A stretch of 63,497 nucleotides of DNA, counting the filler, from Kipferlia bialata (taxonomy: Eukaryota), in assembly GCA_003568945.1 (NCBI GenBank). It is 4 parts of 4 records of this genome, joined end to end, with 100 filler letters (N's around TTAATTAATTAA, not from the genome) between each part and the next. Parts side by side here need not be neighbours in the genome. Positions count along the whole stretch, not along the records: positions 19,733 to 50,275 come from BDIP01000122.1; 3 more parts are not named here. One strand, given 5' to 3'. The position numbers were made by a program, and so were the translations under genes. The notes below the pieces were generated by a model. It was given only the letters and a program-made list of their open reading frames with translations, had not been told where the DNA came from and searched no databases. Shown one piece after another: positions 1-63,497 of the stretch (position 1 is its first letter; every line of letters begins with the position of its first letter).

Positions 1-520
1 GCAAATAAGAACAGGTACTACACAAAGATCAAAGCCATTTACGGCTGTCGAAAGAGAGCTGGGTATTCGAAACAGGCTTGAGGCGAGAATGGACAGAGTG
101 GATGAGTGTGTGGTGATAAACATTGTTTTTCTGAAGTGCCAAAAACTGAGTAAGGGTTCAAACATGGGGCAAGTCACTCTGATGACTAGTCTGACCATCC
201 TTCGAATTTATCGTCTCTCTCTCTCTCTGATGACTTGAGTCTGCACCATCTTTCGAGATCTCTTCACGCGGCACTTTCTTCGACGGAAGACATATACTAA
301 TAGACTCTACCAATGTGGCAGACGGTCTATCGTATAGACCTATTGAAAAACATACAAGAATCTCACTGTTATGGTATATCTATTTGTCTGTCACTGAGTG
401 TGCCGCTATTGTATATCAGAGATAGTGTATTTCCTCGTCAGCCACTTTGTACACGAGGCAACCTTCACAACCACATCTCCAGTATTGATGCATAGAGTGT
501 ATACTTCACATACAATACGT

Positions 521-3500
521 CTAGCGCCAGGAGCCCTCCGATGAGTAACTGACTCTCTCATGCCTGGCGAGCCTTCCGACAGCTGCAGCAGCACGCTTCA
601 CGCTCTGCCAGAACTGCAATTCTCGCTCCATGATACTCTTACCAGGATACTGAGTCGTGACACTCATCTGAGATGAGTGGTTCATCTCTAGGTCTGGTTG
701 CCTCTTCAGCGCCCCCATCAGCACATCAGAGGACTCCGCCCCTTCCACCAGTGCGGCACCTCCAGTGAAGAGGTCTCCTACTAGCTGGGAGATGCGCTCA
801 GAGAGATGAGCTGGAACAAGTGCTATTTGCCGAAGCTCGTAGCCTGGCCAATAACGCCAGTTTCTGACTTCATCGTCAGTCTCTCTCAGCGCCACATACT
901 CACATCCTGCTATAGACTGGGAGAGGGCATCAGTACCCACAACTAGCCTCTCCACCACGTCTATATGGGTTGCGAGGAAGGCCTCTAAGGCTACTCTAGG
1001 TGGGGCATCTACAGGCCAGGTGAGAACGGTGTGGATGTAGCTCAAAGCCTGTCCTACCCGGGCAGCCGCCTTGAACAGGTCTTCATCTGACATCTCCTCC
1101 TACAGTTAGGACAATCGGCAATAGAAGTAGTATATATGTGTGTGTTACTACAAGCATACCTGGGAACAGAGGGCTGCAGCATAGGGTAGCAGCGCCTCAT
1201 TGGTACCCTTGAACACACACTGGTCAAGGGCAGCATTGGTCTTGGCACTATCATAGACCCCATCTGTGAGAGACAGGCTCAGAACCTGTGGCAGCAGTGA
1301 CACGGTCAGGAAGTCATATGCATGTACAGCCTCTATAGAGTCTAGTGTGTCAGTGAGAACCCCTATGATGCAGCTCAGGAAAGGAGCCTCACTGTTGGAC
1401 ATAACTAGCTGCATCTCTGCATCAATGAGTGACCTCATCTCTGTGTGCACATAAGGGTCCAGCTCACTAGGCTTAGAAACACCTGCTATCTCGCAGTGTC
1501 TCTGCTGGATCTTATGACTCCAACTGGCCATGCGATCCTGTAGTTAGTACCTGCGTTGTATCCTGAGAAAGTAAGTGTAGAGTTACTATGAATATGTTTA
1601 CACAATAGTATTGGACGGAGAGGCGTACGTCAATGATGTGGAAAGGGGACATACACACCTGGTTAGGGCTGTCATAGTGGACTATATACTAGATAGATAC
1701 TATAGTACGCTCGTATGGTACATGAATCACATTATACACCACTAACCTGCTCCATATCTGTCATGCATACCATATAAGGAATACAGTGACTCAACTGCTC
1801 CTTGGCGCACTGCCTGGCGAGTCGTGTAAGGATTTCAGTCCTGCCACTGTCATTAGCTATCAAACCCAGACTCTGAGTCAAACCCAGACTCTGGGCCAGA
1901 GGAGACGTGTTGTAAAGTGATGCAAACCTTTCTATAATCGAGACTCCGACTGAACTCGGTACTACAAGTCACAACGTAGGGTCATAATTCAATCTCAGAA
2001 TAGCAATATCTCTTACCATACCTCAGTACCAATTGGCCTATAGCTGCCACGGTACTGCTGAGTAGGTCTCGCCAAGACTCCTCGGGACTCCTAGCGACAG
2101 GACTCTCGCCAATGAACTCGAGTCTCTGCTTCAAGGCTCTAGACTCATACGTGTACCCATCGATACGAGCACTGGAATCAGAAGCCACGTAGAGTTTGTA
2201 AATATAGATATAAACAATTCAAATTACATAACTATAGGTAATTGATACAGAGCACCAGCGATCAGTTTAGAGTCGGAAACACCCGACACTTTCACAGCAC
2301 TTACTGCTATATACTTAAGAATTCGTATTCATGGCCCATGAATTTCATGGGTCCATACCTAACTCTTGGCAGGTCTTGGTCTCGCAGTATCCGGATCATA
2401 TCTGTGTACTGGCTCAGTTGGGGTCCTATGTTCCTATCCCTAGACATACTGCTAATGATGCTAGCAGAGGCAACACTGACTCTCTCCTCTAGGTCCAACG
2501 GTCTTCTCTGCTGCCAAGACCTCCCACCCAGAGTCTCTCTAGCAGGCAACCTCGCTATGGCTCCTAGCCACCTGTGTATGAGGTCCAGGACTCCACTCTC
2601 AAGTAATGTCCTTGTACATGCTTTGCTGTCATAGTCTACAGCTGAGTGCTCACAGGGTGCCTCGCTCCATCCATGACGGCTCTCGTGAAACCACATTGTA
2701 CAGTGGGGGAATAGCCTATGATCTGCAGTCACTACCAGGCTTGCAACCTGTAACACCAGCCCAATTCTCTCCAAACAGGCATCTGCATCCTGCAACGTTG
2801 CCTCTAGTAGTGTGGATAGAGAGTCAGCTACGTCGTGAGAGAGACACACTACAAATGGTGTGTGTTGAGTGCCGGTGACAGCAAGCAAGTCTGCTAGCAC
2901 TGAGCTGTCATGGTGTCCAGCTCTTAGAACTAGATTGAGAAGATCTGTCCACTGATCCACTGTGGTCTGTGAGAGAGTGGGGTATGTCGTCTCGATGCCA
3001 GTTGCAGGTGCACGCATGTACAGTTCGGACATATAGTCATCACGCTCCAGAGGGGGGATCGGGAGGGCAATGCCCGGTGGTAGAATGTGCTCCCCACCCA
3101 CCGTCTCCGCCAGAGAGAGACAAGGCCCAATACCAAGCAAGTCAAGTACTGCTCTTGGGCAATCCATGTTCATCCCTAGTCTGTTGAAGAGTAGGCGTAG
3201 CAGAGGGAGGTGCAGAGGAGAGAAATTGTCAGCGATGACTCTGACAAGGCCAGTCTCCGTGATGGCCAGTGCTATCGCAGTCTCTGTGACAAGAGAGTGA
3301 GTTGTATTGTGGGGACACACGAGACCACACAGGATGTTGTAGCACTCTCTTGGTACCTGTGTAGTGTTGCGACTCCTTATCTCCTGCAGCAGGGTAATAC
3401 CCTCTGCATCAAGACCGGCAAGGTGCCTAGAGATGTCATTGTAAGGTGCACTCTCTTCAACGGCAGTCCACTCTCTAAGAAGAGGAGTACCAGTTACATA

Positions 3501-4137
3501 GGCAACAGACTGAGCAAGGGTGACACACTCTTGAGTGGAGAGCACAGGAGACTCCCACCTCTCATGCCTCCCCTCGGGGCTTGTGTACTCTGTGTACCCA
3601 GTCTTGCTGAGCCAGGATGTAGTGACGGCCAGCAGTTCTCTCACAACGTTCCTCCTATCCCCTACGGTGTCAAAGTCCTCCCAGATGACAACAACCACCT
3701 CCCACACAGGCACCAGCAAGGAGAGCAGCTGACTCCTAACAACGTCTCTAGCACCCTTTCTCTCTTCTCTCTCTGCTCTGTCCATTGCTGACCGTAGCAC
3801 GTCAACCTCTGCTGGTGGCACATAGGGAGGGAATATGTGGGTGTCAACAGGGCGCTCGTTATGTCTGATCACCTCAGCGTGGAACTGCCCGGACAGAAAC
3901 GCGTCCATCTTTCGGAGCCACTCTATGACAGCGAGAGAGAGACTGACGGTGTGACTAATGGCGGCAGTGGGAGATTGAGCATTATTGATCTCTCTATCAT
4001 CCGGTGTAGGAGGGGCTGTTGAGGAGGTGACGGCAATGGACGGTGTCTGTTGGGCTCTATCTGTGAGCATATGACAGAGATATCCCAGCTGAGGTATGAC
4101 TCCACTCTCTGAGAGCAGGAGAAGCATCTCTCTACCC
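521..4137 (-). CDS. Hypothetical protein(s), spliced: long exon ~2307-4137 plus exons 1160-1538 and 521-1099
   Basis: 606-, 127- and 190-aa ORFs on the minus strand. Minus-strand acceptors cttaccacag (~4138), ctaactacag (~1539) and ctaactgtag (~1100), and donor cag|gtatg (~1159). No recognisable domain. Linkage through 1540-2300 not resolved. Confidence 0.55.
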
Positions 4138-4490
4138 TGTGGTAAGAGAGTACAATGTACTCAGTACATACTATATATCCCATACACAATTAGACGAATA
4201 CTCTATATACACGCATTGTTGCCAGTACGAGACATATGTCACATACTATATCACAACTGAGAGAGCGCTATTTGAAGTAAGTGGAGTGAGGTAATAGAAG
4301 CAGAATAATGCGTGCACAGATACATTCAATGAGTGGTATCCAGATGCGCCGCATCTGAGATGCGGTATCAACGGTATCATATCGTCGAGGCAAGATAGGA
4401 ATATACACTGTAACATACATCATTCAGTGATACATCTATATATATGTATAGATACACACTCTTGATGGCACAATGGGTATTCAGTGCTAT

Positions 4491-4492
<2 letters not shown>

Positions 4493-4521
<29 letters not shown>

Positions 4522-4538
4522 AGGGGGGGGGGGGAGGG

Positions 4539-4572
<34 letters not shown>
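4493..4572. repeat. Poly-G tract with sparse A interruptions (similar G/C runs at ~14373-14422, 16523-16600, 19749-19771, 50229-50262, 63450-63497)
   Basis: Direct inspection. Confidence 0.9.
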
Positions 4573-4573
<1 letters not shown>

Positions 4574-5229
4574 GAGGCAGGTGTCATTGTGTATCAGCAA
4601 TGCAGATTCAGCATACAGACTTCAGGAATATGCCGCCCAACAAGGATATACGGGGGGGGGGGGGTAAAACACACACTGAACAACTATTCTGATCCCACCT
4701 GGTATCACCTTCACGGCCTCGTGAAACTGCACAGTGTATCTGAGATTGGGTGGATATGGTCTGATGCAGTGTACAAAATTACTCACTCAGTAGTGTAGGG
4801 GGTGGAGATCAGTAGGAATGCAGTACATGTCATGTTTCGTACCCTGTCACATACGGCTGTGCACGCTTTGTGACGAAGACGGTCATGCAGGAGAGCAGAG
4901 CAAAGAAAGGAGAGGAGAGGACCAGTCGCAAACGGGAGAATCGGAGAGTCTGCGTCATCCTAACAGCAAGTGAGACGTCTTCTTCATATCCACTCTCTAT
5001 CTATTCAATTGATTATATTGACTCTTCACTGGCTCTCAATATAGGTCCAAATGGGTGTAAGAGGCTGTGTTAACTCAACCTCAAACTTTCAGACTATCAA
5101 CCTGTCTCCACCTGCCAGTAATTGAGCTGATTGACATCCGTCTACCCTGCCTCCCTACACTAGTCTCTCTGCATCCAGGGCCCGACGCCCACCCTTCTCT
5201 CATGTATGTGAGTGTCAACCTCTACCCCT

Positions 5230-8200
5230 CTACATCCAGTGTCCAATGCCTGTCCCGATGGCCGAGGGCTCTCCCTCGACAGTGTCCTTCTGAGAGGAGG
5301 GCTCGACATCCAGTCTGGCTGAGGTGGTTGGGATCTCCTCCTGCTCCCTGGTGGCCTCCTAACAGTGAGACACACACAGCCACCCATATAAGTAGGCAGT
5401 ATAAGTCTCTCATACACAGTATCTATATACCTGGAGAGATGACTCGATGGCCTCCATGGGCTCTGTCACAGAGGCCTCTGCCTCCTCAGCCGCTGCCTCA
5501 GCCTCTGCCTCAGGCTCCTCCCTGTGCAGCCTGGGGGCAGCAGCCTCGATATGATGGTTAGAGTGTGGTTGAGTGCGTATCGTGTAGAAGTACACAAAAC
5601 CCAACCTGTCTGTGCTGGGGCATGTCTCTCAGTATCAGTATCTGTGCAGTGTGTATAGTATATATATCATGTATAGTATACATACAATTCCATATACCTG
5701 TCTGTGCTGTGGCATGTCCCTCAGCTGCTGCTCCACCCTGGTCTTGTCATCGTTGGGGAAGCCCTCCTGGATGTCCTGGGACAGGGTGGCAGTGGACTCT
5801 GGGTGTGAGGGGCATCACAGCATGTGTAGGATCCATGCACACTAGATACCAAGGGTATATGTGTAATACATATGACTCACCGTCTGACAGGTCCCTACAT
5901 GCCTCCACCATCTCACCAGTCATGATGTTGCGGTTGTCAGTGTCCTGGGGGTCAATAAGAGTATTTCCTGTACAGATATCTATACGTACTCAAGGTAATA
6001 GTGTTGATGTGTCCCCCTCACCTTCCTGGACCTCTGCATGGGCAGGTGCACCCCCATGTAGGAGGCGTGGAGGTCGTAGTCTAGGGTGAAAAGGTATTGT
6101 ATAGCAGAGGGACATATTAGGCAAGGACATATATACTATTCCGCCACCCACCTGAGTTGTCTCCCTGCTTGGACTTGGATGTGTGCTGGCTGATACGCTG
6201 GAAGAAGCCTGGGGAGTGAGAGAGGAATGTATATAGACAAACTGACCCCAGGAAGTATGTACCCGTACCTACTGTGGGTCCTATCTTGTACTGCGTCATG
6301 GTGGACCGGTCAGTGACACCCTGGTACCTGAGGGGGTGAGGCTAAGATCTAACATATCTACCGTCATGAATACATATTTCTTACACATATCTCTCTTTCC
6401 TCACCTGACCTTGCTCCCCTTGACGTGTGTGAACCCGATGGAGGAGGCAGGGAGGTGGGGCACAGCGTCACGGGCCTGGGGGGTTAGAAAGAGAGAGAAC
6501 ACACGCTCTGATGTATAAATGCATGTTACGCGATAGTACCTGCACCACCCTGAAGAACCTGGGGCAGAGGTGGGGCACCAGTCTGCACCACTCGGCATTG
6601 CCTGTCTTGGGCTGGCCTGGGAGAGTAAGTCATGTACATAGGATACACTATGTAGTAAGGTACACTATGAATCTGAGGTACATACCGAATGTGTAGAGGG
6701 TGACTGCCGACTTGTGGTAGCAGTGGCCGAGCTCCACGGCCATCATCTGGGCGAGGCAGGCACCGAAGGAGTGGCCTGGGCTGAGTGGGTATACACGGAC
6801 ATTCAATCGTGTAGAGTTAGAGTACCTGTGAGGATGATGGTGAATGGCTTGCCGGTCTCACTGTTGACAAGGCGGATAGGGGCGCCTCTCTGCCTGAGGG
6901 TGAGAGTAGTGAGTGATTGACGCATGTGTGGGTATATGGTAAAGATAGAGTACCTGGCTGCGGGGTTGGGCTCCTCCCTCTCCTCCTCTCTCTCCTCCTG
7001 TTGCTGCTCTCCCTCTGCCTCTGTCACCGCCTCTCCCTGGGCAGTGACCTCCTCTCCCTCCATCTCCACCCTGGGGACAGAGGAGTCGACAGGGTCAGCG
7101 GCCCTGGGGGTGAGACTGCTAGTATAGAATAAATAGAAAATATAGTTGTAAGGTAGTATGTATCGAGTGAGTGTTGGTATGGCTCGATAGTAGTACATGC
7201 ACCCACCTTGGCTGGTCCCCTCCGACCACGTTGTAGGGCAGGCCAATGGTGTCATAGACCTGGGGGTGAGTACATCATGTGTATGTATTTGAACGGTGGT
7301 GTATACATGGGATATAATGTAGTATAGGCACTATATCACGTACCCACTGCCGGATGCTGGGTGCCATCTCGTGGAACTGGGCAAGGAGCTTGGAGTGCAG
7401 CTGGGGTGAGGGAGGGAAGGGGGAGAGAGAGAGGCATGACACCAGGGAGGGGCAGTTGAATCATAATGGTGTATCGTGTATCAGCTACGTGTGGTAGGGT
7501 ACCTGCACGTCCTTGGTGTACCCCTCGACGTAGTCAAAGGAGGTGGCCTTCTTGAGACACTTCCTGGGGTGAGGGGCAATGGATACACACATATGTGTAC
7601 CCACAAAGAGATAGTATGTAGGAGCATACCTGGCCCTGCCACGAGAGAGTCTCTTGAGGACCTGGGTGTAGCGCTGCCTGAGGTCAAAATATGGGACAGA
7701 ATACTGCAGCGCGTGGGTAGGAGTCAAGTAGAGGACTGGTAAGTGAAGACAGGGTAGATGATATGTGGGAATAGAGAGAACACCGACCTGTGTGGGGCAA
7801 ATGCCAGGATGAGTGTCTGTGTGCCGTTGATGTCAGCACTTGCCATACCACACTCGCAGGAGTACTTGTTGCCATCTGGGGTGAGAGACTCAAAATATAT
7901 TCAATAGACACTATATAGGAAGATATGGAAAAGAGTGAATGTATGGAGGTTCTAGTTTCTATCTAGGAGGACTGTGCACATGGTCGTATATCGATGTGGA
8001 CAGAGAGGTCTAATACTACTCACAGCTGTCGGGAAGAGAGATGCTATGATATGTGAGGGAGTAAACTATACCTGTCAGGGCATATGCGGTGTTCTGTGCC
8101 AGAGACAGCCTCTCACGCATGGCCTAATGGGTGAGCGGCATATAGTGACAGGTAGTCTGATACGTATGTTTTACAAGATAGGCCCTAACTCCAATATATC

Positions 8201-8684
8201 ATATATTAGATGTATCTGCACACGTACCACGTCCCAGTCTGTGAGGGGGCATCCCACGAAGGAAGTGACGTAGGCAAGCTGTCTGGCTATCTTGGGGTGA
8301 GAAATGTATGGGTGTTGTGGGTAGGGCATGCCTCTTTCAGGTTTACATACACATGCGTTAGTATCACTGAGGAATAGGAACATAAAAGAGAGATCCCCAC
8401 CTCAGCCGAGTAGATACCAAGTGAGTTGAGCCTGGGTCCCAGCACATCAACGAAACTGTTCTCTGGGGTGAGAGAGGCGAATCAATCACACCATAAGAAG
8501 CAAATTGTACAATTCTCTCTGTATCGCCTAATTATGTTAGCTGTGAAGGGCAAGGAACGGGAAATACGACTAAACAACGATGCAGTATATCAAAATCCGC
8601 CAAAGAACCAGACCCACCCTCGAACTGGTTGTCGTTGAAGAGCTTTCTGTCATTGGGCAGCTGTGCCACGGTGTCCTTGGCCAT
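5230..8684 (-). CDS. Class 3 lipase (Lipase_3, alpha/beta hydrolase), many short exons
   Basis: Manual splicing gives IILTG|HSFGACLAQMMAVEL (GxSxG nucleophile elbow, ~6762-6830), VTLYTFG|QPKTGNAEW, FRVVQ|ARDAVPHLP..IGFTHV and DLHASYMGV (catalytic His region). Stop TAG at 5230-5232. ATG at 8684 is tentative. Confidence 0.85.
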
Positions 8685-8968
8685 AGTTCTCTCTCTCTCT
8701 CCCTATGGGTGGTGAAGGGTTGGGCTTCCTTCACGGTTGGAGGGAGCTCGAAACTGTAGTGAATGAGGGTATCTCTCGACATTGGTACCCAACTTGACAC
8801 TCTGTCAACAGTTACCATTTGTGTGACACGTAACTGTAGACCCAACGAATTATTGGTCATCATTATAATTGGCAAGTAATGCTACACGTTGCTACGCAAT
8901 CTATTAATACAATGACTCAATGACACATGAGTCTCCACACTATCAGTGAGTGAGTCATCCAACCACTC

Positions 8969-11900
8969 TCACTCCTCAGTGAGAGTGTTGCTCTGTGTGC
9001 TCTGTGAACCCTGGGTGTTCTGTGGGTTCTGACAGCAACCAACATCATCTCCCTCTGCCCCTGTCGCTGTCTCTGGAGGTGGCACACCTGACTGTGCAAG
9101 AGTAGGCTGGTCCCTAGGCAGTGCTACCCTAGGTGCAGTGGCAGTCACGTCCACACTGGTCCAAGAGGGATCAATGCCATTGAGGAACTTGATCTGGTAC
9201 TGAAGAGTCAGGTGCAGTTGGATTAATACCAAGGGATGTGACTGGAACGATAACTATAGACTTCCACTGAGCCTACTATAATAGTAAGGTAATAGTGTTT
9301 TTAGGCACAACTCACCTCCTCCAGCTCCTCATCTCGTAGTTCCTTGTGGAATCGCTCCCGCTGCACATCAAGCCATACATATAGATGGTTGTCCTCTTCC
9401 TGTGTGGGCCAGAGACCCGTCTTGACCCTGAGGTTAAGAGCAAGTACTCTTTGGGAAAGGAGGAAGATGATGGAGTGTGTAGCTGCCTCACCAGTGGGTC
9501 TTGAGTGCCTCTGCCCGTTCCATCCACTCTTGGGCCTTTGGATCCCATACAAAGCCCCTCTTATCAAGCTTGTCAGAGCACTCGCTGGGTAGGGAATCGG
9601 ATCCCTGCTTGTACAGCTCACGTATCCTATGGGTAATGAGGAAGAGTTGTGAAAGTGAGTCAGATACACAATGCACTCACCCTGGCACGAATGACTTGAA
9701 GCGAGTGTTTCCCTCCTTGGGCCAGGCCTTGTGCTTGTCAAAGTACTCACACAGGGCATCAACCATATGGGGGAGGCTAGCGTCACGGTACCCTATAGCG
9801 CGGAGAGCATCACACTCCTTCTACTTGTTAGCAGACCCTCCCAAACAGATATGTGATATATTATATATGATATACACCATACGGTACCTTAGAGAGCTTC
9901 CCTGTGTCCCTCTTCACTCTCATCTTGGCTAGGAACGGCCCCACATCCTTGTCAGCCGTAACGGGCCACGTCTTGTTGTCTGCAAAGAACCCCTAGAGTC
10001 AACCCATATACACACATACATATATACAGAAGTACATGTATTCTCACAACAACTTCAAAGCACATATGCCCATTCCATAACGAAGACATACACAAATCAA
10101 TCATACCCATGGGTAATGGTCTTACCATGAGGAACAATACTTGAACCAACCCTCACCTTCAATTGCTTCAGCTTCTCCCCAAAGTCGTCAGCATCTCTCA
10201 GGCCTACACGGTCGCGCCAGACCTTCCCTGGGTCGTCGCAGACAATCTATAGGTAAGAAAAGAGTACAGGAAGTCACAAGACAGTGTTAACACGCTTTAT
10301 GGATGGAATACCTGGCTGCTCTCTTCCCTACCAGGCCGATCCTTGTTCAGGGTGTTGCTGTGTTAGAATGTCTTTGCGGAATTCACAGAGACAATTGCAA
10401 ATGTTTAGGCTCAAAAAAGGACGTACGTGACAGCACGGCGAGCAAGGCGGGCAAGGCTTCCCTTGTCAACGGAGGGCATCACAAAGCCGGGAGCATCCTC
10501 TCTCTCGCTCTCCTCATGTGCCTCTCTACAGACCTCTGACTCCTCAGATGACATCTCGGTGTCTCCCTCACCCTCAGCCTGAGTGCAGACGACCTCACTC
10601 TCCTGTGACATTGGGGAGTCCCTGTCGATAGCCCTCTGTCTGGCAGACACATCATCTGCCCTTCCCTTCTGCAGAATGGGAGAGGCACTGGGAGACAGGG
10701 ACATTCCCTCAAAGAGATCCAACTCCGACTGACTGCCTGCACGAGGGGTGGGGATGAGAGGGGTAGTGACTTGTACACGTTGGAAAGAGGGGTGGGTGTC
10801 CTGGGACTGACTAGGCTCAGGAGACACGGCACCGGGTGGAACTACCTCTCGCTCCCTCTCGCTCGCTGTCTCTCTCTCTGTCTCTGTCTGGGACTGGCCC
10901 TCGCTCTCCTTTTCAGTGATCGACTCCCCCTCCCTCTCTCCCACAGTCTCATCCTCCCTATCTCCCTCCCTCTCGGCGTCACTCTCCATCTCCCGGTCAG
11001 TGTGGGTCTGTGTCTCCCTCTCTGTCTGCCTCTCTCTCTCTGTCTGTACTCCCTTGTGCCGCACCCCATCACACTCGCTCACATCAGGCATCCCTCGCTT
11101 AGCAGGAGGGGAGCTGGGTGTCAGACTCAGATACAGTAATGTCATTAAGCAAAACATGACACTATGGTCATACACCTTGAAGTAAGAGACGGGAGAACAT
11201 GCGATCCTGACTGACACACACTATTCGCCATATCCACAGCATACCTTGGGGACCGGCATTGGGTAGTAGACCCAGTGTCTCTCTCCATATCTCCTAGTGT
11301 CTGCGTGTGAGAGCGGTTGTATGACATATAACAATAGTAAAGATTCACCTCTTCACTTACATATCCCGCCCATAATAGGCTGAAAGTGATTCCACACGGA
11401 AGAAAAATATAGGTTCTAGAAGACTCCGCCTTACCTGCTGCCTCTCCAACTCGCTACGGTAAGCATTCACTTGTCTCTGTAGCTCCTTTTCCTTCTGAAG
11501 ATTCTGAAGAATGAGTCATGCAAGGGATTAGGAAACGATACTCGAGACACTCACCTTCTGATGTTCAAGGAATAGCTCTTGGCTGGCGATGTTTATGCTA
11601 CGCACCTTCCCCTTCTGTTCCTGCCAATTAGCCAACAGTTTGGTATTAGTCGTATTGCCAATATGTACACACAAAGATTATGTGTATATGAATATGTATG
11701 AATATGAGTAATGTCACACAACTCGGCAGAAATATAGAGCCATACCGTCAGCTGTCTCTGGAGCTCGACTCTCTCTCTCTCGAACTGTCGTCGGAGCTCT
11801 GTCACACTGGCATCTGCCTGATCTGCCCTAGTGGTGGCCTCTCCCAACAATATCTGAGACTGCTGCCGCTCCATAGCCAGGGTCTCTCGTAGGCCATCCT

Positions 11901-14900
11901 CCCGTGCCTTCCCCTCTGACACCTTCTGGGTCTGGCTGTTGACCTCGGCCTGGAGGGCAGCCAGGGCCTTCACATCGGAGTCTCTCTGCTGCTTGAGACC
12001 CAGACACTCCTTCAAAGCTGAGTCTCGCTGCTGTAGGAGGCCCAGACGCTCTCCCTTGAGCTTGGCAACATGGAGCTCTAACTCGTTGAAGGCAGCGCGC
12101 TGAGGATAAGACATAGCTAGGACACCGAGAATATTGACGATAACTGCTGGTGATACCTCTGACACAGACAGGGACCCATTCTGTGTCTGCGGGGTACCCC
12201 TACCAATCCCAGTTGGCACCACATGGTCACCTGGTGGTGAGAGAGAACATCTGAAACCAGAACTATTCATGCCTCCAACATACCTGAGGGGGCCTGGCCC
12301 CTGGGTGCCCCTGGTGTCTGCTGCACAGGGTCTCTCCTGCTAGTGGGTAAAGGTGCCTCAAGCTGACTCTATATGATACATTGAATAGAAGACAAAACAC
12401 TCACCTGGATTGTACACTAGGTCGCGCCCAAGCACCCATACAACGCTGGGCTAGCTCCAGAGCATTCTATAGGTGAGTAAAGATAGATTGATACAGTCTT
12501 GGAGTGACAGTGTAAACGTAGACATACTGAATACACGTTTTCAGCGAGGATACCTTGGTCTCTTTCCAAGTACGTGGATTTCCATCCACGCTGACCATCA
12601 ATGTGAAACTGGATGGCATACCTGAGTGTAAGATGTCTAGCACGTTAAAATAGTGTGGAAGGGTGCTGTCTCTAATATATATAGATATCACTATCAATGT
12701 CAGTGTCAAAAATGTCACCCATACACACCCTACTCACCCAGAGTCGAGTCCAGATGGGGTTGGACCACCCTGGTCAGGGCAGATGCTCTAAGGTTGGTCA
12801 AGTGCAATAGAACACAGCGTAGTATTCAGGAAGACAAATCATACAGTGGAACTAATGAATAACAGAATACCCACCTGAACACACGTCCAATTTCACTGCC
12901 GCTTGCAACGGCTTCCAGTAGGCCCGTCAGGGATGGGAGGGAGTGGACAACTGGACGCTAGCATTAGTAAGTGTCTCTAATGGGCATATTACATTGTATC
13001 ACAATTGTTAACGAAACAGAGAATTCCTCCATGCGCAGAGGGGCAAATGTGTCAGAGTGTGCATGTGTCAGAGACCATCACTACCACATTTGCCAACAAC
13101 TAAATGCAGGAAATTATTGATACCTCAAGGTTGGCGCCTGGTACCGAGAGGTATGGCTCTGACCTTGCTAGGTCAATCAAAGTAGCACAGCAGACCTGAT
13201 GCAGGGTGTTGCCGTGTCTCTGGAGTGTAAACCACTATACAATGAAATATGATACCACTAGAGACACAATATTCTATGAAAGAGACAAACATGGAATGTA
13301 CCTTCATGTGCCGGAACACATACACTGTATGGGACCTTGCGGCACCACTGTTGTGGAGAGGCCGGCTATCACGCATCGTCACAGCACGCTGTATGTCAGT
13401 GGAGTGGAGTCAATGTCAGCTGATGATCCGCATAGAAGATACTATGCATACTGTACCCATGGAATGACACGAATATATGCGCAAATATGAAATCATTACC
13501 TGCAACATCCTGATTCCACTGTTGGGATCATTCTGGTCATCCAGTGAACCCAACCGCTTGTGGATGTTGGTGTGGCCAGGTCCCACAACCTGTTGCATGT
13601 CTGGTGTAAGGGATACTACTAGATATTCACACATATATGTACCCACATTCATACTGCTATGGACAGAATAAGGGTGTAATAGCACCGCACCCTTGTATCC
13701 ACCAGTCTGCATCTGGTGCACTACAAGAGTCGGGTCTCCCCCTCTCCTGAATTAGCAAAGAAAGGCAAGATGGGTAAAACAGTTACCAGATATATAGCAT
13801 TTACTCATGAATGTGAATAGTAACCCGATACACTTACCCTTCAGCTCTGAGCAGGTCAAATGCCCTGTCATCTTCAGATATCCTAAACACACTCATGTAC
13901 AGACCAGGCTCTGGGCCGGACTGACTCACACTCTCCGACTGGGTGCTGCCCTGAGTTGGATACCCTCCAGCCACACTCCTATAGGGCAAGGGATAGCGGA
14001 CCTGGGGGTATGTGGACTGGGGCATAGGAATAGAGGGTGGAATCTGCCCAAATCCTGTCCCTTGGGTCCCGTATCTAGGCGTGGTGGGCGTCCGGTAATA
14101 CTGACTCTGTGTCATGGGGACTGACTGTGTGGGAGGGTTGCGGGCTGTATGAAACTGGGTGGGAGATGCAGAGACCCCATATTGGGATTCTGTCTGTGAT
14201 ATCACTCCAGGGACCTCAGGATACACAACCTCGGGATATACAACCTCGCCCCACATGTATCTGACGATGTGTTGCACCAGCCCCTCATCTGGACCAACGC
14301 CCAGCATGGTGCGGGCCTTGTTAGAGCCTATAGTTAGTCGAAGGGAAGTGGAGGAAAAGAGGGAGAAAGCAGGGGGGGGGGGGGGGGGGGAAAAAGGGAA
14401 AAAAAAGGGGGGGGGGGGGGGGGTAAGAGAGAGAGAGGTGTCAGTCTGGACTGAGTGGTGGTGGATATATATACCTGTGGGAATGGGCATGTGTTTAGGA
14501 GCATTGAGGTGGTCCCGTCTGGTCTGATCAGCATCAGCATCAGAGAGACAGAGGGGTCTCTCTCCCTCTCCACATACCCTTCCACCTCAGTGTCCTCACT
14601 CCTGCTCTGTGACTCCCCACCACCCACACTGCTGGCTATCCCCAGCACACAGCACTCCTCCCCACCCTGCACTCTGATGGCACCCACACCTATGCAGTGC
14701 ACATCCCTGCCAGTTAGAGAGGGGGAGAGAGATAGCTGTCACGCCCATGCAGTGGACATTACCAGGAGTCAGAGAGAGCGAGACAGAGAGAGATTGATAG
14801 AACCCAAGCCCATGTGGTGCACATCTCTAAGAGTCAGAGTGATGGGGGGAGGGGGGTAGAGAGCTACATATAGTGACACTGATCCTTAATCTCTAAGTGC

Positions 14901-15125
14901 ATGGATATACCTAACTGGCAGCACACTCCTCCCCAAGACAGGCACCGACCCCATGGCTGAGTGGGAGTATGTGTGTGGCACTCTGCCCATGTTGACAGTG
15001 GTGACACATGCAGAGACTAAGGCAGAGTGTCCATAGACAGACAGGACAGGGGGGAGGTGGGGGGCAGCCCGGGAGACAACGGTCACAACATCAGCAGCCA
15101 CACAGGTACACACCAGGTCCTGCAT
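8969..15125 (-). CDS. Multi-exon hypothetical protein (may be two genes) with coiled-coil and acidic low-complexity regions and C-terminal helicase-associated (HA)-like repeats
   Basis: Chain of minus-strand exons with canonical splice sites. Coiled-coil ORF 11593-12270 and E/R-rich ORF 10411-11217. C-terminal motifs ECSDKLDKRGFVWDPKAQEW and LYVWLDVQRERF...ELEE|YQIKFLNGIDPSW resemble the HA repeat pattern (W..QR...L..e.i..L..lgF.W). 5' end uncertain. Confidence 0.5.
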
Positions 15126-15960
15126 GGTCTGTTAACTCTCACTCTCTACCTCTCTCTCTCCCTCCTATGAATGGGATCAGTGACTGGGAGTGCAACTCAA
15201 TCAGTCTGGCTAGGAGTCTAGTCGAGGCCAACACTCAGATCGGCACCTCAGCAGTACCCTCTCTTGATATGAAGGACTCCTGCTGCCAGAGTATGCCTCC
15301 GCTGTTCTATAGTATGGCATAAGAAGCAGTCGGTACCGATACCGACCCAGACAGTCACTGACTCAGTGCCTGACAAAAGGGTCCCATCTCTATATATACT
15401 GTGCAGAGTGAGAGTTATTGTAGCCTATGGAGCCAGAACCGTGGCTGCCATAGCTAGGTATAATAGAAAATGAGAACCTCATTCTTCTATTGGGGTCGTG
15501 CTTGGCGGATGACAGTGAGAGATGGCAGGGCAATCATGACATCAATCAAGAGTGTGTGTTGAGAACACTGTCACTCACTTCTTGACTGGCCTGGGTCCCG
15601 ACCTCTTCTTGTCTGCTGCCTTCTGAGCCGGTGTCCTGTCATCCCCTGTGTTGGTCCTGTGGTCATGCCCTCCACTCTTCTTCTGACCACCTCTGCTGAT
15701 GGCATTGACTGACACTCTGCTCTGGGTGTTAGGGGAGTGCTGTTTCAGTACAGGACAAGTGTATACTTCACTAATGGATGGTTGCTCACCTGGCTGGACA
15801 TTATGGGGCTATGGGCGTACTGAGAGGCTTGGTAGAGAGGTGGACGGCTGCTACTCGACAGTGACTACCGCTGGACCCTTCAGCCAAAAACGTCAAACAT
15901 CATCAACACCTTGCTAGGCCTATTCAGGGACTTCTGTCACTCTCTTCAAGGAAGAGGAAG

Positions 15961-16520
15961 ATGGATCCGTGTGTCATCTGTTCCTCTGGGAGTGCACCGT
16001 CCCCTCTGCACCCCTCTGACTCTGCGGCTGTGTCTGAGGTTGCCCTCATCCTGAAGACTATTGTCCAGCAGCTCATGTCTGCCATCCAGTCAGGCAGCCA
16101 GCAGCAGGTGCAGCAGATACTGATGGCCATGGAGATGAAGGCGCCATATCTCCAGATGGCGATACAAAGGGCAGGTATTGACCATATCTTTTTCTCTTGC
16201 TCGTTGATACCTCTGTGTGCGCAACTCACCCAGGCGCCAGAGAGGTGATCCGCAGTGGCTCGTACTCTCTGCTGCACTACATGCTCAAGAAGATGACTCA
16301 GCTACCCGGCATTGCAGAGTTCTGTGTCTTTGCCATTGGCGGCATGACAGCAGGTGCGGTAATTTGCCAATACTTGACCTGAATGGAAGAATGTCTCGTG
16401 TGTGTCTCGAAGGGGGGGGTGGGGGGAGTCTCATACTCATACTCTCTAACCCCAGAGATCGAGTGTCAGTGTGGTATCCAGGCTCATGAGAGGGCATACG
16501 CAAAGGAAGGTGTGTGTTGC

Positions 16521-16551
<31 letters not shown>

Positions 16552-18888
16552 ACCCCCCCCCCCCCCCCCCCCTCCCCCCCTCCCCCCCCCCCCCCCCCCC
16601 TCATTGACAGGTCCTCTCTCTGCTCTCCTATCACAGGTCCCTCGTCTCCTATACCGACTCTCCCACCACCCCTCCTTCCATTAGCACCCCTCTCTCCATG
16701 ATGTGCAGTGTACCTATAGGTGTATACGGAGTGCAGGAGGCACTGCCACAGTTGAGTGATGCCCTGGATGCACTGCCCAAGGGGGTGGGGGAGGGGCAGT
16801 TTGTGGGTCTCTTGCTCTCCCGCTCACTGGAGGACACCCAGACACTGCTGGCCCTCCCAATGCAGCAGGTTGGTAGAAGATACCCTTTCTCTCACTCTAT
16901 ACGTTGCAGTATCCTCTCTCCATTTTCAAATGAACTCCCACCCCCCCCCCTCCCACCCAATCCGACATCCACACACCTCAGATTGGAATTAGTATATAGT
17001 ATGTACATTGGCTTATCCTTGACTCTCTATATCCTTTCCACTTTCACCCCAGGCCCTTCTCTCAGGCACCTCTGTCTACATAGCAGACTCTGGTATTGCA
17101 CACACTGCCAGAAAGTATGTGACACAGTTGGGATTCGTAACTCAGGGTATGTTGCATGCCGTGGAGAGTATATATTATGGGTATGTTATATCTCCCTGCA
17201 CTATTTGTCTTCTCTCTCTCACCCAGGCCCTCTCCTTGTGTGCCCCCTTGAGTCCCTCCCACCCCAGTCTGACATGGACAGGTGGTTAGAGGACACAGAC
17301 TTCAGGTGGGGGCTTATAAGTATTTGTTTGACTCTCTCTCAATCTCTCTCCCACCAACCCCCCCCCCTCTCTTTATCCAAGTCTTGAGGATATATATGTC
17401 TTTGGTGTAATATTTGTCTGATACACTGTGACCCCCACTCTCTCTATCCCATATCTACTACCCTATAACCTAGGAGTAGCACAGACAGAATGGGCACCAG
17501 ACACAGGGTGTACCTGCCAGACAGGAGGTAGAGTGAATGACGTATAGTACCGGCAGTCTAATCAGCAATGTTTTGGAGGTATCTGCCTCACCTCAGTGAC
17601 CACCTTCAGGCTGCCTGTCGCACTATGGCTGAGTCATTCGTAGAGGTATACGTGTGTGTTCTGACAGAGATCAAAACAATGTTCCAGTGTGACTCTATTA
17701 GTATCAATCATATATGGGTTTGTCTAATCACCTTTGCCTCTGTTTACCAAGCAATTCGCCCCCGTTCGTTCTTTCCATCTTGCTTTATGTAGTTACCGCT
17801 CCCTACATCTGACCTACTAGGACCCTGTTGCGATGTCTGTATTTCCAGTCGCAGAGGAGAGACCCTTGATAGTCAACTACAACCTGCTGAACGCATGTAC
17901 CCAGGTACGCTCTGTCCGGGACTGTGAAGTACCATTAGAATTACCGTATCTGTGTACTTTGATACCTAACTCCAGGGTGTTAGGTGTTCTGGTGTGTGGA
18001 CCCTGATACCTGATGGGTCAGATGTGACTCAGCCATCTGCTGTGCTACTAGGGGCACCCCCAGGGTGGTGAGTGGTGTGTCATGTCTTGGTCTCATCATG
18101 TTACCCTACTATAACATGTTGTCCAGTGTCTGTGTATATACTTCGAATGGTCTTCATTGCGTGTGGAGTATTCACCTCACCCCAGGTATGACCACCTCTA
18201 CACCCCCCTACCTCCCCACCTCCGTGTCCCCCCACCACCTGTGTGTATGGATAGACTAGCACGGAGCAGGAAGTGTCTAAGGTATATTCTTTAGATGAAT
18301 CATGATACGCTTCTCTCTACTGTCACACCTTAGTAAGGTCCTTACCCCAGAACTATCTTCTCCGACCATGAGTCTATGTGTGGTGGTCGTAACCACTACT
18401 ACGTGCACCATATCGCGACGCAGAGTGACTGGAGGGGCAAAGGAGTGGGGTCGATGCTGCTACGCAGAATGACAGAGATATGCGACAGGTGTATTGTTCC
18501 GTATATATACACCCGGGAATTATGCAATCCCTCTGATAGCTTTGGTGTGTCTGACTCCCAGACCTGAGAACAAGACCAGGATATACCTGGAGAACAGTAA
18601 CACAGACAACCTGGGGTTCTATGGAAGGTTCGTTCATTGATAGTACGTCCCTGTGGAACTAGAGACAGTCTAGTACTTGGTGTATTGTACATTTCACCCA
18701 ATCACTCATTCCCTAGGGTCGGCCTGACTATCCGCAAGAGGATAGTGATAGACGCAGAGGTTGGCAGACACACAGTGTATGTGATGAGGAGAGAGACAGG
18801 GGGTATCACCTCCAGTGGATCAGAGTCTGATGCAGAGGGTGGGGTGCCAGAGGTGGAGTATGTGGTCAGAGACGCCACTCTACAATAG
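15961..18888 (+). CDS. GNAT-family N-acetyltransferase with a long uncharacterised N-terminal extension
   Basis: Spliced frame runs from MDPCVICSSG... through ACRTMAESFVE|DPVAMSVFP, HYYVHHIATQSDWRGKGVGSMLLRRM (acetyl-CoA motif A, R/QxxGxG) and IYLENSNTDNLGFYGR|VGL (motif B). Stop at 18888. Confidence 0.75.
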
Positions 18889-19136
18889 AGGGGATCATCA
18901 TTCTGCTCAAGGTAGATTTAGAGTTTCTATAGCACAAAGCGGTTAAAATAGACTTCTTATACAGAGACATATAGTAGTATTTCGTTCTATTTGTGGGAGA
19001 TGGTTTCGTAGATCTACCAACTCTGTTGGTCCAAGCTTAGTTTGGCTCAGCTGGTCCCAAAAAATCGAAAAAGGGTGCAAGAAGACAGACTGGTCCATAT
19101 CGAGCAGTCTCTTCTTTTCTGTACCAAGGACCAAAG

Positions 19137-19536
19137 ATGTCCCACTGCGTCATATGTTCGGCAGGCCGTGTTCCCTCTCCTCTCCACACCCCAGACACCC
19201 AAGCAGCCAGTGTGGCCAAGGAGATCATCCAGAGTAGCTACACCCAGTTTGTGTTGGGTATGGACCATGCCAACCGGACAGGGGACCTCTCCCAGTTGGA
19301 GTATGTGATGCAGTCGATGCGGCAGAAGGGGCGCCATCTACACATGGCTTTGCGGCGCGCAGGTAGTGTTGTTGTGTATATGAATATGGATATTGTATAT
19401 CACACTCACCCATCAGGTGCCAGGGAGGTGATCCGTGATGGGTCGTACTCCCTACTGCTGGATATGCTCAGGACTATGGGCAAGATGCCAGCGGTTGCTC
19501 ACTTCTGTGTACATGCCATAGGCATCATATCCACAG
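19137..19536 (+). CDS. Tandem paralog of the N-terminus of the preceding gene, truncated by the contig end
   Basis: MSHCVICSAGRVPSPLH...MALRRA|GAREVIRDGSYSLL..M..A.FCV.AIG aligns to 15961-16353 with the same two intron positions. Confidence 0.8.
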
Positions 19537-19632
19537 GTAAAGTCACCGTAGATATCTGTCTCTCCTGTATCTGGACGTTGTGTTCTCAGGGTTGTGGGGG
19601 GGGGGGGGGTTATATAGTGCTTACTATCCTGA

Positions 19633-19732
19633 NNNNNNNNNNNNNNNNNNNNNNNNNNNNNNNNNNNNNNNNNNNNTTAATTAATTAANNNNNNNNNNNN
19701 NNNNNNNNNNNNNNNNNNNNNNNNNNNNNNNN
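19633..19732. other. Artificial contig join (N-gap with TTAATTAATTAA stop linker)
   Basis: 100-nt gap with the linker at 19677-19688. Confidence 0.95.
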
Positions 19733-20132
19733 GTAATTCACCGCGCCACCCCCCCCCCCCCCCCCCCCCCCGTACCCTCTCCCACCATCCCATGTGTATA
19801 TCTCTCTCTCTCATTGATGATACCACCCACATAGCTACTCACACCATATGTACCCACTGTTGTAACCCACAGTACACTGCAGTATCCCTTTTTACTCTTT
19901 CTCTCTCTCTATCACTCAGTGAGTGACTCACTCTTTCTCCCCTCCCCCCCCCTCTCTACCTGCAATTTAACAGGCAGCACGGCACTCTCTCTTCCTGTCA
20001 CCAACCTACTCTCTCTCTCCCAGTGCACTGCATATCGTATTGTAATTACTGTCAGACCCAACGGTGCGCTCCAGGAGCCCCTTCTAAAGTTACTCTCTCT
20101 CTCTTTCCCTCTCTCCATCTCCTTATACATAG

Positions 20133-22216
20133 GCCAAATAGCGCACTGCAGGAGCCCCTCCTAGAGCTGTTGTCCTTCAGTGCACTGGAGTATGACTTCA
20201 TATCAACACTCCTAAGCAAGAGACAGGTATCACTCGCAAAGATCATTGGAGACACATAGTATTAGAGAGTTATACACTATTCTCCTCTCTTCTCTCTTCT
20301 GACCTACTTAACATGAGTTATTTACTATTCCCTTCTCTCTTCTTCTACCCCACCTCTCATTCTCAGAAGTAGATAGTTGTTGCACCATTTTAGAATTCAA
20401 CAATTTCCCCTAAATATTTCAATTATTCCTTCCCTCTCACCCTCAGGAGTATGTTGCCCTTGCAGCTGCATCCGACAGTGTCACAGAGGTAGGAGCATCA
20501 TTATAACATCATGACATTATTGCTACATATTTAAGTGTCTGTTGAGGAGAGAAACTGTGAGTTTCTATTCTAACAATACCGTATGTAACCCCCAAGGAGC
20601 CCACCTGGGCAGAGGTCGAGCAGCAGAACGCCATGGCACAGTTCAGCAACGCTAAGGGTACGTTGAATTTAACGTCATACGGAGTACGGTGTACAGTGTA
20701 CGGTCTCTTTTACCCCCCAGTACAGAGTCAGGCACCCAGACAGGGCAAGGCCAGGGCACTTGACCTGAGAGAGAGTGTGCCTGTGCAGAGGCCACAGGGG
20801 GGAGGGGGGATAGACACATTCAGAATTGCAGGTATGTTATAGGTTTATATGTACACTTCTTTACTGTGTTATCCTCTCTCTCTATTCCTCTCTATCTCTG
20901 CAGCTACCTCATTCAGGTGCTGCCACTATGTGCTGCTGACATTGTGCTGCAAATACACCCCCATCTCTCTCTCCCCCACTACACCCTTATTTCAGGTGCT
21001 GCCACTGCTGACATTGTGCTGCCAGAGGGCACGGAGCAGACATCGGTATGTTGACTATTATAGTGTTATTGTAACACTGTTATTGACAGACTGAGGAGAA
21101 CATTCATTCATTCCCAGACCGAGCAGTGTGACTCCATCTATGACATTATATTCCTGTATACACATATATAGTAGTGCTCCATATTATACTCATGGTTGTA
21201 TTACTAACATGTCCAGACCGAGCAGTACGACTCCATCTATGTCCCAGCCAGCACAGAGCCACACAGCATGGAGAGGTACTATTATAGATTGTATCATATA
21301 TCTAAGCATTAATACATATATCACATACATATATATGGTATAGCCAAGGAGAAGCTACTATTATATATGTAGTATATGCGTATATGTCCCAGCCAGCACA
21401 TAGCCACACATCATGTAGAGGTGTGGTATACTGTATTACATGGAGCAATGTGTATATAATACTATCTTTACTACCTACTAGGACCCCTCTCTCCTGCTCG
21501 CCCCCTGGACCCACGGGGCATTCCTAATGCGTATATATATCAATGTATATATGTATTCACATATGTACTCACTAATAGAACCCCCCTCTCCTGCTTCCCT
21601 TCTTGGACCCACGGGGCATTCCTAATATATATATTCCAATACATATGTTATTATTCCTATTCCTGTCTAAGAAAATATACTAAGTATAAGGACACCACTG
21701 TCCTGCTTTCCATTGTGGACCCACGGGGCATTCCCCCCAGAGGTCAAGAGCCTGAACCCCATGCAGAGCCAGGTATAGAACAGTATACTACTGATATTTA
21801 CTATATATTATATTGTGACTTTCGGGTTCATATGGGCTAGAATTCATGTTGTAACAGTATTGAATTTAGATTGCGCAATTCCTTAACCCCAGGTCTACAA
21901 CGATGTGTTCAACAACAGTGGCAACGTCATTGTGGCAGCACCAACAGGTATATAGAAATATACATACACATATATATATTATATCACCCACATATATGAA
22001 AGATGTGTATTGTCTTTGTGTTATATATGTATTATAGTAGATCTACCTATCTTCACAGTGGCAACGCCATTGTGGCAGCACCAACAGGTATGTGCATAAG
22101 TGTAAATACGGTGTTTATACTAGTGGCCTAGTATAGTATTCTATATATATATATCTGCATTGACGTGCCTTTCTTCATAGTGGCAATGTCATTGTGGCAG
22201 TACTAACAGGTAAGAC

Positions 22217-22266
<50 letters not shown>

Positions 22267-23070
22267 TCCCCCCTCCGCACCCACTGGTAAGACAAGGTAC
22301 CCTATCACTCGGTCGATGGTTTCACTACAGTACTCCTTCTCCCCCTCTACACCCTTATTGCAGGTGCCGGTAAGACCATGGTTGCCCTTCTTGCCATCCA
22401 TATGCTATCTTTCTCTCTCTCTCTCTCTACACCCTTATTTCAGGTGCCGGTAAGACCATGGTTGCCCTTTTGGCCATTCTGAGGGAGATCAGGGAGTCGA
22501 TAGGCATAGAGGAGGAGGGAGAGGGAGAGGGAGAGAGAGAGGGAGAGGCCATGGCCAGGGATGCCTTTGGCAACATGCTCATAGTGTGAGTGGATGTTGT
22601 ATATGTACTGTTAGTTAGTATTAATATACCCTATGTATTCTGTGTTACTAACATTCAGCTACATCTCCCCCATGAAGGCCCTGGCCCCATTGGTACTATC
22701 TCTCTCTCTGTATATGTATACTCCACCTTCCATATATATATATATACCGTCTAACACTTAGGTATATCACCCCCATGAAGGCCCTGGCCACTGAGATCAC
22801 TGGCAAGTTCCAGAAATCACTGGGGTATCTATCAGGTATATTAATGTATATGTATACATATGGATGATGAGAGAGAGATATATATTAACTGAGATCACTG
22901 GCAAGTTCCAGAAGTCTCTGGGATACTTATCAGGTACTACTACTTTTTAGATATATATATATAGTATAGAAATATATATATATTGAGGGAGAGAGAGATC
23001 ACTGGCAAGTTCCAGAAGTCACTCGGATACCTGTCAGGTACTATTTTATATATATTAAGTATATATATTA

Positions 23071-23106
<36 letters not shown>

Positions 23107-23885
23107 AGAGGGTGATACTGAGATCACTGGCAAGTTCCAGAAGTCACTGGGGTACTTATCAGGTATATTGATATGTAGATATATCAGACATTAGTCTGTA
23201 ACAATATATGAATATCGAGAGAGAGAGAGATATACTGAGATCACTGGCAAGTTCCAGAAGTCACTCGGATACCTGTCAGGTACTATTATATATATATTAA
23301 GTATATATATTAGTACATATATATATATATGTTGAGAGGGGGAGAGTACTGAGATCACTGGCAAGTTCCAGAAGTCCCTGGGATACTTATCAGGTACTTG
23401 TACTTTTCAATTGATAGTATATGGATCTCTGTTTCACTCTATTTGGTTCTGTGATGGAGGTGACAGGTGACACACAGCTATATATATATATATATGTCTC
23501 ATGTATATGCATATTGAATGCATATACCACTACTATGGAATATCTTACTATCAGGCTCTGTGATGGAGGTGACAGGGGACACACAGCTGTCAGGCATGGA
23601 ACTGCAGAAGGTACCCATGATTTCTCTCTCTCACTCACTCTCTCTCTCACACGCACACACTATCGCTCTCCCTTTTGCCCCCGGTGCTCCCATATTCTCT
23701 CTCTCTCCCTATACATCCCAAATTCCAGGTTAGTACCATAATGTACTCTCCCTCTCTTTCTCTCTCTCTCCCCCTCTACACCCTTAATTCCAGGTCAATG
23801 TCATGGTGTGCACCCCTGAGAAGTGGGACGTGCTGGGCAGGAGGGCAGGTATATATATATATGTATATATACATATTCTAGTGAC

Positions 23886-23921
<36 letters not shown>

Positions 23922-24200
23922 GGATGTGCTGGGCAGGAGGGCAGGTATATATATAGACATATTTGTATATATATATATACATATACTATTGTTATAGAGA
24001 GAGAGAGAGAGACAGAGAGAGAGGAGTGGGATGAGCTGGGCAGGAGGGCAGGTATTATACAGAAGTATACTCAAGTAGGAGGGTAGGGGTATATATATTC
24101 AGTGCATTCAGCCTTTGTATCTTTTTGATAGACCCCTGACCCCCAGTTGGAGAGGACAGCCCCCTCAACATACATACACACACTGTCTCTTTTCTATATG

Positions 24201-24234
<34 letters not shown>

Positions 24235-27200
24235 TCAGTATAGTATCTAATGTATATACCTCTCACCCCAGTTGGAGAGGACAGCCCCCTCAACAGACAG
24301 ACCCTGCTCATCCTGGATGAGGTAGATAACAATTTATATATATTCTAGTATATAGTGATATTGAAATATCTAGTATACATATGGAGTGATAGACAGACCG
24401 TACTCATCCTGGATGAGGTTAGTTATCTATGTTTATACCCCTTACCCTAGGTCCACCTCCTTGGCACTGGCAGGGGTGCAGTCATTGAGACACTGGTGAT
24501 GAGGACACTGCAGCACACAGAGATCACCCAGAAGCCTATCAGAAGTGAGTAGACAGTATATCTCTCTCTCTCTACACCCTTTATTCACACTCAGTCATGG
24601 CCCTCTCTGCCACTGTGCCCAATGTCTCTCTCTCTCTCTCCCCCTCTCTCTCTCCCCCTACACCCTTTATTCACACTTAGTCATGGCCCTCTCTGCCACT
24701 GTGCCCAATGTCAACGACGTGGCAGAGTTCCTCAGGATTCCAGGTTGGTTATACAAATACTCTTTACACTTCATTTCTGTGGTTACTGTTTAGAATATTT
24801 GATACATTAATGGAGTCAGAGGATCTCCACATAAGTATTATTTCTATGGTTTATCTACATTATTCTTCTAACCCTCAGAGACCTCTAGACACGTGTTTGG
24901 CCCCGAGTGGAGACCCATCCCACTGGCCCAGAGGTTCATAGGTATGTATATGTATTTTTGTATGTAATGATGGTGATAGTAGTATGTGATGGATATTTTA
25001 GTTAATCGAATGGACTGGTACATACTAGGCCTAGTAGTATTGTGTGTGTTTCTAAATGGTATTTGGTTTCTAGGACCCCAAGGCCACTCCCCATCAATAT
25101 AGAAGTCTATCTAATGACGTAGTATATCAATCTTTGTATCAATATGTATACATGTATGTATCTAATCCTCCAGGCGTGAAGGACCCCAAGGCCACCAACC
25201 TATTCGCACTATGAATCAGAATGCATGTGATATATATATATCACATATAGTTATGAGGGATACCATATGTATATATATAACCCCAGGTGTCAAGGACCCC
25301 AAGGCCACCAACCGCAAGATATATATATGTATTATTACTATTTATACTATTGTATAATTCATTTAGTGTAATGTATGTATCTAACCCCAGGTGTCAAGGA
25401 CCCCAAGGCCACCAACCGCAAGAGGGAGAGAGAGATGGCGAGGGAGAGAGACCCTATGGCTGAGGAGTCTGCGGCAGACAGAAAGAGAAAGGAGAGACAG
25501 CAGGTATATATGTATATATACTCTGTATATACCCATGTAGTATTTCCATTATATGACTATCAGAGAGAAAGGAGAGGCAGCAGGTATATTGTATATATTG
25601 AATATGAATACATCTTTGGGCGAGGACCAATGCATAAAGACACATGAATATATATGCAATATAATGATGTATATATGTGTGTATAAACATAATATCTCAC
25701 CCCCAGCGCATGGGCGAGGATGAGGTTATGGACTCCATTGTGCTGGACATTGTGAGGTATGGGTATATATATTCTCTATGTATAATAGTATCAGGTGTCC
25801 CTATAGATATCCATCTAGATACTACCGCAGTATATACTACTCTGACCCCCCCAGCGAGGAGGTCATGAAGGGCAGGCAGTGCCTATATACTATACTATAT
25901 ATGTAGTCACTGTGTATATATCTACGCACACGCACACCTCTCTTTCTCATATATACACCTCTAACCCCCAGGGAGGAGGTCATGAAGGGCAGGCAGTACA
26001 AATAGTGTATAAATACTAAGTGTCTATATTGATAGACATGTATAGCCATGTATTCTGAGTGTAAATGTCTCTAACCCCTAGGGAGGAAGTCATGAAGGGC
26101 AGGCAGTGCCTGGTGTTCCTACACAGCAGGGCAGGGTGAGTATATGTACGCCATATAGTACCTTTAGGAGTTAATACATTGCTATATCGATGTGTGATGA
26201 ACCCACGCGCCCGCAAAGATTTTATTTCTTTACATATTACTTTTCTATTTATTATAAATATTTATGTATGGTTACAGGGTATGTATGTGTCTTCCGCTCT
26301 CTCTATATATATACTGTATACTATAACACTAACAGCACCACGCCAGTAACTGATGGGCCATGATGACCCATACTCTCTCTCTCTCTCTCTCTCTCTGTTA
26401 GTCTTGTATACTATAAGTATACTAACATCAGCACTACCAACATGTGCCAGTACCTGATGGGTCAGGACATACCAGGCATAGACAACATAGACCCACACCT
26501 CAAACAGCAGAGATCAAGGTATACAAGTATATGATTTACTAATATTACACATACATATATATACACATACATATACAAATATATATATGTATATATACAT
26601 ATATATACATATATACATACATATACATGTATATGTATATATATTTTAGTAGTGCAGACACTGACCCCCAGGATAGCTGCCAAGTGCCGCAACCCAGACC
26701 TCGGACCACTCCTGCAGGTACTCCTCTCTCTCTCTCTCATGGACCCATATGGGTTTGCATACATATTTATACATTTTGTGTACATTGGTCTTTCAACAAT
26801 TGAACGTGAAATGTATACAAATATTCTTCATTTATCCTCTAGGAGGGCTTTGGGTGTCACAATGCACATCATACGTTGTATGTGATATATATGTACAGAT
26901 ATGTATACATATATATTAACCCCTAGGAGGGCTTTGGGTTCCACAATGCTGGTCTGGCCAGGAGTGACAGACTCAACGTGGAGAAGCTATTTAGGTGTGT
27001 CTATAACCCATATTATATAGAATGAGTGGGAATCCTTTCAGGTATTTTGTGGTACATATAGTGGTGCGTCTAGTGTATATATGATAGTGTGATAGTGGCT
27101 ACATGTCTGGCCAGGAGTGACAGGCTCAACGTGGAGAAGCTGTTCAGGTATAGAAGAGAAGGACCGATCATGGCATTACATATTTGTCCATAATGTGGTG

Positions 27201-27372
27201 CTTGAGAGGCTCATACGAATAACAGTTCATATATATATTGACGTGTGCATTCAAGTCGTTCAATTGGGGTGTTCTGGGTGTATTATCCTGCAACACACAC
27301 TCTCTCTATCTATATGTCCTCTTAACCATCAGAGATGGCGCCCTGCGTGTCCTGTCGTGCACTGCCACCCTA

Positions 27373-27403
<31 letters not shown>

Positions 27404-30400
27404 TCTAACCATCAGAGATGGCGTGCTGCGTGTCCTGTCGTGCACTGCCACACTCTCTCTCTCTCTCTCTATATATATACTTACCCCTAGAGATGGTGCC
27501 CTGCGTGTCCTGTCCTGCACTGCCACCCTGGCCTGGGGTGTCAACCTACCCGCACACACGGTTATTATTAGGGTAAGGAGGATATGTATATATGTAGCAT
27601 ACTACAGTACTCTAGTATGTATACAGAATACTAGTATAGTTGATATTATTTATATACCAGTAGGGTAATGTAATTCTTCTTTCTCTCTCTACAGCCTTGA
27701 ACTGGTAGGGTGCTACTTTCTCTCTCTCTCCCCTTTCTACACCCTTTTACCCTCAGGGCACCGATGTCTACTCCTCTCTCTCTCTCTCTCTCTCTCTACA
27801 CCCTTTTACCCTCAGGGCACCGATGTCTACTCCTCCGAGAAGGGAGGCATGATCGACCTGAACATCCTGGATGTCCAGCAGGTAATATTGATATTTAGTA
27901 CTCATACTAATAGTATTTCATGAAATAGTCATGTAATATATATACAATCGACGTGCAGCAGGTAATATACTTAATGTAGATGTATAGACACCGATATATA
28001 TATATATATACATATGCTATACGTATGTATATACAATATATGGAAGAGGCATGATCGACCTGAACATCCTCGACGTGCAGCAGGTATGAACACGCGGCAC
28101 TCACTATGTCTGAAAGAAGTATTTTCTGTTATCAGTAATTGCATGGTTTTCTTGTTGTGAGCCGGAACTAATGTCTTTTTACTAACCCCCAGATCTTTGG
28201 CCGTGCCGGTAGACCCCAGTATACACACATATATATATACATATATACTATATTCAGTGTATATGAGTATATATTTCTAACTCCCAGATCTTTGGCCGTG
28301 CCGGCAGACCCCAGTTCCAGGCAGAGGGATACGGAGTGCTCATCACAAAGCAGGTACAATAATTGTATAATATGTATATAATATACACATACACATATAT
28401 GGCTATTGATAAACACATATGTGTGTTACCGTTTTGCATGTCTGGTATATATATGTCCTGGGTCTAGGCAGGGAGATGGGGAGTGCTCATCACGAAGCAG
28501 GTGCATACACATAATGCTTCTCTCTCTCTCTCTCTCTTAGTGTGTATGTGTATGGAAGTATTGTTCTGTTTATGTATCGTTTCTCACCCCCCAGGCCAAG
28601 CTCCCCCAGTACATGAGACAGCTGCTGAACCAGGCCCCGCTAGAGAGTGTACGTGTATCAGAGTAGACTTTAGCTATGCGTGTTTAGTTACCTTTACCAT
28701 TTATCTGTTTACCCCTATTCCAACATTTCCCACCTGACAGACATCCTCAACGCATATACATATTCACATATCAATCATTTATACATGTATATAGTTACCT
28801 TAGTAGTATTCATGTAATCTCTACTACATATCCACTATATTCTATACTATAAACACTGACCTATAGGTCATGATCTCCCACCTGACAGACATCCTCAACG
28901 CAGACACTCTTTCATATTTATATCATGAATATCTAATGAATCATTGATATGAGTATATATATAATGTATGCTTACCTTCAGGTCATGATCTCCCACCTGA
29001 CAGACATCCTCAACGCAGAGATATATACATACTGAGATTGTACTAGGGAACATCAGGTGTGTTTCTATAATGATAAATATTTATGATCACGTGTACACTC
29101 TTGATTACATGTTTCTCCATTTATATTTATGTCTTTCCTCTCGCCATATTCCATATGTAAGAACTGGAAAACTTAATAGTACCCGACTCTCTCTCTTCCT
29201 CTCACCCCCAGCACTCTGGGAGAGGCCGTAATTTAGATAATGATAAATATTTATAAAACTCTATAGTACCTGACTCTCTTTCTCTCTCTCTCTCCTATCT
29301 CCTATCGATCTCACCCTAGTACTCTGAGAGAGGCCGTGACCTACATGAGCAGCTCATTCCTGGATGTCAGGTACTATGTCTATCTCTCTCTCTATGTATT
29401 TATATATTTATGTATTTATATTAGTATATTTATATATCTATATTAATATATACATATGAGTTGCTCATTCCTGGACGTCATGACATCTATTAATTCCCCT
29501 CTCATTCTGCTAGTATCTGTCTTTCTCTATATATACACCTCTTACCCCCCAGGATGAAGTACAACCCCCTCTTCTATGGGTCATCATGTACTTCTCTCCC
29601 TCTCGTTATAATGCCAATATGTATATATATATATATATACACCTCTTACCCCCCAGGATGAAGTACAACCCCCTCTTCTATGACTCATCATGTATTTCTC
29701 TCTGTCTCTGTCTCTCTCTCTCTCTCTCTCTCCCGTATATCTTATCCTCAGGATGAAGTACAACCCCCTCTTCTATGGGTCATCCTGCACAGGGGTGGCC
29801 AGGCAGTCATCCATGGACAGGTATGAGATATATTATTATGAGATACTTGTCTAATTTAATATAGTAGTATGTACTAGTTTCATTCTCTTTCTTAGTATAT
29901 AAGCAGGGGTGGCCAGGCAGTCATCAATGGACAGGTATACTGCATATATATATATATGCATACACGTAAAGTTGAATGGGAGTATATATACTCCTATTGC
30001 AAGTGTATGTGTTTGTTGAGGTGGCCAGACAGTCGTCGATGAACAGTGTAGCTGTATACCGATATTGTATACAGTTTCTATTCTTTTCTTTGTAGCTTTC
30101 TCCCCCCATATATCCAGGCTCCCATTATGTCAAGTACATACACACACACATACACATATCTATATATACATACTCTTCGGATACGTCTCACTCTCAGACT
30201 GCGTGAAGTGTGCCGGGCTGCCATTGAGAACCTATATGATATTGTATACCTTTTGTATTATTAGATATTATCTCTTGTGTGGATATACCTTCCTTACACT
30301 TAGACTGCGTGAGGTGTGCCGGGCTGCCATTGAGAACCTGGTCAGACTCAGGATAGCATCCTTCAACCAGAAGGCAGACAGTACGTGGATAGTATATAGT

Positions 30401-33400
30401 ATATAGTATAGTGTATATAGATATATAGATATATACTCAGAATAGCATCCTTCAACCAGAAGGCAGACAGTACGTATAGAGTATATATGTAATATAGTGT
30501 ATAGTATAGTGTATATCTTGATATCTCTATGTATGAACTCAGGATAGCATCATTCAACCAGAAGGCAGACAGTACGTATTCAATGATTTATGTTTCTATT
30601 ACATTGTATATACAGTATCTATACTTGCAATTTATGATTCACTCGACAGGGTGGCCTCGCAGTATCTGTAGTCATCAAATCTACCTTAGTATATCTACTA
30701 TACTACTATATCTAATACCAGTTGTGTCCACCACCGAGCTGGGCAGGGTGGCCTCGCATTATACAATTATACAATATATGTATATATGCATATATTCATT
30801 TGTGTATATCTAACATCAGTCGTGTCCACCACCGAGCTGGGCAGGGTGGCCTTTCAGTGTATATATACAAATTGTTACATAGAGTATATGTATACATATG
30901 TATACTCTCTAATACACTAACACCAGTTGTGTCCACCACCGAGCTGGGTAGGGTGGCATCACAGTACTATGTGGACCCAGAGAGTGTGGCCAGGTACTAT
31001 TATTTGTAACACTAACAGTGTGCATATTGTAATGTATCAATTTGTCTATGAGATAATCGTGTTTATGTCTCACCTCTAGGTTTGCCTCTGCCTTCAGCGA
31101 GTGTCACTCCAATGATGGAGTCCTGTCCTACAAGAAGCTGCTGGCTCTATTGGCTACAAGCAAGGTACATGTATAGCAGTCAACTCTTGGCAATACAGAT
31201 AAATATATACGGATAGATTGAAGAGTTTGCCTTTTCATTATTAATAATCTTGTACCGTACTATAGTTATATGTCCCAGCTGTTTGAGTCCCTTCGAGAAA
31301 GCTCTATCTGACCACTTCTTTACTGACATATATACAGATATTTCTTTATGCTCACTTCAGGAGTTTGAGTCCCTGCGTGTGAGGCGGGAGGAGCAGGGGG
31401 AGATTGACTCACTGTCAGGGTGTGTGGACAGAGTCAAGGAGACGTTTGAAGGTATACATGCACTTAGCTTAGTATACGTTTATATATATGTGTGTATATA
31501 CAGGTAACAATATGTTGTTCTAACCCCCCAGGTGGCTCTGACGGTGGAGGTGGCAGGGGCAGGAAGAGTGGCAAGGGCAAGGGGAAGCAGCTACTCAAGC
31601 AGGTTGGCCGTGTATTTATCCTAGAATTGATAGTCCACATGTATTCTACTATCTATGTATTTGTATATGAGTATCTGCCTCTACCTCAACTCTCTGGTAG
31701 GCCAGGGAAGGGCAAGCACAAGGACAAACTAATATATGTAAACATGTGTATCTGTAAATAAATTCTAATTATTATATATATATACACCTTATCTCAGCTC
31801 TCGGGCCGCCCCGGGAAGGGCAAGCACAAGGGCAACAGAGAGCTGTGTCCATATGACCTGGACGGGGGGATAGAGGAGTACTCACACGAGCACAAGGTAT
31901 ACAAACTGCTCTGGACTGTCTGAATTGTATTTGTTCCAGTCCTACTCATATCTTATAATGCAGGTGTTTGTCCTCGTCCAGGTCCACATATCAGGAGGAG
32001 ACCCTACAACAGGTATCGCACACGTGTAGAATATTTCAACGTGTGTTCACCGTGCTGAAGATCTCTTTTGATATAGTGTGAAACTCTAACCATAAGGTTC
32101 CCTCATCAGCGACACCAACTACATCATGCAGAATGCCCCCAGGATCCTCAGGGCCATGTTTGAGATTGCACTCAGCATCCAGGTATAAATATATATATAT
32201 GTATATATACATAGGGTATATGTAGTATAGTGTAGTATACATATATATATATATATATATATGTATATGCACCCAGGATCCTCAGGGCCATGTTTGAGAT
32301 TGCACTCAGCATCCAGGTATAATTATATATATATGTATATATTGAGGGTATATATATATATATATGTAGCATGTATATATATACGTGTATACTTAGGATC
32401 CTCAGGGCCATGTTTGAGATTGCACTTAGTATTCAGGGTTATATTTATATATATATATACGTATTTGTATTTAGGTAATATACATATATACCGAGACATG
32501 TGTGTTGGATTTGCCTATTGTATCATAGCCACACTTATGTCTTATCCTAGCTCCCCCACACTGCCGTGAGCCACTTACTGCTGTGAGACTTATGTATGTA
32601 TTATCAAACACATGTAATTCTGCGCATGTATTGTACTAATATGTATCCTACTTACAACAGCTCCCCCACACCGCTGTGAGACTACTTGAACTGGCCACAG
32701 CAGTGGAGCACAAGACATGGCACTTCATGAGTCCTCTCTGGTGAGATTGTATATATATACAAATGATTATATATCTCTATATCTGTATATTGGGAGAGAG
32801 TACGTATATATTAGTGGAGCACAAGACGTGGCACTTCATGAGTCCATTGTGGTACCGTGGCTATATTTGTACTATATATGGCATGTACGTGTATATAGTG
32901 ACGTACACTTACTCTCTAGGCACGTTGTTGGCACCAACCGACTGACTGGAGATGTGGTCAGAAGACTCGAGCAGCACAGTGCAGTCTCACACATGAGGTA
33001 AGATATAAATGCTAATGTGTATACATATATGTATATATGTGTGGATATGTATATGGAGCAGCATAGCGCAGTCTCTCACATGAGGTAAGATATGAATGCT
33101 AATGTGTATACATATATATATATGTGTGTGTGTGTGTATATGTATATACATATATATGTGTGTGTGTGGGATATGTATATGGAGCAGCTTCGTATCACAC
33201 ATGAGGTATTTTTGTATATGGTTTGTTATATATATATATATATACAAAGTAAATTTAACTCTTCTATATAGTATATATTAGTAGTATATATAGATAGTAT
33301 GATATATACTCGAGCAGCACGGCGCAGTCTCACACACGAGGTAACACTAGTATAGTATTTTGTGTACACCAAGGGTTTCCTATTCTTTCAACATCTCACC

Positions 33401-35382
33401 CCAAGACTTGACAATGTCGAGAACATCCTGGCACTGGACAACCAGGAGATCAGGACAATCACAGGTATGAAAGAGAGACCTTTAATCACTACTTGCTAGT
33501 TTTTATTCAATACAATTTCACTAAAACTTTACATCCTGATTCATTGGACAACCAGGAGATCAGGACAATCACGGGAAGTGAGTGTAGTATTGGAGATGCC
33601 ACGGATTTCTAATCCCAGGTCTCAAGGACGTTGGTCCCTTGGTGAAGAGGGCAGCCATGCGCATTCCAAGGTAACCCTTAGAGGATACAGATATATACAC
33701 TAATGCTATCCAAATATATGTTAGTCTATCATTTTTATATTTGTATGTGTGTCATATCTGGCAAGTAACTTGCATTCCAAGGTAAATACGGGATTGAGTG
33801 TATAATTTCTATAGTATATATGGTTATATACACAGTTTATTACTTGTATCAAGAGGGCTTGTATCCGATGGTCAAGAGGGCAGCCATGTGCATTCCAAGG
33901 TACATATGAATACAGCATTCTATATAAACCTGTGCAGTTAGAGTAAGTAAATTGCATTTCACTGTATTTGCTACCCCTCACCTCCAGACTGGAACTGATT
34001 GCCGAGGCCAGGCCTGTGTCGTGCAGGATCTTGAAGGTTATATCAAAGTATTGATTGACACTATATGATATTGACTGGCGTTACTCACCCCCAGCTAGAT
34101 GTTGTGTTGAGGTGCACCTTTGAGTGGGAGAAGAGACTGCACGGGTCGAGGTACCTATATATATATAGGGATATATATGTATATATATATAGATTAGGCT
34201 TCACTGGTCGTGAGGTTATTCACTTTCATATCTATGTTGGTCTTTGAGTTTGTAGTTTGCAATGGATATATGTGAATTTGTTCCTTTGAGGGGAAGAAGA
34301 TACTGCACGGGTCGGGATATGAATGTTCGACACATTGTATATGTAGTACATACTATATTCATCTTAATAGTGTTTATAGTGGCATATATGTACACTACTG
34401 ACTGTCAGTGTGGGCTTCTGGGTCATGGTGTATGACCCCATCAACTCTATACTTCATGATAAAGAGTACATGTATATATTGATTTATATATTTATAATGG
34501 TATCTAGTAGTGCATAACACGTATACTAACTCCTTCAGTGTTGGGTTCTGGGTCATGGTCTATGACCCCATCAACTCTGTGCTGCACCACTCGGAGAGGG
34601 TCATGTTTGACAAGGTATTATTGATAAGGATATATACTATACTCTGTATAGAAACATGAATTATGTGTTATAAGTATAGTATATATATTACATTATATGT
34701 ATTCTACTCTGTGCTGCACCACTCAGAGAGGGTCATGTTCGACAAGGTATTTCTCCTATACGCTATAATAAGACAGTTACGATTATGTATATTTCAGTAG
34801 TTCTATTTATACTCTGTGCTGCACCACTCAGAGAGGAGTCATGTTTGATAAGGTGTGTAACTCTCTCCCTCTCTCTCTATATTCACATATACATATACAC
34901 TCTGTCTATACACTAACAATAGGCCATGGCCAATAGCAATGTCACCCTCCCCCTTGCTGTCAGACTGGACCCCGATGTCTATGACGGGGAGTACCCCAGG
35001 ACACTGTATGTGTGGAGCATTCCAGGTACTGTGTTAGTCTTACATACCCGTGAGTACAGATGTATAATTCCAGGCAACCTCTGCTCTCTATATAGTGGCA
35101 CACTCGTAGTATGGGGCATTTTCCTCTCCCTCTACACCCTTTTCCCCGACCCTACACCCCTCTTAATCACACCCTACCCCCTCTAACCCCAGACAACTGG
35201 GCTGGCAAGGGCACACTGCAGAGCATAGAGGTCAACCTCACAGGTATGTGTTGGTGTTATATATCCACGATTTCAATTAATAACAATAAGCACACACACA
35301 TTTATATATATACACAATTATACATATATATAGATATAGATAAGAACTGGAATGTAAATCTCATAGAGGTCAACCTCACAGG

Positions 35383-35413
<31 letters not shown>

Positions 35414-37301
35414 TGTAGTATATATATATATGTGTGTGGAGAGATGTGTTTAGTCTATTATTGATGTCGTTGTATATATGTCAAAGAGGTCAACCTCACA
35501 GGTGGGGTTATGAGATTGTATATATTGTATACATAGGTCATATTGACATTGTGTATAGTAAATGAGAGTTGTTGTGCTAGTTTGTGCCATTTTCACCCTA
35601 ACCCCAGGCCTCATTGTGCCTGAGGAGTCTGGGGAGTACACCAATGTCCCCCTGTTCAGCCCTCTGTCCAAGAGGGCTATGCACTGGCCAGAGGTATATA
35701 TAGGAGTATGAAGTGATCCTATATATATATATATATAAATATTAATATAATGAATACTATACTATGTATGTCCCTCTGTTCAGTCCTCTGTCAAAGAGGG
35801 CTATGCACTGGCCTGAGGTATTGAAATATATTGTGCATTTGTATATCGTTCATTAGTCTAATCGTCCATCCTCACCCCCAGGCCGAGTCTCCGTTTGGAT
35901 TTGACTTCAATCACTATATATACGTCACACATATATATAGGTATACTGTAACATATATGAGTGTATATACATGCTAAAACTGTACTTACCCCCAGGCCGA
36001 GTCTCTGTTTGGGTTTGACTACTTCAACCCCCTCCAGACATCATACTTCCACAGGTTCGTAAGTATTTAGTGTATATAGTATGTATATAGGTCATATATA
36101 CTATGTGGATATGATACCGACACTGATACTGACTACTTCAACCCCCTCCAGACGTCATACTTCCACAGGTAAGGCCATACAGTATGTGTATATATACCAT
36201 GTATGTAGTATATATGTATTTGCACTCTTCAGTGTCAGCCCCCTCCAGACATCATACTTCCACAGGTACGGACATATAATAGAGTATATAGTATATAGTG
36301 CACTGATAGTACATATACCATGTACACAATATATGTTCTTCCACAGGTTCAACTTAGGACTACCTGTTATACATATTCATTCACCATGGCTGCTAACACT
36401 CCGAGGGCAACGTTATCATTGCCTTCAGTATTGCATTACACTATATATACATCGACAATTGATGTATTATCAAAATATGTATTGTATGAATTGTCATACT
36501 CACACTAGGTGCTACCACTCCGAGGGCAATGTCATCATTGGCGCACCCACAGGATCTGGAAAGGTTGGTAGACATATAACTTCTATTGCGCATGAGTACC
36601 ATATGATATACATATTCTGGTAATATGTTTATGGTTGACGTCTATGGTTATGTATCTATGGTGCACAATGTATTGGCACTGTTCTCGCTGATATCCCAGA
36701 CCATTGCTGCCGAGCTGTGTCTCCTCCAGATACCCATCTCTCTCTCTCTCTCTATCTCTCTCTCCATATATANNNNNNNNNNNNNNNNNNNNNNNNNNNN
36801 NNNNNNNNNNNNNNNNNNNNNNATATATATATATACTGTTCTTGCTGATCCCAGACCATTGCTGCCGAGCTATGTCTGCTCCAGATGCTCAGAGATCACC
36901 CACAGAGGAAGGTATGACATACAGTGTGGAGTAATACACCTAGGTGAAGAGTGGTGTATTATACATATTGCACTTTCTGCTAACTCTTAGGCCGTCTACA
37001 TTGCCCCCCTCAAGACCCTTGTCACAGTATATCTCTAGTATTTTTAGCATGTCTCTATCCTCGAGTACATATTAAGCATTACCTTCTAGGCCGTCTACAT
37101 TGCCCCCCTCAAGACCCTTCTTGTCAAGTGTATAGTGTATATATGTGTGTGTGATTGTGTTAACGTTCCTGATTGTGCTTTCTCCAAACTCTTAGGCCGT
37201 CTACATTGCCCCCCTCAAGACCCTTGTGAGAGAGAGGGTCAACGACTGGCAGAAGTTCAGAGCGGTGGGGGCTAGCCTAGTTGAGATTACAGGTGAGAGA
37301 A

Positions 37302-37334
<33 letters not shown>

Positions 37335-40226
37335 AGACCCTTATTGTCAGGTGATGTCCTCCCTGACTCCGATGCCCTTAGGACTACACTTCTCTCTCAC
37401 TCTCTCTCTCTAGACCCTTAATATCAGGTGATGTCCTCCCAGACTCCGATGCTCTGAGGACTGCATCTATCCTAGTGACCACACCCGAGAAGTTCGATGC
37501 TGTCTCAAGGTATATATATATATATATATCATATACCATACAAGTATACTCATGTATTGTTCTTACAGTATGAGTGTATATATACATATATAGTCATTGT
37601 ATCCATGCTAGTGACAACACCCGAGAAGTTCGATGCTGTATCCAGGTATAACACAAAGTATATAGTCATCTTCTGTAAAAAGTTCCTATATATATAGTCA
37701 TTGTATCCTCCTAGTCACCACCACCGAGAAGCTGTGTCCAGGTACTTACTTATCCCGTGCGTCTACCACCTCTTTCTATTTTTCGAAAACTACTCCTATC
37801 TCTGTTGACTATTCTCTACCCAGCGGCAGTGTCATACCCAGGAATCCACATTATATTGAGTCCAAGTGTTTATTACTGTTTCAAATTACTGTATATACTA
37901 TAACCCATAAATACCATAATATATATGGCTTACTATCTCTACCCCCAGGCACTGGCAGACCAAGCGCTTTGTGCAGCTGGTGGGACTGGTCATCATCGAT
38001 GAGGTGTGTAGTATACAGTGTACATTGTATTAGTATATGCAGTGACTATAGTATATATATAGTGACGATAGTGTACACAGTACTATATGGTTTGTGCAGC
38101 TGGTGGGACTGGTCATCATCGATGAGGTACACAGTATGTACTCTGTGAATACATTTAGTAATATACATTGAACGCTCTAGTAGTATACTAGGTGGTTTGT
38201 GCATGCCTAAGTACTATATATGCACAGTAGTGGATGTATTTGTGCCCCCTACTGGGCACAGGTACTAGCAATGATTTGTATTCAGAATATGGTGTATAGT
38301 ACTAGAATAGTATATAATGAATGTAGACTCTCTTCTCACCCCCAGTGCCACCTCCTTGGTACAGACAGAGGCCCAGTGCTGATATGTATATTGATATGGA
38401 TATAGTCAGATATACATATATATGTAGTATGTACTATTTACTATTTGTATGTATATGTACATCTTACACTCAGTGCCACCTCCTTGGCACAGACAGAGGC
38501 CCAGTGCTGGAGAGCATAGTCTCAAGACTGAGGTACATACATTGTATACTGTATATACATGCATTCCTCTTGCTTATGAAATATATGCTATGCATAGTGT
38601 GGAGATTTCATATATATAGATATAGAGTCCATACTCAGGCATCCATCCAACCACTGAAACTATACATATAGTACAATATGATGTGACCAACCTTACCCCC
38701 AGGTTCATCAGTGACATGTTTAGGTCCATACCCATATGAATATAGATATGTTTTGTATAATGAATATAAATGTGAATATAGATGTATTTTGTGTGTAGTA
38801 AGTCTCTGTATGTCACTATTATAACTCACCCCCAGGTTCATCAGTGACCGCTATGCAGAGGCGCACAAGATCAGATTCCTAGGTATGCATACAGTGTGTG
38901 ATGTGTGGAACAGTAGAAGAGTTTTGGGTTGTTATAGTATATTTGGGTCTATTCTATGAACAGTATTCATGGATATAGAGAGGCACACAAGATCAGATTC
39001 CTAGGTGAGAAGAGAAGGAAAGAGAACCCCACACATTGAAACACACTCTCTCCTGTACTCTCTCACATGTTTGTGTCGTCTAAGCGTCTAAGCGTCTGAC
39101 CGTAGGACTAACCACCTCTGTGGCCAACCCCCAAGATATGGCAGACTGGCTAGGGGTAGCCGACACCCATACATTCAACTTCCCCCCTAGTGCCAGGCCA
39201 GTGTCCCTGGAGACACACATTCAGGTATGTCCTAATANNNNNNNNNNNNNNNNNNNNNNNNNNNNNNNNNNNNNNNNNNNNNNNNNNNNNNNNNNNNNNN
39301 NNNNNNNNNNNNNNNNNNNNNNNNNNNNNNNNNNNNNNNNNNNNNNNNNNNNNNNNNNNNNNNNNNNNNNNNNNNNNNNNNNNNNNNNNNNNNNNNNNNN
39401 NNNNNNNNNNNNNNNNNNNNNNNNNNNNNNNNNNNNNNNNNNNNNNNNNNNNNNNNNNNNNNNNNNNNNNNNNNNNNNNNNNNNNNNNNNNNNNNNNNNN
39501 NNNNNNNNNNNNNNNNNNNNNNNNNNNNNNNNNNNNNNNNNNNNNNNNNNNNNNNNNNNNNNNNNNNNNNNNNNNNNNNNNNNNNNNNNNNNNNNNNNNN
39601 NNNNNNNNNNNNNNNNNNNNNNNNNNNNNNNNNNNNNNNNNNNNNNNNNNNNNNNNNNNNNNNNNNNNNNNNNNNNNNNNNNNNNNNNNNNNNNNNNNNN
39701 NNNNNNNNNNNNNNNNNNNNNNNNNNNNNNNNNNNNNNNNNNNNNNNNNCCATCAAGCAGCACAGCCCCAGCAGCCCAGTGATTGTGTTTGTGTCATCAA
39801 GGTATCATATATATATATATATATATGTAATACATTATATTCATATATATCGTTATTGTTATCAAGCAGCACAGCCCCAGCAGCCCAGTCATAGTGTTTG
39901 TATCATCAAGGTACATGATATATATCTATGTATTACAAGGTATCCATATATATAGCTATACTGCCATCAAGCAGCACAGCCCCAGCAGTCCAGTCATTGT
40001 GTTTGTGTCGTCTAGGTACACTATATATATCATATATATATATGTAATACATGGTATATATATATACTTGTTTGTTATAATGTCATCAAGCAGCACAGCC
40101 CCAGCAGCCTAATGATTGTATTCGTATCCAGTAGGTATCATATATATATATGTTATATGGTATCCATTTGTATAGTCGTTATACTGTTACCAAGCAGTCC
40201 AGTGATTGTGTTCGTATCCAGTAGGT

Positions 40227-40260
<34 letters not shown>

Positions 40261-43200
40261 ATACATGGTATCCATTTGTACAGTCGTTATACTGTTATCG
40301 AACAGCACAGCCCCAGCAGTCCAGTCATAGTGTTTGTATCCAGTAGGTAATGTATATATATGTATATATTTGTGTATTACATGGTATCCATATATATAGC
40401 TATACTGCCATCAAGCAGCACAGCCCCAGCAGCCCAGTCATTGTGTTTGTGTCATCTAGGTATCATACATATATATCATATATATATATGATAATAGACA
40501 TTTATATATATATACTCTGTAAGCAGCACAGCCCCAGCAGCCCAGTGATTGTGTTTGTGTCATCAAGGTAGAATATCTTGTGTGTGTACATATCAGTATT
40601 ATATGAATGTGTTACAGATGGTAGACTCTTACCTCTAGGCGTCAGACCAGGCTCACTGCCCAGGCTCTGATTGCATTCTCGTCCATTGATGACAGTGCCC
40701 AGGGGCTAGGTATGCATTATTATATATATATATAGTATAAGTAGTACACAAGGATATAGTACTCCTTGCATTCTCATCAATCGACGACAGTGCTCAGGGG
40801 CTAGGTATATATATTCATACAAATATATGTGGAATAGTGTATACCGTATACATTTGTACTGTACTCATTGCATTCTCGTGCATCGACGACAGTGCCCAGG
40901 GGCTAGGTATATATATACATACATATATATGTGGTAGATATACTGTATACTTTGTACTGTACTCATTGCATTCTCATCCATCGACGACAGTGCCCAGGGG
41001 CTAGGTATGATCATATACATACATATATATGTGGTAGATATACTATATACATTTGTACTGTACTCGTTGCATTCTCGTCCATCGACGACAGTGCTCAGGG
41101 GCTAGGTATAACTATGGTATATGTACTCAATACAATAGTATTCCGATTGACATAATGGCACGGTTGAATATTGACTTTCAAACGAGAAGCGTCCTATTTG
41201 CTCACCTCCAGGCTTCGATGTCATTGCCAAGCTGCCCAGAGACGACCTACAGGTAACGATGGATTTGTCGTGTATATAGTATAGTATCTATAGTCATAAT
41301 GGACCCTGGTGCCAAGCTATATCATATACAATACATATTCATACATACATACTAATATATACCTATTTGTGACCTATACTCACTCAGATGGAGTCCGACT
41401 CCATGCTGGACCCCGATGCCAAGAGGTGTCTGCAGTACGGTATCGGTCTGCATCATGCAGGTGAGGAGTGTATATATTCATATATATATATCCATATACA
41501 TATATATCCATATATATATACACACATACATATATATACATATATCTATGTAGCAGTATATAGATATGTATTAGTAAACATTGCATACATATATCCAGGC
41601 ATGACCACTGGTGACAGGTCCCTTGTGGAGTATATATATGGAATATAGTTACTGTATATAAATANNNNNNNNNNNNNNNNNNNNNNNNNNNNNNNNNNNN
41701 NNNNNNNNNNNNNNNNNNNNNNNNNNNNNNNNNNNNNNCTTTGTTATATTCTTATATCCAGGCATGACCACCGGTGACAGGTCCCTTGTGGAGAAGCTCT
41801 TCCTCAGCCAGGTAACTCTCTCTCTCTCTCACTCTCTCTCACTCTCTCTTTGAGAAGCTATTCCTCTGCCAGGTTCTCTCCCCCCCCGTTTTCTTCCTTG
41901 TCATTATGTCATTCCCACCTGCACCTTTTCTCTTGCTCTGTCCTCTCATGATTCCTCCCTTCTCAATACCATATATGTGACACAATGTAGCACATCAGGT
42001 TTGTTAATGCCATCTCCACCCCTCCTCTTCCTCCTCTCTCTCTCTCTCTTCTAACTCTAGCGCATCAAGCTAGTCATTGCCACCTCCACCCTGGCCTGGG
42101 GTGTCAACATGCCCTCATACTGCGTCATTGTTAAGGTATGCATAAGTATATACATGTACTACATATATATATAGATGTAGGAGACCATTGTAAAGGTATA
42201 CATGGTAATACTCATTTCGTGTGTATAGCTATACTTTTCATATGTACTTTTCTATGACTACTATTCCCTCATACTGGTAGAGATAAGTATTCAATGCACA
42301 GGTAAAGAAGTGACATTTCAGTCTCATACTGGAATGCTCATATCTTTATGTTACATACTTCACACTAACACCAGGGCTGCCAGTACTTCGATGGAGCCAC
42401 CAAGCGCTACACCAACTACTCTGTCACAGACATCATGCAGATGATCGGAAGAGCCGGTAGGCCTCAATTCTGTCAGGTATTAATGGAAGAATCGTAGTTC
42501 AACCATCTCAGAAATTTCAAGAGTCTTAGTATTCCAGTGACACTATAATACTAATAATAGTAATTTAGTGTTATACATTTTACCTCATATCCAGGAGCGC
42601 CGTGAGCGTCTGATTCAGAGACTGGCCATGCAGAGGGGAGTCAGTGATGTCAACAAGTGGCTGCAGAGGTATTATTATCAATTACTGTATGTAATACCAT
42701 ATATATATTGTATACTATATATATATATATATTGTATATATTGTAAATATATATATATATATATATTGTATACTATTTGTACTGAGTGCTCACATTAGCA
42801 TCGACGTGGGAGAGCTACTCGCTGCCCACCCCGACACTTACGTATATGGTTATGTATACATTCACTTGCATGCTTTATGTTTGTGTCTAATCCACCAGCA
42901 TTGATGTGGAAGAGCTCCTTGCTGCCCACCCCGAGCCCGAGTCTGTGGCCGTTGTCCTGTGTCACAACCCCAGCAAGCCATTCTTCAGAAGGTAATTGGA
43001 GTTGGGGTTCATTTCCCTATGTATCTGCAGATCGCATTACACTAACCCTAGATTCCTCTATGACCCTTTCCCGGTTGAGTCTGCCATGAGTGGCAAGCTG
43101 GAGGACACACTGGTGGCAGAGATTGCATCAGGGCTGATAGGTATGCATATTGTGAGTATATATAGCACACGGGACTGATAGGTTGGTAGTTGAAAGTGTA

Positions 43201-44974
43201 ATACAATTACCCAATCTACACAGTCACTCTTCCTCCACACCCTTATATCAGCCTCTGTCGATGACCTGAGGGACTGGCTCCACTACACATTCTACTACAG
43301 GTATGAGGATATATGGACTTAGTGCGGCTGTCCTACACCCTTAGTGCCAGTGCTTCTATTGCCTTCACAAGCGTTGATACTCTCTGATATATGGTCGTGT
43401 CTTTCTGACTCCCTAGGCGTGTCCCCACCAACCCTGGCTACTACTCGCTCATTCCCGAGGACATTGGTACGTAATTGACGAGTCTTGACTTATCAGGACA
43501 ACTGTTGACTTCCTCTGACTTCCTAGGATATGATTTGTCCGAGGGTTATGGCATTGACGGCAAGAGAGACATTATGAGAGAGGCTGGGGACGCCCATGCT
43601 ATCATGAGGTACTCATTGTCTCTCTCCCCCCCTCTCCCTCTCACTCTACACCCTTAATACCAGAGCCAATGAGGCCATTGACATTCTCTCTCTCTCTCTT
43701 TCTCTCTCTCCCCCTCTACACCCTTAATACCAGGGCCAATGAGGCCATTGACATTCTGACCGAGGCCAGGTGCATTGACGTCATCAACAACACCGAGTTC
43801 AGGGCAACCTCGCTAGGTGTGTAAGTTATTCAGTACATTGTATGCTTATATAATACATATATACGTATATGTATACAATATATATATTCATTGACGTTAT
43901 CAACAACGTAGAGTTCAGGGCCACATCTCTAGGTATATCGAATACAATGTATATGTGCTTAATGGTAGACATATACTTCACTTGAATTATGTGCCCAGGC
44001 TGCCTCTTGCAAAATCTGAATGTATCGGTTAATCCTTGTATATAACTGACTCTAGGTCACCTCGCAAGCCTGTTCTACCTCAACCACACCAGTGCCGTCA
44101 TGCTGCACGAGTGCCTGTTCAAGAGGTAACGCTATATAGATATACACTTCATTATTAGTACTATAATTATTCATAAAGTGTATATATGTATATGTATCGA
44201 GAGGTGTCATTGTATTTGAGATATATATGTATACCAGTGCCGTCATGCTGCACGAGTGCCTATTCAAGAGGTAACACTGTATGTATGTATATATCTATAT
44301 ATATAGAGAGAGAGAGAGTAAGAGGGGGGGTCATTGTATATATACACCTTGTCTGTATATACCAGTGCCGTCATGCTGCACGAGTGCCTGTTCAAGAGGT
44401 ATGTATATACAATAATATATATATGTATGTATAGAGAGCGAGAGAGAGAGAGAGAGAGAGAGACGTGTCATTGTAGATGTGTACATGTATATATATATAC
44501 CAGTGCCGTCATGCTGCACGAGTGTCTGTTCAAGAGGAATAGTATACTTGTAAATTCGTATATGGTTGTGTTTCCATGTGTGAATATATGGATAATCTAT
44601 GGATTATAGACAGATGTCTCATCCCAGCCACCCCTACCGCTACCCCCTATGTCTGCCACCAGAAAGCGTTCAATATATAACTATTTGTTGCTAGATTGAC
44701 ATGTTCTTACCCCCAGCCACCCCAACCGCTACCCCCCCCCCCATGTCTGCTGACTGTTACCATGTCCCCACCAATATATATATATATACTAATGTAATAT
44801 AATAATAGTATAGTAATAATAATATATATATATATGTATATCCTTACCCCCAGCCATCCCAACCGCTACCCCCCCATGTCTGCTGACTCTGACTCTGACT
44901 ATGTCCCCACTAACTGGGTCACTGCATTGATGGAGGCAATGGCAGCATGTGCAGAGTTCGAGCAGGTTAGTCAC

Positions 44975-45013
<39 letters not shown>

Positions 45014-46903
45014 TTGTACTGATATGTATTACTTCTATGGGTCACTGCCTTGATGGAGGCCATGGCTGCATGTGCTGAGTTTGAACAGGTTGGACACACA
45101 CACTCTCTCTCACTATATATATGTGTGGATATGTATTACTCCTATGGGTCACTGCCCTGATGGAGGCAATGGCAGCATGCGCAGAGTTTGAGCAAGTGAG
45201 ACTATATGTATTTACATATATGTATATATACGTTTGTGCCCACCAACTGGGTCCCTGTACTCATGGTGGCAGCATGGGCTGAGTTCGAGCAGGTACCACT
45301 CTCTCTATATATAAATACATATTTGTGAGTGATATATGTGAGTTCGAGCAGGTTAGTATCTGTCTCTATCAGTGTATGTAGGGTCATATGTATTTCTTCC
45401 ATTCTAACATTCAGGTCCCTGTGAGGCACAATGAGGATCTCTCTCTCTCTCAACAAGCGCATATATATGCATATATGTATATCTAGTACTCACCCCCCAG
45501 GTCCCTGTGAGGCACAATGAGGATATACAAATATACCCTCAACATATTCAGTATTAAGAGTACTATACGTTATGTGTATCTGTGTATACTAACTCCTCAG
45601 GTCCCTGTGAGACACAATGAGGACAACGACATGGAGCACATGGTGGCACAGGTATGGGTATAGATATATGTATAACTAGTGTATATATACATAGTGTTTT
45701 CACGTAGTATAGGGTAGGGCAACGACATGGAGCACATGGTGGCACAGGTAGATATGTAATACATATAGAATATGCAAATATACTCTTAGATATCGACATT
45801 ATTATATGTATCTAGTATCTCTAGATATGTCCTCACCCCCTCAGGAGCTGAGGCAGACCAGAAGGGCCCCCGATGGCACTGATGTGTTTGAGGGGGGGCT
45901 CAGGATGGTACCCCCAGGGTGCCTGCCACCAGGTATTACTACTACTCTCTCTCTCTCTCTCCCTCTGTCTCTCTCTTTAGATAGATATACTACTATGTAT
46001 GTACGATCATTTATGATTACGCATATATATGTGAGTGATGGTACCACCAGGCTACCTGCCACCAGGTATATATGTGAATACATTAATGTGTGTACTTGTT
46101 ATATATTAGTACAAAAGTTGGTACCTTCTCATTTCAGCTACCCTTCCTGCAAGACCCACCTTCTCCTCCAGACCCAGCTCTCTCTCTCTCTCTCTCTCTC
46201 CCTCTCTCTCTAACTCCTTAGGCTCCCCCTCCTACAAGACACACATCATTCTTCAGACCCAGCTATGGCACATATATATACACACAATATATTATAAATA
46301 TTATATAATATTATATAATATACTGTTGTATACCTCATATATATAATATAATATTTAATATTATACTGTTGTATACCTCACTACAGGATCCCCCTCCTAC
46401 AAGACACACATCCTTCTCCAGACCCAGCTGTCCAGGGCACACACACACACATATATATACACCATATAATTATACTACTTTCCTCCTAATCTAAGGTTCA
46501 CCGTCTTATAAGACCCACATCCTTCTTCAGACCCAGCTGTCCAGGGCACTCCCAGGGGGGGCACCAACCATGCCATGCGCCGATTTCTGGTGAGTAGTTC
46601 ATCATAGTGTATAGAGTATAGATAGTATGGATGCGGTACTCCCAGGGGGGGCACCAACCATGCCATGCGCTGATTTCTGGTAAGACTGTGAAGGACTATT
46701 CTTCTTCTTCTCTGGCTTGATCTGGCCTCTGTCATGGACCAGGCGTCAATCTCTCTTTCTCTCTCTCTCTCTCTCGATATACCCTAATATCAGGCTTGAC
46801 CTTGCCTCTGTCATGGACCAGGCCGTGAGACTGAGTGCAGCTGCCATCGAGTGTGCAGCGGGGTGCAGACTCAGTGACGACAGGATTATAGGTATTATAC
46901 ATG

Positions 46904-46936
<33 letters not shown>

Positions 46937-49900
46937 TATCAATGCCATTGAGTGTGCAGCAGGGTGCAGACTGTCAGACGATAGGATTATAGGTATATTA
47001 TTAGTATATGTAGAGAGAGAGAGAGTATCAATGCCATTGAGTGTGCGTCAGGGTGCAGACTCAGTGATGATAGCATAATAGGTACAGCACTACACTGCTA
47101 AGAGGGAGACAAGTATTATCCCCTTCAGAGCAACCTGCTTTCGGATTCCGTGTCATAGAATACCTCTGGTTATTCTATTCACATCCTCACCCCCAGGGGT
47201 CAGGTCCATGATAGATGCCTGCCGTCTCTCAGCTGGTCTCGTGCAGGTATGCAGCCAATAGCAATCAATGGATTGTCATACGTAGTGCAGTGAAATTATC
47301 AACCAATCAATCTATGAACCAATCTGACCCCCAGGGCCTGTGGCCTGACAGTGACAGCAGACTGTGCCTCCAGTCCATCAGGTTAGTATCATACCCTCAA
47401 CAATATTGGAAACGCTTACCCACCTGTATGGCGTATACTCTTCCAGAGATAGTTTCACTGCATAGATGTGTATGTTGTATCTCACCCTCCAGGGAGAGAC
47501 TGACCCTACTGTATCTTAGAGTAATACTACAGTATTTAGTAATAGTAGTAGTTCTGCTCACCCTCCAGGGAGAGGCTGACCCCCAAGTCCCACCTGGCTG
47601 TGCTGGACAGGCTGTCACAGGTACACCTCTCTACAGTTATATATATATATATAAATATATATTGATATATACATATACTATTGTATATTTTCTACGTGTC
47701 CCACCTCGCAGTGCTGGACAGACTGTCCCAGGTACAGTGCAATCATCATATATATTAATCTACTGGTACCACCTGGCTGTGCTGGACAGGCTGTCCCAGG
47801 GGTATTCCCGCATAACCCTTCATATTCACTTTGTGGAAATATACATACATTCTCTTTAGTAAAGATATGAGTATATGTGTATGTGTATGTGTGTATGAGA
47901 CCCTCACTCCAGGCCGGTCTGCCCAGCCTGGCACACATGGCACACCTCGGAGTGGGTACGTGTTTACAGTGATTGTGTATATATATATATACTATACTAT
48001 TTATTATTAGTAATTTGCTATCTACCTCGGAGTGGGTTCGTCTATACACTATGTAGTTGTATCTACCCCCTAGGCACCCCCTCAGCAGAAGAGGGCCCTT
48101 GCCCATACCTATATATACTATACCCCATATATACATACTATTCATATATATACTATACCTCTCCAACATATTATTATATATATATAGCTATATTGATTAT
48201 CATTAGTATTAGTGAAGTCTAACCCCTGGGCACCCCAGCAGAAGAGGGCCATTTCTCATATCTCATATATATATATTAGGTAATAGTATTCAGGGTCTTT
48301 AACCCCCAGACACCCCAGCAGTGAAACACACACATATATATCACTCTAATACTATATAGTCTCTTATCCACTAGGCAACACCCAGCAGAAGAAGGCCCTT
48401 TACCATTCATCCTTTCATATATATTGTCAGATCAATTATATAGCTCTAATCTAGGCAACACCCAGCAGAGAGAGGCCCTTAACCATGATATATCTTCTAT
48501 ATATATATATATATGGAAAGGCTAACCCCCTAGGCAACACCCAGCAGAAGAAGGCCCTGAGACAGGTGCTGCAGAGGGTGATGGGAGGGGATATCTCAGA
48601 CATTATTAGGGACATTGCAAGGTAATATTACGTAGTATATTCCCTCTAAGTGGTATAACTTGTATATAGATACATTAACAATTAGATGTATATATAAATC
48701 TACACATATATATATATAGGTGCTGCAGAGGGTGATGGGAGGAGATGTGTCCGACATCATCAGGGACATTGCAAGGTGTGTATATAAGACATTTATGGAC
48801 ATATATATATGAGTTCATATAGTATAATGATTGTACAATAGCATGAATGATAGTGTATGATTGGGACGTGTCAGACATCATCAGGGACATTGCCAGGTGT
48901 GTCTAGGTGTAAGAGATTATACAATGGTAGATTGATTATTGATCTCACCTTAGGGTCCCACTTGTGAGTGTGCGTGTTGAGAAGGGCGAGAACCCCCACG
49001 AGAGGGAGAGAGAGACAGACCAGGCCAAGAAGGAGACCCAGGGTGCCACGACCGTTGGTCCTACGGTCTATGACATCACAGAGGGAGAGAGAGGGGGAGA
49101 GAGAGAGAGAGAGGGCCAGGCCTTCCTCTGCGTCATGCCAACTACAGAGCTCAGAGTTACACTCAGGCACATCGGGACTATCCCAGGTACCTTGTGACAA
49201 GTAAAAATACGCAACCGTGTAAACAATTCGTACAATTACACTAACCCCAGGCATGTTCCGCTCAGAGATCTTCCCCAAGCAGAAGCCCCACTCTGTGTAT
49301 GTGGCTGTGTGTGTGCCACCACCCCATGTCACAGACGATGTCATTGCACAGTGGGAGAGAGAGGGATACGACTACTCAGAGGCCACAAAGGTATGATATA
49401 TGTGAATACACTATATATACTATATATGTATATATACCTGTGTCACAGACGAGGTGATAGCACAGTGGGAGAGGGATGGGTTTGACTACACAGAGGCCAC
49501 AAAGGTAACTACAATACTATATGTTCACCATTACTATCTATGATTCTCTCTTACACTTTTGACTGGCCTTGTTGTGCACAAGCGTCTCTTTCTCCATACT
49601 GTGACATCTCTCCCTGTTAGTATGAATTCATATCCACTCTTCTAACACTAGGACTGGCCTGTTGTTGTGCACAAGCGTGTGGCATTTGACAGGAGCACTA
49701 GATTTGCATTCCAGATCCAGTCTCGCAGAAGGTACTCTCACGCTCTCTCTCTCTTCTTATATGTACATATGTTTTCATTTACCCTGTCACAGTATCTATG
49801 TGTGTGTGGATATGAGTGTTCATATGCTTACTTACACTATGGTTCCTGTGCATATACATCTTGTCTGACACCTTGGCACCGACCAGTGCTATCTCTCTCT

Positions 49901-50046
49901 CCATATATATATATATGGTATATAAGGAGACTCACCGCAGGTTCCTGTGCATGTATGTCCTCTCTGACACCTACCTAGGCACCGATCAGTGCTATGTCTT
50001 GGACACAAGGGGTGGGCAGGTCATTGTAGATACAAACACCAAGTAG
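20133..50046 (+). CDS. ASCC3: ASCC3/Slh1-type Ski2-like helicase (two helicase + Sec63 cassettes), dozens of short exons, 5' end missing
   Basis: Cassette 1: [91 protein letters not shown]. Cassette 2: [106 protein letters not shown]-terminus [10 protein letters not shown], stop at 50046. The cassette-2 motifs match ASCC3 rather than Brr2. Confidence 0.9.
22888..23393 (+). repeat. Five intronic copies of the 3' half plus donor of exon 22762-22835 ([15 protein letters not shown]|gt)
   Basis: Copies at 22888-22933, 22995-23037, 23117-23162, 23234-23279 and 23348-23393, separated by TA/GA-rich spacers. Confidence 0.95.
39750..40567 (+). repeat. Eight copies of the exon end (K)[15 protein letters not shown]|gt
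   Basis: Copies starting near 39750, 39860, 39954, 40084, 40192, 40283, 40398 and 40521, each followed by GT. The start of the true exon probably lies in the N-gap 39238-39749. Confidence 0.95.
40766..41105 (+). repeat. Four intronic donor-half copies of exon 40639-40709 ([12 protein letters not shown]|gt)
   Basis: Copies near 40766, 40866, 40965 and 41067. Confidence 0.9.
48074..48480 (+). repeat. Five intronic acceptor-half copies of the exon starting at 48534 (GNTQQKKAL)
   Basis: Copies at ~48074, 48230, 48310, 48375 and 48455, each preceded by a branch-point/acceptor-like motif. Confidence 0.9.
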
Positions 50047-50228
50047 ATGGACAGATACGGGAATCGAAGCCAGATCCCAAGGATGGGAAACCTGCTCGAT
50101 ACCAACATCACAACAGTAGAATGCCTACCACTTCTACAATAGATTAGAAGGTCATTGTGTGCAATGTGATATGAGTTGTGATCCTGGCTTACTACAGAAG
50201 AACACTAATTGTACGTTTGTGTGTGTGT

Positions 50229-50263
<35 letters not shown>

Positions 50264-50275
50264 GATATATAAAAA

Positions 50276-50375
50276 NNNNNNNNNNNNNNNNNNNNNNNNN
50301 NNNNNNNNNNNNNNNNNNNTTAATTAATTAANNNNNNNNNNNNNNNNNNNNNNNNNNNNNNNNNNNNNNNNNNNN
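50276..50375. other. Artificial contig join (N-gap with TTAATTAATTAA linker)
   Basis: Linker at 50320-50331. Confidence 0.95.
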
Positions 50376-50450
50376 CCCCGTGCCCCCCCCCCCCCCCCCC
50401 CCCGCCCCTTTCTCTCTCAGTCATCCCGCCCTCCCCCCCTCTCCCCCCAG

Positions 50451-53400
50451 CTGGCTAGCCCCTGTCAACAACGAGGTCACACCCTCAAGTACAACAGTGG
50501 CACCAATGCAGGTGGGGGCGGATGAGTGTATGCATATGTATATATAACACACAATCCTATATATGTATGGTATATATATGATATGTACATGGATATTGTA
50601 ATTAGGTTAATAATGTAATGTTCCCAGTTACCCCCCCCCCCCTCTCGAACACATTAATCTCATCCCCCCCCCCTCCTACCCACCCCTTAATCATTCCCTC
50701 ACCCCCCAGGTAGTGCTTGCCTTCATCCCCCTCACTGCTATCCGGGCCCTGTTCACAAGGCAGGAGTATGACCCAGTCTCATGGTGGGTGGTGCATGGAT
50801 ACAGCATATAGTACCCACATTGAATGCTCACAGTGCATCACAGAGTGTCCATCGGTGTCGTCATCCTTCATGTCAGCTGTCCCTCTCCCCCTCTCTGTCT
50901 GTCGATGACAGCATCAGCTAATTGCCAGGGCCAACGTCATTGCATGTATCCTCATTTTCGGCCTTCTAGGCATCGTACTCATTGCGAGATGCTCTTGCTG
51001 CTGTGGACAAAAGGGAAAGTACGCGAAGTATGCTAAGTTAATCCTGTTATGTACACTGTATGTGGGGGGTGCAATCCATGTCCCCTAGACACCACATTGC
51101 TGCTATGAGATTCTAGAATACCCATATTATGGTGCTTTAGAACTCACTTACTCCAGGAAGATCCGGAAGATCGTCCGCAAGGCTGACACAAACAAGGATG
51201 AGTATGTGAACGTCGTCAGGGTACGTGACGTGTACCTATACGACAGTAGCAATATGTGGGTAATGCAGGATACTCACTCCAGCTCAGGGCTCGGTTCAGC
51301 CCCCCCTCTTCCCCTGCTGTCACCAACAGTACTACCACTGCCACTGCTACTACCACTGCTACTACCCCTGCTGCCCCGGCTGGACAGGCTGCTGAGACCC
51401 AGAAGGAGGAGGCCCTCTCGTACACCTCCCTCAGGAACACTCAGAGGGGGAAGGTGGCAGGTACCACTGTCCCACACCAACACATTTCATCACCCAGCAT
51501 TCATATATATATACCCATATATATTTATGATATATATATATATATGATATTAATATATATTGAGAGAGAGAGGGATGGTGGCAGGTGCCTGCATATTTGG
51601 CTAAGTACTCGCATCAATATATATTTGTTTGTCTCCTCCCATCTTTCTATCTCTCTTTCCATTGAATCTCCTTAGTTATTCGGTGTACAATATGTACTGC
51701 TGGCTTACCCCCAGGTGGCCTAGTCACCATCCTGCTCGTCATCTTGGGTGTAGGCATGGTGGGGTGGACGGTGTTTGCATGCATCTACCGTCACAACAAC
51801 ACTCTGGTGCTGCCTCGGGTACGTAAGGGATATATATGCACTTCCCGCTGCATTTCTCTATACCTATTCATCCTACCTCTCTGTTGTCTAGTCCCGATGC
51901 CAGGAGCTCTATGACGACATGTCCCCCGGCCAGCCCCCGTTCCTCAGAGAGAGACTGGTAGAGACAGTGCCCTACACCAGTGTAGACACGGTGGCTGGGA
52001 AGTACCTAGGTTAGATAATATGTGTATTGGTATGCATACCAGACACTGTGGGGAATATCCTCAGCTCACCCTCAGAGTCCAATGTTGCCGCCAACGACAA
52101 CCTGTACGTGATGGAAGCACTGTCAGGTGGGACATATACCACGTGCATATCAACACGACAGCCGACATAGCACAGTGCGTCATCTCCCACCCACTGATTT
52201 CTTTGTATTCATCTTTCCTAGGATCTGTCCCCCGCATGTCACCCACCCCAGGCTCCAGCTGGGATGTGCAGTGCATACCGTCTGACCCCGTCTTCCTGAG
52301 TATGACCTTCGAGGACAAGGTCAGGTACCATGCCTTGTGTGTACACTATGTGTCCTGTTGAATATGTAATATCAGTACTCTCTCTGTGTAGCCGTACCTC
52401 ACCCCAGGATAGTGTTCTCAGCTGGTGCCGGTGCCATTCCCTTTGGTGACTACCCGAGTCTGGGTGTGACACAGAACCCAACGACAGTGGCACAGCTGAG
52501 GTGGGGGGTAGTTGTCATACATACTGTGGTTATACTATAGTGTGCTGCAACTCTGTGTACATGACATACCAACCACCAGGGCTGCCAAGTGCCTAGTCCT
52601 TGAGACAGAGGGGTGCACTCTCATGGGTATGGATGTGGTGTATATACTCATCTCTATTGTACGCTTCTGTCGGTTTGGGTGCAGGAGCTCCATTGGTACA
52701 TATATATACCCTTCACAATACTCACCCTTCCAGGTGGTCCCCCATGCAGTGCCACTTACTCAGAGGATGAAGAGTGAGTGTTGTTACTATTGCTATACCT
52801 CTAGTGGCGCTGGTACCTCACGTATCGCTTCTTACTCTCACGGCAGCTACACCCCTCTGCTCCCCACCCTGAGCTACGGATGCTGGAAGGACGAGACAGA
52901 CATGTACCACCACGTCAGGTATCATGGATCATGTATACACTCATCACCTCTCTTTGCCCCCTCCCCCACCCCAGTGCCGTGTCTCTGGCCTGGGCTGCCG
53001 GGTACCCTTCCTTCACAGACATGACATTCACCTTGAGTATGGTACCCACCCAGGGAGGGGAATACGATGGGTTTGGACTCAATACGGCGGCAGTGAGGTA
53101 CTGTGTGGGTATTGGTGTAGGTGTATATACATGCACAGGGAGTCAGAGAGTCACTCGCTTGCATGGTTCTGATCTTGTGTGTTGTGTGTTGCAAGCACAT
53201 TCAATCTCTCACTGCTAGGACCCACGTCTACCCAGGGTCATTCAACCAGTACCTTATTACCCATGGGGAGTCTGCAGCAGAGCCTTACCTCAAGGGAGAC
53301 ACAATGGTACGGACGTGGTAGTGGTTATACCTTCAGGCAGTATGCTACCTTGGTGAACAGTGTCATGACATGGTCTCTACATCCATATCCCTATACAAGC

Positions 53401-55209
53401 TGACCCTAGGTTGCCGGTGGTCTGAGTGTGGCCCTTGGGTGGTGGCAGGATGGGATGGCATACCCTAGAGACAGCATGGATCAGGCAGACATAGCGGGTA
53501 TGGGGTATACAGTTCCACTCCTTGGGGGATATCTGGCATATGACCCACTCTCACACCAGTTGCAGAGGCTTACGTAAACGGCAAGATAGCAGCGAACGCC
53601 AGAAGTGAGAGGTGAGATAACTCCACAATTCGGTGTTCTCGATACTGCATCAGATTGGGATATGTTGCAATAGGGTGTGAGTAGCGTTCTGACCCCTAGT
53701 GATGTGGCATACTACACAGACATGGTGTGGAACCCCTTCACCGAGGTCTTGTTTGACCCTGATACTGGGCTGCAGACAAACAGCACAACCCCGGTGAGTG
53801 GTTTATAGTATACTCCCAGCCTTTAGTCTCTTATCAAACTAACCTGTAGGCCCTTTGGGATAGTGACCGCAGCATACACTCCACCGTTGGCCCTCTTCCC
53901 TTAGCCACGCTGGCAGGACTCAGCCCCGACCGGACTAGATGTATGTGTTGGAGTGTATATGGAGCCCGCTGCGCTATATGCATTGTAGTCGTAAGTATGT
54001 CCTCACCCCAGACTCGTGTTCCCTCAAGGACATCGGGAGCCAGCACTACTTCCATGGGGGTCTCTGTGAGGGACTGAACCATGGTGCGTGTAGTGTGCAT
54101 ATTAGCCATCTTATGACCCTGACCTTGCAGTGACAATTCTCATGACATCAACCCACGCCAGGCGACCCCCTTAGTGGTGGATCCTACACCACCCAGCAGC
54201 CTGATGCGGTGCTATGTGGGACCCAGTCATTCACTGTAGAGTCGCAGATGATGAATGTGCCAGGTGGGCTGGTGGCTATATGTATACAGTGCCTACTATG
54301 TTATCAAGTGTAATTGTACCCACTGCCAACCCCTCAGGATGGTGTGAGCACCCCGAGTCTCTGGCCTGGCTATCGTCAGACGGACAGGAGGGGTACTGCG
54401 AGTCAGACAGGGTGTTCTACTCATCGGTGCTGTCCAAGATCGATAGGTGTGTACTAATGAACAATCAAGTATGTACTATCCCTGGGTGTTTGTCCTGACC
54501 GTCAGTGGCTTCAGTGTCTGCGACTCTACTGGCGGGGCCTCATACCCTCTGACCATATCAGTGAGGCACAAGAGGAGTGACCAGGTGGGTATACATAACA
54601 TTATCAATCATTCATCATTGACCAGGTATGACATGATTCCCTATGTTATGTCCCTCTAACCCAGGTGACCCAGGTTACCTTCAGCAACATCGACGCGGCC
54701 AATCTAATCAAGGTGTGTGCTGACGTATGACTTTACACACACATGTCGACAATGATGTATCTAAATTCTCACTTACAGGACACCGTTGTGCTGGTGGTCT
54801 CTATCGTTGGCGGCCAGGCAGCTCTTAGATGGGTCCTAGAGACGTTGAAAGAGTATGTTGATTTGTGAATTGTCCCGACTCTCCTATTCCATGTGTGTAT
54901 ATATTATGTTGGTCCCTGTCTCACCCCAGTCTGGGCTCCGCCAGGAGGAAGGTTAAGGAGAATGAGGATAAACTAGACAAGGTGGGTAGGGAGTAGAGTT
55001 GTTGACGTGAACTATCCGCTACATACACTGTCATTGTATACCCTTACCATACTAGTACAGTACCACTGCTATTTCCTTATCTGTAGGTGTGGCCGACGCA
55101 CGACGCCTTCGCTCAGGCCGTGCAGTTTGGGGAGATCTATGGACTGGTCCAACATGAGGTGACTACCCAGCTCAGAACGAATGCACTCAGGAGCAAGCAG
55201 TCACAGTAG
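50451..55209 (+). CDS. Hypothetical multi-exon membrane protein with a large Cys-containing extracytoplasmic loop, 5' end missing
   Basis: Regular short exons. Hydrophobic segments ANVIACIVLIARCSCCCG, GGLVTILLVILGVGMVGWTVFACIY (~51715-51790) and DTVVLVVSIVGGQAALRWVL (~54780-54840). Stop at 55209. Confidence 0.6.
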
Positions 55210-55461
55210 GTGTGACTAGGGAGATGGTCCATAGGCATCGTATGACCGTAGACGCTAGAGACACCCCCCCCCAGTGTGACCTCACGGCATATCGTGCTAC
55301 ACAATAGGATCGGTTGGTAGAATAGATTGTATTGGTATTCTCTATTGTGTGTATCATGTACTCTTACAATACTACTGACAAATGTGGCCAACGCACTCTC
55401 TAGATCGACTGTACCACTCAGATATATCTGAGTGGCACAGAAGAGTCGAGGCGCAAATGGC

Positions 55462-57500
55462 TCACATATCAGACCCACCAACAGCCCCCTTGGGACTGAG
55501 CTTCCAGAGTCTGTTCCACCCCTGCCTCATGGCACCATAGATGGGGTGGGGGGTAGCATCGGGTAGGGCTGGGGGCACCCTCCCATACCCCCAGGTCAGG
55601 TACACAGCAGCATCCCCCGTGGCAGAGAGGGGGGAGGAGTCTCCCTTGGTACCAAGCACCCAACCTTCAACACCCCTCTCACCCCCCTTCCCACTGACCA
55701 CCTCCAGCCCCCCTGCCCGTGCCCATGCACCCAGCCACTGGGGGTAGAGCATGTACTGCAGGAAAAGGTCCGATATGTTGAAGGGGTGCTCGGGGAGGGG
55801 GCTCCTGAGGATGGGGTCCAGCCCCTCTGCCTTGTTGACCCTCTTGGCAGTGTCGAGGGCGAGGTCTAGGATCTGACACCTACCCTTGGTGTCGGGATAG
55901 TCCATGAGGCTGGCCCCTTTAGTCACAGAGCCCCAGTTCATGGTGTACCCACTGTGTGTGCATGTCACACCCCCACAGCGCCTGGCCAGACCGTGTAGCA
56001 CCTTGTTTGGCACATAGTCCAGCACATTGGACCAGGACATTGTCCTAGGTGACAGGACTGACACCTCTCTTGTGACTGCATAGTCTGTGACATCACCCAG
56101 CCTGAGGGAGACAGACACAGACCCAGCCCGGCCCCTCTCCCTCAGAGCCCTCAGCCTGACCCCCAGCCACTCTCGAACACCGTCCAGCACTGTGGCACTG
56201 CCGCTCATATTCCTAGCACATTGCAGACACTCTCTGAATGGGACTACAGAGAACACACTGGCCAGGCCGGCCGAGGGGGCAATGCCGTCAGGGCAGGAGA
56301 ACATGGAGAGACTGCCTGTGGGCCTGGGCTTGGGTGCCCTTCTTCTCCCTCTAGCCTTCTTTGCAGAGGCATCCGCCCTCGCAAAGTCACCCGTGAGGTT
56401 ATATGTCCCCACAGCCACTCTATCCTTGCGTCTCACAAGAGAGCCGGCAAGGAAGGAGGAGGTTGGGGACTGGAGAGAGAGCCACTCTCCCCTAGCCCGA
56501 GAGAGAGGGACAGAGGGGGAGAGAGAGGGGTCAGCCCAGTGGGAGAGGATGGAGGAGACGGGAGGGGGGAGAGAGGATGCAGTGGATAGGAGAGAGGAGG
56601 CGGCATCCCGGAACAGGGCCTCTGTACTAAGGTCCCAGGTGGAGCTGTACCACACCTAGGGGGTAAGAGGAGAACAACAACAGAACTAGAGGTGACACAT
56701 ATAGGGGGGTGGTACCTGGAGGACTGCCCTCTCATAGTGCGAGGCCTCTCCCTCACACAGCATGTGCCACACAACCATGGTCTTGGCAACGGCAAAGGCA
56801 CACAGCTCATACCCCACAAAGGAGAGAGGCTGGGGGGTGGCACCTTCACCACCCTCCCTCTCCCCTCTGCCCCCACTCTGTATGTCTGCACACAGCAGGG
56901 TGCCGAGGTCCACAAACCCAACTGCCACGTGGGTGGTGCCAGAGTACATGGGGGTGGGGGTGTAGGTCTGGTTGCTGGGGGTGAGACGTTACATTAATGT
57001 CACACACACAATCCATCCATACATATATGTATATATATGTGTGTGTATACAAACCTGAAGTTGTGCCTGACAGTGTTGCTGTACCCCTTGTTCGGAGGCT
57101 TCCTCAAGTGGCACACACTCCCAACCCGTGCCCCCACATACCACGACTCAGACCATGTACCATGGAGTCTCTTCCGGAGCTCGTGGGGCACCACTTTCCA
57201 AGAGGGGTCACGCCGAGAAGTCTCCATCTTATCTGGGAGGCACCGTAGGTTCTCGTAGGCAACCTCGAGGTGCTCCTTCACCTGGTGCCGGGGAAGGCCC
57301 TTGGGGTACCCGTGCTTGAGCGTCTCCTGAACAAAGTCGGGGAAGGGGGGTAGGGGGTTCCCCTGCATCATGCGCATAACCAGGAACATGTCGTTGCTAC
57401 ACCTCATGTCCTTGACCGAGACACGCTGATCCTTTGGTACCTTCTGTCTAGCCTCTTCCTCTTGTCTCTCCTGAAGTTTCTCTGCTGTACTGCTGCCCAT
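55462..57500 (-). CDS. Uncharacterised protein, DUF4470-like / methyltransferase-like, 3 exons
   Basis: Exons ~57056-57500, ~56715-56974 and 55462-56655 splice in frame. Motifs HVAVGFVDL, FVGYELCAFAVAKT, LQ|VWYSSTW and SWSNVLDY. The family assignment is from motif memory only. Confidence 0.6.
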
Positions 57501-57614
57501 AGATTTCTATACTGAATAGCTTGCCAAGCTGCTTGCACTCCTAGACCCTTGGGTGGTTTTTGCACTGGCTTTGAGACGCTCAAGACGCCAGATCTATGGC
57601 CGCCTCTTTCTGTG
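57501..57614. promoter_or_regulatory. Putative compact bidirectional promoter
   Basis: Only 114 bp separate the divergent ATGs at 57500 (-) and 57615 (+). Confidence 0.45.
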
Positions 57615-59046
57615 ATGCAGAAGACTCTAGCACTCCACGGATTTCTTCAGGTAATGGTTAGAATGGTGAGAGTAGACATGATGACACCCATATTTCTGCT
57701 GGGGAATTTGTATATTCTGGTAACTGCTCCCTGTAAATCCCCGTATCATAGTAACCCCCAGACCGGAGATGTGTTCCTGAAGAAGCTTGGCCAGCTCAGG
57801 TGAGATCGGTAGAGACAGTTGTGTCCACCTCCCCCCCTTACCCCCTCTCGTCCTTCGCCACTAGATCTAATTGAATAGGAAGTACCTCAAGCACACCACC
57901 ACCTTCGATGTGATTGATGCCCCCGTCTCCATCCACCCCCATGCACTCAATGAGGACAGTGGGTATGTACCCGTATCTCTTAGTTATGTACCTACATCCC
58001 CCCCCCCCTCACCTCCCAGCCTTGTCGAGTGCACTGCTGAGTGTGTGGGTGTGGATGGCTCTGTCTCCATCCAGCACTCCATGGTGCCTGCAGACCCAGA
58101 GGGCACAGACACCAACAGATGTGCGGTATTTATATAGTGTGACTGCTCTCTCTCCTGTATGTATGCGTCTGCCTCCCCTGCTCCCCTTGCCCTTTGCCCT
58201 GCTCCTCTTCCTCACCCCAGACCTGGGCTGGTGGGTCAGTGATGTGCCGGGCTTTGACGTCAAGACCAGATACTACATAGAAGAGGCCTTGGACTACATC
58301 GAGGAGTATATACTAGGTAAATGCATCTGTAACTACATTCACGGTGTGTGTCCTGCTCTCTCCTGTCCCCCCTTTCACCCAGAGACCAAGCCTGACGTGA
58401 TCCTAGCCTTCAGCCAGGGGGCGTCCAGCCTCGCACTTCTGTACGTGTAGGTCGCTTTCCCTCCCTGTCGTTCAAGTATATACACTGATTGCTTCATCCT
58501 ATATGCCATATCCCTCTACCTCCTCTGCCCGTCCCACCCCAGGCTACACCGGTGGGGCTCCAACCCCCCTGCCTTCATCAAGTCTGCCATCATGATATCC
58601 CCAGCTGGGGCACCCGGCACAGAGGGGCTGGACAAGGGTATGTACACTACCACATGTATTACGTGTATGTGTTCTGCCATGTATATATGGACACTCTCCC
58701 CCAACCCTCACCCCAGTCCACTCCCCCATCTCCACCCACCTCATCTACGGGGAGCAGGACTACATAGTGCCCAATGAGCTGTCCTTGCGTGTAGGTAAGA
58801 ATACTATGTGTCAGCAGTCATATTTGCCTCGCCTAGTCGTGTCTCACCCCCAGGAGACGCCCTGGCTCTAGATGGTGTCCACCCACACGATGGAAAGCAC
58901 TTTGTACCGGCAGGTAGTGTTCTAGTACGCACTGCTGTAATTGTGTAGTATCCCTCGATCATCCTCCCTCCTCTCACCCTATAGCCTCCAGACACAGACC
59001 CATCTGGGCCGAGATATACGGCATCACACCCCCAGAGCAGAAGTAG
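57615..59046 (+). CDS. FSH1/OVCA2-family serine hydrolase
   Basis: MQKTLALHGFLQ|TGDVF..K...LR|K, F..IDAP, GWW, IEEALDYI, DVILAFSQGA (nucleophile), HLIYGEQDYIVP (Asp), HDGKHFVP (His). Stop at 59046. Confidence 0.88.
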
Positions 59047-59175
59047 AGGAGGGGATAGAGTGCCATACACTTCGGACATACACACATAGGGATGATGGGG
59101 TTCATATCTATAACTCAGGCATTGAGTGACCGTGAGTCTATTTAGATCTATGCACAGTCCCTCCCCATTTCCCCC

Positions 59176-60914
59176 TCACTTGCTCTCCCCTGCCCTGAGG
59201 CGTCTGTCTCTCCTCTGGGCCTCCTCGATGGTCTCCTGGGGGTGGAGGGCGGAGAGGGAGGAAGGGTTATGGATAGAACAAGAGAAGAGAGAACGAGAGA
59301 GAGGACCTAGGTACATATACATGTCCACCCACCTTTGCCTTCTGTGCCGCAGGGAAGTCCCCATCACCTATCAGCCTCACATCGGCCCTCCTGGGGGTGA
59401 GTATAGCAATAGATACAATACTATTTGTGCGAGGGCAGTCCTCCTATACTATGTAGATGTATCCATTTCCCCACCTCCTGCTGTCACTGGGCAGTGCTCT
59501 CTCCAGGGGCACAGGGCTGTTGGCCTGGATGGAGTGGGAGTAGCGCCAGATGACCTGGGGGTTAGACTAACGTGGTTGTGTGCAGTTACAACCCTGAACA
59601 AGTAGTGTCACCTGGTTCTGCCACACAAACTCCTTGACGTAGGACCCCTGGGCAGTGGATATCTCTGACCCGTACTTGGGGTGGTCCTTCTTGTCCTGGG
59701 TCAGAGTGTATCTGAACACCTGATACACCATATGAATTGGAATATGCCACAGTATGCACCCACCCTCTTCTTGGAGTGCCACTTGGCCCTCTTCTCGGTG
59801 TCTGTGACCTGCACTATCGACATGTCACACTCATCAACCTGGGGGTCAGGGGCAACGACAGCGAGTATGTATCATGCATAGCAGCTCTACAATGACTGCA
59901 CCAGTAGTTAGATACATACCCTTCTACCCTTTTTCCTGCTGTCCGTGAAGTGGATGGTGCCCTCAAGGTGACTTGTCTCGTCATACACAAGGAAGGTGCC
60001 TGAGAATCAGTACACCGGCTACTATACATGATAACATGTCACACGCCACCCCATACCCGTGTAGACTGCAGCCCTCTTGCCCCATATGATGCCGTTGATG
60101 ATGGTATCAGGAAGGGTGAAGTGGATGCGGTTGGTCTCTGGGGTGAGGTTGAAGCGAGATTGAGTAGTATCCACAATACGTGTGCATGTACCTACTCCTG
60201 TGTTGTCGTACAGTACCAGCAGCCACTTGCCAGGCTGGGTCACATTGACTGTATTGCCCTGGGGTCAGAGATATCATATACACTATATACAGTCATGCAT
60301 CAGGTGTAGTAGCAGAGGGTAACCAGCAGACATGGAGAGCGTGACTCTTGACATCCTCCCACCTTGAATGACGCTGTGTACACTGCCTGTCCACTCAGTC
60401 TCCAGCCATCACCTGGGGTCATATATATAATCATGTGGTGTAGATATACAAATAGAAATGGCTGGTGAGGAGGACAACGGGCATTGAGGACGTTGATAAG
60501 GTATGTATGTATATCACACCTAGCAGGAGCATGGATGTCTCTGGGGGATGGTGTCTGCTGCCCTCACAGTATACCCTGGGGTGAGAGTGAGAAGGATGGG
60601 ATAGGTACTGTCAGTGGTACCACAGAGTACAGTATGACCCATGATACCTAGTCCCATCTCCAAACACTGTCTCGTATGTCTCACCCAGGACAGGGTTCAC
60701 AGGCTTCCTGGGGGTGAAATGGCGGGCATATACGAGGGACATATACTATACGATACCCAGTCCCCTGCCTAAATGTGTGTATACACAAATTCATATATAC
60801 ACATACCTGTGTGACCCCAGCCTGCTGAGACCTGCGAAGAAGAACGCACACACATGCACAAATCTGACCAGGGGGTCTGTCTGTCTCCTGGCTGCAGCAA
60901 GGAGAGGGGTCTCC
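59176..60914 (-). CDS. Oxysterol-binding protein-related (ORD domain), 5' end missing
   Basis: KPVNPVLGETY, VYCEGSRHHPP, LPSDSR|RRADVR..GDGDF.AAQKAK|ETIEEAQRRDRRLR. Confidence 0.88.
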
Positions 60915-60972
60915 CTGGGGGTCAGGGGAGAGAGAGGGGGGGGGGGGGGGGGGGGTTTGTATGATTGGAAAA

Positions 60973-61072
60973 NNNNNNNNNNNNNNNNNNNNNNNNNNNN
61001 NNNNNNNNNNNNNNNNTTAATTAATTAANNNNNNNNNNNNNNNNNNNNNNNNNNNNNNNNNNNNNNNNNNNN
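60973..61072. other. Artificial contig join (N-gap with TTAATTAATTAA linker)
   Basis: Linker at 61017-61028. Confidence 0.95.
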
Positions 61073-61124
<52 letters not shown>

Positions 61125-61130
61125 CCCCAG

Positions 61131-62097
61131 ACTCAAGGCCGCAGTCTCTGAGTTCCAGGGAGAGTACCAGGTACTCAATACGCCTGCTACACATATTGAT
61201 ACTATCTGAACACACTACAATACCAGTTCCACTCTTGTCTATTCCTAACTGTATATGTGTATGAGTTCATATACATATGGACTAACCCCAGACTTCCCAG
61301 CCCCCCCTTGTGTGTGCCTCCTGTGGGTCCACCTCTCTCTCCCCCTACTGCTCTGTCCACCCCACCCATGGGGTAGTCCTATGCGAGGGGTGCACCCCAG
61401 TGGTGGAGACACCAATGACAGTCGAGGTATGGGATATGTGATGTATATATATGATTCTGTGTAATTATATAATTATTGTATATAGTGGTGGATACACCAA
61501 TGACAGTCGAGGTATGATATATATATGTGATGTATATACATGTTATAGGTATGATATATATGTGATGTATATATATGATTCTGTGTGTAATTATATAATA
61601 ATAATTATATAATATTATTATTGTATATAGTGGTGGAGACCCCAATGACAGTCGAGGTATGATATATATGTTTATAATATGTGTATAAGATATATACGAG
61701 TCACCACCTTGTCTAATACCCCCAGCGTGAGACCGAGACCGTTGCTCTGGCCCGCACATACGCTGCCCTCTACCCAGGTGTGTATTTATACACATGTACT
61801 ATATACCCTGATGATACCCCCCCCCCCTCCCATCTTGTGCATGTTCCATTGGTTGTATACTGTATGTATACTCACTGCCAGACCTAGGTGTTGCTCCCTT
61901 CGGGGACGCCCTAGGCCAGGGGGACAGGGCCAGTGGCGTCAGGACAGGTGGGGCTATACACATAAACATACATATACATATCCATATTTTTGTGATATAT
62001 TACTATTGTATGCGTGTAGCTGATGTCAGGCCTCCTCAGTGCATGCATCCAGAAGGAGGAGCTCCTCAAGGGGTTCGTGGCATCGGTCGGCATCTAA
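61131..62097 (+). CDS. 3' exons of a hypothetical gene
   Basis: Several GC-richer segments bounded by ctnaccccag / gt. Last exon LMSGLLSACIQKEELLKGFVASVGI*. Confidence 0.45.
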
Positions 62098-62422
62098 GGA
62101 GAGAGACAGATAGAAGGAGACAAAGCCAATCATACCTCATGTTATGACTGAGAGCGTAGTGTAGTTGTATTAAATGTAAATTGTTTTAGGTTTGGTTGGA
62201 TCTATATGGTATTTTATATGTGAATTGTCAGAAGGTGAATGGAGGTGACAGCGAGGCTCGAACCCGTGAGGGACCAAAGCGAAGCCACGTCTTGAATAGA
62301 GAGACGTTCTCCGAAAACTATCCGGTAACATTCGGAACTCTCCGATAACTCAAAATCAACCCTGCAAAGAACGATATGCGACCTGTCTTGGTCTATGTAC
62401 CGTCTCCGACACTACCTTCGCC

Positions 62423-63432
62423 ATGATGGGCCACCACGAGAAGAATGCTTCCTGCTCTCGCATCGGTGAGCCTTCCTTGATCATTCTCAATGGTCCATCT
62501 GGCGTTGGTAAGTCGACCCTTCTCAGGCGGCTGCTTTCCGAGTACCACGACCAGTTTGGCTTCTCTGTGTCCCACACTACCCGTGGCCCACGTAACTACG
62601 AGGTCCACGGCGAGCACTACTACTTTGTGAGCGACGAGAAGTTCAACGAAATCGTTGAGGCCGGGGACATGATTGAGCACGCCAACGTGCACGGATGCTC
62701 CTACGGTACCTCCTCTGCTGCCGTCCACAAGGTGCTGGACACCGGCCGTTCCTGTATCCTCGACCTCGACAACCAGGGAGCCTGCTCCATCAAGGAGTGG
62801 CTCGCTAGGCACCCCAACCCTCCCAGGGTATGTAATCGCATCCTTTCCCTGCGCCTCTCTAATTGTGTATTATCATAATTGACCTATCTGCACCCCCCTT
62901 CCCCTCCCACCCCAGGCCCACTTCATTGTGATCCTGCCCCCCTCCCTCGAGGACCTCGAGTTCAGGTACTGCTACACGGCCAAACCGATTTCACACTGAT
63001 ATCTGACGCAAGTCTTGCGTGACATTTTCCGGCCTCTATACACTCTCCCCCTCTACTACTTACTCTGAATGCTACCATGCAACCTCGCTGTCACTTACTC
63101 CATCCATTGGATTCGTTGTTTTACTGAGTATGTCTACACACTTCTATTTTTGGATATCATGCTGCGTGTAGATGGCTTACCCTAGGCTCCGTTCCCGCGG
63201 GTCTGAGACCGAGGCCACCTTCATCACTCGTATCGAGAACGCCAGGGAGGAGCTAGACTGGTACGATTTATATGAATATATTTATATATATATATATTTA
63301 TCGCATTATGTATTTGTACTCATATATTCTTTGCTGACCCCTAGGTATGCCGCCCACCCCGGCTTCTACGACTCCTACATCGTCAACTCCAACGTGGCAT
63401 CTGCCTACAGGGCATTCTGCGAGGCCACAGAG
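62423..63432 (+). CDS. GUK1: Guanylate kinase, 3' end beyond the window
   Basis: ILNGPSGVGKSTL P-loop, FSVSHTTRGPR..EVHGEHYYFVS, EHANVHGCSYGTS, CILDLDNQGA, ILPPSLEDLEFR|LRSRGSET. Exons 62423-62827, 62916-62965, 63186-63260 and 63345-63432. Confidence 0.95.
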
Positions 63433-63449
63433 GTATGTATATAGTCTGC

Positions 63450-63488
<39 letters not shown>

Positions 63489-63497
63489 CCCCCCCCC

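What the first reader, a model, noticed from the sequence alone, without database searches (positions are those of the whole stretch)
20057..49890. Gene-wide system of polarised half-exon stacks in the introns of the ASCC3 helicase
Seen: most exons are flanked by 1-8 partial copies of themselves. Upstream copies are branch point + AG + exon 5' part and then break off (e.g. 22363, 24594, 25173/25286, 27413, 29552/29656, 30721/30819, 36990/37090, 45414/45500, 46221/46386). Downstream copies are exon 3' part + GT (e.g. 22888-23393, 30436/30538, 32271/32394, 34707/34812, 44232/44360/44498). All are in direct orientation and I saw no complete duplicate exon. The exon-derived part is well preserved while the spacers are divergent TA-rich DNA. 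This inflates a roughly 2000-codon gene to 30 kb. Inference: repeated one-sided recombination or template switching (one end homologous inside the exon, the other in intronic microsatellite) installs a new exon end and pushes the old one into the intron, building an intronic archive of exon ends. I know of no described system with this form.
Basis: partly seen in the sequence, partly recalled or inferred. Interest (0 to 1): 0.92.

Follow-up and report, generated by a model that had tools for sequence, protein, structure and literature searches.

The report
Introns archive former alleles' exon halves
One helicase gene of a free-living protist carries over a hundred half-exon copies in its introns that differ from the working exons mostly at silent positions, so they are likely discarded exon ends of other alleles, which would be a record of sex-like genetic exchange and a testable mechanism for 'exon stuttering'.

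Summary
Observation confirmed. The gene is Kipferlia bialata ASCC3. Of 85 modelled exons, 59 have partial copies: 56 upstream 5' halves and 70 downstream 3' halves, none complete. In the 3 kb tested, read-derived DNA contigs run through 8 copies without a difference, and a spliced RNA contig skips the copies. The anatomy is already described as 'exon stuttering' in chicken dot chromosomes (PMC12954441), and the polarity follows from any tandem duplication across a splice site. New here: copies differ from the working exon at 27% of silent but 3.4% of replacement sites (dN/dS 0.11, 95% 0.08-0.15). Self-duplication followed by decay gives 0.42 in simulation. The few amino-acid changes look random, so the copies appear dead now but diverged mostly while functional. 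Best reading (0.55): out-of-register recombination between highly diverged alleles installs a new exon end and leaves the old one in the intron. No second allele or strain was available, so that step is inferred. The scan noted similar junction copies in a sea-urchin gene (e1-9861148); its one-sided-selection explanation fails here.

The parts
20133..50046 (+). ASCC3/Slh1-type helicase gene of Kipferlia bialata, 85 modelled exons (median 70 nt, 6,313 nt in all). The 5' start lies upstream of 20133 and is not modelled. The public protein KIPB_000961 (P0002, 1454 aa) covers only 29345 onward.
   Evidence: exons between 20133 and 22835 confirmed in part by a spliced contig
20066..49896 (+). 56 upstream 5'-half copies (mostly AG + exon start). 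Aligned starts: 20066 20933 21118 21482 21580 22364 22660 23448 24147 24595 25066 25176 25287 25856 25972 26843 27333 27416 27757 28193 28725 28867 29213 29553 29657 30198 30722 30822 31281 31690 32551 34409 35882 36391 36700 36991 37090 37351 38346 38703 41599 41993 42799 43665 44628 44717 45415 45501 46151 46224 46389 46715 48375 48455 49561 49842
21383..49504 (+). 70 downstream 3'-half copies (mostly exon end + GT). Aligned starts: 21383 22055 22179 22888 22995 23117 23234 23348 23915 24021 24391 25564 27105 28046 28463 29456 29904 30020 30435 30537 32267 32395 32813 33056 33308 33531 33869 34283 34703 34811 35362 35482 35768 36130 36235 37598 37709 38091 38979 39861 39964 40084 40190 40297 40408 40521 40766 40864 40962 41067 41852 43889 44233 44361 44499 45038 45145 45235 45340 45716 46037 46635 46943 47032 47698 47766 48024 48718 48863 49441
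22762..22835 (+). Working exon of the clearest stack; the RNA contig enters at its AG (skipping the copy at 22660) and leaves at its GT
   Evidence: tables 5, 7, 8
22888..23393 (+). Five downstream copies of that exon's 3' half: 23 silent and 0 replacement differences from the working exon; 5 haplotypes among 6 sequences
21482..21622 (+). Two consecutive upstream copies of exon 21691-21772, bridged by one DNA contig and skipped by the RNA contig
39750..40567 (+). Largest stack: 8 versions of one exon end, 7 haplotypes, 14 of 28 informative site pairs fail the four-gamete test. The first version is cut by the gap and may itself be a copy; left out of the main dN/dS estimate.
40766..41105 (+). 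Four downstream copies of exon 40639-40709: 15 silent and 1 replacement difference
48083..48896 (+). Two-sided stack around exon 48534-48621 (two kept and two weaker upstream copies, two downstream)
28982..29056 (+). 5' half, 11 nt, then 3' half, with a 5-nt overlap and an in-frame stop; no intact exon in the assembly. Likely a local assembly collapse between two TA-rich spacers; not tested against reads and left out of dN/dS.
39238..39749 (.). 512-N gap that hides part of the coding sequence

Best explanation
The introns of the Kipferlia bialata ASCC3 gene hold 126 half-exon copies that differ from the working exons mainly at silent sites, so they are likely former working exon ends of other alleles, left behind when recombination between diverged alleles likely began inside an exon and ended out of register in the intron. 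Steps: (1, inferred) alleles differ at about a quarter of silent sites and more in introns, so pairing is possible only in exons. (2, inferred) A break inside an exon is repaired from the other allele by one end only; synthesis runs through the donor's splice site into its intron and the end is rejoined to the old half, giving new end + donor intron + old end. (3, geometry) Only products whose joint lies in the intron keep a whole exon, which gives 5' halves upstream and 3' halves downstream. (4, inferred) Once a repeat exists, unequal exchange between one allele's working exon and another's stack adds units that inherit the junction. (5, shown in 3 kb) Splicing uses only the innermost whole exon. 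(6, supported) Displaced ends then decay slowly, about 0.035 substitutions per site so far.
For: Working exon versus copy: pS 0.269, pN 0.034, dN/dS 0.106 (117 copies, 57 exons; bootstrap over exons 0.078-0.148; one copy per exon-side 0.12-0.15). Simulated self-duplication with the same detection step gives 0.41-0.43; a simulated copy that is functional for 0.12-0.14 and then dead for 0.03-0.035 gives 0.10-0.12. Copy versus copy: pS 0.337, dN/dS 0.10 in 74 pairs; differences by codon position 56/44/272. 58 of 117 copies have no replacement change but 104 silent ones; GC3 is 0.716 in working exons and 0.721 in copies although the introns are 37% GC. The amino-acid changes look like random decay: 5 stops in 88 (4.2% expected), 33% conservative (31% expected), 1 of 42 shared within a stack. 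Intron flanks of the same units are far more diverged: only 2 of 73 spacer pairs reach 85%. Four-gamete failures occur in 4 of the 4 stacks with at least two informative sites. At least 17 nt of the exon is always uncopied (0 of 79 below 17, 24 expected if uniform), as a homology arm would need. The replacement-to-silent ratio is higher at the junction end than at the splice end (30:47 vs 25:99, P=0.005). Copy number rises weakly with exon conservation (rho 0.24, P=0.027, 83 exons). Precedent: in Schizophyllum commune, with parents 14% apart, crossovers fall preferentially in conserved exons (PMC4209137, passages). Fornicates lack Ku-type end joining and Rad51A and have two Dmc1 paralogs (PMC8516963, passages).
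Against: No second allele or strain was seen: the laid DNA and RNA runs are one sample and show one version of the stretch, and the metagenome scan found only 28-33% identical relatives. The implied silent diversity of 0.25-0.3 is higher than the 14% genome-wide distance in the one precedent I read. Why this gene is so loaded (74 repeat clusters in 29.9 kb against 1 in 32.7 kb of neighbours by the automatic screen) is not explained. Upstream ends and downstream starts are both near mid-exon but not coupled exon by exon (P=0.40), so a fixed break site is not shown. The 17-nt floor could instead reflect selection against near-complete splicing decoys. Outer copies are not significantly more decayed than inner ones (21/284 vs 14/336, P=0.11). 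Four-gamete failures can come from repeated mutation at this divergence.
Confidence: 0.55

Rival explanations
1. Units arise by self-templated tandem duplication, and the silent bias comes afterwards: ordinary allelic gene conversion keeps replacing the working exon, or copies rotate into use often enough that indirect selection purges their replacement changes. This also needs diverse alleles and genetic exchange, but the copies are not installed from another allele.
For: It gives the same low dN/dS in principle; mosaic haplotypes; shared junctions within stacks.
Against: Young self-copies should have near-identical spacers, but only 2 of 73 pairs reach 85%, and identity just after GT is 0.3-0.6; slippage in TA repeats could blur this. 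The working exon is not a mosaic of its copies: it has 1.0 private third-position letters per stack, like any copy (0.86).
Confidence: 0.2
2. The donors were not population alleles but a diverged second gene copy or hybrid partner genome (paralog, homeolog or introgressed lineage), now lost or not seen.
For: It explains high dS without extreme species diversity and fits a gene-specific load.
Against: No second Kipferlia-like protein above 55% identity in two searches (each scored only the top ~8000 candidates). Up to 7 haplotypes per stack and two sites with three states need more than two sources or much mosaicism.
Confidence: 0.1
3. The copies are used in protein, through rare alternative, trans- or non-canonical splicing of half-exons in some condition.
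For: dN/dS of 0.1 is the usual sign of coding function; decoy 3' splice sites score about as well as working ones (8.45 vs 9.09 bits, P=0.24).
Against: Spliced contigs join across the copies at 20933, 21118, 21383, 21482, 21580 and 22660. There is no GT at upstream break points (12 of 56, background 36%) and no AG at downstream ones (17 of 63, background 26%). 5 stops, 9 of 124 copies with indels, and random-looking amino-acid changes.
Confidence: 0.07
4. Plain exon stuttering: self-templated tandem duplication across splice sites followed by neutral decay, with selection only on the working exon.
For: Same anatomy and copy size as in birds (PMC12954441); it explains the polarity and shared junctions.
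Against: It predicts dN/dS 0.41-0.43 and 40-41% silent differences; observed are 0.106 and 70% (binomial P=2e-27 without correction for non-independence). It predicts copy-copy values higher still; observed 0.10. GC3 has not fallen.
Confidence: 0.04
5. Assembly artefact: alleles or strains assembled in tandem.
For: Silent-site differences are what alleles show; the draft has gaps, and 28982-29056 looks collapsed.
Against: Read-derived contigs of 869, 1245 and 463 laid letters cross exon-spacer-copy junctions with 0 differences at similar depth (394, 412, 378). Half-exons joined to spacer are not what tandem haplotypes give. The run may be the assembly's source, and only 8 of 126 copies were bridged.
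Confidence: 0.04

Closest known systems
Exon stuttering in chicken dot chromosomes (Hron et al. 2026, PMC12954441; abstract, passages, section 16 and second part of the Discussion read; supplements not seen)
   Same: Direct tandem copies of the lateral part of an exon with its splice donor or acceptor in the adjacent intron; exon part median 36 bp there, mean 32 (upstream) and 38 (downstream) here for the longest copy per exon-side; repeat-rich introns; strand invasion and gene conversion named there as one possible cause.
   Different: A fornicate protist, AT-rich introns instead of GC-rich dot chromosomes; 59 of 84 introns of one gene against 3.4% of dot-chromosome introns; copies show dN/dS 0.1 (the word 'synonymous' does not occur in that paper's main text); length polymorphism not testable here.
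Human hypervariable minisatellites (interallelic conversion; PMC2599865, passages read)
   Same: Tandem units of about 100 bp with variant repeats, thought to grow by non-reciprocal exchange between alleles through synthesis-dependent strand annealing.
   Different: Here each unit holds coding sequence and a splice site, so codon positions record its past function; the interallelic step is inferred, not observed.
Tandem exon duplication and mutually exclusive exons (PMC9013439, search listing and one passage)
   Same: Exon-derived sequence in neighbouring introns; low dN/dS would be expected there too.
   Different: Copies here are never whole, have one splice site only and are skipped in the RNA tested.
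One-sided invasion repair (term seen in search listing; mechanism recalled)
   Same: One break end copies from a homologous template and the other is joined without homology.
   Different: Known to me from gene-targeting experiments, not as a recurring natural process that rebuilds exon ends.
Silent-cassette archives for antigenic variation (trypanosome VSG, Borrelia vlsE, Neisseria pilS; recalled)
   Same: Partial, unexpressed coding copies with coding-like divergence near an expressed gene.
   Different: Housekeeping helicase; the working exon is not a mosaic of the copies.

Membership tests
Exon stuttering (PMC12954441) | [quoted passage not shown] | tested here: met
   126 copies in adjacent introns; non-adjacent and reverse-strand controls at chance level
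Exon stuttering (PMC12954441) | Copied part starts at the exon border and includes the splice site | tested here: met
   52 of 56 and 69 of 70 reach the border; AG kept in 46, GT in 62
Exon stuttering (PMC12954441) | Repetitive introns | tested here: met
   TATA/ATAT words 80.6 per kb against 15.4, 18.8 and 44.5 in the other three contigs; spacers homologous within stacks
Exon stuttering (PMC12954441) | Extensive intron length variation within the species | not testable with these tools
   Only one sample holds the stretch
Exon stuttering (PMC12954441) | GC-rich dot-chromosome context (an association there, not part of the strict criterion) | tested here: not met
   Introns 36.8% GC, contig 41.3% against 49-53% for neighbours
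Tandem exon duplication / mutually exclusive exons | Complete exon copy with both splice sites | tested here: not met
   0 of 79 exon-sides
Tandem exon duplication / mutually exclusive exons | Each copy found in mature RNA | tested here: not met
Silent-cassette gene-conversion archives (recalled) | Expressed copy is a mosaic of the silent copies | tested here: not met
   Working exon has 1.0 private third-position letters per stack in 29 stacks, copies 0.86
Interallelic minisatellite mutation | New units shown to come from the other allele | not testable with these tools
   Inferred from dN/dS and spacer divergence only
ASCC3/Slh1 helicases | Closer to ASCC3/Slh1 than to Brr2 | tested here: met
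   Solved structures: ASCC3 796 bits, Slh1 721, human Brr2 675, yeast Brr2 483; most named hits among the best 120 are ASCC3; no tree was built
ASCC3/Slh1 helicases | Two DEAD/Helicase_C/Sec63 cassettes | tested here: met
   The modelled N-terminal part aligns to ASCC3 relatives at 36-42%; P0002 holds Sec63, DEAD, Helicase_C and wHTH

The most novel reading that the evidence does not exclude
A single homozygous genome stores dozens of formerly functional alleles of each exon end in its introns: a self-writing allele archive, built by exon-anchored one-sided recombination in a hyperdiverse, sexually recombining fornicate, and tolerated by a spliceosome that ignores near-perfect decoy splice sites at normal intron distance.
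Probability: 0.45. Interest if true: 0.88.

Novelty: new variant of a known kind. Interest (0 to 1): 0.72.

Why it matters
Exon stuttering was described as a new instability with no known mechanism and was looked for in vertebrates (PMC12954441). This case puts it in a distant protist and adds a measurement, codon-position divergence of the copies, that separates self-copying from exchange between alleles and can be run on the chicken data at once. If the allelic reading holds, it is sequence evidence for genetic exchange and very high diversity in a group where neither sex nor parasex has been directly observed (PMC8516963), read from one genome. It also sets a splicing problem: decoy 3' sites that score like the real ones lie as close as 50-79 nt to the upstream donor in 6 of 34 introns, within the normal intron size, yet the RNA contig skips the ones tested. 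In practice such stacks break gene annotation: the public model lacks the first third of the protein.

Tried and rejected
No whole genome is held, so no genome-wide count was possible. Run search: no listed holder is on record as RNA; X2 is a guess, but its contigs have GT..AG joints. Reads were laid on 20030-23040 only; holes at 22209-22276 and about 22401-22561 prove nothing, and the absence of RNA cover over the downstream copies at 22055-22209 and 22888-23037 is not used as evidence. Metagenome scan for another Kipferlia strain: 5 loci, 28-33% identical, not used. Paralog search: nothing above 55%. A shared fixed break site per exon: not supported beyond both ends lying mid-exon (P=0.40). 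Splice signals at the break points: none above background. The automatic repeat screen of neighbouring contigs found 1 cluster and missed the stack near 61400 that I saw by eye, so its counts are lower bounds on both sides. Literature: 10 searches. 'exon stuttering' returned only the avian work; 'Kipferlia bialata' + 'intron' gave 29 papers, 20 listed, none on this by title or abstract start; in the genome paper (PMC5874029, first part and passages) 'duplicat' occurs 0 times. The VNTR and hyperdiversity searches gave nothing useful. Supplements of PMC12954441 and PMC5874029 were not seen and could bear on novelty. Scan look-ups by place and by sequence were empty.
Full report
Identity. A 44-residue exon translation found one protein, Kipferlia bialata KIPB_000961, on a 30,543-bp contig. 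That is the length of the window segment 19733-50275 between two N-linkers. The protein is closest to ASCC3 and Slh1 among solved structures (796 and 721 bits, against 675 for human Brr2). K. bialata has 124,912 annotated introns (PMC5874029, passages). The public protein starts at 29345. I modelled 28 further exons upstream by hand; they read in frame apart from one and align to ASCC3 relatives at 36-42%. The model has 85 exons and 6,313 nt.

Observation. Aligning each exon to its two flanking introns gave 133 hits in 169 pairs; controls gave 45 of 7056 (non-adjacent introns) and 3 of 169 (reverse strand). I kept 126: 56 upstream and 70 downstream, on 59 exons. 52 upstream copies start at the 5' end and 69 downstream copies reach the 3' end. 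Copies cover about half an exon (ends at 0.44 and 0.48 of exon length), the period is 107 nt, and copies on one side mostly share a junction (38 of 53 pairs). At least 17 nt is always left uncopied. Neighbouring genes have the same kind of copy but rarely: 1 cluster in 32.7 kb against 74 in 29.9 kb by an automatic screen, plus one stack and one short copy seen by eye.

Is it real? In 20030-23040, three DNA contigs built from reads cross 8 copies with no difference, at depths 394, 412 and 378. The run may be the assembly's own source, but the contigs do not depend on the assembler's path. An 871-nt spliced contig uses the innermost AG and first GT of the exons it covers. A 5,099-nt contig enters exon 22762 past the decoy at 22660, and its loose end matches the exon at 23555, not the copy at 23448 (compared). 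No second allele appeared in DNA or RNA. The rest of the gene was not tested. One spot (28982-29056) lacks an intact exon and is probably collapsed.

The new result. Copies differ from the working exon at 26.9% of silent and 3.4% of replacement sites: dN/dS 0.106, 95% 0.078-0.148 over 57 exons, leaving out the two doubtful exons (9 copies). With the gap-cut exon included, differences fall 56/44/272 on the three codon positions, and copy-copy pairs give 0.10. If a copy is made from its own exon and then decays, half the path is unconstrained; my simulation, with the same detection step and a transition bias above the observed one, gives 0.41-0.43. The amino-acid changes that exist look random, include 5 stops in 88, and are almost never shared. 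GC3 is unchanged although the introns are AT-rich. So the copies have been dead for about 0.035 substitutions per site, while about 0.27-0.30 of their silent divergence built up under protein selection. The adjoining intron parts are homologous but much more diverged, as allelic introns would be.

Mechanism. With one working exon per chromosome, several versions can diverge under selection at the same time only on different chromosomes or gene copies (inference). No paralog was found, so alleles are the likelier source. In a hypervariable fungus, crossovers concentrate in conserved exons (PMC4209137, passages). Fornicates rely on homologous repair with Dmc1 and lack Ku-type end joining (PMC8516963, passages). 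I therefore propose a break inside an exon, one-ended copying from a diverged allele through its splice site, and rejoining in the intron, followed by unequal exchange between alleles' stacks. The uncopied floor, mosaic haplotypes, the junction-end gradient and a weak link to exon conservation fit. Against: no allele was observed, the implied diversity is extreme, outer copies are not significantly older, and the gene-specific load is unexplained. The main rival (self-duplication with later allelic conversion or indirect selection) also needs exchange between diverse alleles.

Known systems. The anatomy meets the strict definition of exon stuttering in PMC12954441; its population feature could not be tested, and its GC-rich context is not met. 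That paper offers only speculation on mechanism and its main text does not use the word 'synonymous'. A search for the term found no other work. An earlier scan note on a sea-urchin gene (e1-9861148) reports similar junction copies with 43 of 107 silent differences, which fits one-sided selection; here 70% are silent and that model is rejected.

Verdict. A real feature and a new variant of a recently described kind. The form is known; the codon signature, the density and the lineage are new as far as my ten searches reach. Interest 0.72.

Noticed in passing
window 5606-5632 (- strand): One downstream 3'-half copy with GT of the exon end 5698-5724 in another gene; two differences, both silent.
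   Followed up: yes
window 61485-61511 and 61630-61656: Two downstream copies with GT of the exon end 61400-61426; one silent and one E-to-D difference.
   Followed up: yes
window 51567-51586: Short possible copy, ending in GT, of the exon end near 51445-51462.
   Followed up: partly
window 28982-29056: 5' half and 3' half of one exon sit 11 nt apart with a 5-nt overlap and no whole exon; likely assembly collapse, but if real it would need unusual splicing.
   Followed up: partly
window 19633-19732, 50276-50375, 60973-61072: N-runs with a 12-base linker join four contigs; the window is not one continuous locus. Contig ends fall at poly-C/G or CT runs.
   Followed up: yes
window 20964-20995, 22338-22363, 22412-22443, 23761-23793, 43701-43733: A shared intron 3' motif (CT run, then a conserved 20-base word before AG) recurs in unrelated introns and in contigs from elsewhere in the genome; possibly a mobile or converted intron end.
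   Followed up: no
window 16224-16340 and 19404-19523: Two exons 71% alike in neighbouring genes, apparently paralogs.
   Followed up: no
window 42595-42668 and 31532-31602: Exons with almost no match in 20 ASCC3 relatives (conservation 0.01): lineage-specific insertions, without copies.
   Followed up: partly
window 62423-62878: ORF with a P-loop that looks like a guanylate kinase (label recalled, not tested).
   Followed up: no

Follow-up and report, generated by a model that had tools for sequence, protein, structure and literature searches.

The window analysed here is a stretch of 63,497 nucleotides from Kipferlia bialata, in which four contigs are joined by N runs with the TTAATTAATTAA linker (19633-19732, 50276-50375 and 60973-61072). 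On its plus strand, at 20133..50046, lies a gene that comprises 86 exon parts in the model we built and encodes a two-cassette Ski2-like helicase with ASCC3 as its best match. ASCC3 is also the best solved-structure match; the bit scores are 796 (ASCC3), 721 (Slh1) and 675 (Brr2), an assignment made by score only and without a tree. A full-length homolog search returned the query alone. Exon 39093-39224 matches P0001, which carries the database name KIPB_000961 (Kipferlia bialata) and maps exactly onto 58 exons. The public gene model begins just 3' of a split exon at 28982..29056 (plus strand), and the 5' part of our model was put together manually. Its frame stays open as far as 28982, it fits the spliced pieces, and it aligns to homologs over about 770 residues. 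The split exon has 16 extra bases in its middle with a 5-base direct repeat. Homologs are continuous across the split site, an intact copy looked for in the assembly was not found, and only 1196 coding bases separate the exon from the upstream start of a 5099-nt spliced contig; the exon may be a collapse, a null allele or a case of unusual processing. Introns throughout the window have a branch-like motif (YTAAC, CTGAC, CTCAC) 4-8 bases before the acceptor AG. A similar close spacing is characteristic of Giardia and Trichomonas introns.

Each exon part of the helicase gene was aligned to both of its flanking introns. The search recovered 136 partial exon copies at 59 of the 86 exon parts, and a control of 340 non-adjacent pairs gave 0 segments. 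Seven segments of one array, whose live exon is probably in an N gap, were excluded, leaving 129 copies for analysis. Among the 62 upstream copies, 47 reach the acceptor and none has a donor; among the 67 downstream copies, 58 reach the donor and none has an acceptor, so that 0/129 have both splice sites and every copy sits on the side of its exon where it does no harm. GT or AG is kept in most copies (65/72 and 45/54), 35 of the 129 are identical to the live exon, and some others are decayed. There are 80 copy groups, 50 of them with a lone copy. The copies are half exons, untranslated and removed with the intron. Near-tandem loci reach 4.2 per kb in the helicase contig versus 0.15, 0 and 0.8 in the other three, and their density in the four contigs tracks (TA)n content. 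The largest array of end copies (39750..40570, plus strand) has eight units, is mosaic and includes a TCA/AGT serine switch; the N gap ahead of it probably holds the live exon. The public model's exon at 39761-39801 is a piece of the first visible unit of this array, taken from an internal AG. A live exon with four end copies occupies 40639..41105 (plus strand).

The array that was singled out in a preliminary description of this DNA belongs to the live exon at 22762..22835 (plus strand, as are all features of this array), which is 74 nt long, agrees with a spliced contig with 0 differences and aligns, as a check on its frame, to the 'YVAPMKALA' motif region of homologous helicases. Five end copies follow it, each consisting of the last 43-46 bases of the exon and then a GT donor: copy 1 at 22888..22933 (5 silent differences), copy 2 at 22995..23037 (5, directly joined to a (GA)n run), copy 3 at 23117..23162 (3), copy 4 at 23234..23279 (5) and copy 5 at 23348..23393 (5). 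All five units are present as described, but there are only four copy types, because copy 4 was recently duplicated from copy 2 (99% identity over 94 nt). The spacers within 22762-23393 have the common layout of a (TA)n run, then a (GA)n run, then the junction, and share little sequence; the intron stretch after copy 5 is unlike these inner spacers. Upstream, at 22659..22686, is a start copy of the same exon with an intact acceptor AG and no donor. It ends exactly where the end copies begin (gap 0) and is skipped by the spliced joint 22585/22762. A start copy of the next exon (23446..23479) has its acceptor AG changed to TG and two differences, both at Gly third positions; the next live exon itself is at 23555..23610, and the spliced contig runs into 23555 from 22835. 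The preliminary description had missed both the start copy and the fact that 'mirage' is a known repeat type, and had been unaware that this array is one of 80 copy groups in the gene.

On exact re-reading, the codons reported for the live exon end (from AAA to TCA G|gt) and for the five copies were reproduced, and all six give one 14-residue translation. Between the five copies and the live exon there are 23 synonymous changes and, as had been claimed, no non-synonymous one; 20 of them are at third and 3 at first codon positions. All 8 distinct variants are silent (P about 1e-4 under a neutral expectation that weights transitions 4:1). At their 5' end the copies equal the live exon exactly over 26 nt (23 nt in copy 2), and all variation therefore falls in the last seven codons. 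The statement that every difference is silent is true of this array but does not extend to the whole gene, where trimming the junction ends leaves 196 synonymous differences and 69 replacements. Pooled over the 129 copies, dN/dS is nevertheless 0.09, far below 1, the outcome that the preliminary description had named as supporting evidence; it is 0.105 untrimmed and 0.14-0.18 when each variant is counted once.

Between copies and live exons, differences are found at 120 of 615 4-fold sites (0.195) and at 56 of 2521 0-fold sites (0.022), about a ninefold excess per site of silent over replacement differences. The 0-fold/4-fold ratio is 0.11 (about 0.075-0.17 by bootstrap over 58 exons). Within trinucleotide context the odds ratio is 10.6 with no directional spectrum, and this matching excludes a context effect on mutation as the source of the bias towards third positions. 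Copies compared with one another give 0.17 (33 variants at 146 4-fold sites, 22 at 585 0-fold sites), and lone copies give 0.13 (0.08-0.23; 48/236 or 0.203 at 4-fold sites, 26/957 or 0.027 at 0-fold sites). Arrays of three or more copies have the lowest ratio, 0.05, and the array at 22762-23393 has 0. The 59 distinct amino-acid changes have a mean BLOSUM score of -0.61 versus -0.53 for neutral change, and there are 4 stops; since the changes look neutral, the copies decay now and were constrained earlier. Among the silent changes that take several hits are Ser TCA/AGT (two arrays), Arg CGC/AGG and Leu TTG/CTT, and three silent states are found at 5 of 338 codons, two of these in the array at 22762-23393. 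From splice site to junction, silent differences fall from 0.27 through 0.17 to 0.13 in start copies, with a weak gradient in end copies. Intron flanks are mostly unalignable, even where the exon part is identical, and flank similarity shows little relation to silent divergence (rho -0.17 and 0.01). At 21482-21622, two start copies of exon 21691 have 5' parts that are several amino acids off yet in frame, as if from alleles differing in a variable region.

The array is supported by contigs from one sample over the stretch compared, 20100-23040. One DNA contig (record 5 of set X1) covers 22562-23024 with 0 differences at a depth of 378, spanning copy 1 and the greater part of copy 2 along with the live exon; copies 3-5 lie outside the compared stretch. 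Its neighbours have depths of 394 and 412, and three X1 contigs (1245, 1281 and 503 nt) match the window without difference across several copies. X1 may be the sample behind the window, in which case it is an independent assembly rather than an independent sample. No other letters that would mark a second allele are seen in X1 over 20100-23040, in a table that can miss short pieces, and a degenerate pattern of the exon end had 0 matches among metagenome contigs. The second set, X2, is a putative RNA run (the assignment is a guess), and its GT..AG joints show splicing. Its spliced contig has no other letter over 22762-22836 and runs on into the exon at 23555. Over copies 1-2, X2 depth is nil in contigs from which rare forms drop out, and within the same limit only live codons were found when copy-specific codons were sought in RNA, a check that the preliminary description had proposed. 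In these contigs, splicing of the host mRNA is normal over 20100-23040 and at the joint to 23555, and six start copies with an intact AG are passed over by spliced pieces within 3 kb. An internal AG shared by the five copies would give any micro-exon 3n+1 bases, which puts KSLGYL out of frame. The copies lack the combination of own acceptor and donor, frame and presence in mRNA that marks cassette or mutually exclusive exons.

Twenty-three exons have both start and end copies. In 19 of them the longest copies tile the exon within 8 nt, and across the 23 the overlap is never more than 5 nt. Independent junctions would give 6-7 such exons (P<5e-5), and 12 are expected if the mid-exon preference is kept (P=0.0007-0.003); the median gap under stricter nulls was not significant (P=0.07-0.08). 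Start and end copies co-occur at chance level (23 exons, with 19.2 expected; P=0.12). This points to one-sided events that happened separately at a common site, and gives no support to a single half-full-half event. An extra spliceosomal intron in the donor allele was also rejected as the cause of the tiling; junctions at GT or AG (7/47 and 14/58) are not enriched. Dinucleotide repeats are modestly enriched at junction flanks (0.37 versus 0.23). A junction is shared in 20 of 28 arrays; the shared site would be either a break hotspot or the best microhomology to intronic repeats. Four-gamete conflicts occur in 16 of 38 site pairs, 14 of the 16 from one array. Amino-acid changes in end copies rise from 2/206 in the nearest to 9/163 in the farthest (P=0.013), while in start copies the gradient is reversed, though not significantly (13/126 nearest, 4/91 farthest, P=0.13). 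The splice dinucleotide is off the diagonal in 0/30 nearest and 10/30 farthest copies; some of these 10 'lost' sites are small-indel shifts rather than point mutations, and their loss could reflect selection against competing sites. Sign tests for an age order over 30 arrays were not significant (P=0.08-1.0). In 20 of 27 arrays the inner spacers resemble one another more than the terminal ones do (P=0.019), and spacers are mostly unalignable to the live intron.

Histories of such copies were simulated with whole-unit events, a fixed array size, lethal replacements and 200 individuals. In the first population grid, 4 of 32 settings matched the data, all of them with high diversity and capture from other haplotypes; the low-diversity runs were short and noisy (ratios 0.33-1.66). 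Push-out of one copy by other haplotypes gave ratios of 0.11 and 0.08, and at theta 0.3 it gave 0.249 at 4-fold and 0.027 at 0-fold sites, close to the values of the lone copies. In simulation, only donor alleles with a silent divergence of about 20% matched the lone-copy signal, and a silent diversity of about 0.2 between alleles is deduced from these models. The proposal that each copy came from a diverged functional allele thus fits all copies, lone ones included (0.08-0.11 simulated). We infer the mechanism itself, since no second allele is seen, from the observed geometry, splicing, constraint, tiling and mosaicism of the largest array.

We give slightly better than even chances to the reading that the copies are former coding halves, displaced by out-of-register repair from a homolog allele about 20% silent-diverged. 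On the other allele, the partner joined to a break or template switch near mid-exon would be a (TA)n or (GA)n run of the adjacent intron, likely through a few bases of microhomology. The donor would supply the new live half, and the old half would stay behind in the intron. Later repairs could then anneal at an existing copy and add more units with the same junction. Selection would purge duplications of a whole exon and tolerate half copies, since the acceptor and donor that lie nearest to each other are the ones paired by the spliceosome. The copies would afterwards decay neutrally and be replaced some 40 times as often as a single site mutates; where an array has three or more copies, part of the signal may come in addition from their conversion back into the live exon. 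A broader version, which we hold more tentatively and at somewhat less than even chances, is that break or switch points are fixed in mid-exon, that repair from the homolog repeatedly pushes the old half into the intron and so stores population alleles in a locally homozygous genome, that haplotypes about 20% apart at silent sites recombine, and that this mechanism accounts for mirages in highly polymorphic eukaryotes. In the accessible parts of published surveys, metamonads are described as lacking Ku and DNA-PKcs, and fornicates as lacking classical end joining and Rad51A while keeping Dmc1 paralogs (PMC8516963); in the hypervariable fungus Schizophyllum commune, crossovers are confined to conserved exons in parents 14% apart (PMC4209137). 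These two make repair from a diverged allele plausible, and neither is a test of it. The Schizophyllum crossovers differ in being in register and leaving no copies, and the diversity was measured there and is inferred in Kipferlia. The unalignable flanks mean that the repair model needs either an added exon-only homogenisation or a very fast intron turnover, and the near absence of copies in neighbouring genes, a contrast outside its reach, speaks against it. The split exon at 28982-29056 looks like the broken intermediate that the repair model predicts, and a collapse is possible as well.

A different history would confine everything to one chromosome, breaks in the live exon being repaired from its own copies as in a silent-cassette system. 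In chicken immunoglobulin pseudogenes, trypanosome VSG and Borrelia vls, unexpressed partial copies are under selection because they are recombined into an expressed site; those cassettes diversify a protein, whereas the Kipferlia copies keep a housekeeping helicase unchanged. If copy-to-live repair were far commoner than the reverse, selection would see the copies indirectly and purge replacement changes. A wider simulation grid partly overturned our first rejection of such recycling for larger arrays: in clonal simulations with 3-5 copies, copy-to-live conversion at 100-200 and live-to-copy conversion at 3-30 times the mutation rate gave ratios of 0.04-0.13 in 6 of 7 settings, four of the matching settings having a 4-fold divergence of 0.18-0.26. 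The low ratios of the arrays of three or more copies, the zero at 22762-23393 and the likeness of inner spacers also favour it. Yet balanced or slower exchange, in all directions, gave 0.50-1.14 in 54/54 single-lineage settings, lone copies, which make up most groups, failed in 18/18 settings (0.42-0.69 simulated versus 0.13 observed), and conservative changes are not enriched among the replacements. Neither half spans the shared junction, and the copies could therefore not bridge a break there. Periodic recombination into the coding position, the other origin offered in the preliminary description, is accordingly possible in arrays of 3-5 copies and fails for lone copies, which could be remnants of recently shrunken arrays, a case outside the simulations; we regard recycling as unlikely overall. 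Still less probable in our judgement is a non-allelic donor, that is, a diverged paralog, a homeolog or a hybrid partner species, with template switching during loss of heterozygosity. The switches between serine codon families and the introns that do not align point to deep divergence, and the enrichment is specific to this locus; three silent states at some codons together with four copy types would, on the other hand, require at least two donors. No other protein shares the 90% cluster of P0001, and no paralog pieces are among the X1/X2 matches, both weak tests.

That the copies form an ordinary mirage minisatellite, namely neutral snapshots of an earlier exon with a silent bias left by selection on the live one, agrees with the structure (described in the accessible parts of PMC3087553) and with the identical and decayed copies. 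For a copy that leaves an evolving exon and is not touched again, the expected ratio is 0.5 at best. Hence at least 0.5 is predicted both against the live exon and between copies, where 0.11 and 0.17 are observed (P=1e-13 and 4e-5), and slower 0-fold mutation in introns is not seen on context matching; we reject this explanation for the helicase gene and consider it very improbable. Two further explanations have, in our estimate, hardly any chance each. One is that the copies are translated, as parts of alternative or trans-spliced exons or after programmed DNA rearrangement. Most copies do keep GT or AG, and exon 28982-29056 lacks an intact form even though the 5099-nt spliced contig begins upstream of it; however, the spliced contig equals the live exon with 0 differences and X2 has no depth over copies 1-2, the shared internal AGs give 3n+1 micro-exons, junctions are not enriched for GT/AG, and stops and frameshifts are present in copies. 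The other is an assembly artefact in which haplotypes or strains were strung together. The support comes from short-read contigs only, matched up to 23040, and a collapse could underlie the split exon at 28982. Against this, the three X1 contigs cross several copies without difference at depths of 378-412, the 26 nt shared by the live exon, copy 1 and copy 2 are short for a chimera if 31-letter words were used (itself inferred), and a merging of alleles cannot make intron-to-mid-exon junctions.

The repeat type is already known as mirages, earlier work on which in amphioxus is reportedly that of Canestro et al. 2002; the Kipferlia copies are ordinary in kind and unusual in degree and implication. 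According to the available portions of two reports, amphioxus mirages occur in Adh3, the globins BflGb6 and BflGb9, troponin C and PGBD5, are harmless to splicing and have a mechanism called unclear (PMC3087553, PMC3902484). As in those repeats, the Kipferlia copies are tandem duplications across an exon-intron boundary, either boundary can be duplicated, and most units keep AG or GT. They differ in that 59/86 exon parts of one protist gene are affected, mostly by lone copies, and in that the exon parts are protein-constrained and start and end copies tile the exon; identities of 81-100% are reported for BflGb6 (PMC3087553/PMC3902484, in part), whereas Kipferlia spacers are mostly unalignable to the live intron. 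The word 'synonymous' has 0 mentions in the main texts of PMC3087553 and PMC3902484 as far as these are accessible, and the supplements of the former hold repeat alignments that could show a silent bias. The Kipferlia genome paper counts 124,912 introns in a draft from short reads, and its accessible part does not contain 'duplicat', 'allel', 'heterozyg' or 'ploid' (PMC5874029). A literature search not aimed at mirages, and thus a weak test, found no account of such copies in Kipferlia or of silent-biased boundary copies; nor, within the same scope, did it find the density, silent excess and tiling described.

Break repair also moves units between alleles and yields mosaic arrays in the human minisatellites MS32, MS205 and CEB1, through interallelic conversion and synthesis-dependent strand annealing (PMC2599865, in part). 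Their units are non-coding, whereas the Kipferlia unit is half an exon, so that the coding history of the donor is readable. Template switching by FoSTeS/MMBIR and, reportedly, one-sided invasion produce duplications with junctions at a few bases of microhomology, but exon halves from the other allele are not described in the accessible part of that account (PMC4888836). Intron gain by tandem duplication, after the Rogers model, was rejected: the spliced form keeps the original donor, and the junctions are not enriched for GT/AG.

If displacement from diverged alleles is true, one genome would reveal the hidden population diversity and recombination record of a free-living Giardia relative. 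If right, it would also make the lone-copy ratio test (below 0.5) applicable to any genome with mirages and would give mirage repeats an origin that can be tested. With six intact upstream acceptors skipped in 3 kb, the gene is in addition a natural splicing experiment; the skipped acceptors suggest that splice-site pairing is exon-centred here, in a lineage with almost intron-free parasitic relatives. The copies can mislead gene prediction.

Elsewhere in the window, at 61399-61670 on another contig, an exon has two end copies: one differs by a silent change at a third position and the other, in the frame that we read, by a Glu-to-Asp change; the pattern is hence not confined to the helicase gene. 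A single near-tandem copy of an exon edge lies at 5604-5724 in a minus-strand gene. Similar exons about 3 kb apart at 16226-16352 and 19415-19537 apparently represent a duplicated domain or gene, and the P-loop region, judged by eye, suggests a guanylate kinase-like gene at 62425-63430.
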